Assembly (NCBI GenBank): GCA_947586625.1
Contig: CANPXS010000003.1
Coordinates: 1-58,591, forward strand
Direction: 5' to 3'
Source: an uncultured Clostridia bacterium
GTDB lineage: Bacteria; Bacillota; Clostridia; Oscillospirales; CAG-272
Length of the DNA stretch: 58,591 bases
The notes beneath the pieces were generated by a model, which saw only the letters and a program-made list of their open reading frames with translations, ran no database searches and was not told where the DNA came from. A program made the position numbers and the translations under genes. Positions 1 to 58,591 of this stretch are shown piece after piece (within the stretch, counting starts at the first letter, position 1; the number at the start of each line of letters is the position of its first letter).

Positions 1-183
1 GCATCCGACGCTGAGAAATGGGTCGCGCTGATAAAACAATACTCCCACCCCACAGAGCTGACCGCCGAGCTTCTGAATACTCTGATTGAAAAGATTGTGA
101 TTCACGAAGCAACGAAAGACGCAGACGGTATGCGGGAGCAGGAGATCGAGATTTATTACCGTTTCGTCGGTAAAATCGACTGA
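1..183 (+). CDS. C-terminal end of large serine recombinase (TnpX-like, DUF4368 tail), 5' truncated by window
   Basis: Frame 1 translates ASDAEKWVALIKQYSHPTELTAELLNTLIEKIVIHEATKDADGMREQEIEIYYRFVGKID*; ELT..LLN.LIEKIVIHE...QEIEIYYRFVG is the typical C-terminus of firmicute large serine recombinases. Confidence 0.85.
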   Translation, partial: ASDAEKWVALIKQYSHPTELTAELLNTLIEKIVIHEATKDADGMREQEIEIYYRFVGKID

Positions 184-222
184 CGGACGGGAAGATACAC
201 GCTTATATCCTTAACTAAGTGA
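1..222 (+). mobile_element. Right end / attR junction of a serine-recombinase integrative element
   Basis: Recombinase stop at 183, about 37 nt spacer, then abrupt entry at 221 into the middle of an XRE HTH (ETGSGMPDISQIVPLAHVFGVSTDVLFG) with an in-frame TAA at 212-214. Confidence 0.7.
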
Positions 223-1260
223 AACGGGCAGCGGGATGCCGGACATATCGCAGATAGTCCCGCTCGCGCACGTGTTCGGCGTGTCGACGGATGTGCTGTT
301 CGGCACCGTGGGCGAAAACAATGACGAAATCGAACGCATCATAAAAAGGTCGAGGAGATCGGAGCGCAGTTGTCGCACAGCGAGGAGGAAGAGAACGACA
401 GCCTCTATAAGCAGTGGGGGATATTGGAGAATGCGCTGAAAATATATTCGACGAGCACAAAGCTGCTTATTAAATCGATCGGAACGGGACTGTACTACTC
501 GCTTCGTATCGGCTGGTGCAAGAATGACGAGGTGCTTGTCGAGCGTTCGCGCGCCATCATAAACGAGTGCATACGCGAGGCTAAACTGCTTCGCAATTAC
601 AGCGACAACATCGACGACGTCACGTATGCGATGCACCGGCTTATAGACGCGTACAGCCGCACGGGACAGTTTGAACTCACGGTGAGTGAAGCGGAGCGTC
701 TGCCGTGTTCGGCGGTCGGTCTGCGCGGTAGACAGACGGCGGACATTATGGCGAAAAAGGGCGACCGCGACGGCGAGCTCGCGCAGCGGCAGAAGAACGT
801 CTCGCACCTTCTCGAATCCGTTTATATTGAGCTGTTGTCGATGAGTAACGCATATGTCTCACAAGGCAGACACAGGGACGCGTATACGGCGCTTCGCGCA
901 TCTTACGACATATATAAAGCCGTATTCGCCGACGAGATCGTGCCGTATTTCGGTCTGTGCAATCTGTACGAGAATATCGCATACGAGTGCATGGAGCTCG
1001 GCAGACACGATGAAGCGCTCGACCGGCTCGAGATTTTTTATAAGGTCATGAAAGAACATAACGACAGATGCGGCGCTGTGACGCATCCGAAAACGATGAT
1101 ACTTTCCGGTGAGTCGATCGAGTGGGGAGGCGGCGGACGCGGAACTGCGAGTGTGTGTATGCAGTATACGCTCGAGTTTCAGTGGTTCGACCCGATACGC
1201 GATACGGACCGTTTCCGCGAGCTTGTGAGGCTGGCGGACGAGCTTGACGAGTGGAATTAA
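221..1260 (+). pseudogene. XRE-family HTH + TPR-like helical regulator, N-terminus cut off by element insertion and frameshifted at about 343-348
   Basis: C-terminal half of XRE HTH at 221-340; adding one A to the A5 run gives IIKKVEEIGAQLSHSEEE, joining the 370..1260 ORF (helical repeats, FDPIRDTDRF-type C-terminus). Confidence 0.7.
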
Positions 1261-1263
1261 GGC

Positions 1264-1296
1264 GTGGGGGAAGCTTTTCTTAAAAGTTTTCCCCAC
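1264..1296 (+). repeat. REP-like hairpin (family copy D), may double as terminator
   Basis: gtgggggaagctttt-ctt-aaaagttttccccac; 15 bp stem with two G-T wobbles, 3 nt after the stop codon. Confidence 0.7.
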
Positions 1297-1340
1297 AAAA
1301 ATTATTTAATTCAAATCCGCCGCGTAAAACCGATTCGCCG

Positions 1341-1368
1341 TTGACTTTTTTTCCATATATGATATAAT
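1341..1368 (+). promoter_or_regulatory. sigmaA promoter for nusB operon
   Basis: TTGACT-16nt-TATAAT with extended -10 TG. Confidence 0.7.
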
Positions 1369-1382
1369 TAAACTGTATCAAT

Positions 1383-1844
1383 ATGCAAAATAAACGGGTG
1401 AAAACAATGACAAGACGTGAGGCGAGAGAGACGGCGATGACGCTTTTATATGAGCGCGCCTGCCGCGCGGATACGGACGCACGCGAGGTCTATGAAAGGT
1501 CGCTGTCGCTCCGTGACATCGAGGAAAACGATTATATTAAAGAAGTCTATTTCGGCGTGTGGGACTGCGTCGGCGAGCTTGACGAAAAGATCGCGGGCGC
1601 CGCTATCGGGTGGAGCCTCGAGAGAATGTCGAAGGTGACGCTTGCGATACTGCGGCTCGCCGCGTACGAGCTTTATCACATGCCGACGATACCCAAGAGC
1701 GTGACGCTCAACGAGGCTGTCGAGCTGTCAAAGCAGTACGACGACGCGCAGGCGTCGCCGTTCGTCAACGGCATACTCAGCCGCATCGCGGAGGATGAAA
1801 CGATAGAAAAGGTCGCGGTGCCGCGAAAGGGCGGAATGTCGTGA
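1383..1844 (+). CDS. nusB: Transcription antitermination factor NusB (start may be 1407)
   Basis: RREARE..M.LLY, W.LERM, ILRLAAYEL, NEAVELSK.Y, FVNGILS. Confidence 0.95.
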   Translation: MQNKRVKTMTRREARETAMTLLYERACRADTDAREVYERSLSLRDIEENDYIKEVYFGVWDCVGELDEKIAGAAIGWSLERMSKVTLAILRLAAYELYHMPTIPKSVTLNEAVELSKQYDDAQASPFVNGILSRIAEDETIEKVAVPRKGGMS

Positions 1845-2794
1845 CGCATACGGCGGCGCTCGGCATCGACACGAGCAATTACACGACGTCGTTGTCGCTC
1901 GTCGTAGACGGCGAGGTGGTATCGAACAGAAAATCGCCGCTGCCTGTCGCGGGCGGTCAGCGCGGACTGCGTCAAAGCGACGCCGTGTTCGCGCATACGA
2001 AAAATCTACCTGCTTTGACGGACTTGATCGGAGCCGATATCGCGGCGGCGGGAGTCAAGGTCGACGCGATAGGCGTTTCCCGCGCGCCGCGCGACGGCGG
2101 GGAGTCGTATATGCCGTGCTTTCTTGTCGGGATAGCGGCGGCGCATGCGGCGTCGTCGGTCACGGGCGCGCCGATATATGAGTTTTCGCATCAGGCGGGT
2201 CACATCACGGCGGCGCTTTACTCCGCCGGACGGCTCGATCTGCTCGACAGTTGCGAGCCGTTTGCGGCGTTCCATGTGTCGGGCGGTACGACGGACGTTA
2301 CTGTCGTGACGCCGCGCTGCGGCGGTTTCGACGTTGAGCGCGTCGGCGGCAGCGACGACCTGCACGCGGGACAACTCATCGACAGAGTCGGCGTTATGAT
2401 GGGCATGCGGTTCCCGTGCGGTCCCGAGCTTGAAAAGGCGGCGGCAGACGTGCCCGTGTCGCTGTCCATGAAAACGTCGGTGCGCGGCGTTTACTGTTCG
2501 ATGTCGGGCGCGGAGAATAAGGCGGCGAAGATATTCCGCGATACCGGCGACGTTTCCGCGGCAGCGTCGTATACGCTCGACTTTGTGACCGCGACGCTCG
2601 ACAAAATGACGCGCGCCCTGCGCAAGTCGTATGCTACGATACCGATAATATATTCGGGCGGGGTTATGAGCTGCCGCAGGATGCGCGAAACGCTCGGGGC
2701 GCGGGACGGCGTATGGTTCGCGGAGCCGGATTTTTCGTCCGACAACGCGGCGGGTACGGCGCTTCTAGCATACAGAAAACATATGGGGAAATGA
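1841..2794 (+). CDS. TsaD/Kae1-like glycoprotease (M22) family paralog
   Basis: LGIDTSNYTTS, FSHQAGH, HVSGGTT, AGQLIDRVGV..G..FP.GPELE, SGGVMS, SDNAAG. Confidence 0.85.
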   Translation: MTHTAALGIDTSNYTTSLSLVVDGEVVSNRKSPLPVAGGQRGLRQSDAVFAHTKNLPALTDLIGADIAAAGVKVDAIGVSRAPRDGGESYMPCFLVGIAAAHAASSVTGAPIYEFSHQAGHITAALYSAGRLDLLDSCEPFAAFHVSGGTTDVTVVTPRCGGFDVERVGGSDDLHAGQLIDRVGVMMGMRFPCGPELEKAAADVPVSLSMKTSVRGVYCSMSGAENKAAKIFRDTGDVSAAASYTLDFVTATLDKMTRALRKSYATIPIIYSGGVMSCRRMRETLGARDGVWFAEPDFSSDNAAGTALLAYRKHMGK

Positions 2795-2798
2795 GCCT

Positions 2799-4040
2799 AT
2801 GGAGGATTTTTCTGCGATACCGATGACCATGACGGTCACGGAGCTGAACGAATATATAAAGATGTCGCTTGACGCGAATCCTGTGCTCGGCGACATCTAC
2901 ATCAAGGGAGAAATATCAAATTTCACGAATCACTATAAGACGGGGCATCTTTATTTCACGTTCAAGGACGAGAGTGCGGCGATGAAGGCTGTCATGTTCC
3001 GTTCGAGCGCAGTGAAGCTGAAATTCAGACCCGAGAACGGAATGAAGGTCATAGTACACGGCCGCGTAGCGGTGTTCGTGCGCGACGGGCAGTACCAGCT
3101 TTACGCGGACGCGATGGAGCCGGACGGCGTCGGCGCGCTCTATATCGCGTTCGAGCAGCTCAAGGCGAAGCTCGAAGCGGAAGGCCTGTTCGCGCCCGAG
3201 CGCAAGCGTCCGCTGCCGAAGATACCGACGCGCGTCGGCATCATCACGTCGCCGACGGGCGCGGCGGTCCGCGACATGATAAACATATCGGGACGACGCT
3301 TCCCGCTTGCGAAGCTGATACTGTATCCCGCGCTCGTGCAGGGACCTGACGCGCCGCCGCAGCTCATCGCGGGGCTTGATTATTTCAGCCGCACGAAGTC
3401 GGCGGACGTCGTTATAATCGGACGCGGCGGCGGCTCGATTGAGGATTTGTGGGCGTTCAACGACGAGGGAGTTGCGAGAGCCGTTGCGAGGTGCGAGGTG
3501 CCTGTTATTTCGGCGGTCGGACACGAGACCGATTTCACTATCTGCGACTTTGTCGCCGACAGGCGCGCGCCGACGCCGTCCGCGGCGGCGGAAATTGCGC
3601 TGCCGGAGGTCGGCGAGCTCAGACGCAAGCTGCAAAATATCATCACGCACAATTCGCTGTCGCTTTCCAAACTGGCAGAGGTGAAGCGCAGACGCCTCGA
3701 GGCGCTGTCGTCGAGGCGGTGTCTGTCGGCGCCGCACGTTCTTATCGACGACAAGCGCATGGCGGCGGTCGCATTGACCGATAAGCTGTCGGCGGCTATG
3801 GGGGCGAAGATAGGCGCGGGTAAGCTCGCTCTCGCGGGAGCGTCGTCGAAGCTCGACGCGCTCGCTCCGCTGTCGGTCCTGTCGCGCGGATACTTCGCCG
3901 TATACGGCGAGGACGGCGGTATCGTCAAAAGCGTACGCGATGTTAAGACGGGGCAGCGCGTGAAGCTGCGTGCGTCGGACGGTGAGATAGAGGCGTCGGT
4001 TACAAAAATAAACGAATATCACGGTGACGGAGAAAAATAA
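2799..4040 (+). CDS. xseA: Exodeoxyribonuclease VII large subunit
   Basis: GEISNF..H..GHLYFT.KD, ITSPTGAAVRD, GRGGGSIEDLWAFNDE, SAVGHETDFTI, RAPTPSAAAE. Confidence 0.97.
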   Translation: MEDFSAIPMTMTVTELNEYIKMSLDANPVLGDIYIKGEISNFTNHYKTGHLYFTFKDESAAMKAVMFRSSAVKLKFRPENGMKVIVHGRVAVFVRDGQYQLYADAMEPDGVGALYIAFEQLKAKLEAEGLFAPERKRPLPKIPTRVGIITSPTGAAVRDMINISGRRFPLAKLILYPALVQGPDAPPQLIAGLDYFSRTKSADVVIIGRGGGSIEDLWAFNDEGVARAVARCEVPVISAVGHETDFTICDFVADRRAPTPSAAAEIALPEVGELRRKLQNIITHNSLSLSKLAEVKRRRLEALSSRRCLSAPHVLIDDKRMAAVALTDKLSAAMGAKIGAGKLALAGASSKLDALAPLSVLSRGYFAVYGEDGGIVKSVRDVKTGQRVKLRASDGEIEASVTKINEYHGDGEK

Positions 4041-4041
4041 A

Positions 4042-4290
4042 ATGGAAGAAAACGTAAAAGCAAACGCTGAAATGACGTTCGAGGCGGCGATAGCGCGTCT
4101 TGAAGAGATAGTGAGAGCGCTCGAAAACGGCAGTACGCCTCTCGACGAAGCGCTTTGCCTGTTTGAGGAGGGCGTGAAGCTTGTAAGGCTCTGCAACGAG
4201 CGACTCGACGGCGCGGAGCAGAAGATTAGAATGCTGACGTTCACGCCGGACGGAGATGCCGTCGAATCTGATCTTGTCGAACGGGGATAA
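4042..4290 (+). CDS. xseB: Exodeoxyribonuclease VII small subunit
   Basis: TFEAAIARLEEIV..LE.G..PLDEAL..FEEGVKL; follows xseA. Confidence 0.95.
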   Translation: MEENVKANAEMTFEAAIARLEEIVRALENGSTPLDEALCLFEEGVKLVRLCNERLDGAEQKIRMLTFTPDGDAVESDLVERG

Positions 4291-4296
4291 CGCGAA

Positions 4297-5151
4297 ATGG
4301 CATTTTCTATCGGCAATATCGAGGACGTACTCGCTAAAAATGCAGAGCTGATAAACGGTGCGCTCGACAGTCTTTTGCCGCAGGGCGACGCGGGACATTC
4401 TATAATTTACGATGCGATGAGATACTCGGCGATGGACGGCGGCAAACGCATACGTCCATATCTGACGCTCGAATTCTGCCGCCTCGCGGGAGGCGACGTT
4501 ACGGCGGCTTTGCCGTACGCGTGCGCGGTCGAGTGCGTGCATACGTATTCGCTCATACACGACGATTTGCCGTGCATGGACGACGATGATATGAGGCGCG
4601 GCAAGCCGACATCGCATAAAAAGTTCGGCGAGGCGAACGCGCTTCTTGCGGGCGACGCGCTTTTGACGTATGCGTTCGGGCTTATCGCGGAAAATCCGTT
4701 CGCGGACGCGGAACGAAACGCGCGCGCCGTGTCGGTGCTTGCGTCCGCAGCCGGTCACGACGGCATGATAGGCGGGCAGGTGCTCGACATGATGTATGCG
4801 GAGAGGGAAGCGACGCTTGAAGAAATAGTCGAGATGGAGCGCAAAAAGACGGGCGAGCTTATCGCGGCCGCGGTGGCGCTCGGACTTGTCGCGGCGAACG
4901 CGCCCGAGGATATGTTCGCGTCGGCGCGGACGTATGCGTTCAACATAGGGTTGTCGTTCCAGCTCATCGACGATATACTCGACGCGGACGCGGGAGACGG
5001 CGAGGCGACGGTGATGTCGGTGTTGACGGTCGACGAGGCGAGGGGACTTGCGGCGGAGCTTACGGCGGCGGCGATCGACGCGGTCGTGCGGTACGAGCGC
5101 GCGGGCGATCTTGTCGCGCTCGCGAAGTGGCTGCTCCACAGAAATGCATAA
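4297..5151 (+). CDS. ispA: Farnesyl diphosphate synthase / polyprenyl synthetase
   Basis: GGKRIRP, HTYSLIHDDLPCMDDDD.RRGKP, KTGELI, FQLIDDILD. Confidence 0.93.
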   Translation: MAFSIGNIEDVLAKNAELINGALDSLLPQGDAGHSIIYDAMRYSAMDGGKRIRPYLTLEFCRLAGGDVTAALPYACAVECVHTYSLIHDDLPCMDDDDMRRGKPTSHKKFGEANALLAGDALLTYAFGLIAENPFADAERNARAVSVLASAAGHDGMIGGQVLDMMYAEREATLEEIVEMERKKTGELIAAAVALGLVAANAPEDMFASARTYAFNIGLSFQLIDDILDADAGDGEATVMSVLTVDEARGLAAELTAAAIDAVVRYERAGDLVALAKWLLHRNA

Positions 5152-5213
5152 CGAATGAATATATTCATCTTGATTTTGCGCCGCACCGGTGATATACTGA
5201 CGGTATATAGTGT

Positions 5214-6038
5214 ATGAGAGCGGACGTTTACCTTTTTGAATACGGCTATGCCGAGAGCCGTGCACGGGCGAAATTTTTGATCGGCGAGGGCGCGGTCGAA
5301 ATCGACGGCAGACGAATCACAAAACCGTCGTTCGACGTCGACGAAACTGTGACGCACGACGTCAAGATCGATGTGGAGGCGTGTCCTTACGTGAGCGTCG
5401 GCGGCATGAAGCTGAAAGCGGCTGTCGACAGATTCAATATCGACGTGTCGGGAAAGCGCTGCCTTGATATCGGCTCGTCGACGGGCGGATTTACGGACTG
5501 CCTTTTGCAGCACGGTGCCGCGCATGTGTTCGCTGTCGATTCGGGCGATTCGCAGCTTCACGAAAAGCTGCGCGCCGACGAAAGAGTCACGGTCATGGAG
5601 AATACGAACGCGCGCGGACTTTTGCGCGCTGACGTGGGCGTTTTCGACATTGTGACGTGCGACGTATCGTTCATATCGCAAAGGCTCATCGTGCCTGCCG
5701 TAGCCGACGTGCTGTCGCCTGTCGGCGAGTTCGTGACGCTTATTAAGCCGCAGTTCGAGCTCGACAGACGCCGCGTCGGAAAGGGCGTCGTGACGGAACC
5801 CTCGGACAGGGCAGAGGCGATATTCTCCGTTGCTTGTGAGTGCGCGCGTCACGGACTGTTTATGCGCGCTCTGACGGTGTCGCCCGTCGAGGGCGGCGGC
5901 GTGCGCGACAGAAAAGCGCACGGAAACAGGGAGTATATGGCGCTTTTTGACAGAGTCGAACGTGCGGCATTGACTGTCGCGGATGCGCGAGCGTTCGTGC
6001 GCGGCGAGGACGAATGTGACGTGAGATTTTTCGCGTAA
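5214..6038 (+). CDS. tlyA: TlyA family rRNA 2'-O-methyltransferase
   Basis: S4 domain, YVS.GG.KL, LDIGSSTGGFTDCLLQ.GA, DVSFIS, LIKPQFE, GNREY. Confidence 0.93.
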   Translation: MRADVYLFEYGYAESRARAKFLIGEGAVEIDGRRITKPSFDVDETVTHDVKIDVEACPYVSVGGMKLKAAVDRFNIDVSGKRCLDIGSSTGGFTDCLLQHGAAHVFAVDSGDSQLHEKLRADERVTVMENTNARGLLRADVGVFDIVTCDVSFISQRLIVPAVADVLSPVGEFVTLIKPQFELDRRRVGKGVVTEPSDRAEAIFSVACECARHGLFMRALTVSPVEGGGVRDRKAHGNREYMALFDRVERAALTVADARAFVRGEDECDVRFFA

Positions 6039-6053
6039 ACGGAGAGAGACGGT

Positions 6054-6377
6054 ATGAAACGACTTGCGGAAATGTGGCGCGACGTCGAGGCGCACGGCGG
6101 CGACGTTTTTATGATATCGCCGCCGAGGACGGGACTTTTGCGGACTGCGGCGGTGCTGTTCCTTTCTGAGATGATTATTGTCGGTGCGACAATGAACGTG
6201 CTGCTCGCGATAGTGACTGTCCCGGCGATGATGGCGTGGGCGTATTTCTATATCATTTTCTGCAAGGTTTGGGTCTATTATAAATATTCAAAATTTTATC
6301 TTGTAGCGTCGCCCGCCGTGTCGGCTCTCTCGGCGGTGGCGATACAGCAGACGATACTCGGCATTTGGGGGAGGTGA
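6054..6377 (+). CDS. Small hypothetical membrane protein (about 3 TM)
   Basis: RBS ggagag, hydrophobic segments, fills the gap between tlyA and the next gene. Confidence 0.65.
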   Translation: MKRLAEMWRDVEAHGGDVFMISPPRTGLLRTAAVLFLSEMIIVGATMNVLLAIVTVPAMMAWAYFYIIFCKVWVYYKYSKFYLVASPAVSALSAVAIQQTILGIWGR

Positions 6378-6385
6378 ACGGTCGT

Positions 6386-7993
6386 ATGGACACGGTCTCG
6401 ATATTATGGCACAACGGCGCGCCGTCATGCATGATGCGCGACTTCGACTTTGTCGGCGAGCTTGCGCTTTCCGACCTTATCCCGCTTTCAAAGACGCGCA
6501 CATACGGCGAGGGTGAGCTTCGTCTCGAACCGTTTTTCACGACCGATACTGTGACGCTCTCATGCCGATGCGAGATGTTCTGCGAGCTGCTTGACGACGG
6601 CGGGCTTTATGACGGTCTTTCGTCGTGCTTTTCGGCGCTGTCCGATATATGCAGGCTGCGGCAGGAGAAGGAAGCGCCGCACACGAACGAGTCGATGATG
6701 TACAGCATAAAAGAGCTCGAAATGTACGTCGACTATGTCGACGGTATGGCGAAGTTATTTTCGGAGCATCCGGCGAAAAGCGAATTTTTGCGCAGACTCG
6801 AAGCGGAGATAAAGCGCATCGCGGAGTCGGAGGAATATCCGCGCCTGCGCGCGGAGGTGCAGCGACAGTCGCACGCGGTAAAAAACGCGAAGAGCATCAC
6901 TATCGGGCTGAACCTCGACGCGCAGCTTCGTCCGCTCGAAGCGGGGGTCGTCAAGGTCAACGAGGTGCAGTATCGGTCGGGTGAGTTTATAGATAAGCTG
7001 CTGCGGCTCGATTTTAAGGACGACGAGTTCACATGCTCGGTGCAGCTCTCACCGACCGACAAGAAACTGTCGCAGGAGGAAGCCGCCGCCATGCGGTATG
7101 CGGTCAACGGCGCGCTCGGCAAGATATTCTCGTCCGCGCTCGTCTCGTGGGAGCGGACGGTCAGAAAATACGTTATAAGCGGTCTTGACGCGCTGTTCCC
7201 GCTGCTGCCCGAGTGGCAGTTCATATCGGCGTGTATGGAAATGCTTCGCGTCCTTCGCGGGTATAAACGTCCGCTGTGCAAGCCGCAGTTCGGCGATCTT
7301 GACGAAATAACGGGGCTTTATAATCCGGCGCTCGCTATGTCGGGGCGCGTGCCCGTCGCCAGCGACATCGGATTCGGCGACGAGATAATATATATTCTGA
7401 CGGGACCGAATCAGGGCGGCAAGTCGGTTTTCACGAAATCGGTCGGACTCGCCTATTCGATGCTGCATCTCGGACTGCCACTGCCGGCGGTGTCAGCCGT
7501 GGTGCGTCCGGTCGACGCGATATACGTACACTTCGTCGACAGCAAGTCGGACCGCGCGTATAAAAACGGACGGCTCGCGGGCGAGTGCGAGGAGATAGGA
7601 ATCATAAACGGGAAGATAACGAAGGACAGTTTGTTTCTGTTCGACGAGGCGTTTTCGAGCACGAGCGCGGACGAGGCTGTCGTGCTCGCATCCGAGATAC
7701 TGTCCGCGTATGCGGAGATAGGCGTGCGCGGCGTATGCACGACGCATCTGCACGGGCTTTGCAGCATGGCGGACGGAGACGGCGCGTCGTCGCGCATATG
7801 CAATCTGACGGCGGTGCTTGCGGGCGAATCGCACGACAGGACGTACCGCATAGAGAAGGGCGGGCGCTACGGTCACAGCTACGCTATGGACATAGCGAAA
7901 AAATTCCGTCTGACGCGGGAGGAGATACTCGCAATGCAGAATGACAGAAAAATGCAGGACGGCGGAACATGGGAGGCGGCGTATGAGCATTAA
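6386..7993 (+). CDS. MutS-related ATPase (MutS domain V, lacking mismatch-recognition domain)
   Basis: GGAGGT RBS; GLYNP, ILTGPNQGGKS, GRLAGEC, LFLFDEAFSSTS, TTHLH, SYAMDIA. Confidence 0.85.
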   Translation: MDTVSILWHNGAPSCMMRDFDFVGELALSDLIPLSKTRTYGEGELRLEPFFTTDTVTLSCRCEMFCELLDDGGLYDGLSSCFSALSDICRLRQEKEAPHTNESMMYSIKELEMYVDYVDGMAKLFSEHPAKSEFLRRLEAEIKRIAESEEYPRLRAEVQRQSHAVKNAKSITIGLNLDAQLRPLEAGVVKVNEVQYRSGEFIDKLLRLDFKDDEFTCSVQLSPTDKKLSQEEAAAMRYAVNGALGKIFSSALVSWERTVRKYVISGLDALFPLLPEWQFISACMEMLRVLRGYKRPLCKPQFGDLDEITGLYNPALAMSGRVPVASDIGFGDEIIYILTGPNQGGKSVFTKSVGLAYSMLHLGLPLPAVSAVVRPVDAIYVHFVDSKSDRAYKNGRLAGECEEIGIINGKITKDSLFLFDEAFSSTSADEAVVLASEILSAYAEIGVRGVCTTHLHGLCSMADGDGASSRICNLTAVLAGESHDRTYRIEKGGRYGHSYAMDIAKKFRLTREEILAMQNDRKMQDGGTWEAAYEH

Positions 7994-8849
7994 AACGGTC
8001 GCGGTTTTGCCGTTCGGCATAGACGATAAAAATGACGCGCGTCTCGGCGCGCTGCTCGGCATGTGCCGCGGCGCGGGAGTCGACGTCGTGATGCTCGACA
8101 GTCTCACGCTGCCGGAAAAATGCAGCGGTATATGCGTTGCGGACGATGTGCCGGACGGCGTCGAGCTGATAATCACGCTCGGCGGCGACGGGTCGGTTCT
8201 GTACGCAGCCGAGAAGGCGCTGCCGCTCGGCGTGCCGGTGCTCGGAATAAACACGGGCAGGGTCGGATATCTTGCCGAAATATCGGGCGACGATATGGGG
8301 TCGCTCAGCGATATACTGCGCGGCGGATATGAGGTCGACGAGCGCATGATGCTGACGGCGGAGATACGATGCGGCGGCAGTGTGACGACGCTTCGCCCCG
8401 CGCTCAACGACTACGTTGTGACTAAATCATCTGCGGCGAAGATAGCGGGCATATCGCTGTCGTGCCGCTCGGGCGGCGACGTCTACGACGCCGGAAAATT
8501 CGACGCGGACGGCGTTATTTTTGCAACGCCGACGGGCTCGACGGCGTATTCGATGTCGGCGGGCGGTCCGCTCGTCGACCCGTCGATAGACTGCATATGC
8601 GTCACGCCGATATGTCCGCATTCGGTCATGTCGCGTCCGTCGATATATTCGACGAGATTTGTTATTGAGTGCGAGGCGGGAGAGTGGAGGCGTTCGGCGC
8701 TCGAGCTGTCGCGCGACGGCATGGAGACGGTGGAGCTTGCGGCGGGCGCAGTCGTGACGGTGCGCAAGAGCGAGTTTCGGACGAAGCTCGTCAGAGTGCG
8801 CACGGGCGGGTTCACGGGCGTGTTCCGCAGCAAAATGACGGGAAGATAA
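7983..8849 (+). CDS. nadK: NAD(+) kinase
   Basis: LGGDGS, GINTGRVGYL, ALND, ADGVIFATPTGSTAYSMSAGGP, TPICPH. Confidence 0.95.
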   Translation: MSIKTVAVLPFGIDDKNDARLGALLGMCRGAGVDVVMLDSLTLPEKCSGICVADDVPDGVELIITLGGDGSVLYAAEKALPLGVPVLGINTGRVGYLAEISGDDMGSLSDILRGGYEVDERMMLTAEIRCGGSVTTLRPALNDYVVTKSSAAKIAGISLSCRSGGDVYDAGKFDADGVIFATPTGSTAYSMSAGGPLVDPSIDCICVTPICPHSVMSRPSIYSTRFVIECEAGEWRRSALELSRDGMETVELAAGAVVTVRKSEFRTKLVRVRTGGFTGVFRSKMTGR

Positions 8850-8889
8850 AAGTGAGCAGATCAAATAATAAAGAAGGAGGACGCGGACG

Positions 8890-9342
8890 ATGAAATCGAA
8901 GCGTCAGGGCAAGATACTCGAGATGATAAAGAAATACGATATCGAGACGCAGGACGAGCTTATCGCGCGGCTTGCGGAGGCGGGCATCGGCGCGACGCAG
9001 GCGACGATATCGCGCGATATACGCGAGCTGAAGCTGACGAAGGTGACCTCGGAGAGCGGCAAATACAAATACGTCCGCTCAAACGCTCACTCGGGCGTCA
9101 GCATGGCGAAATTTAACACGTCGATACTCGAGTCGATAACGAGCGCGGATTATTCGCTCAACGACCTCGTTATTAAAACGATACCGTCGATGGCGTCGGC
9201 GATAGCGGCGGGCATCGACGACATGGACATGCGGGAGGTGCTCGGGTGCGTGGCGGGCGACGACTGCGTCATCGTCATAACGCGCACAGAGGAGGACGCG
9301 GCGTTTCTGTGCAGGAAGTTCCGCGAGCTTATAAAACTGTGA
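8890..9342 (+). CDS. argR: Arginine repressor
   Basis: IETQDEL, ATQATISRDIRELKL.K, GCVAGDD. Confidence 0.97.
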   Translation: MKSKRQGKILEMIKKYDIETQDELIARLAEAGIGATQATISRDIRELKLTKVTSESGKYKYVRSNAHSGVSMAKFNTSILESITSADYSLNDLVIKTIPSMASAIAAGIDDMDMREVLGCVAGDDCVIVITRTEEDAAFLCRKFRELIKL

Positions 9343-9358
9343 CGGGCGCGGGTTTTGT

Positions 9359-11041
9359 ATGTTGAAGTCGCTGCACATAGAAAATATAGCCGTCATAAAG
9401 CGTCTCGACCTTGAGTTTTCGCCGGGCTTCACCGTGTTCACGGGCGAGACGGGCGCGGGCAAATCGGTCATAATCGACGCGATATCGCTCGTGTCGGGCG
9501 CGAAGGCGCAGCCGCAGCTGATACGCACGGGCGAGAGCGCGGCGAAGGTGACGGCGCTGTTTACCGATATCGACGAAAGATCCGCCACAGCGATTTCGGC
9601 GGCGGGCATAGACGTCGTCGACGGCGAGCTTGAGATAGAGCGCACGGTGACGTCTGACGGCAAGAGCACGGCGCGCATAAACGGCAGGTCGACCTCGCAA
9701 TCGGCGCTTCGTCGTGCGTCGTCGTATCTGTTGTCGATAAACGGTCAGAGCGAGAGTCTGTCACTTAAAACTCCCGAAGCGCAGCTTGCGCTGATAGACG
9801 AATACGCGTGCGACGCGGACGAGCTGTCCGCGTATGCGTCGTCGTATGAGCGGTATGCGGCGGCAAGGTCGTCGCTCGACGAGCTCGAACGTCTGTCGCG
9901 CGAGGGCGCGCTCGCTGCCGATCTTTTGTCGTATCAGGTGAAGGAGATAGACGCGGCGAAGCTGAGCGCGGGCGAGGAAGAAGAGCTGACGATGGAGCGT
10001 GCGCGCATACGCTCGGGCGAGAAGATAACGAAGCTGGCGAATTTCGTATACCGCGCCGCGTACCAGAACGAAAAGGGCGCGTCGGCGTCGTATCTTGCGG
10101 AGCGTGCGGCGTCCGCGATGGAGCAGCTCCGCGAGTATTCACAGAGCGCTGCCGAGGACGCGGAAAAGCTGCGCTCCATATCGTATGAGCTTGAGGACAT
10201 AGCGCGCAGGACGTATCAGACGTTCGATCTCGGCGGCGCCTCCGACGACGACAGGGAGAGCAGGCTCGAGGAGATCGAGGACCGTCTCGACGCGATAAAA
10301 AGACTCGAACGCAAGTACGGGCGCGACATCGAATCAGTGCTTGCCCACCGGGACGAGGCAAAGCGCAAGCTCGACTCGATAGAGAATAACGAGGAGAGGG
10401 GTGCGGAGGCGCGCGAGGCGCTCGCCAAAGCCGAGGCGGAGGCGAACGTGTGCGCGGACGCGTTGTCAAATGTGCGCAGGGAAGCGTCCGCGCGCATGAC
10501 GGAAGAGATATGCGGCGTGCTCGCGGAGCTCGATATGCCGAAGGTCAAAATAGAGGTGCGGTTCACGGATTGTCCGCTTTCGCCGTGCGGACGCGAGACG
10601 GCGGAGATATACATCTCCGCGAACGCGGGCGAGGACGTGAAACCGCTCGCGCTTACGGCGAGCGGAGGCGAGCTGTCGCGCGTTATGCTGGCGATAAAGA
10701 GCGTGCAGAATGACAGCTCGGGCGAGGGCGCCATCATCTACGACGAGATCGACACGGGCGTGTCGGGGTCGACGTCGGGCAAGATAGGGCGCAAGCTGCG
10801 CGACGCGTCGTCGAGGACGCAGATATTATGCGTCACGCATTCGGCGCAGATCGCGGCGCTCGCGGACACGCACCTGTTTGTGCGCAAATCGGAGCGCGAC
10901 GGCAGGACGGAGACGTCGGTGCGCGAGCTCACGGGTGAGGACAAGATTGACGAGATCGCGCGCATAATAGGCGGCATCAATGTAACGGAGACACAGAAAA
11001 AAGCTGCCCGCGAGCTAATCGCCGAGGGCGAATCAAAGTAA
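9359..11041 (+). CDS. recN: DNA repair protein RecN
   Basis: TGETGAGKS, ASGGELSRVMLA, YDEIDTGVSG, CVTHSAQIAA. Confidence 0.97.
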   Translation: MLKSLHIENIAVIKRLDLEFSPGFTVFTGETGAGKSVIIDAISLVSGAKAQPQLIRTGESAAKVTALFTDIDERSATAISAAGIDVVDGELEIERTVTSDGKSTARINGRSTSQSALRRASSYLLSINGQSESLSLKTPEAQLALIDEYACDADELSAYASSYERYAAARSSLDELERLSREGALAADLLSYQVKEIDAAKLSAGEEEELTMERARIRSGEKITKLANFVYRAAYQNEKGASASYLAERAASAMEQLREYSQSAAEDAEKLRSISYELEDIARRTYQTFDLGGASDDDRESRLEEIEDRLDAIKRLERKYGRDIESVLAHRDEAKRKLDSIENNEERGAEAREALAKAEAEANVCADALSNVRREASARMTEEICGVLAELDMPKVKIEVRFTDCPLSPCGRETAEIYISANAGEDVKPLALTASGGELSRVMLAIKSVQNDSSGEGAIIYDEIDTGVSGSTSGKIGRKLRDASSRTQILCVTHSAQIAALADTHLFVRKSERDGRTETSVRELTGEDKIDEIARIIGGINVTETQKKAARELIAEGESK

Positions 11042-11073
11042 AAAAGTAAAGACTGATCGAAAGGAAAACTGTT

Positions 11074-12297
11074 ATGGGAATTTATGAAGAGCTGCGCGCG
11101 AGGGGACTTATCGCGCAGGTTACGAACGAGGACGAGATACGCGAGATGTTGAACGCGGGCAAGGCGACGTTCTACATCGGTTTCGACTGCACGGCGGACA
11201 GTCTGACCGCGGGTCATTTTATGGCGCTGACGCTGATGAAGCGGCTGCAGCAGGCGGGCAACCGTCCTATCGCGCTTATAGGCGGCGGCACGACGATGAT
11301 AGGCGACCCGTCGGGACGCTCCGATATGCGGCGTATGCTGACGAAGGAGAACATCGACCACAACGCCGAGTGCTTCCGCCGTCAGATGGAGAAGTTCATC
11401 GAGTTCGGACCCGGCAAGGCGATGATGCTCAACAACGCCGACTGGCTAATGGATCTCAACTATATCGAGCTTTTGCGCGAGGTCGGCGCGTGCTTCTCGG
11501 TCAACAACATGCTGCGCGCCGAATGCTACAAGCAGCGCATGGAGAAGGGGCTGTCGTTCCTCGAATTCAACTACATGATAATGCAGTCCTACGACTTCTA
11601 TCATCTCTACAAGACGTACGGCTGCAACATGCAGTTCGGCGGCGACGATCAGTGGTCGAATATGCTCGGCGGTACCGAGCTTATACGCCGCAAGCTCGGC
11701 GCGGACGCGCACGCCATGACGATAACGCTGCTGACTGATTCGCAGGGGCACAAGATGGGTAAGACTGCGGGCAACGCCGTATGGCTCGATCCGAACAAGA
11801 CGAGCCCGTTCGATTTCTACCAATACTGGCGCAACGTGGGCGATGCCGACGTGCTCAAATGCATACGCATGCTGACGTTCCTGCCGCTCGAACAGATAGA
11901 CGAGATGGACAAGTGGGAAGGCTCAGAACTCAACCGCGCGAAGGAGATACTCGCGTATGAGCTGACAAAGCTCGTACACGGCGTGGACGAGGCCGACAAG
12001 GCGCAGGCGGCGGCGAAGTCGGTGTTCGGCGGCGCGGGAACTTCTGAGGACATGCCTACGACGGAGCTGTCGAATGAAGATTTCACCGACGGAAAGATCG
12101 GCGTGCTCGACATGATGATAAAGGGCGGGCTTGCGCCGTCGCGCAGAGAGGCGCGGACGCTTGTCGTTCAGGGCGGCGTGCTCCTTGACGGCGAAAAGGT
12201 CGCGGACGCGAATATGCAGGTGGAAATTGAGCGTTTCGCGGACGGAGTCGTTATCAAAAAGGGAAAGAAAACATATCATAAATATACGGTAAAATGA
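11074..12297 (+). CDS. tyrS: Tyrosine--tRNA ligase
   Basis: YIGFDCTADSLTAGH, QFGGDDQWSN, KMGKT, C-terminal S4 domain. Confidence 0.97.
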   Translation: MGIYEELRARGLIAQVTNEDEIREMLNAGKATFYIGFDCTADSLTAGHFMALTLMKRLQQAGNRPIALIGGGTTMIGDPSGRSDMRRMLTKENIDHNAECFRRQMEKFIEFGPGKAMMLNNADWLMDLNYIELLREVGACFSVNNMLRAECYKQRMEKGLSFLEFNYMIMQSYDFYHLYKTYGCNMQFGGDDQWSNMLGGTELIRRKLGADAHAMTITLLTDSQGHKMGKTAGNAVWLDPNKTSPFDFYQYWRNVGDADVLKCIRMLTFLPLEQIDEMDKWEGSELNRAKEILAYELTKLVHGVDEADKAQAAAKSVFGGAGTSEDMPTTELSNEDFTDGKIGVLDMMIKGGLAPSRREARTLVVQGGVLLDGEKVADANMQVEIERFADGVVIKKGKKTYHKYTVK

Positions 12298-13004
12298 AAA
12301 AGTACGACACGATACTGTTCGACGCCGACGGGACGCTGTTTGACTTTGACAGTTCCGAGGCGAACGCGGTCGGCGAAGTCCTGACGATATGCGGACTGCC
12401 GTCGGACAAAGCGACGGTGGAGCTCTATCACCGCATAAACGATGCGGAATGGAAGGCGCTCGAACGCGGCGAGACGACGCGCGACAGGCTCAAGGTCGAC
12501 AGATTCGCAAAGCTTAAATCGGCGCTCGCCGAACGCGGCGTTTTGACACCGTCGACGGAGAGGGAGATGTGCGATTTATACGCGGAGCGTCTGTCGCAGC
12601 AGTGCATAATGGTAGACGGTGCGGTCGAAGTCTGCGAGAGGCTGTCGCGCACACATTCGCTCTACATCATAACGAACGGCATAACGCACGTTCAGAAAAG
12701 CCGCTTTTCGCGCTCGCCGATAACGAAGTATTTCGGAAGAATGTTCATTTCCGATGAGATGGGGTCAGTCAAGCCGGAGCGCAGATTTTTTGAGCTCGTG
12801 TTCGATGCGCTCGGCATGACGCCGGACGAAGCGGCGGCGCGCTGTCTCGTCGTCGGCGACTCGCTGACGAGCGACATCAAGGGCGCGGAGGCGGCGGGGC
12901 TCGATTCGTGCCTTTACGCTCCGTGCGGAGCTGCTGCGGGCGACGTCACGCCGACATACACGATATCGTCGCTCTACGAACTGTACGGTATACTCGGAGG
13001 CTGA
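12294..13004 (+). CDS. HAD-family YjjG-like pyrimidine nucleotidase
   Basis: LFDADGTLFDF, ITNG..HVQKSR, KP, VGDSLTSDIKG. Confidence 0.88.
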   Translation: MKKYDTILFDADGTLFDFDSSEANAVGEVLTICGLPSDKATVELYHRINDAEWKALERGETTRDRLKVDRFAKLKSALAERGVLTPSTEREMCDLYAERLSQQCIMVDGAVEVCERLSRTHSLYIITNGITHVQKSRFSRSPITKYFGRMFISDEMGSVKPERRFFELVFDALGMTPDEAAARCLVVGDSLTSDIKGAEAAGLDSCLYAPCGAAAGDVTPTYTISSLYELYGILGG

Positions 13005-13005
13005 T

Positions 13006-13911
13006 TTGGATATAGGATCACTGAAATCGTTTCTCGACGAACGCGCCGATGAATACGAATACACCGCCGATGCGGACGCGTCGGAGCTCACGAGCTTCAG
13101 ATGCGGCGGCAAGGTCAGACTTGCGGTAAGTCCGAAAAGCATGTGGTCGCTGTGCGCGCTTTTGCGGGCTTTGACGGAGGCATGCATCCGCCACGACGTT
13201 ATAGGTCTCGGCACGAATGTGCTCGTCGACGATGACGGTTATGACGGCGTGCTTGTGATAACGTCGCTCATGACGGAGCTGACGATCGACGGCGAGATGC
13301 TTACAGCCGAGTGCGGGCGCGGCATAACGTCGTGCGCGTCGGCGGCGCAGAAGGCGGGGCTGTCGGGATTTTCGTTCGCGTACGGCATACCGGGCAGCGT
13401 AGGCGGCGCGGTCGCGATGAACGCGGGCGCGTACGGCGGCGAGATATCGGATATAATATTGTCGGCAGACTGCTGGGACGTCGGAGAACGGCGAATAGTC
13501 ACGCTTGACCGCGGCGCACTGTCGCTCGGCTACCGCGACAGCGTTATAAGGCGCGGCGGGCTCGTCGTTTTGTCGGCGAAGTTCGGACTGCAAAAAGGCG
13601 ATCCCGACGCGATATTTGCCGAGATGACGGACTTTATGAACCGCCGCCGCGAGAAGCAGCCGCTTTTGTATCCGAGCGCGGGCAGCGTGTTCAAGCGCGC
13701 GCCCGGTCACTTCACAGGCAAGCTGATAGAGGACGCGGGTCTTAAAGGCGTGCGCATCGGCGGCGCAGAGGTATCGGAAAAGCACGCGGGATTCATAATC
13801 AACAAAGGCGGCGCGACGGCGGGCGACGTGAAAGCACTCGTCGAGCTCGTGACGTCGCGCGTATATGAAAAGTTCGGCGTTATGCTCGAACGGGAGATAA
13901 TATATCTATGA
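13006..13911 (+). CDS. murB: UDP-N-acetylmuramate dehydrogenase (TTG start)
   Basis: TSFRCGG, GIPGSVGGAVAMNAGAYGGE, KQPL.YPSAGSVFK, VSEKHAGFIIN. Confidence 0.95.
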   Translation: MDIGSLKSFLDERADEYEYTADADASELTSFRCGGKVRLAVSPKSMWSLCALLRALTEACIRHDVIGLGTNVLVDDDGYDGVLVITSLMTELTIDGEMLTAECGRGITSCASAAQKAGLSGFSFAYGIPGSVGGAVAMNAGAYGGEISDIILSADCWDVGERRIVTLDRGALSLGYRDSVIRRGGLVVLSAKFGLQKGDPDAIFAEMTDFMNRRREKQPLLYPSAGSVFKRAPGHFTGKLIEDAGLKGVRIGGAEVSEKHAGFIINKGGATAGDVKALVELVTSRVYEKFGVMLEREIIYL

Positions 13912-14687
13912 GTTCGTATTCGCGTTCGGTCAAATCGGACATGATGGCGGTGAGGCTGAAAAACGACTGCTGCCGCGTTAACACGGCGCGGACGATTTTG
14001 ACGTGCGCGCCGGAGCTGCGTTTCCGCGACGCGGAGATCGCATCGTATGCGGCGGCGGTATCGGACGGCGTAGATGACTCTGACGTGGGCGAGCTGTGCG
14101 ACATGTCGCGGCTACGGTGCGCGGGCTGCCGCGCGTCGATACTGCGCGGCATATTCATCGCGTCGGGTTCGGTGTCTGACCCTGCGTCGAAGGAGCTGAA
14201 TCTCGATTTGTCGTTGCACGGAGAGGCAGCGGACAAGGTAGAGGCTGTCGTGCGCGCGTTCGGATTTGATTTCAGACGGCGCATGAGGCGCGGAAGTGTG
14301 GTGCTTTACCTTAAATCCGCGGACGCGATAGGCGGATTTTTCGCCGCCGCGGGAGTAAACCGCGTTCTTTTCGACATATCGAACGCGGGGCTCGTATCGG
14401 ATGTGGCGAACTTTGTCAACAGGCGCTCGAACGCGGACATGTTCAATCTTCGCCGCGCGACGGACGCGTCGGAGCGCGTCTGCGACGCGATACGCGCGCT
14501 CGAATGTGCGGGGCGCCTCGATATGCTCGGCGACGAGCTTTATGAAACGGCGATGCTGCGGCTCGAAAATCCCGAGCTGTCGCTGTCGCAGCTGGCGGCG
14601 ATATCGCCGACGCATATATCGAAGCCGGCGCTGTCGTCAAGACTGCGGCGGATAGAGGAGATCGCGGCGGAGGCGATGAAGGAATAA
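13908..14687 (+). CDS. whiA: DNA-binding protein WhiA (shortened, divergent)
   Basis: SYS..VK N-terminus, LRGIFIASGSVSDP, LYLK, NR..NAD..N, LRLENPELSLSQL, SK....SRLRRI. Confidence 0.85.
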   Translation: MSSYSRSVKSDMMAVRLKNDCCRVNTARTILTCAPELRFRDAEIASYAAAVSDGVDDSDVGELCDMSRLRCAGCRASILRGIFIASGSVSDPASKELNLDLSLHGEAADKVEAVVRAFGFDFRRRMRRGSVVLYLKSADAIGGFFAAAGVNRVLFDISNAGLVSDVANFVNRRSNADMFNLRRATDASERVCDAIRALECAGRLDMLGDELYETAMLRLENPELSLSQLAAISPTHISKPALSSRLRRIEEIAAEAMKE

Positions 14688-14751
14688 GTGAAAAGAAAAT
14701 GACATCGAATTCGGAGGCGGCTGTGTCATTCGCTTTCGTGAGAAACTTGAA

Positions 14752-15360
14752 ATGGCAAATTTGATCGTTATATGCGGACCGCAGGCTGTCGGCAAAATGA
14801 GTGTCGCGGAATCGTTGCGGGACAAGCTGAAATACAATCTGATGCTGAATCACGACAGCATTGAAATATCCGATAAAATTTTCGGGTTCGCAACGCCGGC
14901 GCAGAAAGAATTTAACGCCGCTTTCCGCAGGACGGCGTTTGAAACTGCCGTAAAGTACGGCGTTGATTTGATTTTTACTTATGTATGCGCGTTTGAATCG
15001 CCTGATGAAAGAAAGTATTTGTCCATATTGGAGCGGCTTTTTACCGAGTCGGGCGGGAATTTTTATTTTGTCGAGTTGAGCGCGGACATAAAAGTACGGC
15101 TTTTGCGCAACGAGACGCCGTACAGACTGGAGCGAAAGCCGTCGAAGCGAAACATCGAGTGGAGCCGGGCAAATCTTCTTCGGGACGCGGAGCGGCACAA
15201 GCTGAATTCGGACGAGGGAGAGATGTGGTTTGAGAATCATATCAAGATCGACAACACAGATCTTTCGCCGGGCGAGGTCGCAGATATCATAATAGACAAG
15301 TACGGTCTTGCCGCAAACGAAAGGGAAGACAGGGAATACCGCTTCGGAGCGGATATATAA
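14752..15360 (+). CDS. P-loop AAA/shikimate-kinase-like protein
   Basis: ICGPQAVGKMSVA, NHDSIE, FVELSAD...RL.RNETP.RL..KPSKR. Confidence 0.8.
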   Translation: MANLIVICGPQAVGKMSVAESLRDKLKYNLMLNHDSIEISDKIFGFATPAQKEFNAAFRRTAFETAVKYGVDLIFTYVCAFESPDERKYLSILERLFTESGGNFYFVELSADIKVRLLRNETPYRLERKPSKRNIEWSRANLLRDAERHKLNSDEGEMWFENHIKIDNTDLSPGEVADIIIDKYGLAANEREDREYRFGADI

Positions 15361-15456
15361 GCATGCGCGTACTATACGGCGGCGAAATTTCCGGGGAAAT
15401 AATATCCGACGTTGAAAAATATATAGTTCACTGAAAATACAAGGGAGGGCGCGCGC

Positions 15457-18400
15457 GTGGATTTCGTGCATCTTCATTTACACAGCGAATACAGTCTGCT
15501 CGACGGCGCGTGCCGCGTCGCCTATATACCGAAGCTCGCAAAAGCGGAGGGACACAGCGCCGTTGCGATAACGGACCACGGCGTCATGTACGGCGTCGTT
15601 GAGTTTTACCGCGCGTGCGTCGCGGAAGGGATAAAGCCCATAATCGGATGCGAGGTATACGTCGCGCCGGGGTCGCGGTTCGACAAGGGACCGGGTACGG
15701 CGCCGCCGTCGCATCTCGTGCTTTTGTGCAAGAACGAGACGGGATATAAGAACCTCATGCGCATAGTGTCGCTTTCGTGGACGGAGGGATTTTACTCAAA
15801 GCCGCGCGTCGACACGGAGCTTTTGCGCGAGTATCACGACGGGCTCATCGCGCTTTCGGCGTGTCTGTCGGGCGCGATACCGCGCGCCGTCGTGTCGGGA
15901 GATTACGAATACGCGGAGCGTCTCGCAGTCGAGTATGATGCTATGTTCGGTAGAGGCAGTTTTTATCTTGAACTGCAAAATCACGGCATAGACGAGCAGG
16001 AAACTGTGAATGATGCGCTGTGCGACATCGCGGCGCGGACAGGCATACCGCTCGCCGCGACAAACGACGTTCACTATCCGCGCCGTGCCGACGCCGACAC
16101 GCAGGCGATCCTGACTTGCATCGGCACGAACAGCGTCATAACGGACGGCAGACCGCTCGGGTTTGACACGGACGAGTTTTACTATAAGTCTACGGCGGAG
16201 ATGGAGCGATTGTTCGGCGGCATCGACGGCGGCAGTCCGATATCGAACACGGTGAAGATAGCGGAGATGTGCTCGCTCGAAATGAAATTCGACAAGCTGT
16301 ATATGCCGCGCTTTCCGTTCACGAACGGCGTCGATCCGACAAAGTTCCTCACCGACAAGACGTGGGCGGGCCTGCAAGAGCGGGTCGGGCGCGGTCACAT
16401 CGTATACGACGAAACGTACACGGAGAGCGATTATAGGAGCCGCGTTGAGTACGAGCTGTCGGTCATATCGGGCATGGGATACAGCGAATACTATCTCATC
16501 GTCGCCGATTTTATCGCATTTGCGAAGGGGCGCGATATACCGGTCGGACCGGGGCGCGGCAGCGGCGCGGGCAGTCTTGTCGCGTATCTCATCGGAATAA
16601 CGGACATCGACCCGCTGCGGTTCGGGCTTCTGTTTGAGCGGTTCCTCAATCCGGAGCGCAAGAGCATGCCGGATTTTGACGTCGATTTCTGCTACGACAG
16701 GCGCGACGAGGTGATAGAGTATGTGCGCGAAAAGTACGGGCGCGACCACGTTGCGCAGATAATCACGTTCGGCACGATGGCGGCGCGCGCCGCCGTGCGC
16801 GACGTCGGGCGTGCGCTCGGCATGGCGTACGGCGACGTCGACCGTGTGGCGCGGCTCATTCCGCGCACGCTCGGTGTGACGCTCGCGGACGCTATGAAGG
16901 AGGCGGAGCTGCGCGAGCTATACGACGGCTCGCAGCAGGTGAAAAAGCTCATCGACACGGCGACGGCGATAGAGGGCATGCCGCGCCATGCGTCGACGCA
17001 CGCGGCGGGCGTCGTTATCACGGGCGAGCTGTTATACGACATCGTTCCGCTGTCGGTCAACGGCGGCATCGTCGTCACTCAGTTCGACATGGACACGGCG
17101 GCGCTCGTGGGTCTTGTCAAATTCGATTTTCTCGCACTGCGATATATCACGGTCGTGTATAACGCCGTGCGGAGGATAAAGGAACGCGAACCCGATTTTG
17201 ATATCGCGCTCATACCGAAGGACGACGCCGACACTATGAAGATGATAGCGTCCGGCGACACGAACGGAGTCTTCCAGCTCGAAAGCCCCGGAATGAAGCG
17301 CACGCTGACGGAGCTGTCGCCGGAGTATCTTTCCGATATAATCGCCGCGATAGCGCTGTTCCGACCGGGACCGATGGACAGCATACCGCAGTATGTACAG
17401 CGCCGTCACGGCGAGGGAACGCTAAAATACACGCATCCGGCGCTCGTCGAGATATTGCGCGAGACGTACGGCTGCATCGTGTATCAGGAGCAGGTCATGC
17501 AGATATTCCGCGACGTCGCGGGATATTCGCTCGCCCGCGCGGACACGGTGCTTCATGCGATGAAAAAGAAAAAGGCCGCCGAGCTCGAAGCGGAGCGCGG
17601 CAGCTTCATAGACGGCGCCGTCGAGCGCGGCATGACGCGTGAGGAGGCAAACGGGCTTTTCGACGATATGGCGTCGTTTTCGAGTTACGCGTTCAACAAG
17701 AGCCATGCGGCAGCGTATGCGGTCGTCGCGTACGAGACGGCGTATCTGAAGCGCCATTACAAAAAGGAGTATTTCGCGTCGCTGCTCGACTCGGTGCTCG
17801 GCTGGGAGTCGTCGACGGCGGAATATATCGCCGAATGTGAAAGAAGCGGCATCGCGGTCGTGCCGCCGAATATAAACGAGAGCCGCGCCGATTACACTGT
17901 CGGCGATTACGGCATAAGGTACGGCCTTGCCGCGCTCAAGGGGCTCGGCAGGCAGTTCATAGACGAGATAGTGCGCGAGCGCACAGAAAACGGACCGTTC
18001 AAGTCGTTCTCGGATTTTGCTGAGCGCATGGCGGAGCACGACATGAACAAGCGTCAGGTAGAGGCGCTCATCAAGAGCGGCGCGTTCGACATGCTCGGTC
18101 AGAGGCGGTCGCAGCTTCTTATGTCATATGAGGAGATAATCGACGGCGTACACGACAAACAGCGCAGAGGCGTGTCGGGTCAGCTCGATATGTTTGCTGC
18201 GGCGAGGTCGGAGGGGACGGCGGCTCCCGAATTCGTTTACCCCGATGTGCCGGAGCTGCCGCGCGCGAAGCTGCTCGAACTCGAAAAGGAAGTGTCGGGC
18301 ATGTACTTTTCGGGCCACATACTCGACGACTATGAAAAGGAATGTGAAGATGTCGAGCATGAGCCGATAGCGGCGATATCGGGCGGCGGAAACGGCGGCA

Positions 18401-19050
18401 TTGACGAAAACGACGACGGCGGGGAAGAAAGCGATGATGCCGGTGACGGTGCGCGCAGCCGCGACGGCGAAAAGGTCACGCTGATAGGGATAATAACGAA
18501 GCGAACGCCGAAGCAGACGCGGCGCGGCGAGCAGATGATGTTCCTCGTGCTCCAGGATAAAACGGGCGAGATAGAGGTCGTCGTGTTCCCACGTATGCTG
18601 CACGAATACATGGATGTGATAATGTCGGACGCGCCGATCACGGTGTCGGGCGAAGTCTCGGTCGAGGACGACAAAGCGCCGAAGATACTTCTGAATCACG
18701 CGGCGACGCTCGTCTCCGCGTCGACAGATAAAGTGAAAGCAAATCCGCAGACGATACCGCAGGCGGCGCAGCGTCCTATACATCCGCAGGCGGCGAACGC
18801 ATTTGTGTCAAAGCTTTATCTGCGCGTTCCAAGCACGTCGAGCGTCGAATATAAGCGCGCGTGCGCGCTCGTAGAGATATTCTGCGGCTATGTGCCCGTG
18901 TTCATTTTCGATTCGTCTGTGGGCAAATATACGCGTTTTCACGCGGGTGCGGACATGACGGAGCCGCGGCTTTTATCGGAGCTGTGTCACGTTCTCGGCG
19001 AAGAAAACGTCGTTGCGAAACAGTCACGACGTGACGGCGTCGCAGAGTAG
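15457..19050 (+). CDS. dnaE: DNA polymerase III alpha subunit
   Basis: FVHLHLHSEYSLLDGA, AITDHG, GPGRGSGAGSLVAY, FERFLNPER.SMPDFDVDF, YAFNKSHAAAY; no intein seen. Confidence 0.97.
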   Translation: MDFVHLHLHSEYSLLDGACRVAYIPKLAKAEGHSAVAITDHGVMYGVVEFYRACVAEGIKPIIGCEVYVAPGSRFDKGPGTAPPSHLVLLCKNETGYKNLMRIVSLSWTEGFYSKPRVDTELLREYHDGLIALSACLSGAIPRAVVSGDYEYAERLAVEYDAMFGRGSFYLELQNHGIDEQETVNDALCDIAARTGIPLAATNDVHYPRRADADTQAILTCIGTNSVITDGRPLGFDTDEFYYKSTAEMERLFGGIDGGSPISNTVKIAEMCSLEMKFDKLYMPRFPFTNGVDPTKFLTDKTWAGLQERVGRGHIVYDETYTESDYRSRVEYELSVISGMGYSEYYLIVADFIAFAKGRDIPVGPGRGSGAGSLVAYLIGITDIDPLRFGLLFERFLNPERKSMPDFDVDFCYDRRDEVIEYVREKYGRDHVAQIITFGTMAARAAVRDVGRALGMAYGDVDRVARLIPRTLGVTLADAMKEAELRELYDGSQQVKKLIDTATAIEGMPRHASTHAAGVVITGELLYDIVPLSVNGGIVVTQFDMDTAALVGLVKFDFLALRYITVVYNAVRRIKEREPDFDIALIPKDDADTMKMIASGDTNGVFQLESPGMKRTLTELSPEYLSDIIAAIALFRPGPMDSIPQYVQRRHGEGTLKYTHPALVEILRETYGCIVYQEQVMQIFRDVAGYSLARADTVLHAMKKKKAAELEAERGSFIDGAVERGMTREEANGLFDDMASFSSYAFNKSHAAAYAVVAYETAYLKRHYKKEYFASLLDSVLGWESSTAEYIAECERSGIAVVPPNINESRADYTVGDYGIRYGLAALKGLGRQFIDEIVRERTENGPFKSFSDFAERMAEHDMNKRQVEALIKSGAFDMLGQRRSQLLMSYEEIIDGVHDKQRRGVSGQLDMFAAARSEGTAAPEFVYPDVPELPRAKLLELEKEVSGMYFSGHILDDYEKECEDVEHEPIAAISGGGNGGIDENDDGGEESDDAGDGARSRDGEKVTLIGIITKRTPKQTRRGEQMMFLVLQDKTGEIEVVVFPRMLHEYMDVIMSDAPITVSGEVSVEDDKAPKILLNHAATLVSASTDKVKANPQTIPQAAQRPIHPQAANAFVSKLYLRVPSTSSVEYKRACALVEIFCGYVPVFIFDSSVGKYTRFHAGADMTEPRLLSELCHVLGEENVVAKQSRRDGVAE

Positions 19051-19410
19051 CTCGAGCGTCTCAAGATCGCACTCGATTCCGGCAAAAAGCAGCTTCTGAA
19101 TATCCTCGGGAAGCGTGAAAACGAACACGTCGACGGTGTAGACGGGAGTTTCATTGCCGTCGGCAAAGACGCCTATCTTACCGTCGTGCTCGCGCACGAG
19201 AAATGTGTCGGCGTCGACGGTGGCGATCACTTCGAGCGCGTCGCGGTATATGTCGGCGTCGTCGGACGGCACAGACGGCACGACAGTTTCGGTCGCGGAG
19301 GCGGGTGTTGTGTCCGGCGCGTTGGCGGCGGCGGTGATCTTCTCGGTTCGCGGCGGGGCGAAGGACGCGGCCAGTATTATAAGGACGGTCAGCAGCAAAA
19401 GTTTTTTCAT
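19024..19410 (-). CDS. Secreted protein with BofC C-terminal-like domain
   Basis: Signal peptide MKKLLLL; FLVREHDGKIGVF...V..LPEDIQKLL..GI pattern; GAGGTG RBS; overlaps dnaE 3' end convergently. Confidence 0.65.
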   Translation of the reverse strand: MKKLLLLTVLIILAASFAPPRTEKITAAANAPDTTPASATETVVPSVPSDDADIYRDALEVIATVDADTFLVREHDGKIGVFADGNETPVYTVDVFVFTLPEDIQKLLFAGIECDLETLELLCDAVTS

Positions 19411-19549
19411 ATGCACCTCGGAAAAAAGTATTCGAAAATATTTTTGCCCGATTTTTGAAAATAATCCCGTTCTGTCACAAATTGTTCATAAATTCGGTGT
19501 ATAATATGCATATACACACATTTGACCTGAAAGGAGGAGTGAACGGCGC

Positions 19550-22324
19550 ATGACGAACAATAAATTCACGACTGCTCTCGGACGCGCGCGTGACAGATTC
19601 GTCTCGTATATCGAGGGCGCATACGGGAACGTACATCTCGGCGACGAGCTTATAACGGCGCTCAGCATCGTCGGGCGCGTCATATACACAGTCCTTGCCG
19701 TTATCCTCGACATAATAATAACTGTACTTCTTATCTGCGGCATAACGGGCATAATCGTCGTCACCGCGTTCGCTATCTATGTAAAAAACTACATCGACCC
19801 GGTGTTTGACGACAACCTCATAGTCGTTCAGTCTGACACGACGTCGCAGCTTTACTACATGGACTATGAGGACCGCGAAAACAGGATAGGCGAGCCTGTC
19901 GAGATAGAAGATCAGGTGCTCGTCGGCTCTGAGTACAGCATATGGGCGGACTACAGCCAGTTCCCGCAGGACCTCGTCGACGCCGTTGTCGCGATAGAGG
20001 ACCAGCGCTTCTGGAGCCATCCGGGCGTCGACTGGTTCCGCACGGCGGCAGCCGCGGCGAATCAGGTGCTGCACATCAAGGCGACGTTCGGCGGCTCGAC
20101 GATAACGCAGCAGGTCGTCAAAAACGCGACGGGCGACGACGACTTTACGATACAGCGAAAGGTGCAGGAGGTACTGCGCGCGCTCAATCTCGAAAGCAGG
20201 CACAGCAAATACGAGATCATCACGATGTATCTGAACATGATACCGCTGTCGCAGAACTGCACGGGTGTGCAGAGCGCAGCGCACACGTATTTCAGCAAGG
20301 ATGTCAGCGAGCTGTCGCTCATAGAGTGCGCGGCGCTCGCGGCAATACCGAAGTCGCCGTACAAGTATGACCCGCTCCGCCACCCCGAATATAATGCGGA
20401 ACGTCGGCGCGACGTGCTCGACAAGATGCTCGAGCTCGGCTCCATAACGCGCGCGGAATACGACGAGGCTTACTATGCCGACCTCGATCTCAATATATCG
20501 CGTTCGTCGGGTATGACGAGCGTCACGTCGTGGTATACGGACGCCGTCATCGAGGACGTTATAAACGACTACGTGGAGCAGTACGGCGTGTCGCGCGAGC
20601 TCGCGAGCATACTGATATATACGTCGGGGTGGAACATCTACACCGTCATGGACCCGGCGCTCCAGGAAACGCTCGAGAATATATATCTCGACGACTCGTA
20701 TTTCCCCGAGGATGAGACGGGACTTAAACCGCAGTCGGCGGCGATGATAATCGACCCTAAGACGGGCGACATACTCGCCCTCGTCGGCGGCAGGGGAGAG
20801 AAGACGCAGAGCCGCGGACTGAATCGCGCGACGCAGTCGCTGCGTCCGAGCGGCTCCTCGATAAAGCCGCTGTCCGTGTACGGCCCCGCGATCGACAAAG
20901 GTATCATCAACTGGGCGACGGTGCAGGACGACGTGCCTATCGACTTTACGCTTCGCGACGACGGCACGTACCGCACGTACCCGATAAACTCGACGAATAA
21001 ATACGAGGGGCTCACGACCGTATACGACGCGTTGCGCAAGTCGACGAACACGATATCGATGCGAACGCTCGGTCTTTTGGGCATCGACGAGTCGTTTTCG
21101 TTCCTGCACGATAAAGTGCATATGGAGTCGGTGCTCGACAGCTACGAGACGGCGGCGGGCAATATTCTGACGGACAGGGACAGAGCGCCGCTTGCGCTCG
21201 GTCAGTTCACGCTCGGCATCACGGTGCGCGAGATAACGACGGCGTATCAGATATTCGCAAATAAGGGCGTATACAATTATTCGCGCACGTACCTTAACGT
21301 GACCGACCAGGAGGGCAACGTCATATTGACGACGGAGAAGCCGAGCGAGGTCGTCATAAGCGAGCAGACGGCGTCGATAATGACGAAGCTGATGGAGGCC
21401 GTCATCGACTCAGGTACGGGACGAAAGATAACGATAAAGGATTCGCTCGACGTCGCGGGAAAGACAGGTACGACGAACGCGGACTATGACCGCTGGTTCA
21501 TCGGTTATTCGCCGTATTATCTGTGCGGCGTATGGTTCGGCTACGACCTCAACCAGACGCTTTCGCAGTTCTCGGTAAACCCCGCCATGACGATATGGGA
21601 CAGCGTCATGACGGAGATACACAGCGACTTAATATCGGCGGACGCTGCCGGAATCACACCGCTCAAGGAGTTCGAGGACGCGCCTGGACTTGTAAAGGTC
21701 ACGTACTGCATGGATTCGGGCAAGCTGATGACCGACGCGTGCGAGCACGACCCGCGCGGAAGCCGCGCGCAGACGGGATATTTCACCGCCGATACGGCGC
21801 CGACGGAGCCGTGCGACACGCATGTGCTCGTCAACTACGACAAGACGACGAAAGCGGTCGCAAGTCAGTACTGCAAGGGTGAAAATATAGTGCAGTACGG
21901 GCTCATACGCGTCGAGAACAGGGTGTTCCCGACGAACGTAAAGGTGACGGACGCGCAGTATACGTGGCGCGCGCTGCCGTCGAACGTCAAGCCTGCGGGA
22001 AGCGGAGGCGTGCCGTTCTACAATAACATGCTGCCCGAAGGCATGTACAGCGGCACATCGGGAAAGAGCACGCCGTTCAACAGATTTTGCTTCGAGCATT
22101 ACGATTTTTCACATTCGTCCGGCATAGACACGTCGTATTTCGGCGCGGGCGAGACGCAGCCGCCGGAGACTGCGCCGCCGACGGTACCGCCCGAGACTGC
22201 GCCGCCTACGGTACCGGTCGAGACTTCGCCGCCGACGCAGCCCGATACGTCGCCGCAGGTGGTCGGACCGCCTGTCGGCGAAGACGCGCCGCCTGACGAC
22301 GGCGATGCTGCCGGAGGCGGTTAA
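19550..22324 (+). CDS. Class A penicillin-binding protein (PBP1A-like)
   Basis: AIEDQRFWSH.G, GGSTITQQVVKN, RKVQE, S..K (SSIK), S.N (STN), KTGT; Pro-rich tail. Confidence 0.95.
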   Translation: MTNNKFTTALGRARDRFVSYIEGAYGNVHLGDELITALSIVGRVIYTVLAVILDIIITVLLICGITGIIVVTAFAIYVKNYIDPVFDDNLIVVQSDTTSQLYYMDYEDRENRIGEPVEIEDQVLVGSEYSIWADYSQFPQDLVDAVVAIEDQRFWSHPGVDWFRTAAAAANQVLHIKATFGGSTITQQVVKNATGDDDFTIQRKVQEVLRALNLESRHSKYEIITMYLNMIPLSQNCTGVQSAAHTYFSKDVSELSLIECAALAAIPKSPYKYDPLRHPEYNAERRRDVLDKMLELGSITRAEYDEAYYADLDLNISRSSGMTSVTSWYTDAVIEDVINDYVEQYGVSRELASILIYTSGWNIYTVMDPALQETLENIYLDDSYFPEDETGLKPQSAAMIIDPKTGDILALVGGRGEKTQSRGLNRATQSLRPSGSSIKPLSVYGPAIDKGIINWATVQDDVPIDFTLRDDGTYRTYPINSTNKYEGLTTVYDALRKSTNTISMRTLGLLGIDESFSFLHDKVHMESVLDSYETAAGNILTDRDRAPLALGQFTLGITVREITTAYQIFANKGVYNYSRTYLNVTDQEGNVILTTEKPSEVVISEQTASIMTKLMEAVIDSGTGRKITIKDSLDVAGKTGTTNADYDRWFIGYSPYYLCGVWFGYDLNQTLSQFSVNPAMTIWDSVMTEIHSDLISADAAGITPLKEFEDAPGLVKVTYCMDSGKLMTDACEHDPRGSRAQTGYFTADTAPTEPCDTHVLVNYDKTTKAVASQYCKGENIVQYGLIRVENRVFPTNVKVTDAQYTWRALPSNVKPAGSGGVPFYNNMLPEGMYSGTSGKSTPFNRFCFEHYDFSHSSGIDTSYFGAGETQPPETAPPTVPPETAPPTVPVETSPPTQPDTSPQVVGPPVGEDAPPDDGDAAGGG
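22160..22256 (+). repeat. 27-nt coding tandem repeat (PPETAPPTV)
   Basis: gagactgcgccgccgacggtaccg repeated with variation about 3 times. Confidence 0.85.
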
Positions 22325-22376
22325 GTGTGAGTTTTAGAATTATTGTGCAACAGATATGAAAAAAGCGAAAAAACTG

Positions 22377-22405
22377 TTGACACGGCTGTGATTTTGTACT
22401 ATACT
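22377..22405 (+). promoter_or_regulatory. sigmaA promoter
   Basis: TTGACA-17-TATACT. Confidence 0.8.
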
Positions 22406-22451
22406 AAAAATAACGAAATCTTCAATTTTATTTCGGAGGGGTTATAAAACC

Positions 22452-23003
22452 ATGAAAAAGAGAACGATCAAACTGATCCTGTTTGCGCTTGTCGCAGTTA
22501 TGATGATCCCCATGATGGCAGGCTGCGGCGGAGAAAAAATGACCGTTACAGTCGGTGCAAGACTCGGTCAGGACTATATCGACTACATGCTTGACGTTGA
22601 GCATGCCGACGACGAGAGCTATACGATCCCCGCCAACGACCGCGTACTCTTGAACGACGTTGAGATCGAGATAGAGTACAACGAGGGCGAGCAGATCAGC
22701 GCTCTGCGCGCTATTCAGGAGGCGTGTGCTAACCACGGTCTAGACTGCCTTACGAACGAGGAAGAGACCTCGATGGAAACTCTTAAGACGTACAGCGGCT
22801 TCACGAGAAGCGTCAACGGCGAAGTCCTCGTGTTCTTCTGGACCTACACGATCAACGGCGTTGAGCCGACGGGCGGCCGTATGTCCACGAACTACGTCAA
22901 GGACGGCGACAAGGTCGAATTCATTCTGACAGCGGCAAGCTCCGAGGATAATGTCGATATCCAGGGCGAACTTGCAGAAGATCAGGCAACCGAAGAACAG
23001 TAA
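22452..23003 (+). CDS. Lipoprotein, DUF4430/transcobalamin-like C-terminal domain
   Basis: Lipobox MAGC; FW.YTING.EP..G....YVKDGDKVEF. Confidence 0.75.
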   Translation: MKKRTIKLILFALVAVMMIPMMAGCGGEKMTVTVGARLGQDYIDYMLDVEHADDESYTIPANDRVLLNDVEIEIEYNEGEQISALRAIQEACANHGLDCLTNEEETSMETLKTYSGFTRSVNGEVLVFFWTYTINGVEPTGGRMSTNYVKDGDKVEFILTAASSEDNVDIQGELAEDQATEEQ

Positions 23004-23019
23004 TTTAATATTGTACCGG

Positions 23020-23050
23020 TCGGGGACGGCAAAGCCGTCCCCGATTTTTT
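23020..23050 (+). terminator. Rho-independent terminator
   Basis: tcggggacggc-aaa-gccgtccccga followed by T6. Confidence 0.9.
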
Positions 23051-23051
23051 G

Positions 23052-23081
23052 TTGACAAAATATGCGGCGCCGTGATATACT
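23052..23081 (+). promoter_or_regulatory. sigmaA promoter, probably giving a leaderless mRNA
   Basis: TTGACA-18-TATACT with TG; ATG follows after 6 nt, no SD. Confidence 0.65.
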
Positions 23082-23087
23082 CAACTC

Positions 23088-23969
23088 ATGAAATACGCGA
23101 AAATTATACCTATACTGACGGTCGCCGCCGTGTTCGCGGCTGTCGCGATAATAATGTCATCGGTGATGTCGGATCACGGCGAGCGCATGGAGACAGCCGG
23201 GAGCGGCGCGGACGCCGTTCCCGATACAGAGAGCGATGCGATGCCCGATGTGTCGTCGAGCGACGGTGTGATAACGGAGGCGAGCGCGTCGGACACATCA
23301 GGCGCATATGTGACTGCGGCGGAGTCGAGCGATGTGACGACGATACCCGAAACGGAGCCGGCGCCAGTGCAGACGATACCTGTCGGCATATACAAAAAGG
23401 ACGGCAAAACGTGCCGCCTTTTGACGGAGTATAAAAGCATTTGGCCGGAGTCGGACGGAGACAAGCTGTGGAAACTTGACACATGGACGTACAAGGACCG
23501 TGAAAACCTCATATGCGACATTGACTATTTCGCTGTGTTCACGTCGGACGAGGAAAAGATAGATTTCTCATACTGGGACAAGACGTGGGTCGACAGATGG
23601 GAGTCGTGCGGACTTGACGATACGTATAAGATCGGATTCGAGCTTGAAATAGTAAAAAAGTCCGGCGGACCGTCGGAGAGGATTACGGTGCTGTCGCCGT
23701 CCGACACGTTCAAAGCGGAGAAGTATTTTGAGCTTTACCTATACGACTGCGTCGCACACGCGCACGATTCTTGGTACAGTCATATCACGGAAAAGACCAA
23801 CTACGACGACACGAAGAACGTGATGATAAAGATAACGCTGCGCGACGGATGCTACGACGTGGAGAGCATAATTTTGACAGCATTTGTGTACAGCGGCGCG
23901 GACGAGTTCGACGCTGACGGTTTTTACGTCGGCGCGAACAAATACACCATAACGGTTTCGAGAGAATAA
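23088..23969 (+). CDS. Hypothetical membrane-anchored exported protein
   Basis: N-terminal TM, Ser/Thr/Asp linker, globular C-domain (YLYD..AH..DSWYSH). Confidence 0.8.
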   Translation: MKYAKIIPILTVAAVFAAVAIIMSSVMSDHGERMETAGSGADAVPDTESDAMPDVSSSDGVITEASASDTSGAYVTAAESSDVTTIPETEPAPVQTIPVGIYKKDGKTCRLLTEYKSIWPESDGDKLWKLDTWTYKDRENLICDIDYFAVFTSDEEKIDFSYWDKTWVDRWESCGLDDTYKIGFELEIVKKSGGPSERITVLSPSDTFKAEKYFELYLYDCVAHAHDSWYSHITEKTNYDDTKNVMIKITLRDGCYDVESIILTAFVYSGADEFDADGFYVGANKYTITVSRE

Positions 23970-24073
23970 GATATTGTACTTGCAAATGCGCTGATAATGT
24001 GGTAGAATATGAGCGGACGCGTGAGTCTTTGATTTGGACAAAGAGAAAGGCGGCGCAAAACGCCGATTCTGAT

Positions 24074-24562
24074 ATGGCTAAAACGACTAAAACGAACGCG
24101 CAGCGGATGCTGGACTCTGCCGGAATTGCATATGAGACTGTCGAATACGAGGTCGACGAGGACGATCTTTCGGGCGTACATGCCGCCGAGGTGAGCGGCA
24201 TCGACCCCGATATGATGTTCAAGACGCTCGTCGGCAAAAACGAACGCGGCGAGTATCTCGTGTTCTGCATACCCGTGGCGGAGGAGCTCGACCTAAAAAA
24301 GTGCGCGCACGCCGCAGGCTGCAAGAGTGTGGCGCTCATACATGTGAAGGAACTTTTGCCCGTGACGGGATACATACGCGGCGGGTGCTCGCCGGTCGGG
24401 ATGAAGAAAAAATTTCCGACGTACGTCGACGAGACGGCGGAGCTGTTCGATGAAATATACGTCAGCGCAGGTATGCGGGGACATCAAATGAGAGTGCCGA
24501 CGGAGGAGCTTCTGCGGTATCTCGGCGCCGGAGTATCCGATCTTACGGCGCGCCGTGCGTGA
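24074..24562 (+). CDS. ybaK: Cys-tRNA(Pro) deacylase
   Basis: KTNA.R.LD, FKTLV, LDLKK.A, TGYIRGGCSPVGMKK, VSAG.RG. Confidence 0.93.
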   Translation: MAKTTKTNAQRMLDSAGIAYETVEYEVDEDDLSGVHAAEVSGIDPDMMFKTLVGKNERGEYLVFCIPVAEELDLKKCAHAAGCKSVALIHVKELLPVTGYIRGGCSPVGMKKKFPTYVDETAELFDEIYVSAGMRGHQMRVPTEELLRYLGAGVSDLTARRA

Positions 24563-24619
24563 CAAGTTTGTATAAATAAAATCTAAGTACAACAATTATC
24601 TTTAATTCGTGCAAAAGGA

Positions 24620-25780
24620 GTGGACATGCTGAATATTGCAGTTATCGGCACGGGCAACATCGCGCCCGCGCACATCGAGGGCTATCTCCGTTTCCCGGAG
24701 CGCTGCCGAATCGTCGCGCTTTGCGACATCTATCCCGAAAAGGCGGAGGCTAAGAAAGCGCATTTCGGACTTGACGGCGCCAAAATATTCGATTCTCACG
24801 AGAAAATGCTCGCGGAGTGTCCCGAGATCGACCTCGTGAGCGTTTGCACACCGCCGTTCACGCATGCGGAGCTTGCGATAAACTGCCTGCGCGCGGGTAA
24901 GAACGTCGTTGTTGAAAAGCCGATGGCGGCATCGCTCGAGGAATGCGACCGTATGCTTGAGGCTGAGCGCGAGAGCGGCAAGATGCTCGCTGTCATCGCG
25001 CAAAACAGATTCACCGACCCGTATTGGCGGCTCAAAAAGGTGCTCGATTCGGGACTTGTCGGACGCGTTCTCCACGCGGAGGTCGACTCGTACTGGTGGC
25101 GCGGACACTGCTACTACGATCTGTGGTGGCGCGGCGCGTGGTCGACGGAGGGCGGCGGATGCACGCTCAACCATGCGGTCCATCACATTGACATGCTCGG
25201 CTGGATGCTCGGTACGCCCGAGAAGGTGACGGCGGTGCTGTCAAATGCGGCGCACGACAACGCAGAAGTCGAGGACATTTCGATCGCGGCGATGCAGTAC
25301 GCGGGCGGGACTGTCGCGCAAGTGACGAGCTCCGTTATACATCACGGGGAGGAGCAGAAGGTCGTGATGCAGTGCGAAAAGGCGAAGGTTTCGGCGCCGT
25401 GGAGCACATATGCATCGACGTCGCGCGAAAACGGTTTCCCGATACGCAACACGGAGCTTGAGGGTGAACTGAACGCGTTCGAAGCGTCGATTCCTAAGCT
25501 GCCGTACACGGGACACACGGCGGAACTCGACGACGTTATGCGCGCGGTCGAGACGGGAGGACGTCCGTTCATCGACGGCGTAAGCGGACGCCGGACGATA
25601 GAGATCATCACGTCCATTTATAAGTCCGGCTTTGAAGCGCGCACAGTGTCGCTGCCGCTTGCGAAGGACGATCCGTTCTACACGACGGACGGCATAATGG
25701 CGAACGTGCGTCATTTCTACGAGAAAACCTCATCGGTAAAGAATTTCACCGACGGCGAGATAACCGTCGGCGGCAGATAA
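24620..25780 (+). CDS. Gfo/Idh/MocA oxidoreductase
   Basis: IAVIGTGNIA..H, CTPPFTH, VEKPMA, QNRF, WRGAW..EGGG..LNHAVHHID. Confidence 0.92.
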   Translation: MDMLNIAVIGTGNIAPAHIEGYLRFPERCRIVALCDIYPEKAEAKKAHFGLDGAKIFDSHEKMLAECPEIDLVSVCTPPFTHAELAINCLRAGKNVVVEKPMAASLEECDRMLEAERESGKMLAVIAQNRFTDPYWRLKKVLDSGLVGRVLHAEVDSYWWRGHCYYDLWWRGAWSTEGGGCTLNHAVHHIDMLGWMLGTPEKVTAVLSNAAHDNAEVEDISIAAMQYAGGTVAQVTSSVIHHGEEQKVVMQCEKAKVSAPWSTYASTSRENGFPIRNTELEGELNAFEASIPKLPYTGHTAELDDVMRAVETGGRPFIDGVSGRRTIEIITSIYKSGFEARTVSLPLAKDDPFYTTDGIMANVRHFYEKTSSVKNFTDGEITVGGR

Positions 25781-25827
25781 TTATAGATAAGCAGAAAAGA
25801 TAATAAATTTGAAAGAGGTATTCGTTT

Positions 25828-26913
25828 ATGGCTGATTTTCAGATGTCGGACGGAATGAATTACGCGCCCGAGGGAAAGCCGTCGCCCGTCGTGGGACCCG
25901 GCGAATTTGAATTTGCCGCGATAGGACTCGATCACGGCCACATCTACGGCATGTGCAACGGACTGATCGAGGCCGGCGCGACGCTCAAGTATGTGTATGA
26001 CCCCGATCCGGTCAAGGTCGCCGACTTCTGCCGCCGCTATCCCGGCGTTAAGGCAGCGGCAAGCGAAGAGGAAATATTCTCCGACGACAAGGTAAAGCTC
26101 GTCGCGGGCGCCGCAGTCACGTCGGAAAGATGTGCGCTCGGACTGCGCGTCATAGACGCAGGGAAAGACTACTTCACCGACAAAGCGCCGTTCACGACTC
26201 TCGCGCAGCTTGCAGTCGCGAAAATGAAGGTCGCGCGGACGGGTCGCAAGTACATGGTATACTACGGCGAGCGTCTTCACAACGAGTCCGCGATATACGC
26301 GGGGCAGCTCATCAAAAAAGGCGCGATCGGACGCGTCGTACAGGTACTCGGACTCGGTCCGCACAGACTGAACGCGCCGTCGCGTCCCGACTGGTTCTTC
26401 AAAAAAGAGAAGTACGGCGGCATACTCTGCGACATCGGCAGCCATCAGGCGGAGCAGTTCCTCGCGTATTCGGGCGAGACGGAGGCGCACGTCGTTCATT
26501 CGCAGATCGGCAATTTCGCGCATCCGGAATATCCCGAGCTTGACGATTTCGGCGACGCCGTGATCGTCGGCGGCAGCGGTGCGACGCAGTATTTCCGCGT
26601 CGACTGGTTCACGCCGGACGGGCTTCGCACATGGGGTGACGGCAGGACGATGATACTCGGCACGGACGGTTACATCGAGCTGCGCAAGTACATAAACGTC
26701 GGCACCGACGACGGGAGCGATCAGGTGTTCCTTGTCGACAAAAAGGGCGAGCACCGCTTCTGCGCACGCGGACAGGTCGGCTTCCCGTTCTTCAGCGATC
26801 TTATCAAAGACTGCATAGACAGGACAGAAAACGCGATGACGCAGGCGCATGCGTTCCTCGCGGCGGAGCTCGCGCTCACCGCGCAGGCGAACGCCGAGGT
26901 CATAGGGAAGTGA
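25828..26913 (+). CDS. Gfo/Idh/MocA oxidoreductase
   Basis: GLDHGHIYGM, FTDKAP, GGILCDIGSHQ, VDWFTPDGL.TWGDGR. Confidence 0.92.
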   Translation: MADFQMSDGMNYAPEGKPSPVVGPGEFEFAAIGLDHGHIYGMCNGLIEAGATLKYVYDPDPVKVADFCRRYPGVKAAASEEEIFSDDKVKLVAGAAVTSERCALGLRVIDAGKDYFTDKAPFTTLAQLAVAKMKVARTGRKYMVYYGERLHNESAIYAGQLIKKGAIGRVVQVLGLGPHRLNAPSRPDWFFKKEKYGGILCDIGSHQAEQFLAYSGETEAHVVHSQIGNFAHPEYPELDDFGDAVIVGGSGATQYFRVDWFTPDGLRTWGDGRTMILGTDGYIELRKYINVGTDDGSDQVFLVDKKGEHRFCARGQVGFPFFSDLIKDCIDRTENAMTQAHAFLAAELALTAQANAEVIGK

Positions 26914-26927
26914 ATAATATAAAATTA

Positions 26928-26980
26928 TGTGGGGGAAACTTTTGAGAAAGTTTCCCCCACACCCCTTTCAAAATTTTTTA
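26928..26980 (-). repeat. REP-like hairpin with conserved foot (family copy C)
   Basis: Perfect 15 bp stem tgtgggggaaacttt/aaagtttcccccaca; minus strand reads AAAAATTTTGAAAGGGG then hairpin. Confidence 0.8.
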
Positions 26981-27040
26981 TAAGAGTTTTGTTTGGTATA
27001 ATCGTATATATGTACGGTGATTTTTTATATGTACGTTCGC

Positions 27041-27610
27041 TTATATCTTCACTAACTTTGCCAGCCGCATTGATACGGCGTATGCGATGATGACGGAGAC
27101 GACGTCCTTGATGAGAAATGGAACGGACACGACGAGCGCGGCGGCAAAAAAGCCGGTCTTTGTCAGAAGTGCAAACTGCAATGTGCCTAAAATGTGGAGC
27201 AAAATCAGTCCGACAAGTCCGAGCACAAGGCGCATGACGGCGCGCAGCTTCGTTTCGTCGGGCTTATATTTCAAGAGACCGCAGCATATGACCATCGGCA
27301 CAAAGCCGAAGATGAAGCCGCCCGTCCTGCCGACGAGCACGCCGACGCCTGCGCCGAAGCTCGAAAACACGGGCACGCCGACGGCGCCAATCACTATATA
27401 TGCGAGCGCGGCGGACGCGGAGCGCCACGAGCCGAGCATATAGCCGCACAGCGCGACGGCGGCGGTCTGGAGCGTTATCGGCACGCCGGACGGCAGAGGT
27501 ATCGCCACCTGCGAGCATACGGCGAGAATGGCGGTGAACAGCCCCACCATTGCGACGCTGCGCACGCGAGCGTGACTTTTTGACATCGCAGTATTATCTT
27601 TTATCGGCAT
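27041..27610 (-). CDS. bioY: Biotin transporter BioY
   Basis: PLPSGVPITLQT, GAVGVPVFS, G.TGGFIFGF, PFLIKD. Confidence 0.93.
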   Translation of the reverse strand: MPIKDNTAMSKSHARVRSVAMVGLFTAILAVCSQVAIPLPSGVPITLQTAAVALCGYMLGSWRSASAALAYIVIGAVGVPVFSSFGAGVGVLVGRTGGFIFGFVPMVICCGLLKYKPDETKLRAVMRLVLGLVGLILLHILGTLQFALLTKTGFFAAALVVSVPFLIKDVVSVIIAYAVSMRLAKLVKI

Positions 27611-27643
27611 AATGCACCTCGCAAAAATGGTTTATTTTGGGTT

Positions 27644-27672
27644 ATTATATCATTTCACGCATGCGCGGTCAA
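27644..27672 (-). promoter_or_regulatory. sigmaA promoter of bioY
   Basis: TTGACC-17-TATAAT on minus strand. Confidence 0.7.
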
Positions 27673-27757
27673 TATAATAACTGACGAAATACGATGTTTG
27701 ATGCTTAATTTGCTGCATTTTGCATAAAAAAAGTAAAAGATGTCGAGGCGACGTTTT

Positions 27758-28276
27758 TCACTGCGGAGTCGGTGTGGGGGCGGACGATCTGTCGTAGATC
27801 ATTCGCAGTTCCGTATTCGGTGTGCCAAGCATGATTTCCGCCTCTGTCCCGTCAAAGTGAAAACCGTACCGCTTATAGAAACTGATCGCACGCTCGTTTC
27901 CTTTCAACACCCACACTGCAACTTTATTATAATCCGAAAGCTCGTTGAGTGCAGCGTTCATCAGTTCATATCCGATCTTTTGACCGTGATACTCCGAAAG
28001 GACGTAAAGTGCAAAGACTTCTCCGTGTGCGGGGAGCGTTTCGTCGCGATACGGACCGTATCCGACAAAACCGATGACTGTTTCTCTGTCTTTTGCCACA
28101 AGAATGTTGTCCTGCCATTTGTGCGCGATCGCGGTACATTTTTCGAGCGTATGACGCTCGAGATAATTCGCGTCGATCAGGCCCGTATATGTTTCGTGCC
28201 AGGATTTGTAATGGACGTATCCCTTGCCGTTTATTTCGTCTTCGCTCTCCATAGGTTTGATGATATAATTGTCCAT
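27758..28276 (-). CDS. GNAT family N-acetyltransferase
   Basis: VHYKSWHETYTGLI, LYVLSEYHGQKIG..LM, WVLKGNERAISFYKRYGF. Confidence 0.92.
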   Translation of the reverse strand: MDNYIIKPMESEDEINGKGYVHYKSWHETYTGLIDANYLERHTLEKCTAIAHKWQDNILVAKDRETVIGFVGYGPYRDETLPAHGEVFALYVLSEYHGQKIGYELMNAALNELSDYNKVAVWVLKGNERAISFYKRYGFHFDGTEAEIMLGTPNTELRMIYDRSSAPTPTPQ

Positions 28277-28361
28277 CTTCGCTTTCTACTTAATATTTCG
28301 ATTTTTCTTTCAAACTTGTCGAACAGATAAAGACGCGTAGCATCGAATCAAGGAAACTTGT

Positions 28362-29000
28362 TTATTCCTCTGCGTCAAGAACAACAATGAAACCATGTTC
28401 ATTTGATGGCAAAATATTGTATTTGATTCCATCCGTCAGTTTTTTGATTTCAAAAGCAGAATACGGATGAAACACCATCCCGTCCCATTTACCGCGATTG
28501 AAGAAATAGTCTCCGTCTTTATTTATTTCATGCGGTTCTGATTCGTATTCGCTGTCTGTTGCATCCAAAGTCAACAGTACGCAGCCGCCCGGTCTAACGA
28601 TACGCAATAGTTCCCTAACAGCATAGACGCCTTGCTTGATCGGCATATGGTCAATTACATCTCTTGCAACAACAGCATCAAAGCATTTTGACGGATATCC
28701 CGTTGACAGAATGTTTGCCTGCTTGAAATCCTTTGCCGGATATCCGTTCTCTGTGATTAGTTTTTTAGTCAGCAGGACGGCATCTTCCGCGATATCAAAG
28801 CCGCAGACAGCAAAACCGAATCGTGCGAGCTTAAGCGAATAGATCCCGCATCCGCATCCGGCATCACAGATATATTTTGCTTTTTTCTTTCGTAGGAAAG
28901 CAATGACAGCGTCCTCGGTCGAATCAAGACTTGCGGCATATGATGTTATACGTTCAGGAGCAATCGTTCCCCACGTTCGATTCCAAAATGTTTCACCCAT
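28362..29000 (-). CDS. Class I SAM-dependent methyltransferase (AT-richer than host)
   Basis: CDAGCGCG, GFDI, FDAVVARDVIDH, RIVRPGG. Confidence 0.88.
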   Translation of the reverse strand: MGETFWNRTWGTIAPERITSYAASLDSTEDAVIAFLRKKKAKYICDAGCGCGIYSLKLARFGFAVCGFDIAEDAVLLTKKLITENGYPAKDFKQANILSTGYPSKCFDAVVARDVIDHMPIKQGVYAVRELLRIVRPGGCVLLTLDATDSEYESEPHEINKDGDYFFNRGKWDGMVFHPYSAFEIKKLTDGIKYNILPSNEHGFIVVLDAEE

Positions 29001-29054
29001 ACCTGTATATCCGTAAATCTTTTATTTCGAACAATAGTTCGTCAAACATGAAAC

Positions 29055-29083
29055 ATTATATCACGACAATGTAAAAAAATCAA
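29055..29083 (-). promoter_or_regulatory. sigmaA promoter for methyltransferase/GNAT
   Basis: TTGATT-17-TATAAT with TG on minus strand. Confidence 0.65.
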
Positions 29084-29116
29084 CCGTGTGTGCGGGAATT
29101 TTTTACATAATAGGGG

Positions 29117-29163
29117 TTGACAAACGAACGGAGCGGTGATATAATGCCTACAATACCGATAGG
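29117..29163 (+). promoter_or_regulatory. cysK promoter with putative Rrf2 (CymR/IscR-type) operator
   Basis: TTGACA-17-TATAAT followed directly by CCTAC-N7-ATAGG dyad over the start site. Confidence 0.65.
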
Positions 29164-29179
29164 AAAAGGGAGGAAACAG

Positions 29180-30109
29180 ATGAAAACGTACGACAAAATA
29201 ACCGATCTCATCGGCAATACGCCGCTTTTGAGACTGACGAACTACATCGAGGCAAACGCCCTCGGCGCCGACATATATGGCAAGCTCGAGTATTTCAATC
29301 CCGCGGGGAGCGTCAAGGACAGGATCGCGAAGGCGATGCTCGACGACGCGGAGGAAAAAGGACTGATAAAACCCGGCGCCGTCATCATCGAGCCGACGAG
29401 CGGCAACACGGGTATCGGACTTGCGGCAGTCTCCGCCGCGAGAGGGTATAAGATCATACTTACGATGCCTGAGACGATGAGCGTCGAGCGCCGCAATCTG
29501 CTCAAAGCGTACGGCGCAGAGATAGTGCTGACGGACGGCGCAAAGGGAATGTCGGGCGCGATAGCGAAAGCGAACGAGATCGCTGCGTCGACGCCTAACA
29601 GCTTTATTCCGGGGCAGTTCACGAACCCCGCGAACCCGGCGATGCACCGCGCGACGACGGGTCCCGAGATATGGCGCGACACCGACGGCAAGGTCGACAT
29701 ATTCGTCGCGGGAGTCGGCACAGGCGGAACGCTCAGCGGCGTCGGCGGATATCTGAAATCGCAGAATCCGAATGTGAAGGTCGTCGCTGTCGAACCGGCG
29801 TCGTCGCCGGTACTTTCGAAGGGCGTATCGGGACCGCATAAGATACAGGGCATCGGCGCCGGTTTCGTGCCGGACACGCTCGATACGTCAATTTACGATG
29901 AGATCATAGCGGTCGAAAATGACGATGCGTTTGCGACAGGCAGGACGCTCGCGCGCAAGGAAGGACTGCTCGTCGGCATTTCATCGGGCGCTGCGGTATG
30001 GGCGGCGGCGCAGCTCGCAAAGCGTCCCGAAAACAAAGGCAAGCTGATAGTGGCGCTCCTGCCCGACACGGGTGAGCGGTATCTGTCGACGCCGATGTTC
30101 TCCGACTGA
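29180..30109 (+). CDS. cysK: Cysteine synthase A
   Basis: [53 protein letters not shown]. Confidence 0.97.
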
Positions 30110-30126
30110 ACAAAAGCGCAAAGATC

Positions 30127-30162
30127 GACGCGGTGAGACTTCTGTCGAAGACTCACCGCGTC
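30127..30162. terminator. Hairpin between convergent genes
   Basis: gacgcggtgag...ctcaccgcgtc inverted repeat. Confidence 0.7.
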
Positions 30163-30188
30163 TGCGTATTATGATTCAGTTTGCAGCA

Positions 30189-31661
30189 TTACTGCGGCGG
30201 GTCGATGACGGACAGTCTGCCCGCGTAGATGCCCCAGAAGTAGTCGGAGACGTAGCTGCCGTACGATTCGTACGGGACGAGTATCGTCGGCGGAGTGCCG
30301 AGTCCTGACAGAAGCTCCGCGCCGATCGCTACCGAGTTGCAGTCGGTGTTGTAGATGTAGACGCTCTCCACTGCCGCCGCGCCCGACAGGAACCCGTCAT
30401 ATATCTGCACGACGTTGTCGAATATGATGAGCGTCTTCATCGCGTCGGCGTCTGCGAACGCTGACGCGCCGAGCGCGAGCACGCGTTTGCCGCCTATCTC
30501 GCGCGGTATAACTATCGTGTCGAGCGATTTGCCCGCGTCCGCGATGCCGGATATCACAACGCCCTCGCCGAAATTCTCGACGACGAAAGCGTCTGCGGAC
30601 GTTTCGGTGAAGTCGGTTTCCGTTATGGGCTTCTGCTCGTCATCGACGACGGGTACCTCGGGGATATCGGGGTATACGATCTCGACAGCGTCCGTCTGGC
30701 CTATGGCGCGCAAGATGTCCTCGCAAAGCTGCATCGAGCGTATCGGGACGCCAGCGTCGTTGAGGTGGAAGTTGCTGTCGTAGAAGTAACCGGCGTCGAG
30801 TATGTAGTCGCCGACCTCGGATATGACCTCGCAGTCGAGGTTATCGTGCAGGAACTGATAGAACGCGTGGATCTCTTCCTCGTCTGTCGTAAGGACGGCG
30901 TCCTCATTCATAGGCGGGAAGCTGAAATACACGTCGACGCCGTGTCTGTGTGCCCACGCGACGTAATCGTTGACGTAGTCGATGAAATCACCGTCGAATA
31001 TCTCGCCCGAGAGCGTGATGTACTTGTTGGGGTCAAAGCCGAGCGTCATCTGATTGTACGGGCGCTCGTAGACGATGTCGCCGTATTCGTCGAACGACGA
31101 TTTCGCGTATACGCCCGTCACGTCGAGCCCGCCGGATTTCGCGTAGCGTATCTTCGATGCGGCGTAGCCCCAAAAGCCGCCCGCCATGTCGCCGATGTTG
31201 TCCTTGCCGATGTGCAGAAACAGCGACATATCGCTGTCGCATGCCTGCCACATCGCCTCGGAATTATAGTAGAGCGACAGCGTCTGCGTGTCCATTTCGG
31301 GGCATATGACGACGACGTCGCCGCGCGACAGTCCCGACTTTGACAGATCCATCATGACCTTTGTGCCGAGCGTCGCATAAAGACCGAAGTTGACGACGGG
31401 ACGTCCGATAACATCTTCCATCGCGTCCGAGTCTATGCCGAACGCGAGACTGCTCCCCCCGATCAACACGACCTTTTCGCCGTCGACAGTGCGCAGACGG
31501 TCATATTTCTCCGACAGCTCGCCGAGGAACGTCTCGGAGAACTGCGGCTTTGTCATCATAGCGACCGCGACGAACGCGAGCACGGGTATCACCATTGCGA
31601 GCGCGAGCGCGATGAACGACATCGTGTATTTCTTTACGTTTTCATTTTTGCCGTTTTCCAT
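30189..31661 (-). CDS. Membrane-anchored SGNH-like acyltransferase/esterase with C-terminal BspA-type LRR-like domain
   Basis: TM anchor, IGGSSLAFG, NFGL, YDSNFHLN (DxxH); IVIP..I....V...G..AF repeats. Confidence 0.72.
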   Translation of the reverse strand: MENGKNENVKKYTMSFIALALAMVIPVLAFVAVAMMTKPQFSETFLGELSEKYDRLRTVDGEKVVLIGGSSLAFGIDSDAMEDVIGRPVVNFGLYATLGTKVMMDLSKSGLSRGDVVVICPEMDTQTLSLYYNSEAMWQACDSDMSLFLHIGKDNIGDMAGGFWGYAASKIRYAKSGGLDVTGVYAKSSFDEYGDIVYERPYNQMTLGFDPNKYITLSGEIFDGDFIDYVNDYVAWAHRHGVDVYFSFPPMNEDAVLTTDEEEIHAFYQFLHDNLDCEVISEVGDYILDAGYFYDSNFHLNDAGVPIRSMQLCEDILRAIGQTDAVEIVYPDIPEVPVVDDEQKPITETDFTETSADAFVVENFGEGVVISGIADAGKSLDTIVIPREIGGKRVLALGASAFADADAMKTLIIFDNVVQIYDGFLSGAAAVESVYIYNTDCNSVAIGAELLSGLGTPPTILVPYESYGSYVSDYFWGIYAGRLSVIDPPQ

Positions 31662-31681
31662 ATTTCAGTCCGCGCTCCTTT

Positions 31682-33151
31682 CTAAAACTGGAAGTAGATG
31701 AACGTGCTCTCGCCGTTGCCGGACGCGATTATGAGCGCGGCGACAATAACGAGCCACGCGACCTGCGCATAGCCGTATGCGGCGGGGAGCGATTCGCCGT
31801 CACAGTCTACACGGCACATATCGGAAAGCTGTCTGCGGTCGAAGCGCGTCAGTATCCACACGGCGACTGCAAGCGCTATTGCCATTGTGACGCCGAGGCC
31901 CATCGCGGAGAACGTGTCGCGCGCATACGCGAGTCCGCCCCAGTCGGTGAACAGCTTTTTCATTATGATGCCGAGGTCGGAAATTGAGTTGGCGCGGAAG
32001 AATATCCATGCGAAGCATACGAGTACGAATGTGAAACACTGCTGCAAAAAGCCGAACCAAGACGATTTCATATCAATGTGCATTTTTGTATATATGCGTT
32101 CACGCAGCTTCTGCGTCACGCCGCCTATGACCTGATAAAGCCCGTGCAGCATACCCCATATGACGAACGTCCACGCCGCGCCGTGCCAAAGTCCCGACAC
32201 GAGGAAGACTATCATCACGTTTATGTATCTGCGCGTCTTGCCACGCCTGTTGCCGCCGAGCGGGATATAGAGGTAGTCGCGGAACCATGTCGAAAGACTG
32301 ATGTGCCAGCGTGACCAAAACTCCTTTATCGAGCGCGATATGTACGGGCGGTTGAAGTTCTGCATCAGGCGTATGTCCATAATGCGCGCGCAGCCTATCG
32401 CGATGTCGGTGTAGCCGGAGAAGTCGCAGTATATCTGTATTGCGAACAGCACGGTCGCAACGAGCACGCCGAGACCCGTCGCATTCGCGACGTCGTTGTA
32501 AACGGCGTTTACGTAAACGGCGGCGATGTCGGCGACTACGAGCTTCTTGAAAAAGCCGACGAGCATTATGCCGAGTCCCTCCGTCATGTTGGCGCGCGAT
32601 ATTTTATGCGGAGCCTTGAGCTGCGGGAGAAGATTCTCCGGACGCTCGATAGGTCCTGCGACGAGCTGCGGGAAGAACGACACGAACAGCGCGTAGTAAC
32701 CGAAGTGGCGCTCCGGCGCTATTTTTCCGCGGTAGACGTCTATGACGTACGACAGCGTCTGAAACGTGTAGAACGATATGCCGACGGGTAGGATAAGATC
32801 GAGGGAAAGGTCCTTCGGTCTGCGTCCGAACAGGCGTATTATGTCCTCGACGGAGCCGGAAAGGAAGTTATAGTATTTGAAGAACACCAAAACGCCGAGC
32901 GAGGCGAAAAGAGCTATTATGAGATAGAGCTTTTTAAGCGCCTTTTTGTCTGTCTTTGAAACGAGTATTGCTGTCACGTACGAGACTGCGGTCGTGAACA
33001 GAATGAGCAAGATGAGCTTTGCGTCCCAGTACATGTAGAAGTAGTAGCTCGCCGCGAGCAGCGCTATCCAGCGGAACCGCGTAGGCAGAATGTAGTGCAG
33101 TATTATGACGATAGGCAGGAATATAAGAAATTCAAGAGAATTAAATACCAT
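31682..33151 (-). CDS. MBOAT family O-acyltransferase (AlgI/PatA/DltB-like)
   Basis: LPVGISFYTFQ, FFPQLVAGPIER, YCDFSGYTDIAIG, FW.RWHISLS.WFRDYLYIPLGG, SGLWHGA, FIYFQF. Confidence 0.95.
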   Translation of the reverse strand: MVFNSLEFLIFLPIVIILHYILPTRFRWIALLAASYYFYMYWDAKLILLILFTTAVSYVTAILVSKTDKKALKKLYLIIALFASLGVLVFFKYYNFLSGSVEDIIRLFGRRPKDLSLDLILPVGISFYTFQTLSYVIDVYRGKIAPERHFGYYALFVSFFPQLVAGPIERPENLLPQLKAPHKISRANMTEGLGIMLVGFFKKLVVADIAAVYVNAVYNDVANATGLGVLVATVLFAIQIYCDFSGYTDIAIGCARIMDIRLMQNFNRPYISRSIKEFWSRWHISLSTWFRDYLYIPLGGNRRGKTRRYINVMIVFLVSGLWHGAAWTFVIWGMLHGLYQVIGGVTQKLRERIYTKMHIDMKSSWFGFLQQCFTFVLVCFAWIFFRANSISDLGIIMKKLFTDWGGLAYARDTFSAMGLGVTMAIALAVAVWILTRFDRRQLSDMCRVDCDGESLPAAYGYAQVAWLVIVAALIIASGNGESTFIYFQF

Positions 33152-33461
33152 CGATTGCCTCCTTGTCAGACTGCGCGTCGGCAGCGTTCTCTTTTGTCGA
33201 TCTGCGGCGCGGTAGCTTTCCGTATGCGGCGCCGAATATCACCGCCGCGAATACGAGCAGCACGAGGTACAGCTCTTCAAGCGACGCGTCGCGGAAAAGC
33301 AGAAGCAGAGCCGCCGCGAGCTCGCACAGCGCTGCAAGCGTCGCGGGCAGCCATTTGAGGCGCGTATTTTTCATGAAGCGATACCACAGCGCGCATGCGA
33401 GCGCAGCCGCAAGTATCAGGGCGAGTATGAGCCCGCCTGTCAGTCGGTCCAATTCTATCAC
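33141..33461 (-). CDS. Small membrane protein (3 TM) coupled to MBOAT gene
   Basis: Hydrophobic ORF overlapping the MBOAT start. Confidence 0.6.
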   Translation of the reverse strand: MIELDRLTGGLILALILAAALACALWYRFMKNTRLKWLPATLAALCELAAALLLLFRDASLEELYLVLLVFAAVIFGAAYGKLPRRRSTKENAADAQSDKEAIDGI

Positions 33462-33515
33462 CTGCCAATAAAATATTTTACAGTTGTATAATATCGGTTC
33501 TGCAAATGTATAAAT

Positions 33516-34142
33516 CTATCTTTTCACGAGCCTGAACGTCAGCCTCATAAACTGACGGCACGACGCGTACACATTGCGTCCGAGCGACACGTCGTCGTTG
33601 TAGGACTGATCCGCCGTCGTGAGGGCGGGGTATTCGCCTCTGTAAATCTCGTACCTGCGGAAAAGGGAGTAGAGATCGGCTATCGAATAATAATCGGCCG
33701 GCAGCTTTACGCCCGAAAGACGCAGCATCGATACGGCAAATTCAACACATGTGAACGAGTCGCGCACGTTTACTCTGTGACGTAGCGGCACGAGCGCCGC
33801 CGACAGCATATTGTAAACGTATGCGTCGGGGTGCGCGCACATAAGATCAATCTGTGTTTTCACGCGCGCGTATCCGTCGTGTCCGACTGGCAGCGCGCAC
33901 ACAGCGATATCGGCGACGCCGAAGTCGCCGCGGTACCGTTCCGCGCCCTCGCAGACAAAGCCGCCGCAGAACGGAGTCTCGCGCTTCAGCCGCGCGAACG
34001 AGTACATCTCACATAAGCTGCCGTCGAGCGCTATCGAGACATGATTGTATATCCCATGCGTCACGGTGCGGATAAATCGCCCCATTCTGTACGGCGTGCG
34101 GGAGAAAACGACGTATATGCAGTTGTCGGAACCGTTTTCCAT
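33516..34142 (-). CDS. Hypothetical protein, possibly permuted papain-like NlpC/P60 amidase
   Basis: YNHVSIALD early, Y.YN and FTCVEF late (His before Cys); GGAGG RBS. Confidence 0.6.
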   Translation of the reverse strand: MENGSDNCIYVVFSRTPYRMGRFIRTVTHGIYNHVSIALDGSLCEMYSFARLKRETPFCGGFVCEGAERYRGDFGVADIAVCALPVGHDGYARVKTQIDLMCAHPDAYVYNMLSAALVPLRHRVNVRDSFTCVEFAVSMLRLSGVKLPADYYSIADLYSLFRRYEIYRGEYPALTTADQSYNDDVSLGRNVYASCRQFMRLTFRLVKR

Positions 34143-34165
34143 GCGTATTTCCTCCGACGCGCGCG

Positions 34166-34870
34166 TCATATTATGCCGAAAAGAATAAGCCCGACCGTGT
34201 TGATGCCGAGATTGGCGCACATGTGTACGATCCACGACGGGTAAATGACGCCGCGCTGATCACCTAATGCGTCGACGCGGTCGAATATGAGCGCGCCGAC
34301 GAAGAGACCGAAAAGCAGAAGCGCCATTAGAAGCGGCGAGAACCACCCCTTCATTATTGCGACGTGGTATACGGCGAACGCGGCAGACGAAAATATATAC
34401 GCGAACCGTCTGCCGGCTAAATCGGCGAGCGCGCCGAACGCGAATGCGCGGAACATTATCTCCTCGCAAAGCGAGTTTACGACGGAGATGTAGGCGGCGA
34501 CGTATATAAAATTGTCGCGCGTCACGCCCTCTCCGTCGGCGAGAGATGCGGTGACTGCCGAAAAGTCGAACACACCCCGCAGCGCGAAGTAGCCGCCGAC
34601 GATAAGCACGTATATCGCGGCGCCTGCCGCGAGCGCAAACAAAAGTCGCTTTCCCGCGCCGCGCGGTATGAACCACGAGCGGAGCGACGAGCCGCGCTTT
34701 GTGAACGAATACGCGAGCGGTATGCATATGAACAGTACAAGCTTTACGGCGGATTTCACGGTGTACGGCGGTTCGATAACGCCGTCGACGACCGCCATCG
34801 CAGCGCATGCGAGCATAGTCGCGGCTATGATAAAGAGCGAAGCCGTTCTATTCCCGCTTTTCACCGACAT
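34166..34870 (-). CDS. CPBP (CAAX protease/Abi) family intramembrane metalloprotease
   Basis: EEIMFR, FAVYH, HMCAN. Confidence 0.9.
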   Translation of the reverse strand: MSVKSGNRTASLFIIAATMLACAAMAVVDGVIEPPYTVKSAVKLVLFICIPLAYSFTKRGSSLRSWFIPRGAGKRLLFALAAGAAIYVLIVGGYFALRGVFDFSAVTASLADGEGVTRDNFIYVAAYISVVNSLCEEIMFRAFAFGALADLAGRRFAYIFSSAAFAVYHVAIMKGWFSPLLMALLLFGLFVGALIFDRVDALGDQRGVIYPSWIVHMCANLGINTVGLILFGII

Positions 34871-34909
34871 CAAGACCGCGCCTCCGCTTTGCGATAAACA
34901 GTTGTTACA

Positions 34910-34938
34910 ATTATACTATAACCGCAAATGATTGTCAA
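34910..34938 (-). promoter_or_regulatory. Consensus sigmaA promoter
   Basis: TTGACA-17-TATAAT on minus strand. Confidence 0.8.
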
Positions 34939-35087
34939 TCGTTCGGGTGAAAAATGCCGAATCGTTTTGAAAAATAATGTTTTTGTGTTCCCATTTGCGG
35001 CGAGGGCGGTGTCATTTTCGATTTAACCACTTGACTAAACGCGCAAAGTATAGTACATTATAATAAATATCATATAGAGGAATCAAA

Positions 35088-36356
35088 ATGTTTGTTGATA
35101 AAGTTACGATATACGTCAAAGCCGGAGACGGCGGAAACGGCTGCATATCGTTCCACCGCGAGAAATACGTCGCCAAGGGCGGACCGGACGGCGGCGACGG
35201 CGGCAGAGGCGGAAATGTAGTCTTTACCGTCGACGAGGGCACAAATACGCTTTTGGCGTTCAAATACAGACGGAAATTTATTGCAGGTAACGGCGAGGGC
35301 GGCAAAGCGGGCAAGATGCACGGCAAGTCTGCGGACGACCTGCTCGTACCTGTGCCGCCGGGGACGCTTCTGCGGGACGCCGATTCCGGCGCGATAATAC
35401 ACGACATGTCGGACGGCAAGCCGTTCGTTCTTTGCCGCGGGGGCAGAGGCGGCTGGGGAAACCGCCACTTCGCGACGCCGACGCGGCAGATACCGCGATT
35501 TGCAAAGAACGGCACGAAGGGCGAGGAGCGCGACGTCACGCTCGAGCTTAAAATGATCGCTGACGTGGGACTCGTCGGACTGCCGAGCGTCGGCAAGTCG
35601 TCGATACTCGCCGCTATATCGGCGGCAAGACCGAAAATAGCCGAGTATCATTTCACGACTCTGTCGCCGAATCTCGGTGTCGTCGCGTACGGCGACGGCG
35701 GATTTGTCGCCGCCGACATACCGGGTCTTATCGAGGGCGCGTCGTCGGGCGCGGGACTCGGTCACGAGTTTTTGCGCCACGTCGACAGGTGCCGCATGCT
35801 CGTCCACGTCGTCGATATCGCATCTGTAGAGGGACGCGATCCTATCGCGGACATGGAGACTATAAACAGCGAGCTCGAAATGTATTCGCCGGAGCTCGCG
35901 GATCGTCCGCAGCTCGTCGCGGCGAACAAATTCGACGCCGTCGACGAGGAGACGTTCGACCGCGAGCGGTTCGAAGAATATGTGCGCTCGCACGGATGGG
36001 ACCTCATCTACATCTCCGCCGCGACTGGGTACAACATGAAGGAGTTTGTGAACAAGGTCGGCGCGATGCTCGAAACGCTGCCGCCCGTCACGGTCTACGA
36101 GCCGGAGGTGACTGACGAACCCGTCATATCTTCGGGCGTCGAGACGACGGTGCACAAGGATGGCGACGTATACGTCGTCGAGGGCGAATGGCTGTTCAAT
36201 CTGCTCGGGCAGGTGAACCTATCCGACCGCGAATCGCTCGCGTATTTCGGGCGTGTTTTGACAAAGTACGGCGTTATCGACATGCTCGAGGAGAACGGAT
36301 GCAAAAACGGCGACACCGTGTCGATATACGACTTCCAGTTTGATTTTGTTAAGTGA
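35088..36356 (+). CDS. obgE: GTPase Obg
   Basis: FHREKYV.KGGPDGGDGG, GLPSVGKS, YHFTTL, DIPGLIEGA, NKFD, C-terminal OCT domain. Confidence 0.97.
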   Translation: MFVDKVTIYVKAGDGGNGCISFHREKYVAKGGPDGGDGGRGGNVVFTVDEGTNTLLAFKYRRKFIAGNGEGGKAGKMHGKSADDLLVPVPPGTLLRDADSGAIIHDMSDGKPFVLCRGGRGGWGNRHFATPTRQIPRFAKNGTKGEERDVTLELKMIADVGLVGLPSVGKSSILAAISAARPKIAEYHFTTLSPNLGVVAYGDGGFVAADIPGLIEGASSGAGLGHEFLRHVDRCRMLVHVVDIASVEGRDPIADMETINSELEMYSPELADRPQLVAANKFDAVDEETFDRERFEEYVRSHGWDLIYISAATGYNMKEFVNKVGAMLETLPPVTVYEPEVTDEPVISSGVETTVHKDGDVYVVEGEWLFNLLGQVNLSDRESLAYFGRVLTKYGVIDMLEENGCKNGDTVSIYDFQFDFVK

Positions 36357-36359
36357 TGT

Positions 36360-36950
36360 ATGGAAAATACGATTGACAACGACCGCTTCGGACGCATGAT
36401 AGACCTGCTCGAGGTGCAGAAGTCGTTTATACTGAACCACCTCGCACCGGGCGGCACGGCGGTCGATTTCACGATGGGCAACGGGCACGACACATCGTTT
36501 CTGTCGCGCACCGTCGGCAAAGACGGGCACGTATATGCGTTCGACGTGCAGCCTGAGGCGCTCGAGTCGACGAGAAAAACGCTTGTTGCCGACGGCTGTC
36601 CCGACAACGTGACGCTCATACTCGACTCGCACTCGAACGTAAAAAACTACGTGCATGAGCCTATAAACGCCGGAATGTTCAATCTCGGATTCATGCCGGG
36701 CGGCGACAAGTCGAAAACGACGATGCGCACGACGACGATGCCGGCGGTCGCATCGGCAATTGAACTGCTCGCGCCTGGGGGCGTTTTGACAGTTGCGGTA
36801 TATCCTGGTCACGCTGAGGGCGACGCGGAGGGGCGCGAGCTGCGCGAGTATTTCTCTACGCTTGACAGACACGTTCTGTGCTGCACGGAGATACATATCG
36901 TAAACTCGCCGTCGTCTCCGTTTTTCACCGTGATCGAGCGCAGACTGTAA
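36360..36950 (+). CDS. mnmM: YtqB/MnmM-like SAM-dependent RNA methyltransferase
   Basis: DFTMGNGHDT.FL, FDVQ, DSH, FNLGFMPGGDK, YPGH.EG..E. Confidence 0.8.
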   Translation: MENTIDNDRFGRMIDLLEVQKSFILNHLAPGGTAVDFTMGNGHDTSFLSRTVGKDGHVYAFDVQPEALESTRKTLVADGCPDNVTLILDSHSNVKNYVHEPINAGMFNLGFMPGGDKSKTTMRTTTMPAVASAIELLAPGGVLTVAVYPGHAEGDAEGRELREYFSTLDRHVLCCTEIHIVNSPSSPFFTVIERRL

Positions 36951-36973
36951 ATTTTATCGAAGGAGGCAAACGG

Positions 36974-38449
36974 ATGAACGGCGGAATGAATCCGCGCGAC
37001 AGATATTACGCGGAGATGAAGGCGGCCGAGGACAGGCGTCGAGAAGCGCAGAGACGCGATGCGATCGAACGTGAGCGGCGCGCACGCGAAGAGGAGCGCC
37101 GCCGCCGTGAAGCGGAACGTCAGCGCGCGATACAGAGAGAGCGCATGAGACGCAAAAAACAGCGCCGCATTTTCCTGCGCCGTTTCCTCGTTTTTCTATT
37201 TTTTATCGCTATCATACTTGCGATCGTATTCGCCGTAACGGTGATATCGTTTCGTATGAGATCGAACATCGGCACGGACACGTCGGAGTACAAGATAGTG
37301 TACGGCGAGGACGACGACAGCGTGACGGAACGCGTATCGGCGGCAAAATTTGAACGCGACGGCGTGCGGTACGTCAATTATACGTCTTTGTCGTCGTATC
37401 TGTCCATGTCGGTGATGGCGAAGGACGGCGTTTACAGCTTCATAATCCCCGAAAGCGGCGAAACTGTTACGTTTACGAACAACTCTGCCGATGCCGACGT
37501 CAACGGCTCGTCGGTGCGTCTCGACGGTGCATCGCTGTACGAGAACGGCGACGTGTGGACGCCGCTGTCGTTCGTTACGCGGTATATGACGGGCGTCAAG
37601 GTCACAATAGATGAGGAAAAGCATACGGTCACGTTCGTCGTCGACGGCAAGGCAGGTTTTACGAATAAAAAAGTCGAGACGCTGCCGCACTACGGCGAGA
37701 CTGAGGGCGATGATACGACAGATACGGGGACAGAGACGCCGCCGGAGGACGAAATACCGGCTGTCGAGTTCAAATCCGATTTGTCGGCGTATGAACAGTA
37801 CATGAACCCGACGGGGGAGGAACGCGACGCGTATCTGATACTCGTAAACACGACGCATACGATAGGCGAGGATTACGCCCCGACCGATCTTGTCGACATC
37901 AAAAATACGCGAACCGACAGAGGAGCGCGCCAGATGCGCGAGGTCGCGGAGAAGGCGCTCGAGGCGATGTTCATCGAGCTGTTCGCAAACGGCTACGACG
38001 GAAACGGCCCGTCGGGCTATCCGGTTTCCGTCATGAGCGCGTACCGCTCGTACACGGAACAGGTATCGCTTTTCAACTCCTACGTCGACAGGGAAATGCG
38101 CGACGATCCGTCGCTTTCACGCGCGCAAGCGGAGAAGATAACGTCGACGTATTCCGCGCCTCCCGGAACGAGCGAGCATCAGACGGGACTGTGCGTCGAC
38201 ATGCACAATATGCCGTCGGCGCAGAAGGCGTTCGCCGACCAGCCCGCGTATGAATGGCTGCGCGACAATTCGTGGAAGTTCGGCTTCATTCTTCGTTTCC
38301 CCGAGGATAAGCAGGACATAACGGGCATCACGTTTGAGCCGTGGCATTACAGATACGTGGGACGATATCACGCGTATAAGATATGGAGCTCGGGCATGTG
38401 CCTCGAGGAATACGTCGAGGCGATGGAGAATAACGGCGCCGCAGGTTGA
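36974..38449 (+). CDS. Membrane-anchored D-Ala-D-Ala carboxypeptidase (M15B/VanY-like)
   Basis: Charged coiled N-terminus, TM, SAYRSY..Q, SA.PG.SEHQTGL.VD, FGFILRFP, EPWHYRYVG. Confidence 0.88.
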   Translation: MNGGMNPRDRYYAEMKAAEDRRREAQRRDAIERERRAREEERRRREAERQRAIQRERMRRKKQRRIFLRRFLVFLFFIAIILAIVFAVTVISFRMRSNIGTDTSEYKIVYGEDDDSVTERVSAAKFERDGVRYVNYTSLSSYLSMSVMAKDGVYSFIIPESGETVTFTNNSADADVNGSSVRLDGASLYENGDVWTPLSFVTRYMTGVKVTIDEEKHTVTFVVDGKAGFTNKKVETLPHYGETEGDDTTDTGTETPPEDEIPAVEFKSDLSAYEQYMNPTGEERDAYLILVNTTHTIGEDYAPTDLVDIKNTRTDRGARQMREVAEKALEAMFIELFANGYDGNGPSGYPVSVMSAYRSYTEQVSLFNSYVDREMRDDPSLSRAQAEKITSTYSAPPGTSEHQTGLCVDMHNMPSAQKAFADQPAYEWLRDNSWKFGFILRFPEDKQDITGITFEPWHYRYVGRYHAYKIWSSGMCLEEYVEAMENNGAAG

Positions 38450-38516
38450 CGCGCCATGATCGCACGGTGATCGGCGGTAATATACAGCAAACACAAAGGA
38501 TAAGGAGGCATTTACA

Positions 38517-39464
38517 GTGCCTATACGCATACCGAACGAGCTTCCCGCAACGAAAACGCTGCGGGAGGAGAACATATTCGTCATAACGGAAAACCGCGCC
38601 GCGATGCAGGACATACGTCCGCTCGAGATCGCGATACTGAATCTCATGCCGACTAAGATCGTGACCGAAACGCAGCTCGCAAGACTGCTAGGCAACACGC
38701 CGATACAGGTTCAGATGGAGCTCATAATGACGAGCACGCACAAGGCGAAGAACACGTCCGAGGAGCACATGCTCACGTTTTATAAGACGTTCGACGACAT
38801 AAAGGACCGCACGTTTGACGGACTCGTCATAACGGGCGCGCCTGTCGAGCATCTGCCGTTTGAATCGGTCGAATACTGGGACGAGCTCTGCACGATAATG
38901 GAGTGGTCGAAAACGCACGTAACGAGCACGTTTCACATTTGCTGGGGAGCGCAGGCGGCGCTTTACTATCACTACGGCATACAGAAGCGACCGCTCGAGA
39001 AAAAGCTGTTCGGCGTGTTCAGACACACCGTCGACTACAAGCGCTCGATACTGTTCCGCGGCTTCGACGACGTCTTCATGGCGCCTCATTCGCGCCACAC
39101 GACAGTCGACAGAGCCGATATCGAAGCGGAGCCGAGACTGAAAATCCTTGCATCGTCGGAGGAAGCAGGCGTTTACGCCATCATCGCCGACCACGGACGG
39201 CAGATATTCATAACCGGTCACTCCGAATACGACGCGGACACGCTCGAACGCGAATATCTGCGCGACAAAAACGCGGGACTGCCGATAGATATGCCCGTCA
39301 ACTATTACCCGAATGATGACGACACAAAGCGCCCTGTCGTGACGTGGCGCTCGTCGGCGAATCTGCTCTACTCGAACTGGCTCAACTATTTCGTTTATCA
39401 AACGACGCCGTTCGACATCAGAAACGTCAGTGACCCGTCCGCGAGAACGTCGACGCCGGAATGA
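38517..39464 (+). CDS. metA: Homoserine O-acyltransferase (Glu in GAPVE suggests acetyltransferase)
   Basis: [43 protein letters not shown]. Confidence 0.96.
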
Positions 39465-39477
39465 TGAAAAAGAAAAG

Positions 39478-39505
39478 GGGAGAGAAGCCGCGACGCTTCT
39501 CTCCC
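39478..39505. terminator. Bidirectional terminator-like hairpin
   Basis: gggagagaagc...gcttctctccc flanked by A-rich and T-rich tracts, between convergent genes. Confidence 0.8.
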
Positions 39506-39518
39506 ATATTTTATTGAA

Positions 39519-40193
39519 CTATCCCTTATACGACATCGTAATGTCGCCGACGTTGACGCTTATCGTTATGCGGTGCGGTGCGTTTTCGTCGCCGCCGCCG
39601 ATATTAGCCGCGTCGTCGTTGTCGGAGGTGACGTTTACGAAATAATTCTCGCGCGATTCCGGAAATGAGGCGATAACGTCGCCGACGTTCACGTTCATCA
39701 TTATATCGTCGGTACTGACCGCGACGAGAAACAGCGAACCCGTGTCGATGTCGACTGCCATCGACGGGGCCGTGACGCCCTCGATGCTGACGTCGCCGTA
39801 ATCGACGTCGACGTCGTAGTCGACCCCGACATTTTCGGGTATGCCAACTCTTACGCCGTACCGTCCGCTGTCGCCGCGCGAAAGCGAGTCGATAACGGAC
39901 GTCGTCGATTCGGTCACGGTCAATATACCGCCGTTTGCGACAGCGGCATATACGCCGCTTTTCGGTTCCGCAAAGCTGACGACTATGCTGTTGCCGGAGA
40001 GGGTATATACGTCGACGTAGCCTGCCGACAGGTCGATATTGACGGTCTTCACGTAGTCTGTGGAGAATGTCAGCTCGGAGCTTATTATCTCATCGTCCGG
40101 CACGTCGACGAGCTTGTTTATGAGCACGAGCGCGCCGATTATCACAATAGCGGCGATTATGACGAACAGCGCCGCCAGAATGACGCGTTTCAT
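39519..40193 (-). CDS. DUF4097 (adhesin-like beta-strand repeat) membrane-anchored protein
   Basis: N-terminal TM, repeated V...GDV/I motifs. Confidence 0.7.
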   Translation of the reverse strand: MKRVILAALFVIIAAIVIIGALVLINKLVDVPDDEIISSELTFSTDYVKTVNIDLSAGYVDVYTLSGNSIVVSFAEPKSGVYAAVANGGILTVTESTTSVIDSLSRGDSGRYGVRVGIPENVGVDYDVDVDYGDVSIEGVTAPSMAVDIDTGSLFLVAVSTDDIMMNVNVGDVIASFPESRENYFVNVTSDNDDAANIGGGDENAPHRITISVNVGDITMSYKG

Positions 40194-40196
40194 TTG

Positions 40197-40883
40197 TCAG
40201 AGCCTTTCGTGTTCGGCGGTTTCGGGCATCATGCCGCAGACGATGTCGAGGTTACCGTTGCGGCAGCGTATCTCGTCGAGCATCTCCTTTTCGTCGTCCT
40301 CGTTTGACATTATGATGTTGTATGTAAGCTGGTACATACTGCCCATATTCGTTGTGCGGATGCGGACAAGGCGCGCGGACTTCGTATATTTGTCAAATAT
40401 GTCGTCGAAGATGTGGGGGTAGTTGAGTCCCTCGGGAATCGTTATCTTCAGCTCCTGCTCGCCGTGTCTGCCGCCGCCGAGACCCGATATCGAGATGAGC
40501 GCGTAAACGAGCAGTGCGACGACGGTGAATATGACAGCGAGCCATACGAATCCGACGCCCATCGTGATGCCCGCCGTCATGGCAATAAACAGCACGAGTA
40601 TGTCGGATGCGGTGCCGGGATTAGAACGGTAACGAATCAGCGAGAATGCTCCTGCGACGCCGAGTCCGACGCCGATGTTGCCGTTGACGATCATTATCAC
40701 GACCTGGACTATAAACGGTATCAGCGTCAGTGAAACGGATACGCTCTTCGACTTTTTGCCGACGAACGCAGAGACCGTGGCGATGGCAAGCCCGATTAAG
40801 AGCGATACGAGCGAGCATATGAGAAACCTGCCGACGGTGACCTCGCCGAGCTCGACCATTGATGTGAAAGTCTTGTCAAACAT
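40197..40883 (-). CDS. DUF4956 membrane protein
   Basis: VIMIVNGNIG.GLGVAGAFSLIRYRS.PG, LKITIPE.LNY, IRCRNGNL. Confidence 0.9.
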   Translation of the reverse strand: MFDKTFTSMVELGEVTVGRFLICSLVSLLIGLAIATVSAFVGKKSKSVSVSLTLIPFIVQVVIMIVNGNIGVGLGVAGAFSLIRYRSNPGTASDILVLFIAMTAGITMGVGFVWLAVIFTVVALLVYALISISGLGGGRHGEQELKITIPEGLNYPHIFDDIFDKYTKSARLVRIRTTNMGSMYQLTYNIIMSNEDDEKEMLDEIRCRNGNLDIVCGMMPETAEHERL

Positions 40884-41628
40884 TTTGTTTTTCCTCCGAT
40901 TCTTTTTCTTCGGTTTCTTCCGTTTCTCCGACCTTTCGGGTCACGTCGATGTAGGCGGTGCCGTATTTGCTGAACGACGTCGGGAATATTGACAGCTCGC
41001 TGAACTTGCGCGCGAGCCAAATCGGCATAGCGTCGGGTATCTTGACCTCCATCAGCCGCATACCGTCGGGGAGCAGAGGCGTCCCATATGCGCCTTTTGT
41101 AAGGTCGAAATCGTAGTCGCGGAACAGTAGATTTTTGTCGAAGGTGATGCGCAGGTTCGGGTCGTCCTTGCCGAAGTAAGCGGTGCGGTCATAGGAGAGC
41201 ACCATCGCGGGTGCTATGCGGTCGTAGAACGACAAGAGCCACGAGATCTCCTTCGCTATCTGCGAGTCCTTGCGGGATTCGGGCACGACGCCCGTCGTCG
41301 TGAACTCCATCGCCTCTTTATACGGCATGCTTATGCGGCGCTTGTAGACGATGCCGCGGTACTTTTTCTTTATCTCGACGAACGCGATCGACGTGTCCGT
41401 CGGCGTGCCGTAGCAGCGCAGGCGCAGCTTTTCCTTGTAAACGGGCTTGTCGTTCGAGGCGCGCACAAGAGCGAACGACGGCGTGTCGTAGTAGATGTTG
41501 AATATCGTGCTCTCGCCGTAAGAGTCGCCGCACATGTACTCGTCTACTGACGGCGCAAGCCCTTTGTACTGTTCTTCGGTTATTATGTATTTTTTTTCGA
41601 CTCGCTTAAAAACTTCCTTAAAAGCCAT
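40876..41628 (-). CDS. VTC-domain polyphosphate polymerase-like (CYTH-fold) protein
   Basis: R.EKKY, NIYYDT, YKEKLRLR.Y, EIKKK..GIVYKRR, LRITFD, EVK, FSKYG. Confidence 0.9.
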   Translation of the reverse strand: MAFKEVFKRVEKKYIITEEQYKGLAPSVDEYMCGDSYGESTIFNIYYDTPSFALVRASNDKPVYKEKLRLRCYGTPTDTSIAFVEIKKKYRGIVYKRRISMPYKEAMEFTTTGVVPESRKDSQIAKEISWLLSFYDRIAPAMVLSYDRTAYFGKDDPNLRITFDKNLLFRDYDFDLTKGAYGTPLLPDGMRLMEVKIPDAMPIWLARKFSELSIFPTSFSKYGTAYIDVTRKVGETEETEEKESEEKQNV

Positions 41629-41669
41629 AAAACCTCCGCTGCATCTTCCGCGTGACACTGTTTAATATT

Positions 41670-41698
41670 ATTATATTGTAAAATCAATGTAAAGTCAA
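41670..41698 (-). promoter_or_regulatory. sigmaA promoter with Pho-box-like direct repeat
   Basis: TTGACT-17-TATAAT containing TTTACA-N5-TTTACA (11 bp period). Confidence 0.65.
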
Positions 41699-41738
41699 GA
41701 GGTGTGAGGTAAGACAGCGCGATTTATGTTGAAAAGAG

Positions 41739-42653
41739 TCACATAAACGATTCGTCGTTCCATTCGATATACGGCGAGCCGTCGTCGCGGAAACGTATTT
41801 TCAGAATCACATAGCCGGACTTTGAATAGTCGAACGGATGCGACATAGGATAACCGCCCCATCGGTCGCCGAAATAGTAGTATTCGCCGTCGACGGGAAG
41901 CACGAACGCGGGCTGACTGTGATATGTCGTCGAGTCGCCGAACGGCGAGAGCATGCTCCATCTTCCGTCGATCTTGTCGGCGACTGCATAGCAGCCCTGA
42001 TTCGGACGCCAGCCCGTGCAGAACGAGGACAGCATATAGTACCGTCCGTCGCGGTAAAACACCGCTGGAGCTTCGCGGAATTCGCCCTGCCATAACACAT
42101 TCACAAGTCCGTCGACGTTCATATAGTCGTCGGTCAGACGGTATACATGCATGTCGGCGTTATCGCGCGACGATGAGATGAAGTATGCGGCGCCGTCGTT
42201 GTCGCGAAAGAGCGTGCAGTCGCGGCTCATGTAACCGTACGGATTAAAGTGACCGTGGTAGACGAAATCGCCGTCGGGTGTGTCGCACGTCGCGACGCAA
42301 CATGCCGCGTCGTGATAGTCGCGTCCGTTTTCATAGTGCGCCCACATCACGAATTTGCCTGTTTTTTCGCAGTAGAGGACCTTCGGACGTTCGATGTTGA
42401 CCTTGTGACCGTCGTCGCGGCAGAGCCTTTGCTCGGTGCGCACGCGGTACGGGCGTTTGACGCTGTCTGTCGTCAGAATGTGGCTGCGGAATTCCCAGTT
42501 TTTCAGATCGGCGGAACGGTAGCACGAGACATAGTAGTTTTCGCGCCTGTCCTCGCCGTACCAGTACCAGTATTCGCCGTATCGAATTATGTAACCGCCG
42601 TGCGCGTGGAGCGGCGCGCCGTTTATGTCGGTAAAAACACTTCCGTTTTTCAT
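41739..42653 (-). CDS. Glycoside hydrolase family 43 (GH43_24-like)
   Basis: HAHGG, YWYGE, IERPKV, SRDCTLF.D.DG.AY, REAPAV, HSQ. Confidence 0.88.
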   Translation of the reverse strand: MKNGSVFTDINGAPLHAHGGYIIRYGEYWYWYGEDRRENYYVSCYRSADLKNWEFRSHILTTDSVKRPYRVRTEQRLCRDDGHKVNIERPKVLYCEKTGKFVMWAHYENGRDYHDAACCVATCDTPDGDFVYHGHFNPYGYMSRDCTLFRDNDGAAYFISSSRDNADMHVYRLTDDYMNVDGLVNVLWQGEFREAPAVFYRDGRYYMLSSFCTGWRPNQGCYAVADKIDGRWSMLSPFGDSTTYHSQPAFVLPVDGEYYYFGDRWGGYPMSHPFDYSKSGYVILKIRFRDDGSPYIEWNDESFM

Positions 42654-42677
42654 AGTGAATCCTTTCGGGGAATGTAA

Positions 42678-42910
42678 TAAAAGATTTTGAAGATAAGGGG
42701 CTAATGGGAGGGGACTTTTTTTGTTTTGGAGCCCCTTTTGGTAAAAGGTGCCCCAAACCCTCTCCAAAAGCGGACCGATTAGTGATTATTTTAAGCTATC
42801 TCCGAGGATATTGTTTCCGTTTACCTGATAAAATCAAAATCGGTAATAAAAGTTTTTGAAGAAAGGGGTACGGGGAAAGGAACTTTTTTCAAAAAGTTCC
42901 TTTCCCTGTG
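42678..42910 (+). repeat. Composite (BIME-like) REP mosaic, copy A
   Basis: Truncated forward unit, inverted unit (gccccttttggtaaaaggtgcccc..ctctccaaaagcggacc) and complete forward unit with 16 bp stem; homologous to 46390-46625. Confidence 0.8.
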
Positions 42911-42916
42911 AAAAAC

Positions 42917-45900
42917 TTATTTATTAAATCTAATATAATACAAGTCAAAGTCGCATCCGGGGAGGAATACTGCGTTGACGTCGGCGGTGCCTACGGCGCC
43001 TGATACGGAGACTGTGACCTCGTACGGCTTATCGGACGCGGCGAAGTCGACGGCGGTCACCTCGTCGCCTATGCGTATCTCGACGGTGTCGCGCTCGTGG
43101 TGCGTTTTGCCGCATACGGTGACAGTCGACGCGCCGTCGCCGAACTCGAGCGCGGCGAAACCGACGGTGACGTTGTTGCCGATGTGCGCTATGCGGTCGC
43201 CCTCGCGCCTGTACGTGTCGCCGTAGAGAACGTCGCAGTCGGGGGCGCGCAGTATCTCATACGCGCGCGCAGGCGCGGCGAAGCGGAACCCGCCGAATAT
43301 CATCGGCTGTATGAAGTCGAAGCGAATACGGCGTAGTCCGCAGAGACGGTGCGGCAGCTTATACGACCGCGTGCTGTACGTGTACCACGGGTGATCGGCG
43401 ACAAAGTAGAACTCGCCGAGCTTTTCCTCGCCTTCGGTCACGTCGTATATCGAGAACGGCAGCGTCGAGTTGTGATAACGCATCATCGTCACGGCGACGT
43501 CGTCGGAGCCGAGAGGCCCGAAGTCAACGTTCTCGAACAGTACGGACGACGTCGACGCAAGCGAACGCACGCCGCCCTCCTTCTCGGGTAGCATAGAGTC
43601 GGAACCCGTCGCGACGATGCCGGGCACGAAGCGGTACGGGTCGCAATAGTGGGCGCCTACGCCTTCGGCAGTGAAATGTATCTCCGAATAAACGGCGGGG
43701 TAGGGTGTGCCGATGTTGCTGTACGCGCGCAGCGCAAACTCGCCGTCGGCGGTCGCGGTCACAGTCGCACCCGCGCCGTTTTCGTCAACGTCGACGGTGA
43801 CAAAATCGGCGGCGACTCCGCGCGTTATAGCGGTCCATTCGATGCTGCCGCAGTTGGCGTTTGTCGGGTACGACTTCATCGAAACGTGCACAGACGGCGC
43901 GTCCTTCGTCAACGTGCGCGTCGAGGTCGACAGCTCTATCTTGCGAAGCGGTATCTCGCCGCTTTCGGGCGACTGCTCGCATCTGTCGATGACGGTGATG
44001 CCGTCGGGGACAGAGCAGGGAAGAGACGGCACTGTGACCGACACTGTAGGCAGCGACGGCGACGAAACGGTGACGGTGACGTCGCCCGGCTCGTCTGTCG
44101 CGGCGACTATTGCCATGAGTCTGCCGGAGAACAGCCGGCGCGAGCTCGATTTGTACTGCTCGTAGTCGGTGCTGTCGCCGTTGTCGAGCCCGACGAGACG
44201 ACCTGCGCCCGTGACGGCGACGTTCATGCGGTTGCGCGCGTTGGCGACGAATGTGCCGTTTTCGTCGACGGTCGATATCGCAACAAATAAGAGATCGCGT
44301 CCGTCGGCGTTTATGCTTCCGCGCTCCGGCTCAAGTACGATCGATGTGGGATCGGAGAACGAGCGCACCTCGTCGCGCGCGACGATATTGCCGTCTTTGT
44401 CGTATGCGACGGCGGTGAGCGCGCCTGGTGCGTACGGTATCTGCCAGAATTCCGATATCTTCATGCCCGATTCATGGTCGTGGTCGAACGTGCCGACGAG
44501 CGAGCTGTTGAAATAGAGTTCGGAGCGCGACGCGTTCGAGTGAACGGTCACGTCGATCATTTCGCCCTCGTTGTAGTCCCAGCATTCGGGCGATATGCGC
44601 ACGAACGGTGTAACAGCACCGTCCGTCCACTCCGCGCGGTACGCGTAGTATGAATCCTTCGAGAATCCAGCCGTGTCGATCTGACCGAAGTAGGAGTTCT
44701 TCGTCTCATACGGCGTCGGCTCGCCGATGTAGTCAAATCCCGTCCATATGTACTGACCGGCGCAGTAGCGCGCGCGCCTGTCCTCGGTTATGTTGTACTC
44801 CGTCGATTTCGACGCCCATGACGTCGTGCAGTTGAACATAGACGAGCACTGATGGTCGTCGTGCGTTAAAAACTTGGACGAATACGGATAGTGATATATG
44901 CCGCGGCTCTGCACCGTCGACGCCGTCTCACTGCCGTAGATGCAGTATGTCGGGTATTTTTCGTGATGCGCGTCGTAGAGCGATTCGGCGTAATTGTAGC
45001 CAACGACGTCGAGCAGAAGTCCGCACTTCTGCGCGTTTTCATTGCGCATGTGGTTAGAGCCGGATGTCGTGAACGCGTTTTTGTACGGGTCGTGGACGCG
45101 GACGAGACGGCAAAGCTCCTCCGTCACCTCAATGCCGCGCGGCGACGTTGTGTCGCCTATCTCGTTGCCTATCGACCACATTATGATGCACGGGTGGTTG
45201 CGGTCGCGGCGTATCCACGAGGCGACGTCGCGCTCGTGCCACTCGCGGAAATATACGCCGTAGTCGTGCTGCGTCTTGGGGTATTCCCACATGTCGAACG
45301 ATTCGTCAATGATGAGGAATCCGAGCTCGTCGCAGAGTTCGAGCAGCTCGACGGCGGGCGGATTGTGCGACGTGCGAATCGAATTCACCCCCATCGAGGC
45401 GAGCTTTTCGAGCTTGCGCCGCAGCGCGGCTTTGTTGACGGCTGTGCCGAGAGCGCCGCAGTCGTGGTGCTCGCATACGCCGTGCAGCTTGACGTGCCTG
45501 CCGTTGAGATAAAATCCCGAATCGGCGCGGAACTCGATCTTGCGGAAACCGAAGCTGTTCTCCGCCGCGTCGATGATGCTGCCGCCGACGGTGAGTACCG
45601 TCGAGAGCGTATACATATATGTGTCGCCGATGTCCCACAGATGCGGCGACTCGACGTCCATGCCGCATTCGCAGATGTTTCCGTCTACGCTTGACTCGAC
45701 CGATGCGATCGCGTTTCCGTCGCGGTCGACGATCTTGTGCGTCAGCGTGCCGTGCTCGCACCCGCAGAGCTCCGTGCGCACGGTGACGCGCCAGCTGCCG
45801 CCGTCAAGACGCGCGTACGATATGTATACGCCGTCAGAGGCGATGCGCGTCACAGGCGCGGTTTTAAGCCATACGCAGCGGTATATGCCCGCGCCCGAGT

Positions 45901-46285
45901 ACCAGCGCGTGTTCGGGTCGCGGTATACGCAGCGAACTGTTATCACGTTCTCACCCTCATGCAGGTGATCGGTGACGTCGACCTCGAACGTCGTGTAGCC
46001 GTATTTCCACTCAAACACAGCCTCGCCGTTGACGAACACGGTCGAGTCCATGTAAACGCCCTCGAAGCGAAGTATCGTGCGGTCTTCCGTCGGCGCATAC
46101 GTGTAGACGCGCCTGTACCAGCCTTCGCCCGTGCGGTATAGAGCGTGTGTGTCGTAGATCATGTAGTCGTGAGGGATCTCGACAGGACGGAACACGTCCG
46201 ACGACATCACGTCGCCGTAGGAGGCGCCGAGCGACGTTTCGCAGAATTCCCATCCGTCACAGAAAAGTTTTGCTGTCGTTATCAT
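42917..46285 (-). CDS. GH2 beta-galactosidase-like with DUF4982/Ig and CBM-like C-terminal domains
   Basis: RFEGVY, RWYSGAGIYR, GVCEHHD, RTSHNPP, RDRNHP.IIMWSIGNE, WTGFDYIGEPTPY, GLDNGD. Confidence 0.93.
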   Translation of the reverse strand: MITTAKLFCDGWEFCETSLGASYGDVMSSDVFRPVEIPHDYMIYDTHALYRTGEGWYRRVYTYAPTEDRTILRFEGVYMDSTVFVNGEAVFEWKYGYTTFEVDVTDHLHEGENVITVRCVYRDPNTRWYSGAGIYRCVWLKTAPVTRIASDGVYISYARLDGGSWRVTVRTELCGCEHGTLTHKIVDRDGNAIASVESSVDGNICECGMDVESPHLWDIGDTYMYTLSTVLTVGGSIIDAAENSFGFRKIEFRADSGFYLNGRHVKLHGVCEHHDCGALGTAVNKAALRRKLEKLASMGVNSIRTSHNPPAVELLELCDELGFLIIDESFDMWEYPKTQHDYGVYFREWHERDVASWIRRDRNHPCIIMWSIGNEIGDTTSPRGIEVTEELCRLVRVHDPYKNAFTTSGSNHMRNENAQKCGLLLDVVGYNYAESLYDAHHEKYPTYCIYGSETASTVQSRGIYHYPYSSKFLTHDDHQCSSMFNCTTSWASKSTEYNITEDRRARYCAGQYIWTGFDYIGEPTPYETKNSYFGQIDTAGFSKDSYYAYRAEWTDGAVTPFVRISPECWDYNEGEMIDVTVHSNASRSELYFNSSLVGTFDHDHESGMKISEFWQIPYAPGALTAVAYDKDGNIVARDEVRSFSDPTSIVLEPERGSINADGRDLLFVAISTVDENGTFVANARNRMNVAVTGAGRLVGLDNGDSTDYEQYKSSSRRLFSGRLMAIVAATDEPGDVTVTVSSPSLPTVSVTVPSLPCSVPDGITVIDRCEQSPESGEIPLRKIELSTSTRTLTKDAPSVHVSMKSYPTNANCGSIEWTAITRGVAADFVTVDVDENGAGATVTATADGEFALRAYSNIGTPYPAVYSEIHFTAEGVGAHYCDPYRFVPGIVATGSDSMLPEKEGGVRSLASTSSVLFENVDFGPLGSDDVAVTMMRYHNSTLPFSIYDVTEGEEKLGEFYFVADHPWYTYSTRSYKLPHRLCGLRRIRFDFIQPMIFGGFRFAAPARAYEILRAPDCDVLYGDTYRREGDRIAHIGNNVTVGFAALEFGDGASTVTVCGKTHHERDTVEIRIGDEVTAVDFAASDKPYEVTVSVSGAVGTADVNAVFLPGCDFDLYYIRFNK

Positions 46286-46301
46286 GATTATTCTCCGTTT
46301 A

Positions 46302-46348
46302 TATAAACGTTTCCGACTAATCTTACCATGCGCGCGAAAAAATGTCAA
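46302..46348 (-). promoter_or_regulatory. GH2 promoter with LacI/CcpA-like operator
   Basis: TTGACA-17-TAAGAT (extended TG); GGAAACGTTTAT dyad just downstream. Confidence 0.6.
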
Positions 46349-46389
46349 TTACAGTCTGTCGGATAAAATAATACAGTTTATCGGTTTTG

Positions 46390-46625
46390 TAAAAGTTCTT
46401 GAAAAGAGGGTGGGTGCAGGGAGGGAGAGAAACTTATTTATTTAGGGGGCCCCTTTTTGTAAAAGGTGCCCTCCACCTCTCCAAAAGCGGACCAAATCTG
46501 TTTATCTTAAGTTCGCACCGAGAATTTTTGTTATTGTTAATTATAGAAAAATTGTAAAAGTTTTTGAAAGAAAGGGAGTGTGAGGGAAGGAAAACTTTTT
46601 TTCAAAAAGTTTTCCTTCCCTCACA
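46390..46625 (+). repeat. Composite (BIME-like) REP mosaic, copy B
   Basis: Same three-part architecture as copy A; perfect 22 bp stem 46579-46600/46604-46625. Confidence 0.8.
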
Positions 46626-46633
46626 GTATAAAC

Positions 46634-46927
46634 CTAAATCTCACCAACGAGTCGGCGCATCTCGTCGCGCGTATGCACGGAACGCGCGCGGCGTATGATA
46701 TCGTCCTGTTCGGAGTTGGACATCGCCGTGAAGCGGTGGAACGCGTCCGTGTCCTGCGCGAATGCCATGGCGAGTCCCTCGGGCAGCTCGGCGAATTCCT
46801 CGACGGGCGTCACGCCCTGCCACGCGGGATGGTAAGCGCCGGCGCTTATACCGGACGGCAGTCCCGACGGGTCGGGAAAGGAATACGGGTACGGACTGTT
46901 GTTATTTGTGTATGAGTTGTTTTTCAT
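46634..46927 (-). CDS. Small hypothetical protein (ELP.G..MA.AQ family of Clostridia)
   Basis: GAGAGGA RBS; ELPEGLAMAFAQD..AFHRF..MS..EQ..II..A..V.TR.EM. Confidence 0.7.
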   Translation of the reverse strand: MKNNSYTNNNSPYPYSFPDPSGLPSGISAGAYHPAWQGVTPVEEFAELPEGLAMAFAQDTDAFHRFTAMSNSEQDDIIRRARSVHTRDEMRRLVGEI

Positions 46928-46946
46928 GGTAATCCTCTCGGGGGAC

Positions 46947-46987
46947 AAACAAAATGTCCCCGACGTTATTGTCTGCACGTCGGGGAC
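46947..46987 (-). terminator. Intrinsic terminator of the ftsK...mltG-hydrolase operon
   Basis: 10 bp stem gtccccgacg/cgtcggggac followed by ATTTTGTTT on minus strand. Confidence 0.65.
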
Positions 46988-47007
46988 GCATGTATTCGTG
47001 GTAAAAA

Positions 47008-48033
47008 TTAGAGCAGATGACGGTCGATGAAATCGTCCATGAATTCGCCGACCCAAACGTGACCGCCCTGATGGACGTGGAGCTCGATATTGCTGCGCGC
47101 GCCGAAGTTTTCGTACGCGGCTCCGGCTATTTTGACCTGTGAGCGGACGTTTTCGATGCCGGACGCGCCCGCGAGTCTGTCGTTCACGCCCGATTCAATG
47201 AAAAACGGACGCGGCGCTATCATGGCGCCGATGTCTCCCATGTCGACGGTCTCGTAAAGATGCGGGGCGAAGTTGCAGCCGCAGTTTGCGGGCTGGAGCA
47301 AAAGCGCATCGCGGAAGCCGTAGAAATATCCGCTCGTTATCGCGAGAGCGACGCGCCTGTCGAGGGCTGAGAAGTATATGGTCTGCTCGCCGCCGCCGCT
47401 CATACCGGCGCAGCCGATGCGGCGCTCGTCGACATCGTCTATAGACCCAACAAAGTCGAACAGACGCATGAGGTCCCACACCATGCCGCCGATCGGGGTG
47501 ATGCCGAGACAAATGCACGCGTTCAGCATCTCGCGGTGCGAGTTCTGTGACTCCTTGCCCTCGCCCTGCTGACCGCGCTCGCGCCGTTCACCCGAACCGC
47601 GCGCGTCGGGAGCCGCCACATAATATCCGCGTCGGCAAAGTGACACGCCGAACGACTCGTATTCGAGCGTTTTCCCGTCGGGAGAGAATCCGAGGCACGC
47701 TTCTTTCGCGCCGCCGTGACCGTGCGGATTGAGCATCGCGGCGCCGTTCGGATGCTCGGGGACGAGAAGATAAAATGTCATGAACACTGTCGGCTCCGTC
47801 TCTATCACATAGTGACGGCGCACAAAGCCGTCGAATGCTACCTCGTCGAGAAGCTGCGCCTGCGCGCCATCAACGGGGATGCAGCGATCGAGTCCTATCG
47901 CTGATGACAGCGCCACCGACGCTTTTTCATACCAGCGCTCGTGCGACTCTTTGTCAACGGCGTCGTATGCGTACCTGCGCGCGAAGCGGTCGAAGCGAAG
48001 CTTCATGTACTCCTCTGTAGTGTAATAAGTCAT
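47008..48033 (-). CDS. Alpha/beta hydrolase (dienelactone hydrolase/Abhydrolase_7-like)
   Basis: HGHGG, DARG.GER, RIGCAGMSGGG nucleophile elbow, IAPRP, GGH; ATGA overlap with mltG stop. Confidence 0.85.
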   Translation of the reverse strand: MTYYTTEEYMKLRFDRFARRYAYDAVDKESHERWYEKASVALSSAIGLDRCIPVDGAQAQLLDEVAFDGFVRRHYVIETEPTVFMTFYLLVPEHPNGAAMLNPHGHGGAKEACLGFSPDGKTLEYESFGVSLCRRGYYVAAPDARGSGERRERGQQGEGKESQNSHREMLNACICLGITPIGGMVWDLMRLFDFVGSIDDVDERRIGCAGMSGGGEQTIYFSALDRRVALAITSGYFYGFRDALLLQPANCGCNFAPHLYETVDMGDIGAMIAPRPFFIESGVNDRLAGASGIENVRSQVKIAGAAYENFGARSNIELHVHQGGHVWVGEFMDDFIDRHLL

Positions 48034-49457
48034 TCGTAATCCTCCTCCTCGTCGTCCTCCTGATACTCGGACGAGCCCGAGCCGCCGGCAAATATTGTCG
48101 ATACTGCTACGCCGTTTTTGATGTCCTCGATCGCCTGATTGTGCTCGGCGAGCGTTTCCGAAAAGACTGACAGTCCGTCGTTGTTTGCGACAAAATAGAA
48201 GTAGTCGGTGGCGCGCGGATATATCGCGTACGTGATCGCCGCCGTGCCGGGATTGCATATCGGACCGGGCGGCAGACCGCGGTACTTGTACGTGTTGTAT
48301 GGCGAGTCGTATTCGGTGCCGGTGAGCGTGTCGGGGCGTTCGCCCATATCGTTGAACATCGCGTACATTATAGTCGCGTCAGATTCAAGATACGGGTACG
48401 AGGCGCTGTTTTTGAGCCTGTTGTCAAATACGGACGAGACGAGCGGGAATTCTGCCTGCCCGCCGGCTTCCGCTTCGACCATCGACGCGAGTATCATCGC
48501 CTGATCGACCGTCATGCCTTTAGAATGGACGTAGTCACGGAATTCATCGGTGAATTTGACCTCGAAATTGTCGAGCAGCTTCGATATCGCCATGACCTCG
48601 CTCGAATCGGTGAAAAAGTAGTAGGTGTCTGGGAAGAGGTAGCCGTCGAGACGGTAATATCTGTCCTCGGACCAGCCGTTTTCCTCGAGCTCGTCGATAA
48701 ACCAGTAGTTGAAATCGTCGCTCCAATCGTAGTTGTTTATAGCTTCGACGAATCCCTCCTCGGTGCCTATCCCGTTTTCAACGAAAAGGTCTATTATCTC
48801 CTTTGTCGTCATGCCTTCGGGAATAGTGATAGAGATCTGCTCGACGTCGTGCGTCGGCTTGAACGCGTCGATGAACTGACCGTAATTGAGCGTCTTTGAA
48901 AGCGAATAGTCGCCCGCGACGAAAACGCCGTAGTCGGGATCGTTCTCGTTTTCGGTGAACTGCGCGTACAGCTTGAATATTTTCGGGTACGATATGAGCC
49001 CGTTTTCATAGAGCAGATCGGCAATATCGTTGAGCGTCGCCGCCTCGGGCACCGTCACGTCGACGACCTCGTCGTCCTTGACGAGAGCGAATACGTCGTT
49101 GCCTATCGGTATGACGACAAATAGCGCGAGCGCCACGCCGACGACGATAATAAACATGAGGTATACAATGCCCTTTATCGTGCCGACGATAGCGCCTGTC
49201 ACGCCGTTTACGTGGCGGTTTATATCCTTTTCTTCGCTTTCGTCGGACTCGTCGGCGTCGTCGTCGGGAACGTCGCCGTTTATGGACGCCGATCTGTATT
49301 TGTCGTTAACGTCAGCGTCGGCGACCGCGCCGACGGACGATTTTATCGTATCGCCCGAGTCAGCGCTTTTTTCGGATGCGCGGACTGCGGGACGTATCTT
49401 GACTGTATGAGCTTCGCGCGGTACGGTTCCGCGTTCATCGCCGCTATTATCATGCAT
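48030..49457 (-). CDS. mltG: Endolytic transglycosylase MltG
   Basis: TM, ITIPEG, LDGYLFPDTY, LASMVEAE, LESDAT, SPYNTY.YRGLPPGPICNPG, YFYFV. Confidence 0.95.
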   Translation of the reverse strand: MHDNSGDERGTVPREAHTVKIRPAVRASEKSADSGDTIKSSVGAVADADVNDKYRSASINGDVPDDDADESDESEEKDINRHVNGVTGAIVGTIKGIVYLMFIIVVGVALALFVVIPIGNDVFALVKDDEVVDVTVPEAATLNDIADLLYENGLISYPKIFKLYAQFTENENDPDYGVFVAGDYSLSKTLNYGQFIDAFKPTHDVEQISITIPEGMTTKEIIDLFVENGIGTEEGFVEAINNYDWSDDFNYWFIDELEENGWSEDRYYRLDGYLFPDTYYFFTDSSEVMAISKLLDNFEVKFTDEFRDYVHSKGMTVDQAMILASMVEAEAGGQAEFPLVSSVFDNRLKNSASYPYLESDATIMYAMFNDMGERPDTLTGTEYDSPYNTYKYRGLPPGPICNPGTAAITYAIYPRATDYFYFVANNDGLSVFSETLAEHNQAIEDIKNGVAVSTIFAGGSGSSEYQEDDEEEDYE

Positions 49458-49483
49458 GAAAGAACGACTCCTTTCTCCCGCCG

Positions 49484-50383
49484 TCACAGAAGAACGGCGA
49501 GTATGTATATGAGCAGACATGCGGCAAACGGTATCGTCATGACGGCATAGACTGCCGGCGTGCGCTTTTCCTTCGGTCGCACATACGAGCTGTCAGCATT
49601 ATAGACGCCGTAGCTTTTATAAAGTCTGCCTGCCTCGCCGAACAGAAGCGCGAACGAAAGTATCGTCAGCGCGGTCACGAGAAATGAAAAAATAACTATG
49701 TTGCGAGGCTGAAGTATGCTGTTCCAGATGTAATCCTCAAAAAACAGAGTGAAGATGTTGTTCGCAGTGTGTACGACCATCGAGGCGAGCACCGAACGGC
49801 ACGCGTAGACCGTCATCGCGAGTATTACGCCCGAGATAAAATAAACGGGAATGAGCGTCAAGTCGAAGTGCAGCATCGTGAAAAGAACGGAACTGAGTAC
49901 GACCGCCGCCGCGACGCCGCAGTCCTCATATTCGGCGAGCATGATGCCGCGGAACACGAGCTCCTCCGTTATTGCGGGGAACAGAGCGAACGAAAGGCAC
50001 GCGAAAATGACCGAATCGCCGTATCCGGCGCTCGGCGTGAAAACGTGATAGATAAGTCCCGTTTCAGGCGTATAGTGAAGCGCCGAATTTATCCACAGCT
50101 TGATCGTACACGTTGAAAGTATGAGCGTTATCGTTGAAATAAGAATGAACGGTATGCTCCCCGGTTCGAAAAGTCTGAACCGTATCGTGCTCGAATATCC
50201 GCCGCCGCGCAACCTGCAGAAGAACAGCGCCGGCATCGCGAATATGAGAAGCTCAAAAATAATGACGGTCAGATACGGGTTCGTGCCGCCGAGCTTCGAC
50301 GTGTCGACGAGTTCCGAGCCGAGCAGAAGCAGAAATATGACTGCGCACAGCGTCGGCGCTGCGTTAACGGACCGTATTTTCAA
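49484..50383 (-). CDS. CPBP family intramembrane metalloprotease
   Basis: PAITEELVFRG, FTMLH, HTANN. Confidence 0.88.
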   Translation of the reverse strand: MKIRSVNAAPTLCAVIFLLLLGSELVDTSKLGGTNPYLTVIIFELLIFAMPALFFCRLRGGGYSSTIRFRLFEPGSIPFILISTITLILSTCTIKLWINSALHYTPETGLIYHVFTPSAGYGDSVIFACLSFALFPAITEELVFRGIMLAEYEDCGVAAAVVLSSVLFTMLHFDLTLIPVYFISGVILAMTVYACRSVLASMVVHTANNIFTLFFEDYIWNSILQPRNIVIFSFLVTALTILSFALLFGEAGRLYKSYGVYNADSSYVRPKEKRTPAVYAVMTIPFAACLLIYILAVLL

Positions 50384-50972
50384 GCGTGGGACGCACTCCT
50401 TTTTCCGTTATGAGAAGTCCGGCTCTGATGTCGTAGCGTCCGTGCGGCAGCGACGGGACGACGAAGTCGGAGAATATGACGCCGACGACGGAGCCCTTGT
50501 AGGCGTTGAAGAATCTGTCGTAGTAGCCGCCGCCGTAGCCGAGGCGGTAGCCGTACTTGTCGAACGCTATCGCGGGCGCGAACGCGAGCGAGCCGCGCGT
50601 GTCGTCGCTCGGGTCATAGAGCGGTGCGTCCTCGCGGGGCTCGAGCAGTCCGAAGCTGCCGGGCTCGAGCTCGTCGAGGGAGTTCACGATGTGATACGTC
50701 ATGTACGCGAACGAATCCTCGGGCTTATGACATCGCGGGAACGCGACCGATTTGCCCGCGTCCCACGCCGCTTTCGCGATCGGCGTCACGTCGACCTCGA
50801 CCTTTTTCGGTGCGTAGAGAAGTATCGTCTGCGACAGACGGAAGCCGGAGAGCGCGACCGCGCGCTCGCATATGGCGCGGCTCATCTCGTCGCGCTTTTC
50901 CTGCGGTATGGCTTCGCGTGCCGCGATGTACTTTTCGCGCAGCTCGGCCTTCTGTGCCTTCATGTAATTCAT
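50364..50972 (-). CDS. 5-formyltetrahydrofolate cyclo-ligase
   Basis: K.ELR, GLLEP, PAIAFDK.GYRLGYGGGYYDRF. Confidence 0.93.
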   Translation of the reverse strand: MNYMKAQKAELREKYIAAREAIPQEKRDEMSRAICERAVALSGFRLSQTILLYAPKKVEVDVTPIAKAAWDAGKSVAFPRCHKPEDSFAYMTYHIVNSLDELEPGSFGLLEPREDAPLYDPSDDTRGSLAFAPAIAFDKYGYRLGYGGGYYDRFFNAYKGSVVGVIFSDFVVPSLPHGRYDIRAGLLITEKGVRPTLENTVR

Positions 50973-51006
50973 ATATTGTCCTTTCCTTTCGAAGCCTGTA
51001 AGTCGT

Positions 51007-51633
51007 TTACGCGCGGTATCCGTCCCGCGCGCGGTCGACGGTGTCGTCAGATGCGATTATTTTCAACAGAACAGGTAAGCAACGGTATCCGTCGCGCGCG
51101 CGGTCAACGGTTTCGTCGGCCTTATCTTTACCGAGTATAGACGCGACGAGAGCGTGCCCGAAATCGAGGGTGAAGCCCGCCGCCTTCGCGGTCACTATTT
51201 TGCCGTCGACGACGACCGGCGCGTTCTCCACGACTGCGCCTTTGAGTTCACCCGTATACGCGGAGAACGATACGGCGCGGCGTCCCGCCAAAAGTCCGAG
51301 ACTGCCGAATATCGACGGTGCCGCGCATATCGCGCCGATAACGGCGCCCTTTTCATACGCCGCCAAAACGGCGCGTCTGACGTCGGCTGACGCTGAGAGA
51401 TTGTCGGTCCCGGGCTGCCCGCCGGGAAGAACGACCGCCTCCATGTCGTCGATCCTGACATCATCAATTCCGATGTCGGCGGTGACGGGTATGCCGTGCG
51501 AGCCGGTCACGACGCGTCCGCCGCCGCTGCCTACGGCGACGGTCAGAACAGACAGCCCCGCGCGGCGCATTATATCGACGGGAGTTATCGCCTCTATCTC
51601 CTCAAATCCGTTTGCGAGAAATACGTATACCAT
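51007..51633 (-). CDS. DJ-1/ThiJ/YajL family protein with duplicated C-terminal tail
   Basis: LANGFEEIEAITPVDI.RRAG, LPGG.PG, AICAAP. Confidence 0.92.
   Translation of the reverse strand: MVYVFLANGFEEIEAITPVDIMRRAGLSVLTVAVGSGGGRVVTGSHGIPVTADIGIDDVRIDDMEAVVLPGGQPGTDNLSASADVRRAVLAAYEKGAVIGAICAAPSIFGSLGLLAGRRAVSFSAYTGELKGAVVENAPVVVDGKIVTAKAAGFTLDFGHALVASILGKDKADETVDRARDGYRCLPVLLKIIASDDTVDRARDGYRA
51014..51117. repeat. 35 bp direct repeat (32/35 identical) separated by 34 bp
   Basis: cggtatccgtcccgcgcgcggtcgacggtgtcgtc at 51014-51048 and cggtatccgtcgcgcgcgcggtcaacggtttcgtc at 51083-51117. Confidence 0.9.
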
Positions 51634-51635
51634 GA

Positions 51636-52298
51636 CTACACCTCTATGTTGAGTACGCCGCATACGGCGCGCTTGATTTCATTGAATATTTCGTCCTTCG
51701 GGCGCATCGCACAGCCGCGCGTGGCCTGCACCGTCCGCCAGCCGAACGTCTCGCTCGCATATCTGCCCGCTTCATGGCATCGCGCCATGAAGTCCGCGTC
51801 GCGCTCGTGTACGTCGCGCTCGCGTCCGCGCGACTCTATCATCGCGCGCGACAGCTCGGGCGTTATCTCAAGATAAACGACGAGGTCGGGGCGGGGAAGT
51901 ATCAGCTTCGAAAACTCGAAGTCGCAGAGCCAATCGGCAAAATCGCGCCACGACCCGCGCGGGAGCTTGGAAAGCTGATGTATCAGATTCGCCGTCGTGT
52001 ATCTGTCCGCCAAAACGACCGTGTCGGGGTCGTTATAGTCGGCGCGCCAGTCGGTGACGTATGAGACGTACCTGTCGGCGGCGAAGAACATCGATGCCGC
52101 GTAAGCGTTCGTGTCGTCGGCGTTCCCGAGCGCGCCCGAGAGATACATGCGGACGAGAACGGAGCTGTCATTTTCATAGACGGGAAATTTCAGCTTGCGC
52201 ACGCGGACGCCGCGACCTTCGAGATATGACGCGAGCATCTCGTACTGCGTGCTTTTGCCCGAGCCGTCGAGCCCGTCTATGGCGATAAGTCTGCCCAC
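51636..52298 (-). CDS. tmk: Thymidylate kinase
   Basis: IDGLDGSGKSTQ, FP.Y, FAADR, DRYTT, DVHERD; GGAGGT RBS with GTG start. Confidence 0.9.
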   Translation of the reverse strand: MGRLIAIDGLDGSGKSTQYEMLASYLEGRGVRVRKLKFPVYENDSSVLVRMYLSGALGNADDTNAYAASMFFAADRYVSYVTDWRADYNDPDTVVLADRYTTANLIHQLSKLPRGSWRDFADWLCDFEFSKLILPRPDLVVYLEITPELSRAMIESRGRERDVHERDADFMARCHEAGRYASETFGWRTVQATRGCAMRPKDEIFNEIKRAVCGVLNIEV

Positions 52299-52303
52299 GA
52301 CCG

Positions 52304-52648
52304 TCACCTCCGATCGCGTTTCTGCTTCTGTATGTCGTAATGCTTGACTATCTTCGATACGACATACACGGCGGTTACGGCGACGATGAGCACGCCGAGC
52401 CATATCAGTATGACAAGACCGCCGAACGCCGGACCCTTTATCATCGTTGCGGCTATGAGCGACGCCAATATAACGAATATGACGCACGACATCAGCGCGG
52501 ACGCGCGCTTTTTTTTGCGCTCCATCCGTTTCAGCTCGTCGTCGGTCAGCGCCGGCTCGTCGCCGAATCTGTACCCGCATTCGGAGCAATTCTGTGCGTT
52601 CGGCGGGTTTATTGTATGACAAACGGGACAATTTTTATACTTTTCCAT
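52304..52648 (-). CDS. Zinc-ribbon membrane protein
   Basis: CPVC...CSECG plus two TM segments. Confidence 0.75.
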   Translation of the reverse strand: MEKYKNCPVCHTINPPNAQNCSECGYRFGDEPALTDDELKRMERKKKRASALMSCVIFVILASLIAATMIKGPAFGGLVILIWLGVLIVAVTAVYVVSKIVKHYDIQKQKRDRR

Positions 52649-52678
52649 AATATTCTGCCTTCATGATCGTCGTATCAT

Positions 52679-55540
52679 TCAGTCGAGCTCGCCGCGCAGA
52701 ACGATCTCCTGGAACTGCTGGCGCGATATGAGCACCTCGCGCGGACGCGGACCGTCGGGCGGTCCGACGTATCCGAGCGTTTCCATGCGATCGATGAGCT
52801 TGGCGGCTCGCCCGTACCCGAGCGAGAGCCTGCGCTGTATGAGAGACGTCGATATCTTGCCGGAGTCGACGGCGAGCTCGAGCGCCTGACGCAGCATCGG
52901 ATCGTCGAACGTCTCCCCGCCGCCCGATTCGTCGTCGGAGGACGCGGCGGCTCCGCGTCCTTTCTTGCCTGCACCGCACTGACGCGCAGCTTCTTCGATG
53001 CCCTCGATGGCGTCCTCGTCGTAGTGAGGCACAGGACACGAGCCCTTGAGGAAGTCGGTGACGACTTCCACCTCGCTGTCGCTGACGAAAGCGCCCTGCA
53101 CGCGCTGCGGCTTCATCGAGCCTATCGGCGCATAGAGCATATCGCCGCGTCCGAGCAGCTTTTCTGCGCCGCCCGTGCCGAGTATCGTGCGGCTGTCGAC
53201 CTGCTGCGCGACCGTGAGCGCGATGCGGGACGGAAAGTTGGCTTTGATAAGTCCCGTCACGACGTCGACGGAGGGACGTTGCGTACCGATTATGACGTGG
53301 ACGCCCGCCGCGCGCCCCTTCTGCGCTATGCGGCATATGGACGTCTCGACGTCGTCGGGAGCCGTCATCATAAGATCGGCAAGCTCGTCGATGATTATGA
53401 CGAGATACGGCATGAACTGCTTTTCGGGATCGTTTTCGGTGACCTTGTTGTAGCTGTCGATGTTTCGCACGCCGACGTCGCGTATCATCTCGTACCGCTT
53501 TTCCATCTCACCGACTGCCCATGAAAGCGTTCCCGCAGCTTTTTTCGCGTCGCACACGACGGGAACGTGCAGATGCGGTATGCCGTCGTAGGGTACGAAT
53601 TCGACCTGCTTCGGGTCGATCATGATAAGTCGCACCTGATCGGGACGCGCGCGGTAGAGAATGCTCATGATTATGCAGTTGATGCAGACCGATTTACCGC
53701 CGCCAGTCGTACCGGCTATGAGAAGATGGGGCATTTTGGCGATGTCGCAGTAGACGGGAGCACCGGCGACGTCGCAGCCGAGCGCGGCGGTAAGAAGACT
53801 CTTTGCGTTCGCGAATTGGTCTGTTTCAAGAAGCTGACGGAGCGAAACAGTCTCGCGCACTCTGTTAGGCACCTCGACGCCGACGGCGGCCTTGCCCGGT
53901 ATCGGCGCTTCGATTCGAACGCTCTGTGCGGCGAGATTAAGCGCGATGTCGTCGGACAGATTCGCTATCGCGGACACGCGCGTGCCCGTTTCGGGCGTCA
54001 GCTCATAGCGGGTGATAGTCGGACCGTGCGCGACGTCGGATATCTTTGTTTTGACCTTGAAGCTGCGGAGAGTGTCGACGAGACGCTGCGCCGTCTGCCG
54101 CAGCTCCTCAAGATCGGCGGATGTCGCCGCTGCAGGCGGCGTCAATAATGAAATAGGTGGGAACTCATAGACCTTTACAGGCTCGTCCGGCTCATCCGGG
54201 ACCGGCGCGATACCGTCGGGCTCCGATATCGACTCGACCATCGCCTCGATATCATCGTCGTCGTAGCCGGGATCGTCGTCAAGACCTCCGCTTACCTCGG
54301 AGACTGCGTTCGGGTCGATGCTCGAGATAGCGCTTCGCAGAAGCGCGTCGAGTTCGTCGTCGCTCACGTCATTATTATCGCCGTTGGCGGACGCATTCGT
54401 GTCCGTATCACAAGTACTTTCACTGCCGATATTGAGTATATCGGAAATATCGTCACCGCCGCCCTCGCCGCTCTCGGTCACGTCCGCGGGCGCGACAGGC
54501 TCCGGCGATATGACGCGGCGCACCTTTGCAGTCGATTTCGCCTCCGACGGCGTATCTACCTTTGCACTGTTATCCTGCGTCTCGCCGCCGTTTGCTTCAA
54601 ACGACTGCTCGCCGTAGCGTTCGCGCGTGCGGCGCATGACCTCGTCGAATATCTTTTTATCTATCTCGTCGCGCTCGTCGGCGCTGTCGGCTGTATCTTC
54701 GTCCGTCTCGCGCACGTCCTGCGACATGTCGACGTCTGTGTTGAATTTCTTTGCGCCGCGTCCTTTTTTCGATACCTTGATATCGGACTTGTCCACCATC
54801 GCGGGCGGTATATCGGACGGGTCGACGTGCATAGTCTCGGCGGCCGCCTCCGCTTCCTCGAGCAGACGCTCGCGCTGACGCGCGTCATATTCCGCGATGC
54901 GCTCGCGCCTGTCGGCGCGCTTATCCCTCATCCTTTGACGCAGCATCGAAAATACGACGGCGGGCGTCAGTCCGAACAGCAAGAGACATAGAACGAACAG
55001 TATCGCGGCGATAATAATTATTGATATTATCCGTCCGAAGCATGTGATGAATACGGAACCCAAAAGCCCGCCGACAACGCCGCCGCTCGTGTTGGCAACG
55101 CCGCTGTCATAGAGAGCCTTCACAGAAAAATCGGCTTTGCCGGACAGAAGTATATGCATGAGCGTTGCGAAGAGCAGCCATATCGCAAACGAGCACCAGA
55201 AGCGCCATCCGACGCGGCGCGGATCATCGTCATCGTGCCAGAACACGCCGAGCAGAATGAGTATCACCGGCGTCGCGTACGCGGATACGGACAAAAGACC
55301 GAACATCGCGCCGCGCAGAAAATGGACGACGACGCCCTCGTCGGGCAGTACGAGTATCAGAAGCGACAGAAGCGCGCATACGTAGAATACGAACGGCAGT
55401 ATCTGACGCCACACGCCTGACGGCGGCGCGCTTTTTGCTTTGTTTGTCTTTACCCTCGACGTAGTTGACGGCGTTTTCTTTTTCGACGTGCCTTTTGCCG
55501 ATGTTTTCTTCGCGCCGCCTGTGCTTTTTCCGGATGCCAT
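52679..55540 (-). CDS. ftsK: DNA translocase FtsK/SpoIIIE
   Basis: N-terminal TMs, PHLLIAGTTGGGKS, IIDELADLMM, TQRPSVDV, GAEKLLGRGDML, gamma domain QRRLSLGYGRAA. Confidence 0.97.
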   Translation of the reverse strand: MASGKSTGGAKKTSAKGTSKKKTPSTTSRVKTNKAKSAPPSGVWRQILPFVFYVCALLSLLILVLPDEGVVVHFLRGAMFGLLSVSAYATPVILILLGVFWHDDDDPRRVGWRFWCSFAIWLLFATLMHILLSGKADFSVKALYDSGVANTSGGVVGGLLGSVFITCFGRIISIIIIAAILFVLCLLLFGLTPAVVFSMLRQRMRDKRADRRERIAEYDARQRERLLEEAEAAAETMHVDPSDIPPAMVDKSDIKVSKKGRGAKKFNTDVDMSQDVRETDEDTADSADERDEIDKKIFDEVMRRTRERYGEQSFEANGGETQDNSAKVDTPSEAKSTAKVRRVISPEPVAPADVTESGEGGGDDISDILNIGSESTCDTDTNASANGDNNDVSDDELDALLRSAISSIDPNAVSEVSGGLDDDPGYDDDDIEAMVESISEPDGIAPVPDEPDEPVKVYEFPPISLLTPPAAATSADLEELRQTAQRLVDTLRSFKVKTKISDVAHGPTITRYELTPETGTRVSAIANLSDDIALNLAAQSVRIEAPIPGKAAVGVEVPNRVRETVSLRQLLETDQFANAKSLLTAALGCDVAGAPVYCDIAKMPHLLIAGTTGGGKSVCINCIIMSILYRARPDQVRLIMIDPKQVEFVPYDGIPHLHVPVVCDAKKAAGTLSWAVGEMEKRYEMIRDVGVRNIDSYNKVTENDPEKQFMPYLVIIIDELADLMMTAPDDVETSICRIAQKGRAAGVHVIIGTQRPSVDVVTGLIKANFPSRIALTVAQQVDSRTILGTGGAEKLLGRGDMLYAPIGSMKPQRVQGAFVSDSEVEVVTDFLKGSCPVPHYDEDAIEGIEEAARQCGAGKKGRGAAASSDDESGGGETFDDPMLRQALELAVDSGKISTSLIQRRLSLGYGRAAKLIDRMETLGYVGPPDGPRPREVLISRQQFQEIVLRGELD

Positions 55541-55686
55541 TTATGTAAAACCTGCTTATACCTGAAATAAATTTAATGCGGGAAAGAACGGCGAAATAAA
55601 CGGCCGCTATTCGTCCCGAGTATATCATAACAGATTTTGAGTCAAAATACAAGTACATGAAAGACAATATTGAGGATATTATTTTT

Positions 55687-56100
55687 ATGAAGAGTTTATA
55701 TGACGGACGAAGCATCGGCATATCGGCAGCGGTATATACCGCGGGCGCGGGATTTCTTGCCGGGGTGTGCAACGGCATGATAGGCTGCGGAGGCGGCGTG
55801 ATCATCGTGTATGCGCTGTCGCGCCTCTACGAAAACGACCCCGAGCGAACGTCCCGCGACGTGTTCGCGTCCGCGGTGGCGGCGATACTGCCTATGTCGC
55901 TTGTGTCAACGCTTTTATATACGGCGTCGGGCGTCGCCGACTCCGGTGCGGTGAAATATATAGTTCCGGCGGTGACGGGCGGCATCGTCGGCGCGTACTT
56001 TCTCGATAAAATAAATCAGACTTTTCTGCGGCGGCTGTTCGGACTGCTCGTCATGTGGGCGGGAGTATCGCTGATACTGCGCCGCGCAGGGATAATGTGA
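55687..56100 (+). CDS. TauE/SafE (TSUP) family transporter, half protein 1
   Basis: AG..NG..G.GGG, GG..GA..L.KI....LRRLFG. Confidence 0.8.
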   Translation: MKSLYDGRSIGISAAVYTAGAGFLAGVCNGMIGCGGGVIIVYALSRLYENDPERTSRDVFASAVAAILPMSLVSTLLYTASGVADSGAVKYIVPAVTGGIVGAYFLDKINQTFLRRLFGLLVMWAGVSLILRRAGIM

Positions 56101-56462
56101 TGAGCATAATAGAGATACTGACAGCGTTTCTGTGCGCGGCGCTCTCGGGTATGGGGGTCGGCGGCGGGGGACTTTTGCTCATTTACATCGCGATGTTTAC
56201 CGATACGCCGCAGAAGGAGGCGCAGCTCTATAATCTCATTTTCTTTATGTGCGCGTCAGCGTCCGCGCTTTTGCTGCACGTAAAAAAGCGCCGACTCGAC
56301 CTTCGTGTCATATCGCTGCTCGCCTTGTCCGGCGTGCCGGGAGCCGTTGTCGGCAGCGTCATACTGCGCGGACTCGGCGACGGCGCCGTAGGCACGATAC
56401 TCGGCGGATTTCTGTTTCTTTCGGGCGCCGCGTCGCTTTTTTCACGCGAAAAGCAAAAATAA
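56100..56462 (+). CDS. TauE/SafE (TSUP) family transporter, half protein 2
   Basis: LSGMGVGGGGLL, Q.EAQ..NL.FF. Confidence 0.8.
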   Translation: MSIIEILTAFLCAALSGMGVGGGGLLLIYIAMFTDTPQKEAQLYNLIFFMCASASALLLHVKKRRLDLRVISLLALSGVPGAVVGSVILRGLGDGAVGTILGGFLFLSGAASLFSREKQK

Positions 56463-56497
56463 ATTTGTTTCGCGAGCGCATTTTGTGCAATCGCATA

Positions 56498-56526
56498 TTT
56501 ACAACGCGAGTTTTTCGTGATATAAT
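56498..56526 (+). promoter_or_regulatory. rpsO promoter
   Basis: TTTACA-17-TATAAT with TG. Confidence 0.7.
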
Positions 56527-56532
56527 GCTTTC

Positions 56533-56611
56533 AGCGCTCGGCACGGGACGCGGGGAAGTTTTCACCGTCCGCATCCTGAGTCGTGACGCAATATGAAAAT
56601 GAGGTGAAAAA
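56533..56611 (+). promoter_or_regulatory. Putative S15 autoregulatory leader RNA
   Basis: GC-rich foldable 5' UTR (ggga/tcct, gcgg/ccgc pairings) between promoter and rpsO; position typical of S15 leaders. Confidence 0.45.
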
Positions 56612-56881
56612 ATGGCACTCACAAAAGAAGGCAAGCAGGAGATCATCGAAAAGTACGCTATCCACGAAGGCGACACGGGCAGCCCCGAGGTCCAGATAGC
56701 GATCCTTACCGAGCGTATCAATCAGCTCACCGAGCACCTGAAGAACAACAAGAAGGACCACCACAGCCGCAGAGGTCTGCTCAAGATGGTCGGACACCGT
56801 CGCAATCTGCTCGGCTATCTCCAGAAGGTCGACATCGAGCGTTACCGTGCGATCGTTGACAAGCTCGGCATCAGAAAGTAA
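56612..56881 (+). CDS. rpsO: 30S ribosomal protein S15
   Basis: [37 protein letters not shown]. Confidence 0.98.
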
Positions 56882-56906
56882 TCCAGCAGCCGAAGAAAAA
56901 CAAAAA

Positions 56907-57040
56907 CGGTATGCCGCGTCTGTCGGCGCGGCATACCGACCTGGACGGGCGCTTTTCGGAATAGCATTTACAAACGTGCGCACGGCACACATGCGCAAAG
57001 AGTGCGCGCGTTTGTAAGTGTTAGTCCGTGAAGACGCCCC
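56907..57040 (+). promoter_or_regulatory. rpsO 3' hairpin plus long pnp leader stem (putative RNase III site)
   Basis: 12 bp hairpin 56907-56938; 22 bp stem 56962-56983/57002-57023 whose three mismatches are all G-U. Confidence 0.65.
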
Positions 57041-57071
57041 CGAAAAACAAATAGGGAGGATTCAAGCACAG

Positions 57072-58591
57072 ATGTTTGAAAATTACAGAGTTTTTGAAAC
57101 AGAATACGCAGGCAGACCGTTAAAGGTCGAGGTCGGCAAGGTGGCGGGACTCGCCAACGGCTCGTGCCTCATCTCCTACGGTGAAACGACGGTCCTCGCA
57201 TGCGCGACGGCGTCCGAGAAGCCGCGCGACGGCATAGACTTTCTGCCGCTGTCCGTCGATTTCGAGGAGCGTCTCTACGCGGCGGGCAAGATACCGGGCG
57301 CGTTCCTTCGCCGCGAGGGAAGACCGTCCGAGAAGGCGATACTGACGGCGCGCGTAATCGACCGCCCGATCCGTCCGCTTTTTCCGAAGGATCTCCGCAA
57401 CGACGTCGTTCTTTCGATGACGGTCATGTCGGTCGACCCCGACTGCTCGCCCGAGATAACGGCGATGATAGGCGCGTCCATCGCGCTCTCCATATCCGAC
57501 ATACCGTGGAACGGACCGATATCGGGCGCGTTCATCGGCATGGTGGACGGCGTGCCGGTCGTCAATCCGACGGCAGCGCAGCGCGCGGTCAGCACACTTG
57601 AGCTTACGGTCGCGTCGAGCGCGAAGAAGGTCGTAATGATCGAGGCGGGCGCGAAGGAAGTGTCCGATGCGAACATGTTTACCGCGATCATGCTTGGTCA
57701 CGAGGAAAACTGCAAGCTGCTCGAGTTCATAGACAAGATAATCGCCGAGGTCGGCAAGCCGAAGTTCGAGTATCCGTCGTGCGAGCTCGATCACGACATG
57801 TTTGACAAAGTATTCGATTTCTGCGAAAAGGACGTCATGTTCGCACTCGATACGAACGACAAGAACGTCCGCGACGAGCGTATGGTCCCGATAAAGGACG
57901 CGATAGTCGAAAAATTCTCCGAGGAGTATCCGACGATAGCGGATCAGATGGAGGAACTCGTTTATAAGATACAGAAGAAGATAGTGCGCCGCTGGCTGCT
58001 CGAGGACGGCAAGCGCGTAGACGGCAGACGTCTCGACGAGATAAGACCTCTCGCCGCCGAGGCGGGCGTTCTTCCGAGAGTACACGGCAGCGGACTGTTC
58101 ACGCGCGGTCAGACGCAGGTCATGTCCATATGCACGCTCGGCTCCATTGACGAGGCGCAGGAGCTTGACGGCATCGACGAGCAGACGACGAAGCGCTACA
58201 TGCACCACTACAATATGCCCGGCTATTCTACGGGCGAGGCAAAGGCGTCGCGCAGCCCGGGACGCCGTGAGATCGGTCACGGAGCGCTCGCGGAGCGTTC
58301 GCTCGTGCCCGTTCTTCCGTCGATAGACGAATTCCCGTACGCGATACGCGTCGTCTCCGAAGTCGTGTCGTCAAACGGCTCGACGTCGCAGGGCTCCGTA
58401 TGCGGCTCGACATTGGCTCTCATGGATGCGGGCGTGCCGATAAAGGCTCCTGTCGCGGGCATTTCGTGCGGACTTATCACCGAGGGCGAGCGCTGGATGA
58501 CGATGATAGACATTCAGGGACTCGAGGACTTCTACGGCGACATGGACTTCAAGGTCGCCGGCACGCACAAGGGCATCACGTCCATTCAGAT
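57072..58591 (+). CDS. pnp: Polyribonucleotide nucleotidyltransferase (3' truncated by window; absent from ORF track)
   Basis: MFENYRVFETEYAGRPL..., DFLPLSVDFEE, RREGRPSE, IDRPIRPLFP, RVHGSGLFTRGQTQ, RREIGHG, SNGSTSQ, GDMDFKVAG. Confidence 0.97.
   Translation, partial: MFENYRVFETEYAGRPLKVEVGKVAGLANGSCLISYGETTVLACATASEKPRDGIDFLPLSVDFEERLYAAGKIPGAFLRREGRPSEKAILTARVIDRPIRPLFPKDLRNDVVLSMTVMSVDPDCSPEITAMIGASIALSISDIPWNGPISGAFIGMVDGVPVVNPTAAQRAVSTLELTVASSAKKVVMIEAGAKEVSDANMFTAIMLGHEENCKLLEFIDKIIAEVGKPKFEYPSCELDHDMFDKVFDFCEKDVMFALDTNDKNVRDERMVPIKDAIVEKFSEEYPTIADQMEELVYKIQKKIVRRWLLEDGKRVDGRRLDEIRPLAAEAGVLPRVHGSGLFTRGQTQVMSICTLGSIDEAQELDGIDEQTTKRYMHHYNMPGYSTGEAKASRSPGRREIGHGALAERSLVPVLPSIDEFPYAIRVVSEVVSSNGSTSQGSVCGSTLALMDAGVPIKAPVAGISCGLITEGERWMTMIDIQGLEDFYGDMDFKVAGTHKGITSIQ

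What the first reader, a model, noticed from the sequence alone, without database searches (positions are those of the whole stretch)
1264..46625. Dispersed REP-like hairpin family with a conserved 5' foot and covarying stems
Seen: related units at 1264-1296, 26928-26980 (inverted), three units in 42678-42910 and three in 46390-46625. Architecture is AAAAGTTTTTGAA-(R)n-GGGG-NNN followed by a G-rich stem ending in ACTTTT, a tiny loop, then AAAAGT and a C-rich stem. Stem sequence and length differ between copies (15, 15, 16, 22 bp) but stay self-complementary. The G-T wobbles (1264 copy, 42871 copy) fall on the strand that has the foot 5' of the hairpin, whichever strand is transcribed. The four main hairpins start 3-14 nt after a stop codon. 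Knowledge: REPs and IS200/IS605 ends are ssDNA hairpins with a conserved 5' foot recognised by HUH (RAYT/TnpA) nucleases. Inference: a non-autonomous ssDNA-mobilised repeat family of this clostridial lineage; no cognate nuclease gene is in the window.
Basis: partly seen in the sequence, partly recalled or inferred. Interest (0 to 1): 0.7.

Follow-up and report, generated by a model that had tools for sequence, protein, structure and literature searches.

The report
Triplex-coded hairpin repeats at gene borders
The hairpins belong to a repeat family of about a hundred copies per genome in uncultured gut Clostridia, and each hairpin's conserved 5' "foot" is a mirror image of one arm, the layout of a three-stranded DNA fold, not the recognition site of a REP-type nuclease.

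Summary
The window's units belong to a family with 136 feet (96 simple units) in this 2.39-Mb genome.

New here: the foot is not a plain conserved tag. It is the reverse, not the reverse complement, of the hairpin's purine arm.
- Its T-run variants track the A-run of the 3' arm in the parallel register, never the antiparallel one.
- Its purine tract tracks the 5' arm with G/G, A/A, T/A and T/C oppositions.

That is the code and polarity of an alternate-strand intramolecular triple helix. The published kind is BoxC/PIT/TMECO.

Copy number runs from 0 to over 100 among 19 species of one genus. Orthologous sites are empty in some species and hold different variants in others. No Y1/HUH transposase was found in 5 of 6 repeat-rich genomes, so the REP/RAYT reading is not supported.

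The hairpin side abuts a gene border in 62 of 96 units. Before dnaN, uvrA and trxB the foot replaces the Shine-Dalgarno box.

The fold itself is untested, and DNA versus RNA is unresolved.

This scan had already noted triplex-type repeats in another piece of this genome (e1-2139455) and in other genomes.

Verdict: a new variant of a known kind.

The parts
1264..1296 (+). Bare hairpin (15 pairs, 2 of them G:T), 3 bases after the stop of the + strand ORF 370..1260. Its arms and apex resemble the family, but it has no foot or tail on either side.
   Evidence: DNA fold -10.5 kcal/mol, z -3.9
26928..26961 (-). Hairpin of a complete unit that lies on the - strand. It begins about 15 bases after the stop of the + strand ORF 25828..26913.
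   Evidence: -17.4 kcal/mol, z -6.1
26962..26985 (-). Foot of that unit. On the + strand it reads as a pyrimidine tail followed by the complement of the conserved foot.
   Evidence: foot match at 26967-26979 on -, 2 mismatches
42679..42722 (+). Truncated unit: foot, purine tract, centre, 5' arm and T-run, with no 3' arm of its own. The mirror relation is weak in this copy.
42728..42847 (+). Nested constant module: a short GC hairpin at about 42728-42754, then a conserved spacer. It is a separate repeat that accompanies truncated units. In four metagenome runs its depth is about 17 to 56 times that of the flanks.
42848..42868 (+). Foot of a complete unit: conserved 13 bases at 42848-42860, then a purine tract that mirrors the 5' arm.
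42869..42910 (+). Hairpin of that unit, with 2 G:T wobbles on this strand. It ends 6 bases before the stop of the - strand ORF 42917..46348.
46391..46438 (+). Truncated unit (foot, tract, centre TGCA, 5' arm). The mirror relation is good, with one T opposite A.
46445..46555 (+). The same nested constant module and spacer as at 42728. A promoter-like match (10 of 12) lies on the - strand at 46568..46540 and uses the complement of the foot as its first hexamer.
46556..46578 (+). Foot of a complete unit.
46579..46625 (+). Hairpin of that unit (22 pairs). It ends 8 bases before the stop of the - strand ORF 46634..47056.
   Evidence: -24.6 kcal/mol, z -7.8

Best explanation
The units are copies of a fast-turning-over, lineage-specific intergenic DNA repeat of the 'intrastrand triplex' kind.

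Each unit has three segments on one strand: foot, purine-rich 5' arm, pyrimidine-rich 3' arm. The two arms form a hairpin. The foot is a third strand that can lie in the hairpin's major groove.
- Its purine tract runs antiparallel to the purine 5' arm (G.G-C, A.A-T, T.A-T, T.C-G).
- Its T5 run crosses over and runs parallel to the A5 run of the 3' arm (T.A-T, C+.G-C).

Shown: the three-way covariation, the correct polarity for both segments, the dispersal, the gain, loss and replacement between species, the lack of an HUH gene, and the position at gene borders.

Inferred:
- Selection keeps the three-stranded fold. It most likely acts on transiently single-stranded or supercoiled DNA, with the G-rich strand as the folding strand.
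- The fold is needed for the element's spread or upkeep by a machinery not yet identified.

The host tolerates copies whose hairpin side faces a gene. In at least three genes it uses the foot's purine tract as the Shine-Dalgarno box, with the hairpin looping out the extra spacing.
For: T-run covariation in G000:
- Foot TTCTT goes with AAGAA in 28 of 28 units, TCTTT with AGAAA in 4 of 4, TTTCT with AAAGA in 2 of 2, CTTTT with GAAAA in 1 of 1, and TTTTT with AAAAA in 57 of 60.
- In five relatives, 21 of 23 asymmetric feet are in the parallel register and 0 in the antiparallel one. This includes one CCTTT with GGAAA. The 2 misses are truncated units.
- Weak CM hits in other families of the order and one distant MAG keep the same design.

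Purine tract:
- A unit's own arm ranks a median of 1 among 96 arms, and is unbeaten in 39 of 96. Permutation p<2e-4. The mirror diagonal scores 6.58 against -1.57 for a direct comparison.
- Oppositions are G/G 482, A/A 354, T/A 23, T/C 7 and G/A 1. Identity is 343 of 359 at positions 8 or more from the junction.
- These are the published triplet rules (passages of PMC2532714; introduction of PMC4666352).

Other structure evidence:
- Foot base 5 goes with the loop: A with AT in 10 of 14, G with AT in 4 of 87, Fisher 4e-8.
- Two-dimensional folds leave the foot mostly unpaired.

Dynamics:
- CM hits at E<=1e-6 across the 19 genomes of the genus are 113, 109, 87, 82, 51, 34, 32, 11, 9, 8, 8, 7, 1 and 0 in six. 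Four of the six are at least 90% complete.
- One gene junction is empty in G015 and holds four different variants in G000, G005, G010 and G007.
- The trxB junction holds different variants in G000 and G010, although the flanks are 92-94% identical.

Shine-Dalgarno use:
- In repeat-free species, dnaN (4 of 4) and uvrA (4 of 4) have an AGGAG-type box within about 12 bases of the ATG.
- Repeat-bearing species have foot, hairpin, 9-10 bases, ATG and no other box.
- T4 genes 25 and 38 are the precedent (passage of PMC3014915).
Against: - No experiment shows the fold.
- In 73 of 96 units the hairpin pairs 2-4 bases into the mirror centre, leaving no free turn. The full hairpin and the full triplex therefore cannot coexist.
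- 94 of 1024 aligned positions put foot A opposite arm G, which is not a canonical triplet. 65 of these lie within 4 positions of the strand-switch junction.
- The number of independent variant origins is small: five T-run classes. Copies share descent, so the counts overstate the number of events.
- The wobble bias towards the foot strand is only 14 to 9 in the 47 copies at gene 3' ends.
- For the E. coli counterpart, in vivo DMS footprinting did not show a stable triplex (discussion of PMC4666352).
- No mobilising gene, target duplication or exact element end was found.
- My gene calls are crude (ORFs of at least 90 codons with a GC3 filter).
Confidence: 0.6

Rival explanations
1. An RNA-level element. 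On the C-rich (tail) strand the transcript of the upstream gene ends in a hairpin clasped by its pyrimidine tail (U.A-U, C+.G-C). That would be a 3'-end stabiliser or an unusual terminator. On the other strand the same unit serves as a 5' leader carrying the ribosome binding site.
For: - In 47 of 96 units the hairpin lies -14 to 29 bases from the stop of the gene that reads into it, so the tail strand is the mRNA strand.
- In 15 of 96 the hairpin lies just before a start codon.
- All-RNA triplexes form in the pyrimidine motif, not the purine motif (introduction of PMC4666352).
- A conserved U-rich word follows the triplex-forming part of the tail.
Against: - At 3'-end copies the wobbles do not switch to the mRNA strand: G:T 14 against A:C 9 in foot-strand terms.
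- Only 17 of 96 units (tail strand) and 9 of 96 (foot strand) have a T-rich run after the stem.
- The genome has textbook terminators elsewhere.
- Units sit between genes that are adjacent, with no room for a promoter between them, in G015.
- T opposite A and T opposite C fit the DNA purine motif better than A.A-U or A.C-G on the tail strand.
- The five apex triplets would be purine-motif in RNA.
Confidence: 0.15
2. The mirror relation is kept for a reason other than a triple helix. For example, both tracts might be read by an unknown protein, or both might be under selection to resemble a Shine-Dalgarno box, with whole units copied between sites.
For: - Units are clearly replaced as blocks at orthologous sites, which passes on any internal relation without fresh selection.
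- The feet are Shine-Dalgarno-like.
- The hairpin closes over the turn that a triplex would need.
Against: - No polymerase or two-fold-symmetric protein generates or reads a reverse, non-complementary repeat (reasoning).
- The position-specific T-to-C changes in the foot have nothing to do with Shine-Dalgarno likeness, yet they track the apex pair by pair.
- The allowed exceptions (T/A, T/C, almost no G/A) follow triplet rules.
- At least 73 distinct arms each have a matching foot.
Confidence: 0.15
3. One reading: REP- or IS200/IS605-like ends, moved as single-stranded DNA by an HUH (RAYT/TnpA) nuclease that recognises the hairpin and its 5' foot.
For: - Dispersed intergenic hairpins next to stop codons.
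- A GTAAT/GTAGT word just 5' of the foot in most copies.
- Presence/absence differences between species.
Against: - PF01797 is absent from 5 of 6 repeat-rich genomes, and the sixth holds only a fragment. The same search rang in 6 of 14 control genomes.
- No strand bias against GC skew.
- Only 5 feet-facing pairs among 136 feet.
- The GTAR word lies about 25-30 bases from the hairpin, not at its foot.
Confidence: 0.04
4. Ordinary, independently evolved intrinsic terminators.
For: They sit a few bases after stop codons and are stable hairpins.
Against: - A conserved 13-20-base foot and a conserved apex in more than 100 copies.
- No U-tract in 79 of 96 units on the tail strand.
- Zero copies in four nearly complete genomes of the genus.
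- Copies directly before start codons.
- Canonical terminators coexist in the same genome.
Confidence: 0.02

Closest known systems
BoxC / PIT elements / TMECO and the wider 'intrastrand triplex motifs' of bacteria (Holder et al. 2015, PMC4666352; I read the introduction, three results sections and part 1 of the discussion. Hoyne and Maher 2000 is known to me only through that paper.)
   Same: - Multi-copy, intergenic repeats.
- Three consecutive blocks on one strand: pyrimidine, purine and a mirror purine block.
- Copy number differs sharply between close relatives.
- No known mobilising gene and no proven function.
- Associated with local rearrangement.
   Different: - TMECO is 37 bases long, with 9-base blocks and free 3-6-base loops. 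Its copies are nearly identical, so it shows no covariation. It is class II (Y-R-RH) and lies at no fixed distance from ORFs.
- Here the units are 60-75 bases and class I on the G-rich strand (RH-R-Y).
- The third strand also covers an A/T apex by switching strands.
- The stems are hypervariable with three-way covariation.
- A 13-base constant foot and a constant apex are kept.
- The hairpin closes over the turn.
- The hairpin side abuts a gene border in 62 of 96 units.
- There is no sequence likeness to the TMECO consensus.
REP / BIME / REPIN elements with RAYT transposases
   Same: Short intergenic palindromes, often after stop codons, that form mosaic clusters with other modules and vary between strains.
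   Different: There is no Y1 transposase. Inverted doublets are rare. The flank is a co-varying mirror strand, not a fixed tetranucleotide.
H-DNA (mirror-repeat purine/pyrimidine tracts in duplex DNA)
   Same: Foot, centre and 5' arm form a mirror repeat with a 3-4-base centre, which is what H-DNA needs. This context would remove the conflict with the closed hairpin base.
   Different: H-DNA needs no third, inverted-repeat segment. Here the 3' arm is always present and co-varies, and the tracts are not homopurine throughout: they switch to a T-run.
Split ribosome binding sites of phage T4 genes 25 and 38 (passage of PMC3014915)
   Same: A hairpin between the Shine-Dalgarno box and the AUG brings a distant box to working distance. 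Here the foot box is followed by a 39-47-base hairpin and then 4-13 bases to the ATG.
   Different: Here the arrangement is delivered by a repeat and recurs at 10 or more genes. Its function is untested.

Membership tests
Intrastrand triplex motifs (ITxF classes; wider kind) | Three consecutive blocks on one strand: a purine block, its Watson-Crick pyrimidine partner, and a third block related to the purine block by mirror symmetry. | tested here: met
   By the definitions the units are class I on the G-rich strand and class III on the C-rich strand.
Intrastrand triplex motifs (ITxF classes; wider kind) | Free loops of 1-6 bases between the blocks. | tested here: inconclusive
   The hairpin loop is 2-4 bases. 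The centre between foot and arm is 1-5 bases, but 2-4 of its bases pair with the 3' end in 73 of 96 units.
Intrastrand triplex motifs (ITxF classes; wider kind) | Triplex formation by the isolated strand in vitro. | not testable with these tools
   This needs CD, UV melting or NMR.
BoxC / PIT / TMECO proper | The TMECO consensus pattern: 9-base C-rich block, loop, 9-base G-rich block, 3-base loop, 9-base G-rich block. | tested here: not met
   Block order, length and sequence all differ (compare).
REP / REPIN | A cognate RAYT (Y1 transposase) gene in the genome. | tested here: not met
   PF01797: 0 hits in G000, G010, G006, G007 and G002; a fragment in G005.
REP / REPIN | A conserved GTAG-type word directly at the 5' foot of the palindrome, and inverted doublets. 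| tested here: not met
   The GTAAT/GTAGT word lies upstream of the whole foot. There are 5 feet-facing pairs against 27 tandem pairs.
IS200/IS605 ends | Sub-terminal hairpins flanking tnpA (and often tnpB), with insertion tied to the lagging-strand template. | tested here: not met
   No tnpA. No skew bias: 47 of 90. tnpB was not searched.
Intrinsic terminators | A GC-rich hairpin followed at once by a U-tract. | tested here: not met
   17 of 96 (tail strand) and 9 of 96 (foot strand) pass the 5-T-in-8 test.
Rfam families | A match at the gathering score. | tested here: not met
   0 matches in the whole window.

The most novel reading that the evidence does not exclude
These repeats are a natural experiment showing that a long alternate-strand triple helix is kept by selection in living bacteria. 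The helix would span up to about 20 triplets, with purine-motif and pyrimidine-motif segments in one third strand. The fold would be the structure recognised by a still unknown, non-HUH copying or integration machinery. That machinery would place units hairpin-first against gene borders, and the units would double as portable split ribosome binding sites for essential genes such as dnaN and uvrA.
Probability: 0.3. Interest if true: 0.85.

Novelty: new variant of a known kind. Interest (0 to 1): 0.62.

Why it matters
Whether DNA triple helices form and matter in bacteria has been open since BoxC/PIT. The E. coli motif is too uniform to give evolutionary evidence, and in vivo footprinting was negative.

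This family supplies what BoxC lacks: dozens of different stems, each with a matching third strand. These include strand-switch and interruption rules that otherwise come from designed oligonucleotides. The hypothesis can therefore be tested with simple oligonucleotides and reporters.

The family also shows a repeat rebuilding the translation start regions of essential genes. In addition, it gives a marker for rapid intergenic turnover in uncultured gut Clostridia.

Tried and rejected
Structure alternatives:
- Antiparallel Watson-Crick pairing of the foot with the apex: rejected, 0 of 30 asymmetric feet fit.
- Direct-repeat relation between foot and arm: the diagonal scores -1.57 against 6.58 for the mirror relation.
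- Pairing of the foot T-run with the A-run 3' of the hairpin: it appears in one MFE fold, but the 3' flanks do not follow the foot variants.

Organisation and orientation:
- MITE with terminal inverted units: only 5 feet-facing pairs and 1 hairpin-facing pair, against 27 tandem pairs. Genes bracketed by two units simply reflect the rule that the hairpin faces the gene.
- Target-derived foot (the hairpin docking on a pre-existing purine tract): empty sites lack the constant part of the foot.
- Replication-strand bias: none.

Searches that gave nothing:
- Rfam: no match.
- Expression: no RNA holder was listed.
- Laying four DNA runs gave only high depth over the repeats, broken contigs, and one repeat-to-repeat joint in a single contig. 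It showed no informative empty form.
- Viral contigs: 0 matches to one 21-base foot pattern. The pattern is narrow, so this is weak.
- Literature: I found no description of this family. Searches were. Only PMC4666352 surfaced as relevant among the listed papers: 15 of 86 and 15 of 7,672. Subscription journals are not covered.

Not done: a search for genes whose presence tracks copy number, a tnpB search, and a strain-level comparison within one species.
Full report
**Observation.** The sequences at 1264, 26928, 42679/42848 and 46391/46556 are as described. The 13-base foot (up to 2 mismatches) occurs 9 times in the window, against 0.57 expected. In the whole assembly (G000: 2.39 Mb, 164 contigs, 55% GC, 93% complete) I found 147 matches with up to 1 mismatch. 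With up to 2 mismatches and a G-rich purine tract behind the foot there are 136 feet. Of these, 96 are simple units, meaning a foot plus one hairpin. A covariance model built from 40 units gives 109 hits at E<=1e-6 in G000; some are the opposite strand of the same hairpin. The hairpin shows strong Watson-Crick covariation: 99.4% of 629 cells pair, and 14 of 16 pairs change on both sides, reached by 0 of 500 shuffles. Two corrections apply. The 1264 copy is a hairpin without a foot. Each 230-base cluster is one truncated unit, one constant nested module and one complete unit.

**What the foot is.** The foot is a mirror image of the 5' arm: its reverse, not its reverse complement.

- **T-run.** The five pyrimidines between the foot's two G's vary, and the five purines of the 3' arm vary with them in the same 5'-to-3' order.
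  - In G000, TTCTT goes with AAGAA in 28 of 28 units, TCTTT with AGAAA in 4 of 4, TTTCT with AAAGA in 2 of 2, CTTTT with GAAAA in 1 of 1, and TTTTT with AAAAA in 57 of 60.
  - In five other species, 21 of 23 asymmetric feet follow the same rule. One of these species has nearly all its listed feet as CTTTT, and one foot there is CCTTT with GGAAA. The two misses are truncated units without a 3' arm of their own.
  - No foot fits the antiparallel (Watson-Crick) register.
- **Purine tract.** The tract between the T-run and the hairpin mirrors the purine 5' arm, unit by unit.
  - A unit's own arm ranks a median of 1 among 96 arms. Permutation gives p<2e-4. A direct comparison scores far lower.
  - The oppositions are G/G 482, A/A 354, A/G 94, T/A 23, T/C 7 and G/A 1.
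  - All 7 C interruptions aligned in the arm's purine tract face a T in the foot.
  - The A/G cases cluster next to the constant GAA at the strand-switch junction: 65 of 94 lie within four positions. Farther from the junction, identity is 343 of 359.
- **Loop.** Foot base 5 goes with the loop: A with AT, G with TC, Fisher 4e-8.

**Reading the code.** A third strand antiparallel to a purine strand, with G.G-C, A.A-T and T.A-T triplets, is the purine motif. A pyrimidine third strand parallel to a purine strand, with T.A-T and C+.G-C triplets, is the pyrimidine motif (passages of PMC2532714; introduction of PMC4666352).

In these units the foot runs antiparallel to the 5' arm, where that arm is purine. 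It runs parallel to the 3' arm, where the 3' arm is purine. So both polarity rules are met by one continuous third strand. This follows directly from the sequences. Alternate-strand recognition of this type is known from designed oligonucleotides (passage and reference list of PMC2532714). That T opposite a C-G pair is the tolerated choice in the purine motif is my recollection. The paper I read lists a T.CG triple only for the pyrimidine motif. By symmetry, the C-rich strand gives a pyrimidine-motif stem and a purine-motif apex.

**Limits of the triplex reading.**
- Nothing here shows the fold physically.
- In 73 of 96 units the hairpin pairs 2-4 bases into the mirror centre, so the turn that a fold-back third strand needs is not free. 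Either these pairs open, or the triplex forms on duplex DNA (H-DNA), where the centre is the loop.
- The strand under selection is only hinted at. In core stems G:T is 40 against A:C 15 on the foot strand (p=0.001). The split is 14 to 9 in the 47 copies whose tail strand is the mRNA strand, 8 to 3 in 5'-leader copies and 18 to 3 in the rest. An earlier, larger figure of 79 to 9 was inflated by my scoring and should be ignored.
- The tolerated T/A and T/C oppositions, and the near absence of G/A, fit the DNA purine motif on the G-rich strand better than any RNA reading.

**Genomic behaviour.** The organism is an uncultured Clostridia/Eubacteriales MAG lineage, and its DNA is held by rabbit gut metagenome runs.

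- **Distribution.**
  - Within the genus (19 genomes), hits range from 113 to 0. Four genomes at least 90% complete have none.
  - In 130 other genomes of the order (about 90 genera), only 4 have 1-5 weak hits. Those hits, and a unit upstream of dnaN in a distant MAG, have the same foot-mirror design.
- **Orthologous sites.**
  - The junction after the 1143-codon gene at 42917..46348 is a roughly 20-base spacer in G015. In G000, G005, G010 and G007 it holds a unit with a different stem and a matching different foot, followed by different numbers of nested modules.
  - The junction before trxB holds different variants in G000 and G010, although the flanks are 92-94% identical. In G011 and G002 it holds a canonical terminator, an ordinary Shine-Dalgarno box and a foot-less, apex-less GC hairpin.
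  - Units are therefore gained, lost and replaced as blocks much faster than the flanks diverge.
- **Mobilising gene.** No Y1/HUH transposase is present in 5 of 6 repeat-rich genomes.
- **Orientation.** It does not follow GC skew (47 of 90) or the local gene-strand majority (43 of 90).
- **Clusters.** They are mostly tandem, with 165-375-base spacing in 27 pairs, not inverted.

**Position relative to genes** (my own crude ORF calls).
- The hairpin side lies -14 to 29 bases from the stop of a gene reading towards it in 47 of 96 units. It lies up to 33 bases before a start codon in 15 of 96.
- The foot side is a median of about 190-205 bases from the next gene.
- The surrounding gene pairs are convergent in 30 cases, co-directional in 49 and divergent in 5.
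- Only 17 of 96 units (tail strand) or 9 of 96 (foot strand) have a T-rich run after the stem.
- Textbook terminators exist elsewhere in the window. So these units are not the lineage's terminators.

**A co-opted function.**
- Among the 15 start-adjacent copies, 10 have no Shine-Dalgarno-like word that I could see between hairpin and ATG, by eye. Most of these genes have N-termini that look like well-known housekeeping proteins, named from my own reading. They include dnaN, gyrA, uvrA, radA, trxB and mnmG.
- For dnaN, all four repeat-free species examined have an AGGAG-type box within about 10 bases of the ATG. G000 and G010 instead have foot (ending GAGGAGG), hairpin, 10 bases, ATG. The first six bases of that 10-base spacer match those of G003.
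- uvrA is the same in G000 and G005 compared with four repeat-free species. trxB is the same in G000 and G010 compared with G011 and G002.
- The foot's purine tract, brought next to the ATG by the hairpin, is thus the only candidate ribosome binding site. T4 genes 25 and 38 work this way (passage of PMC3014915). This is inference from sequence and has not been tested.

**Comparison with what is known.** The closest published kind is BoxC, also called PIT or TMECO, together with the wider intrastrand triplex motifs (PMC4666352). That motif is a multi-copy intergenic triple-block repeat that varies between strains. It folds into a triplex in vitro, gave no in vivo footprint, and has no known function or mobilising gene.

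This family shares that kind but is not a TMECO member, because block order, size and sequence all differ. It adds a strand-switching third strand, hypervariable stems with three-way covariation, a constant foot and apex, and a fixed posture against gene borders. REP/RAYT and IS200/IS605 membership fail on the transposase test.

My searches turned up no description of this family. They cover only open-access papers and preprints.

This scan had already reported triplex-type hairpins in another piece of this same genome (e1-2139455) and similar designs in other genomes. I reached the mirror reading before I looked those notes up, and I tested it independently here.

**Verdict.** The REP/HUH interpretation is not supported. 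The best reading is a mobile, triplex-coded intergenic repeat, a new variant of the BoxC/PIT kind, with occasional use as a split ribosome binding site. The fold, the strand and the spreading mechanism remain to be shown.

Noticed in passing
window 42728-42847 and 46445-46555; also many G000 contigs (C7, C26, C63, C69, C75): A constant module of about 120 bases always sits between a truncated unit and a complete unit. It has a short GC hairpin, then a conserved AAAAGCGGAC-type word and a spacer. In four metagenome runs its depth is 40-782, against 2-19 for the flanks. It may be a separate repeat or a small transcript.
   Followed up: partly
window 46568..46540 (- strand): A promoter-like match (TTCAAA, 17 bases, TATAAT; 10 of 12) in which the first hexamer is the complement of the conserved foot. 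It points into the nested module.
   Followed up: no
G000 C65, about 90-170 bases upstream of the dnaN start (L057); also C1, C22, C36, C49, C55, C63, C69, C75: A third repeated module, with a GTCGCT.ACGC..CCAAACCTCCGACACTTTCCGC-type core and its own hairpins, recurs next to truncated units.
   Followed up: no
L117 and L119 (G011, G002), L118 (G006): junction before trxB: GC-rich hairpins whose arms look like family stems, but with the T5/A5 apex replaced by AAAA and no foot. They may be deletion remnants of units.
   Followed up: no
L073 (uncultured Clostridia MAG), 30 bases before dnaN: A 5-pair GC hairpin sits between an AGGAGGAG box and the ATG. It could be a remnant of a unit or an independent split ribosome binding site.
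   Followed up: no
G005:C50:7397-7573 (L071): The only Y1_Tnp match in six repeat-rich genomes is an 89-residue fragment covering the C-terminal half of the domain. No foot motif lies within the 2.7-kb locus.
   Followed up: partly
window 56938..56907 (- strand) and 52494-52509 (+): Textbook intrinsic terminators (GC stem followed by a T-run). They show that the organism also uses ordinary terminators.
   Followed up: no
G000 C11, C13, C15, C37, C39, C49: Six single genes, among them trxB and glyA, are bracketed by two units with both hairpins facing the gene. The mRNA would then begin with a foot and end with a tail whose constant parts are complementary. The T-run subtypes of the two units did not match consistently.
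   Followed up: partly
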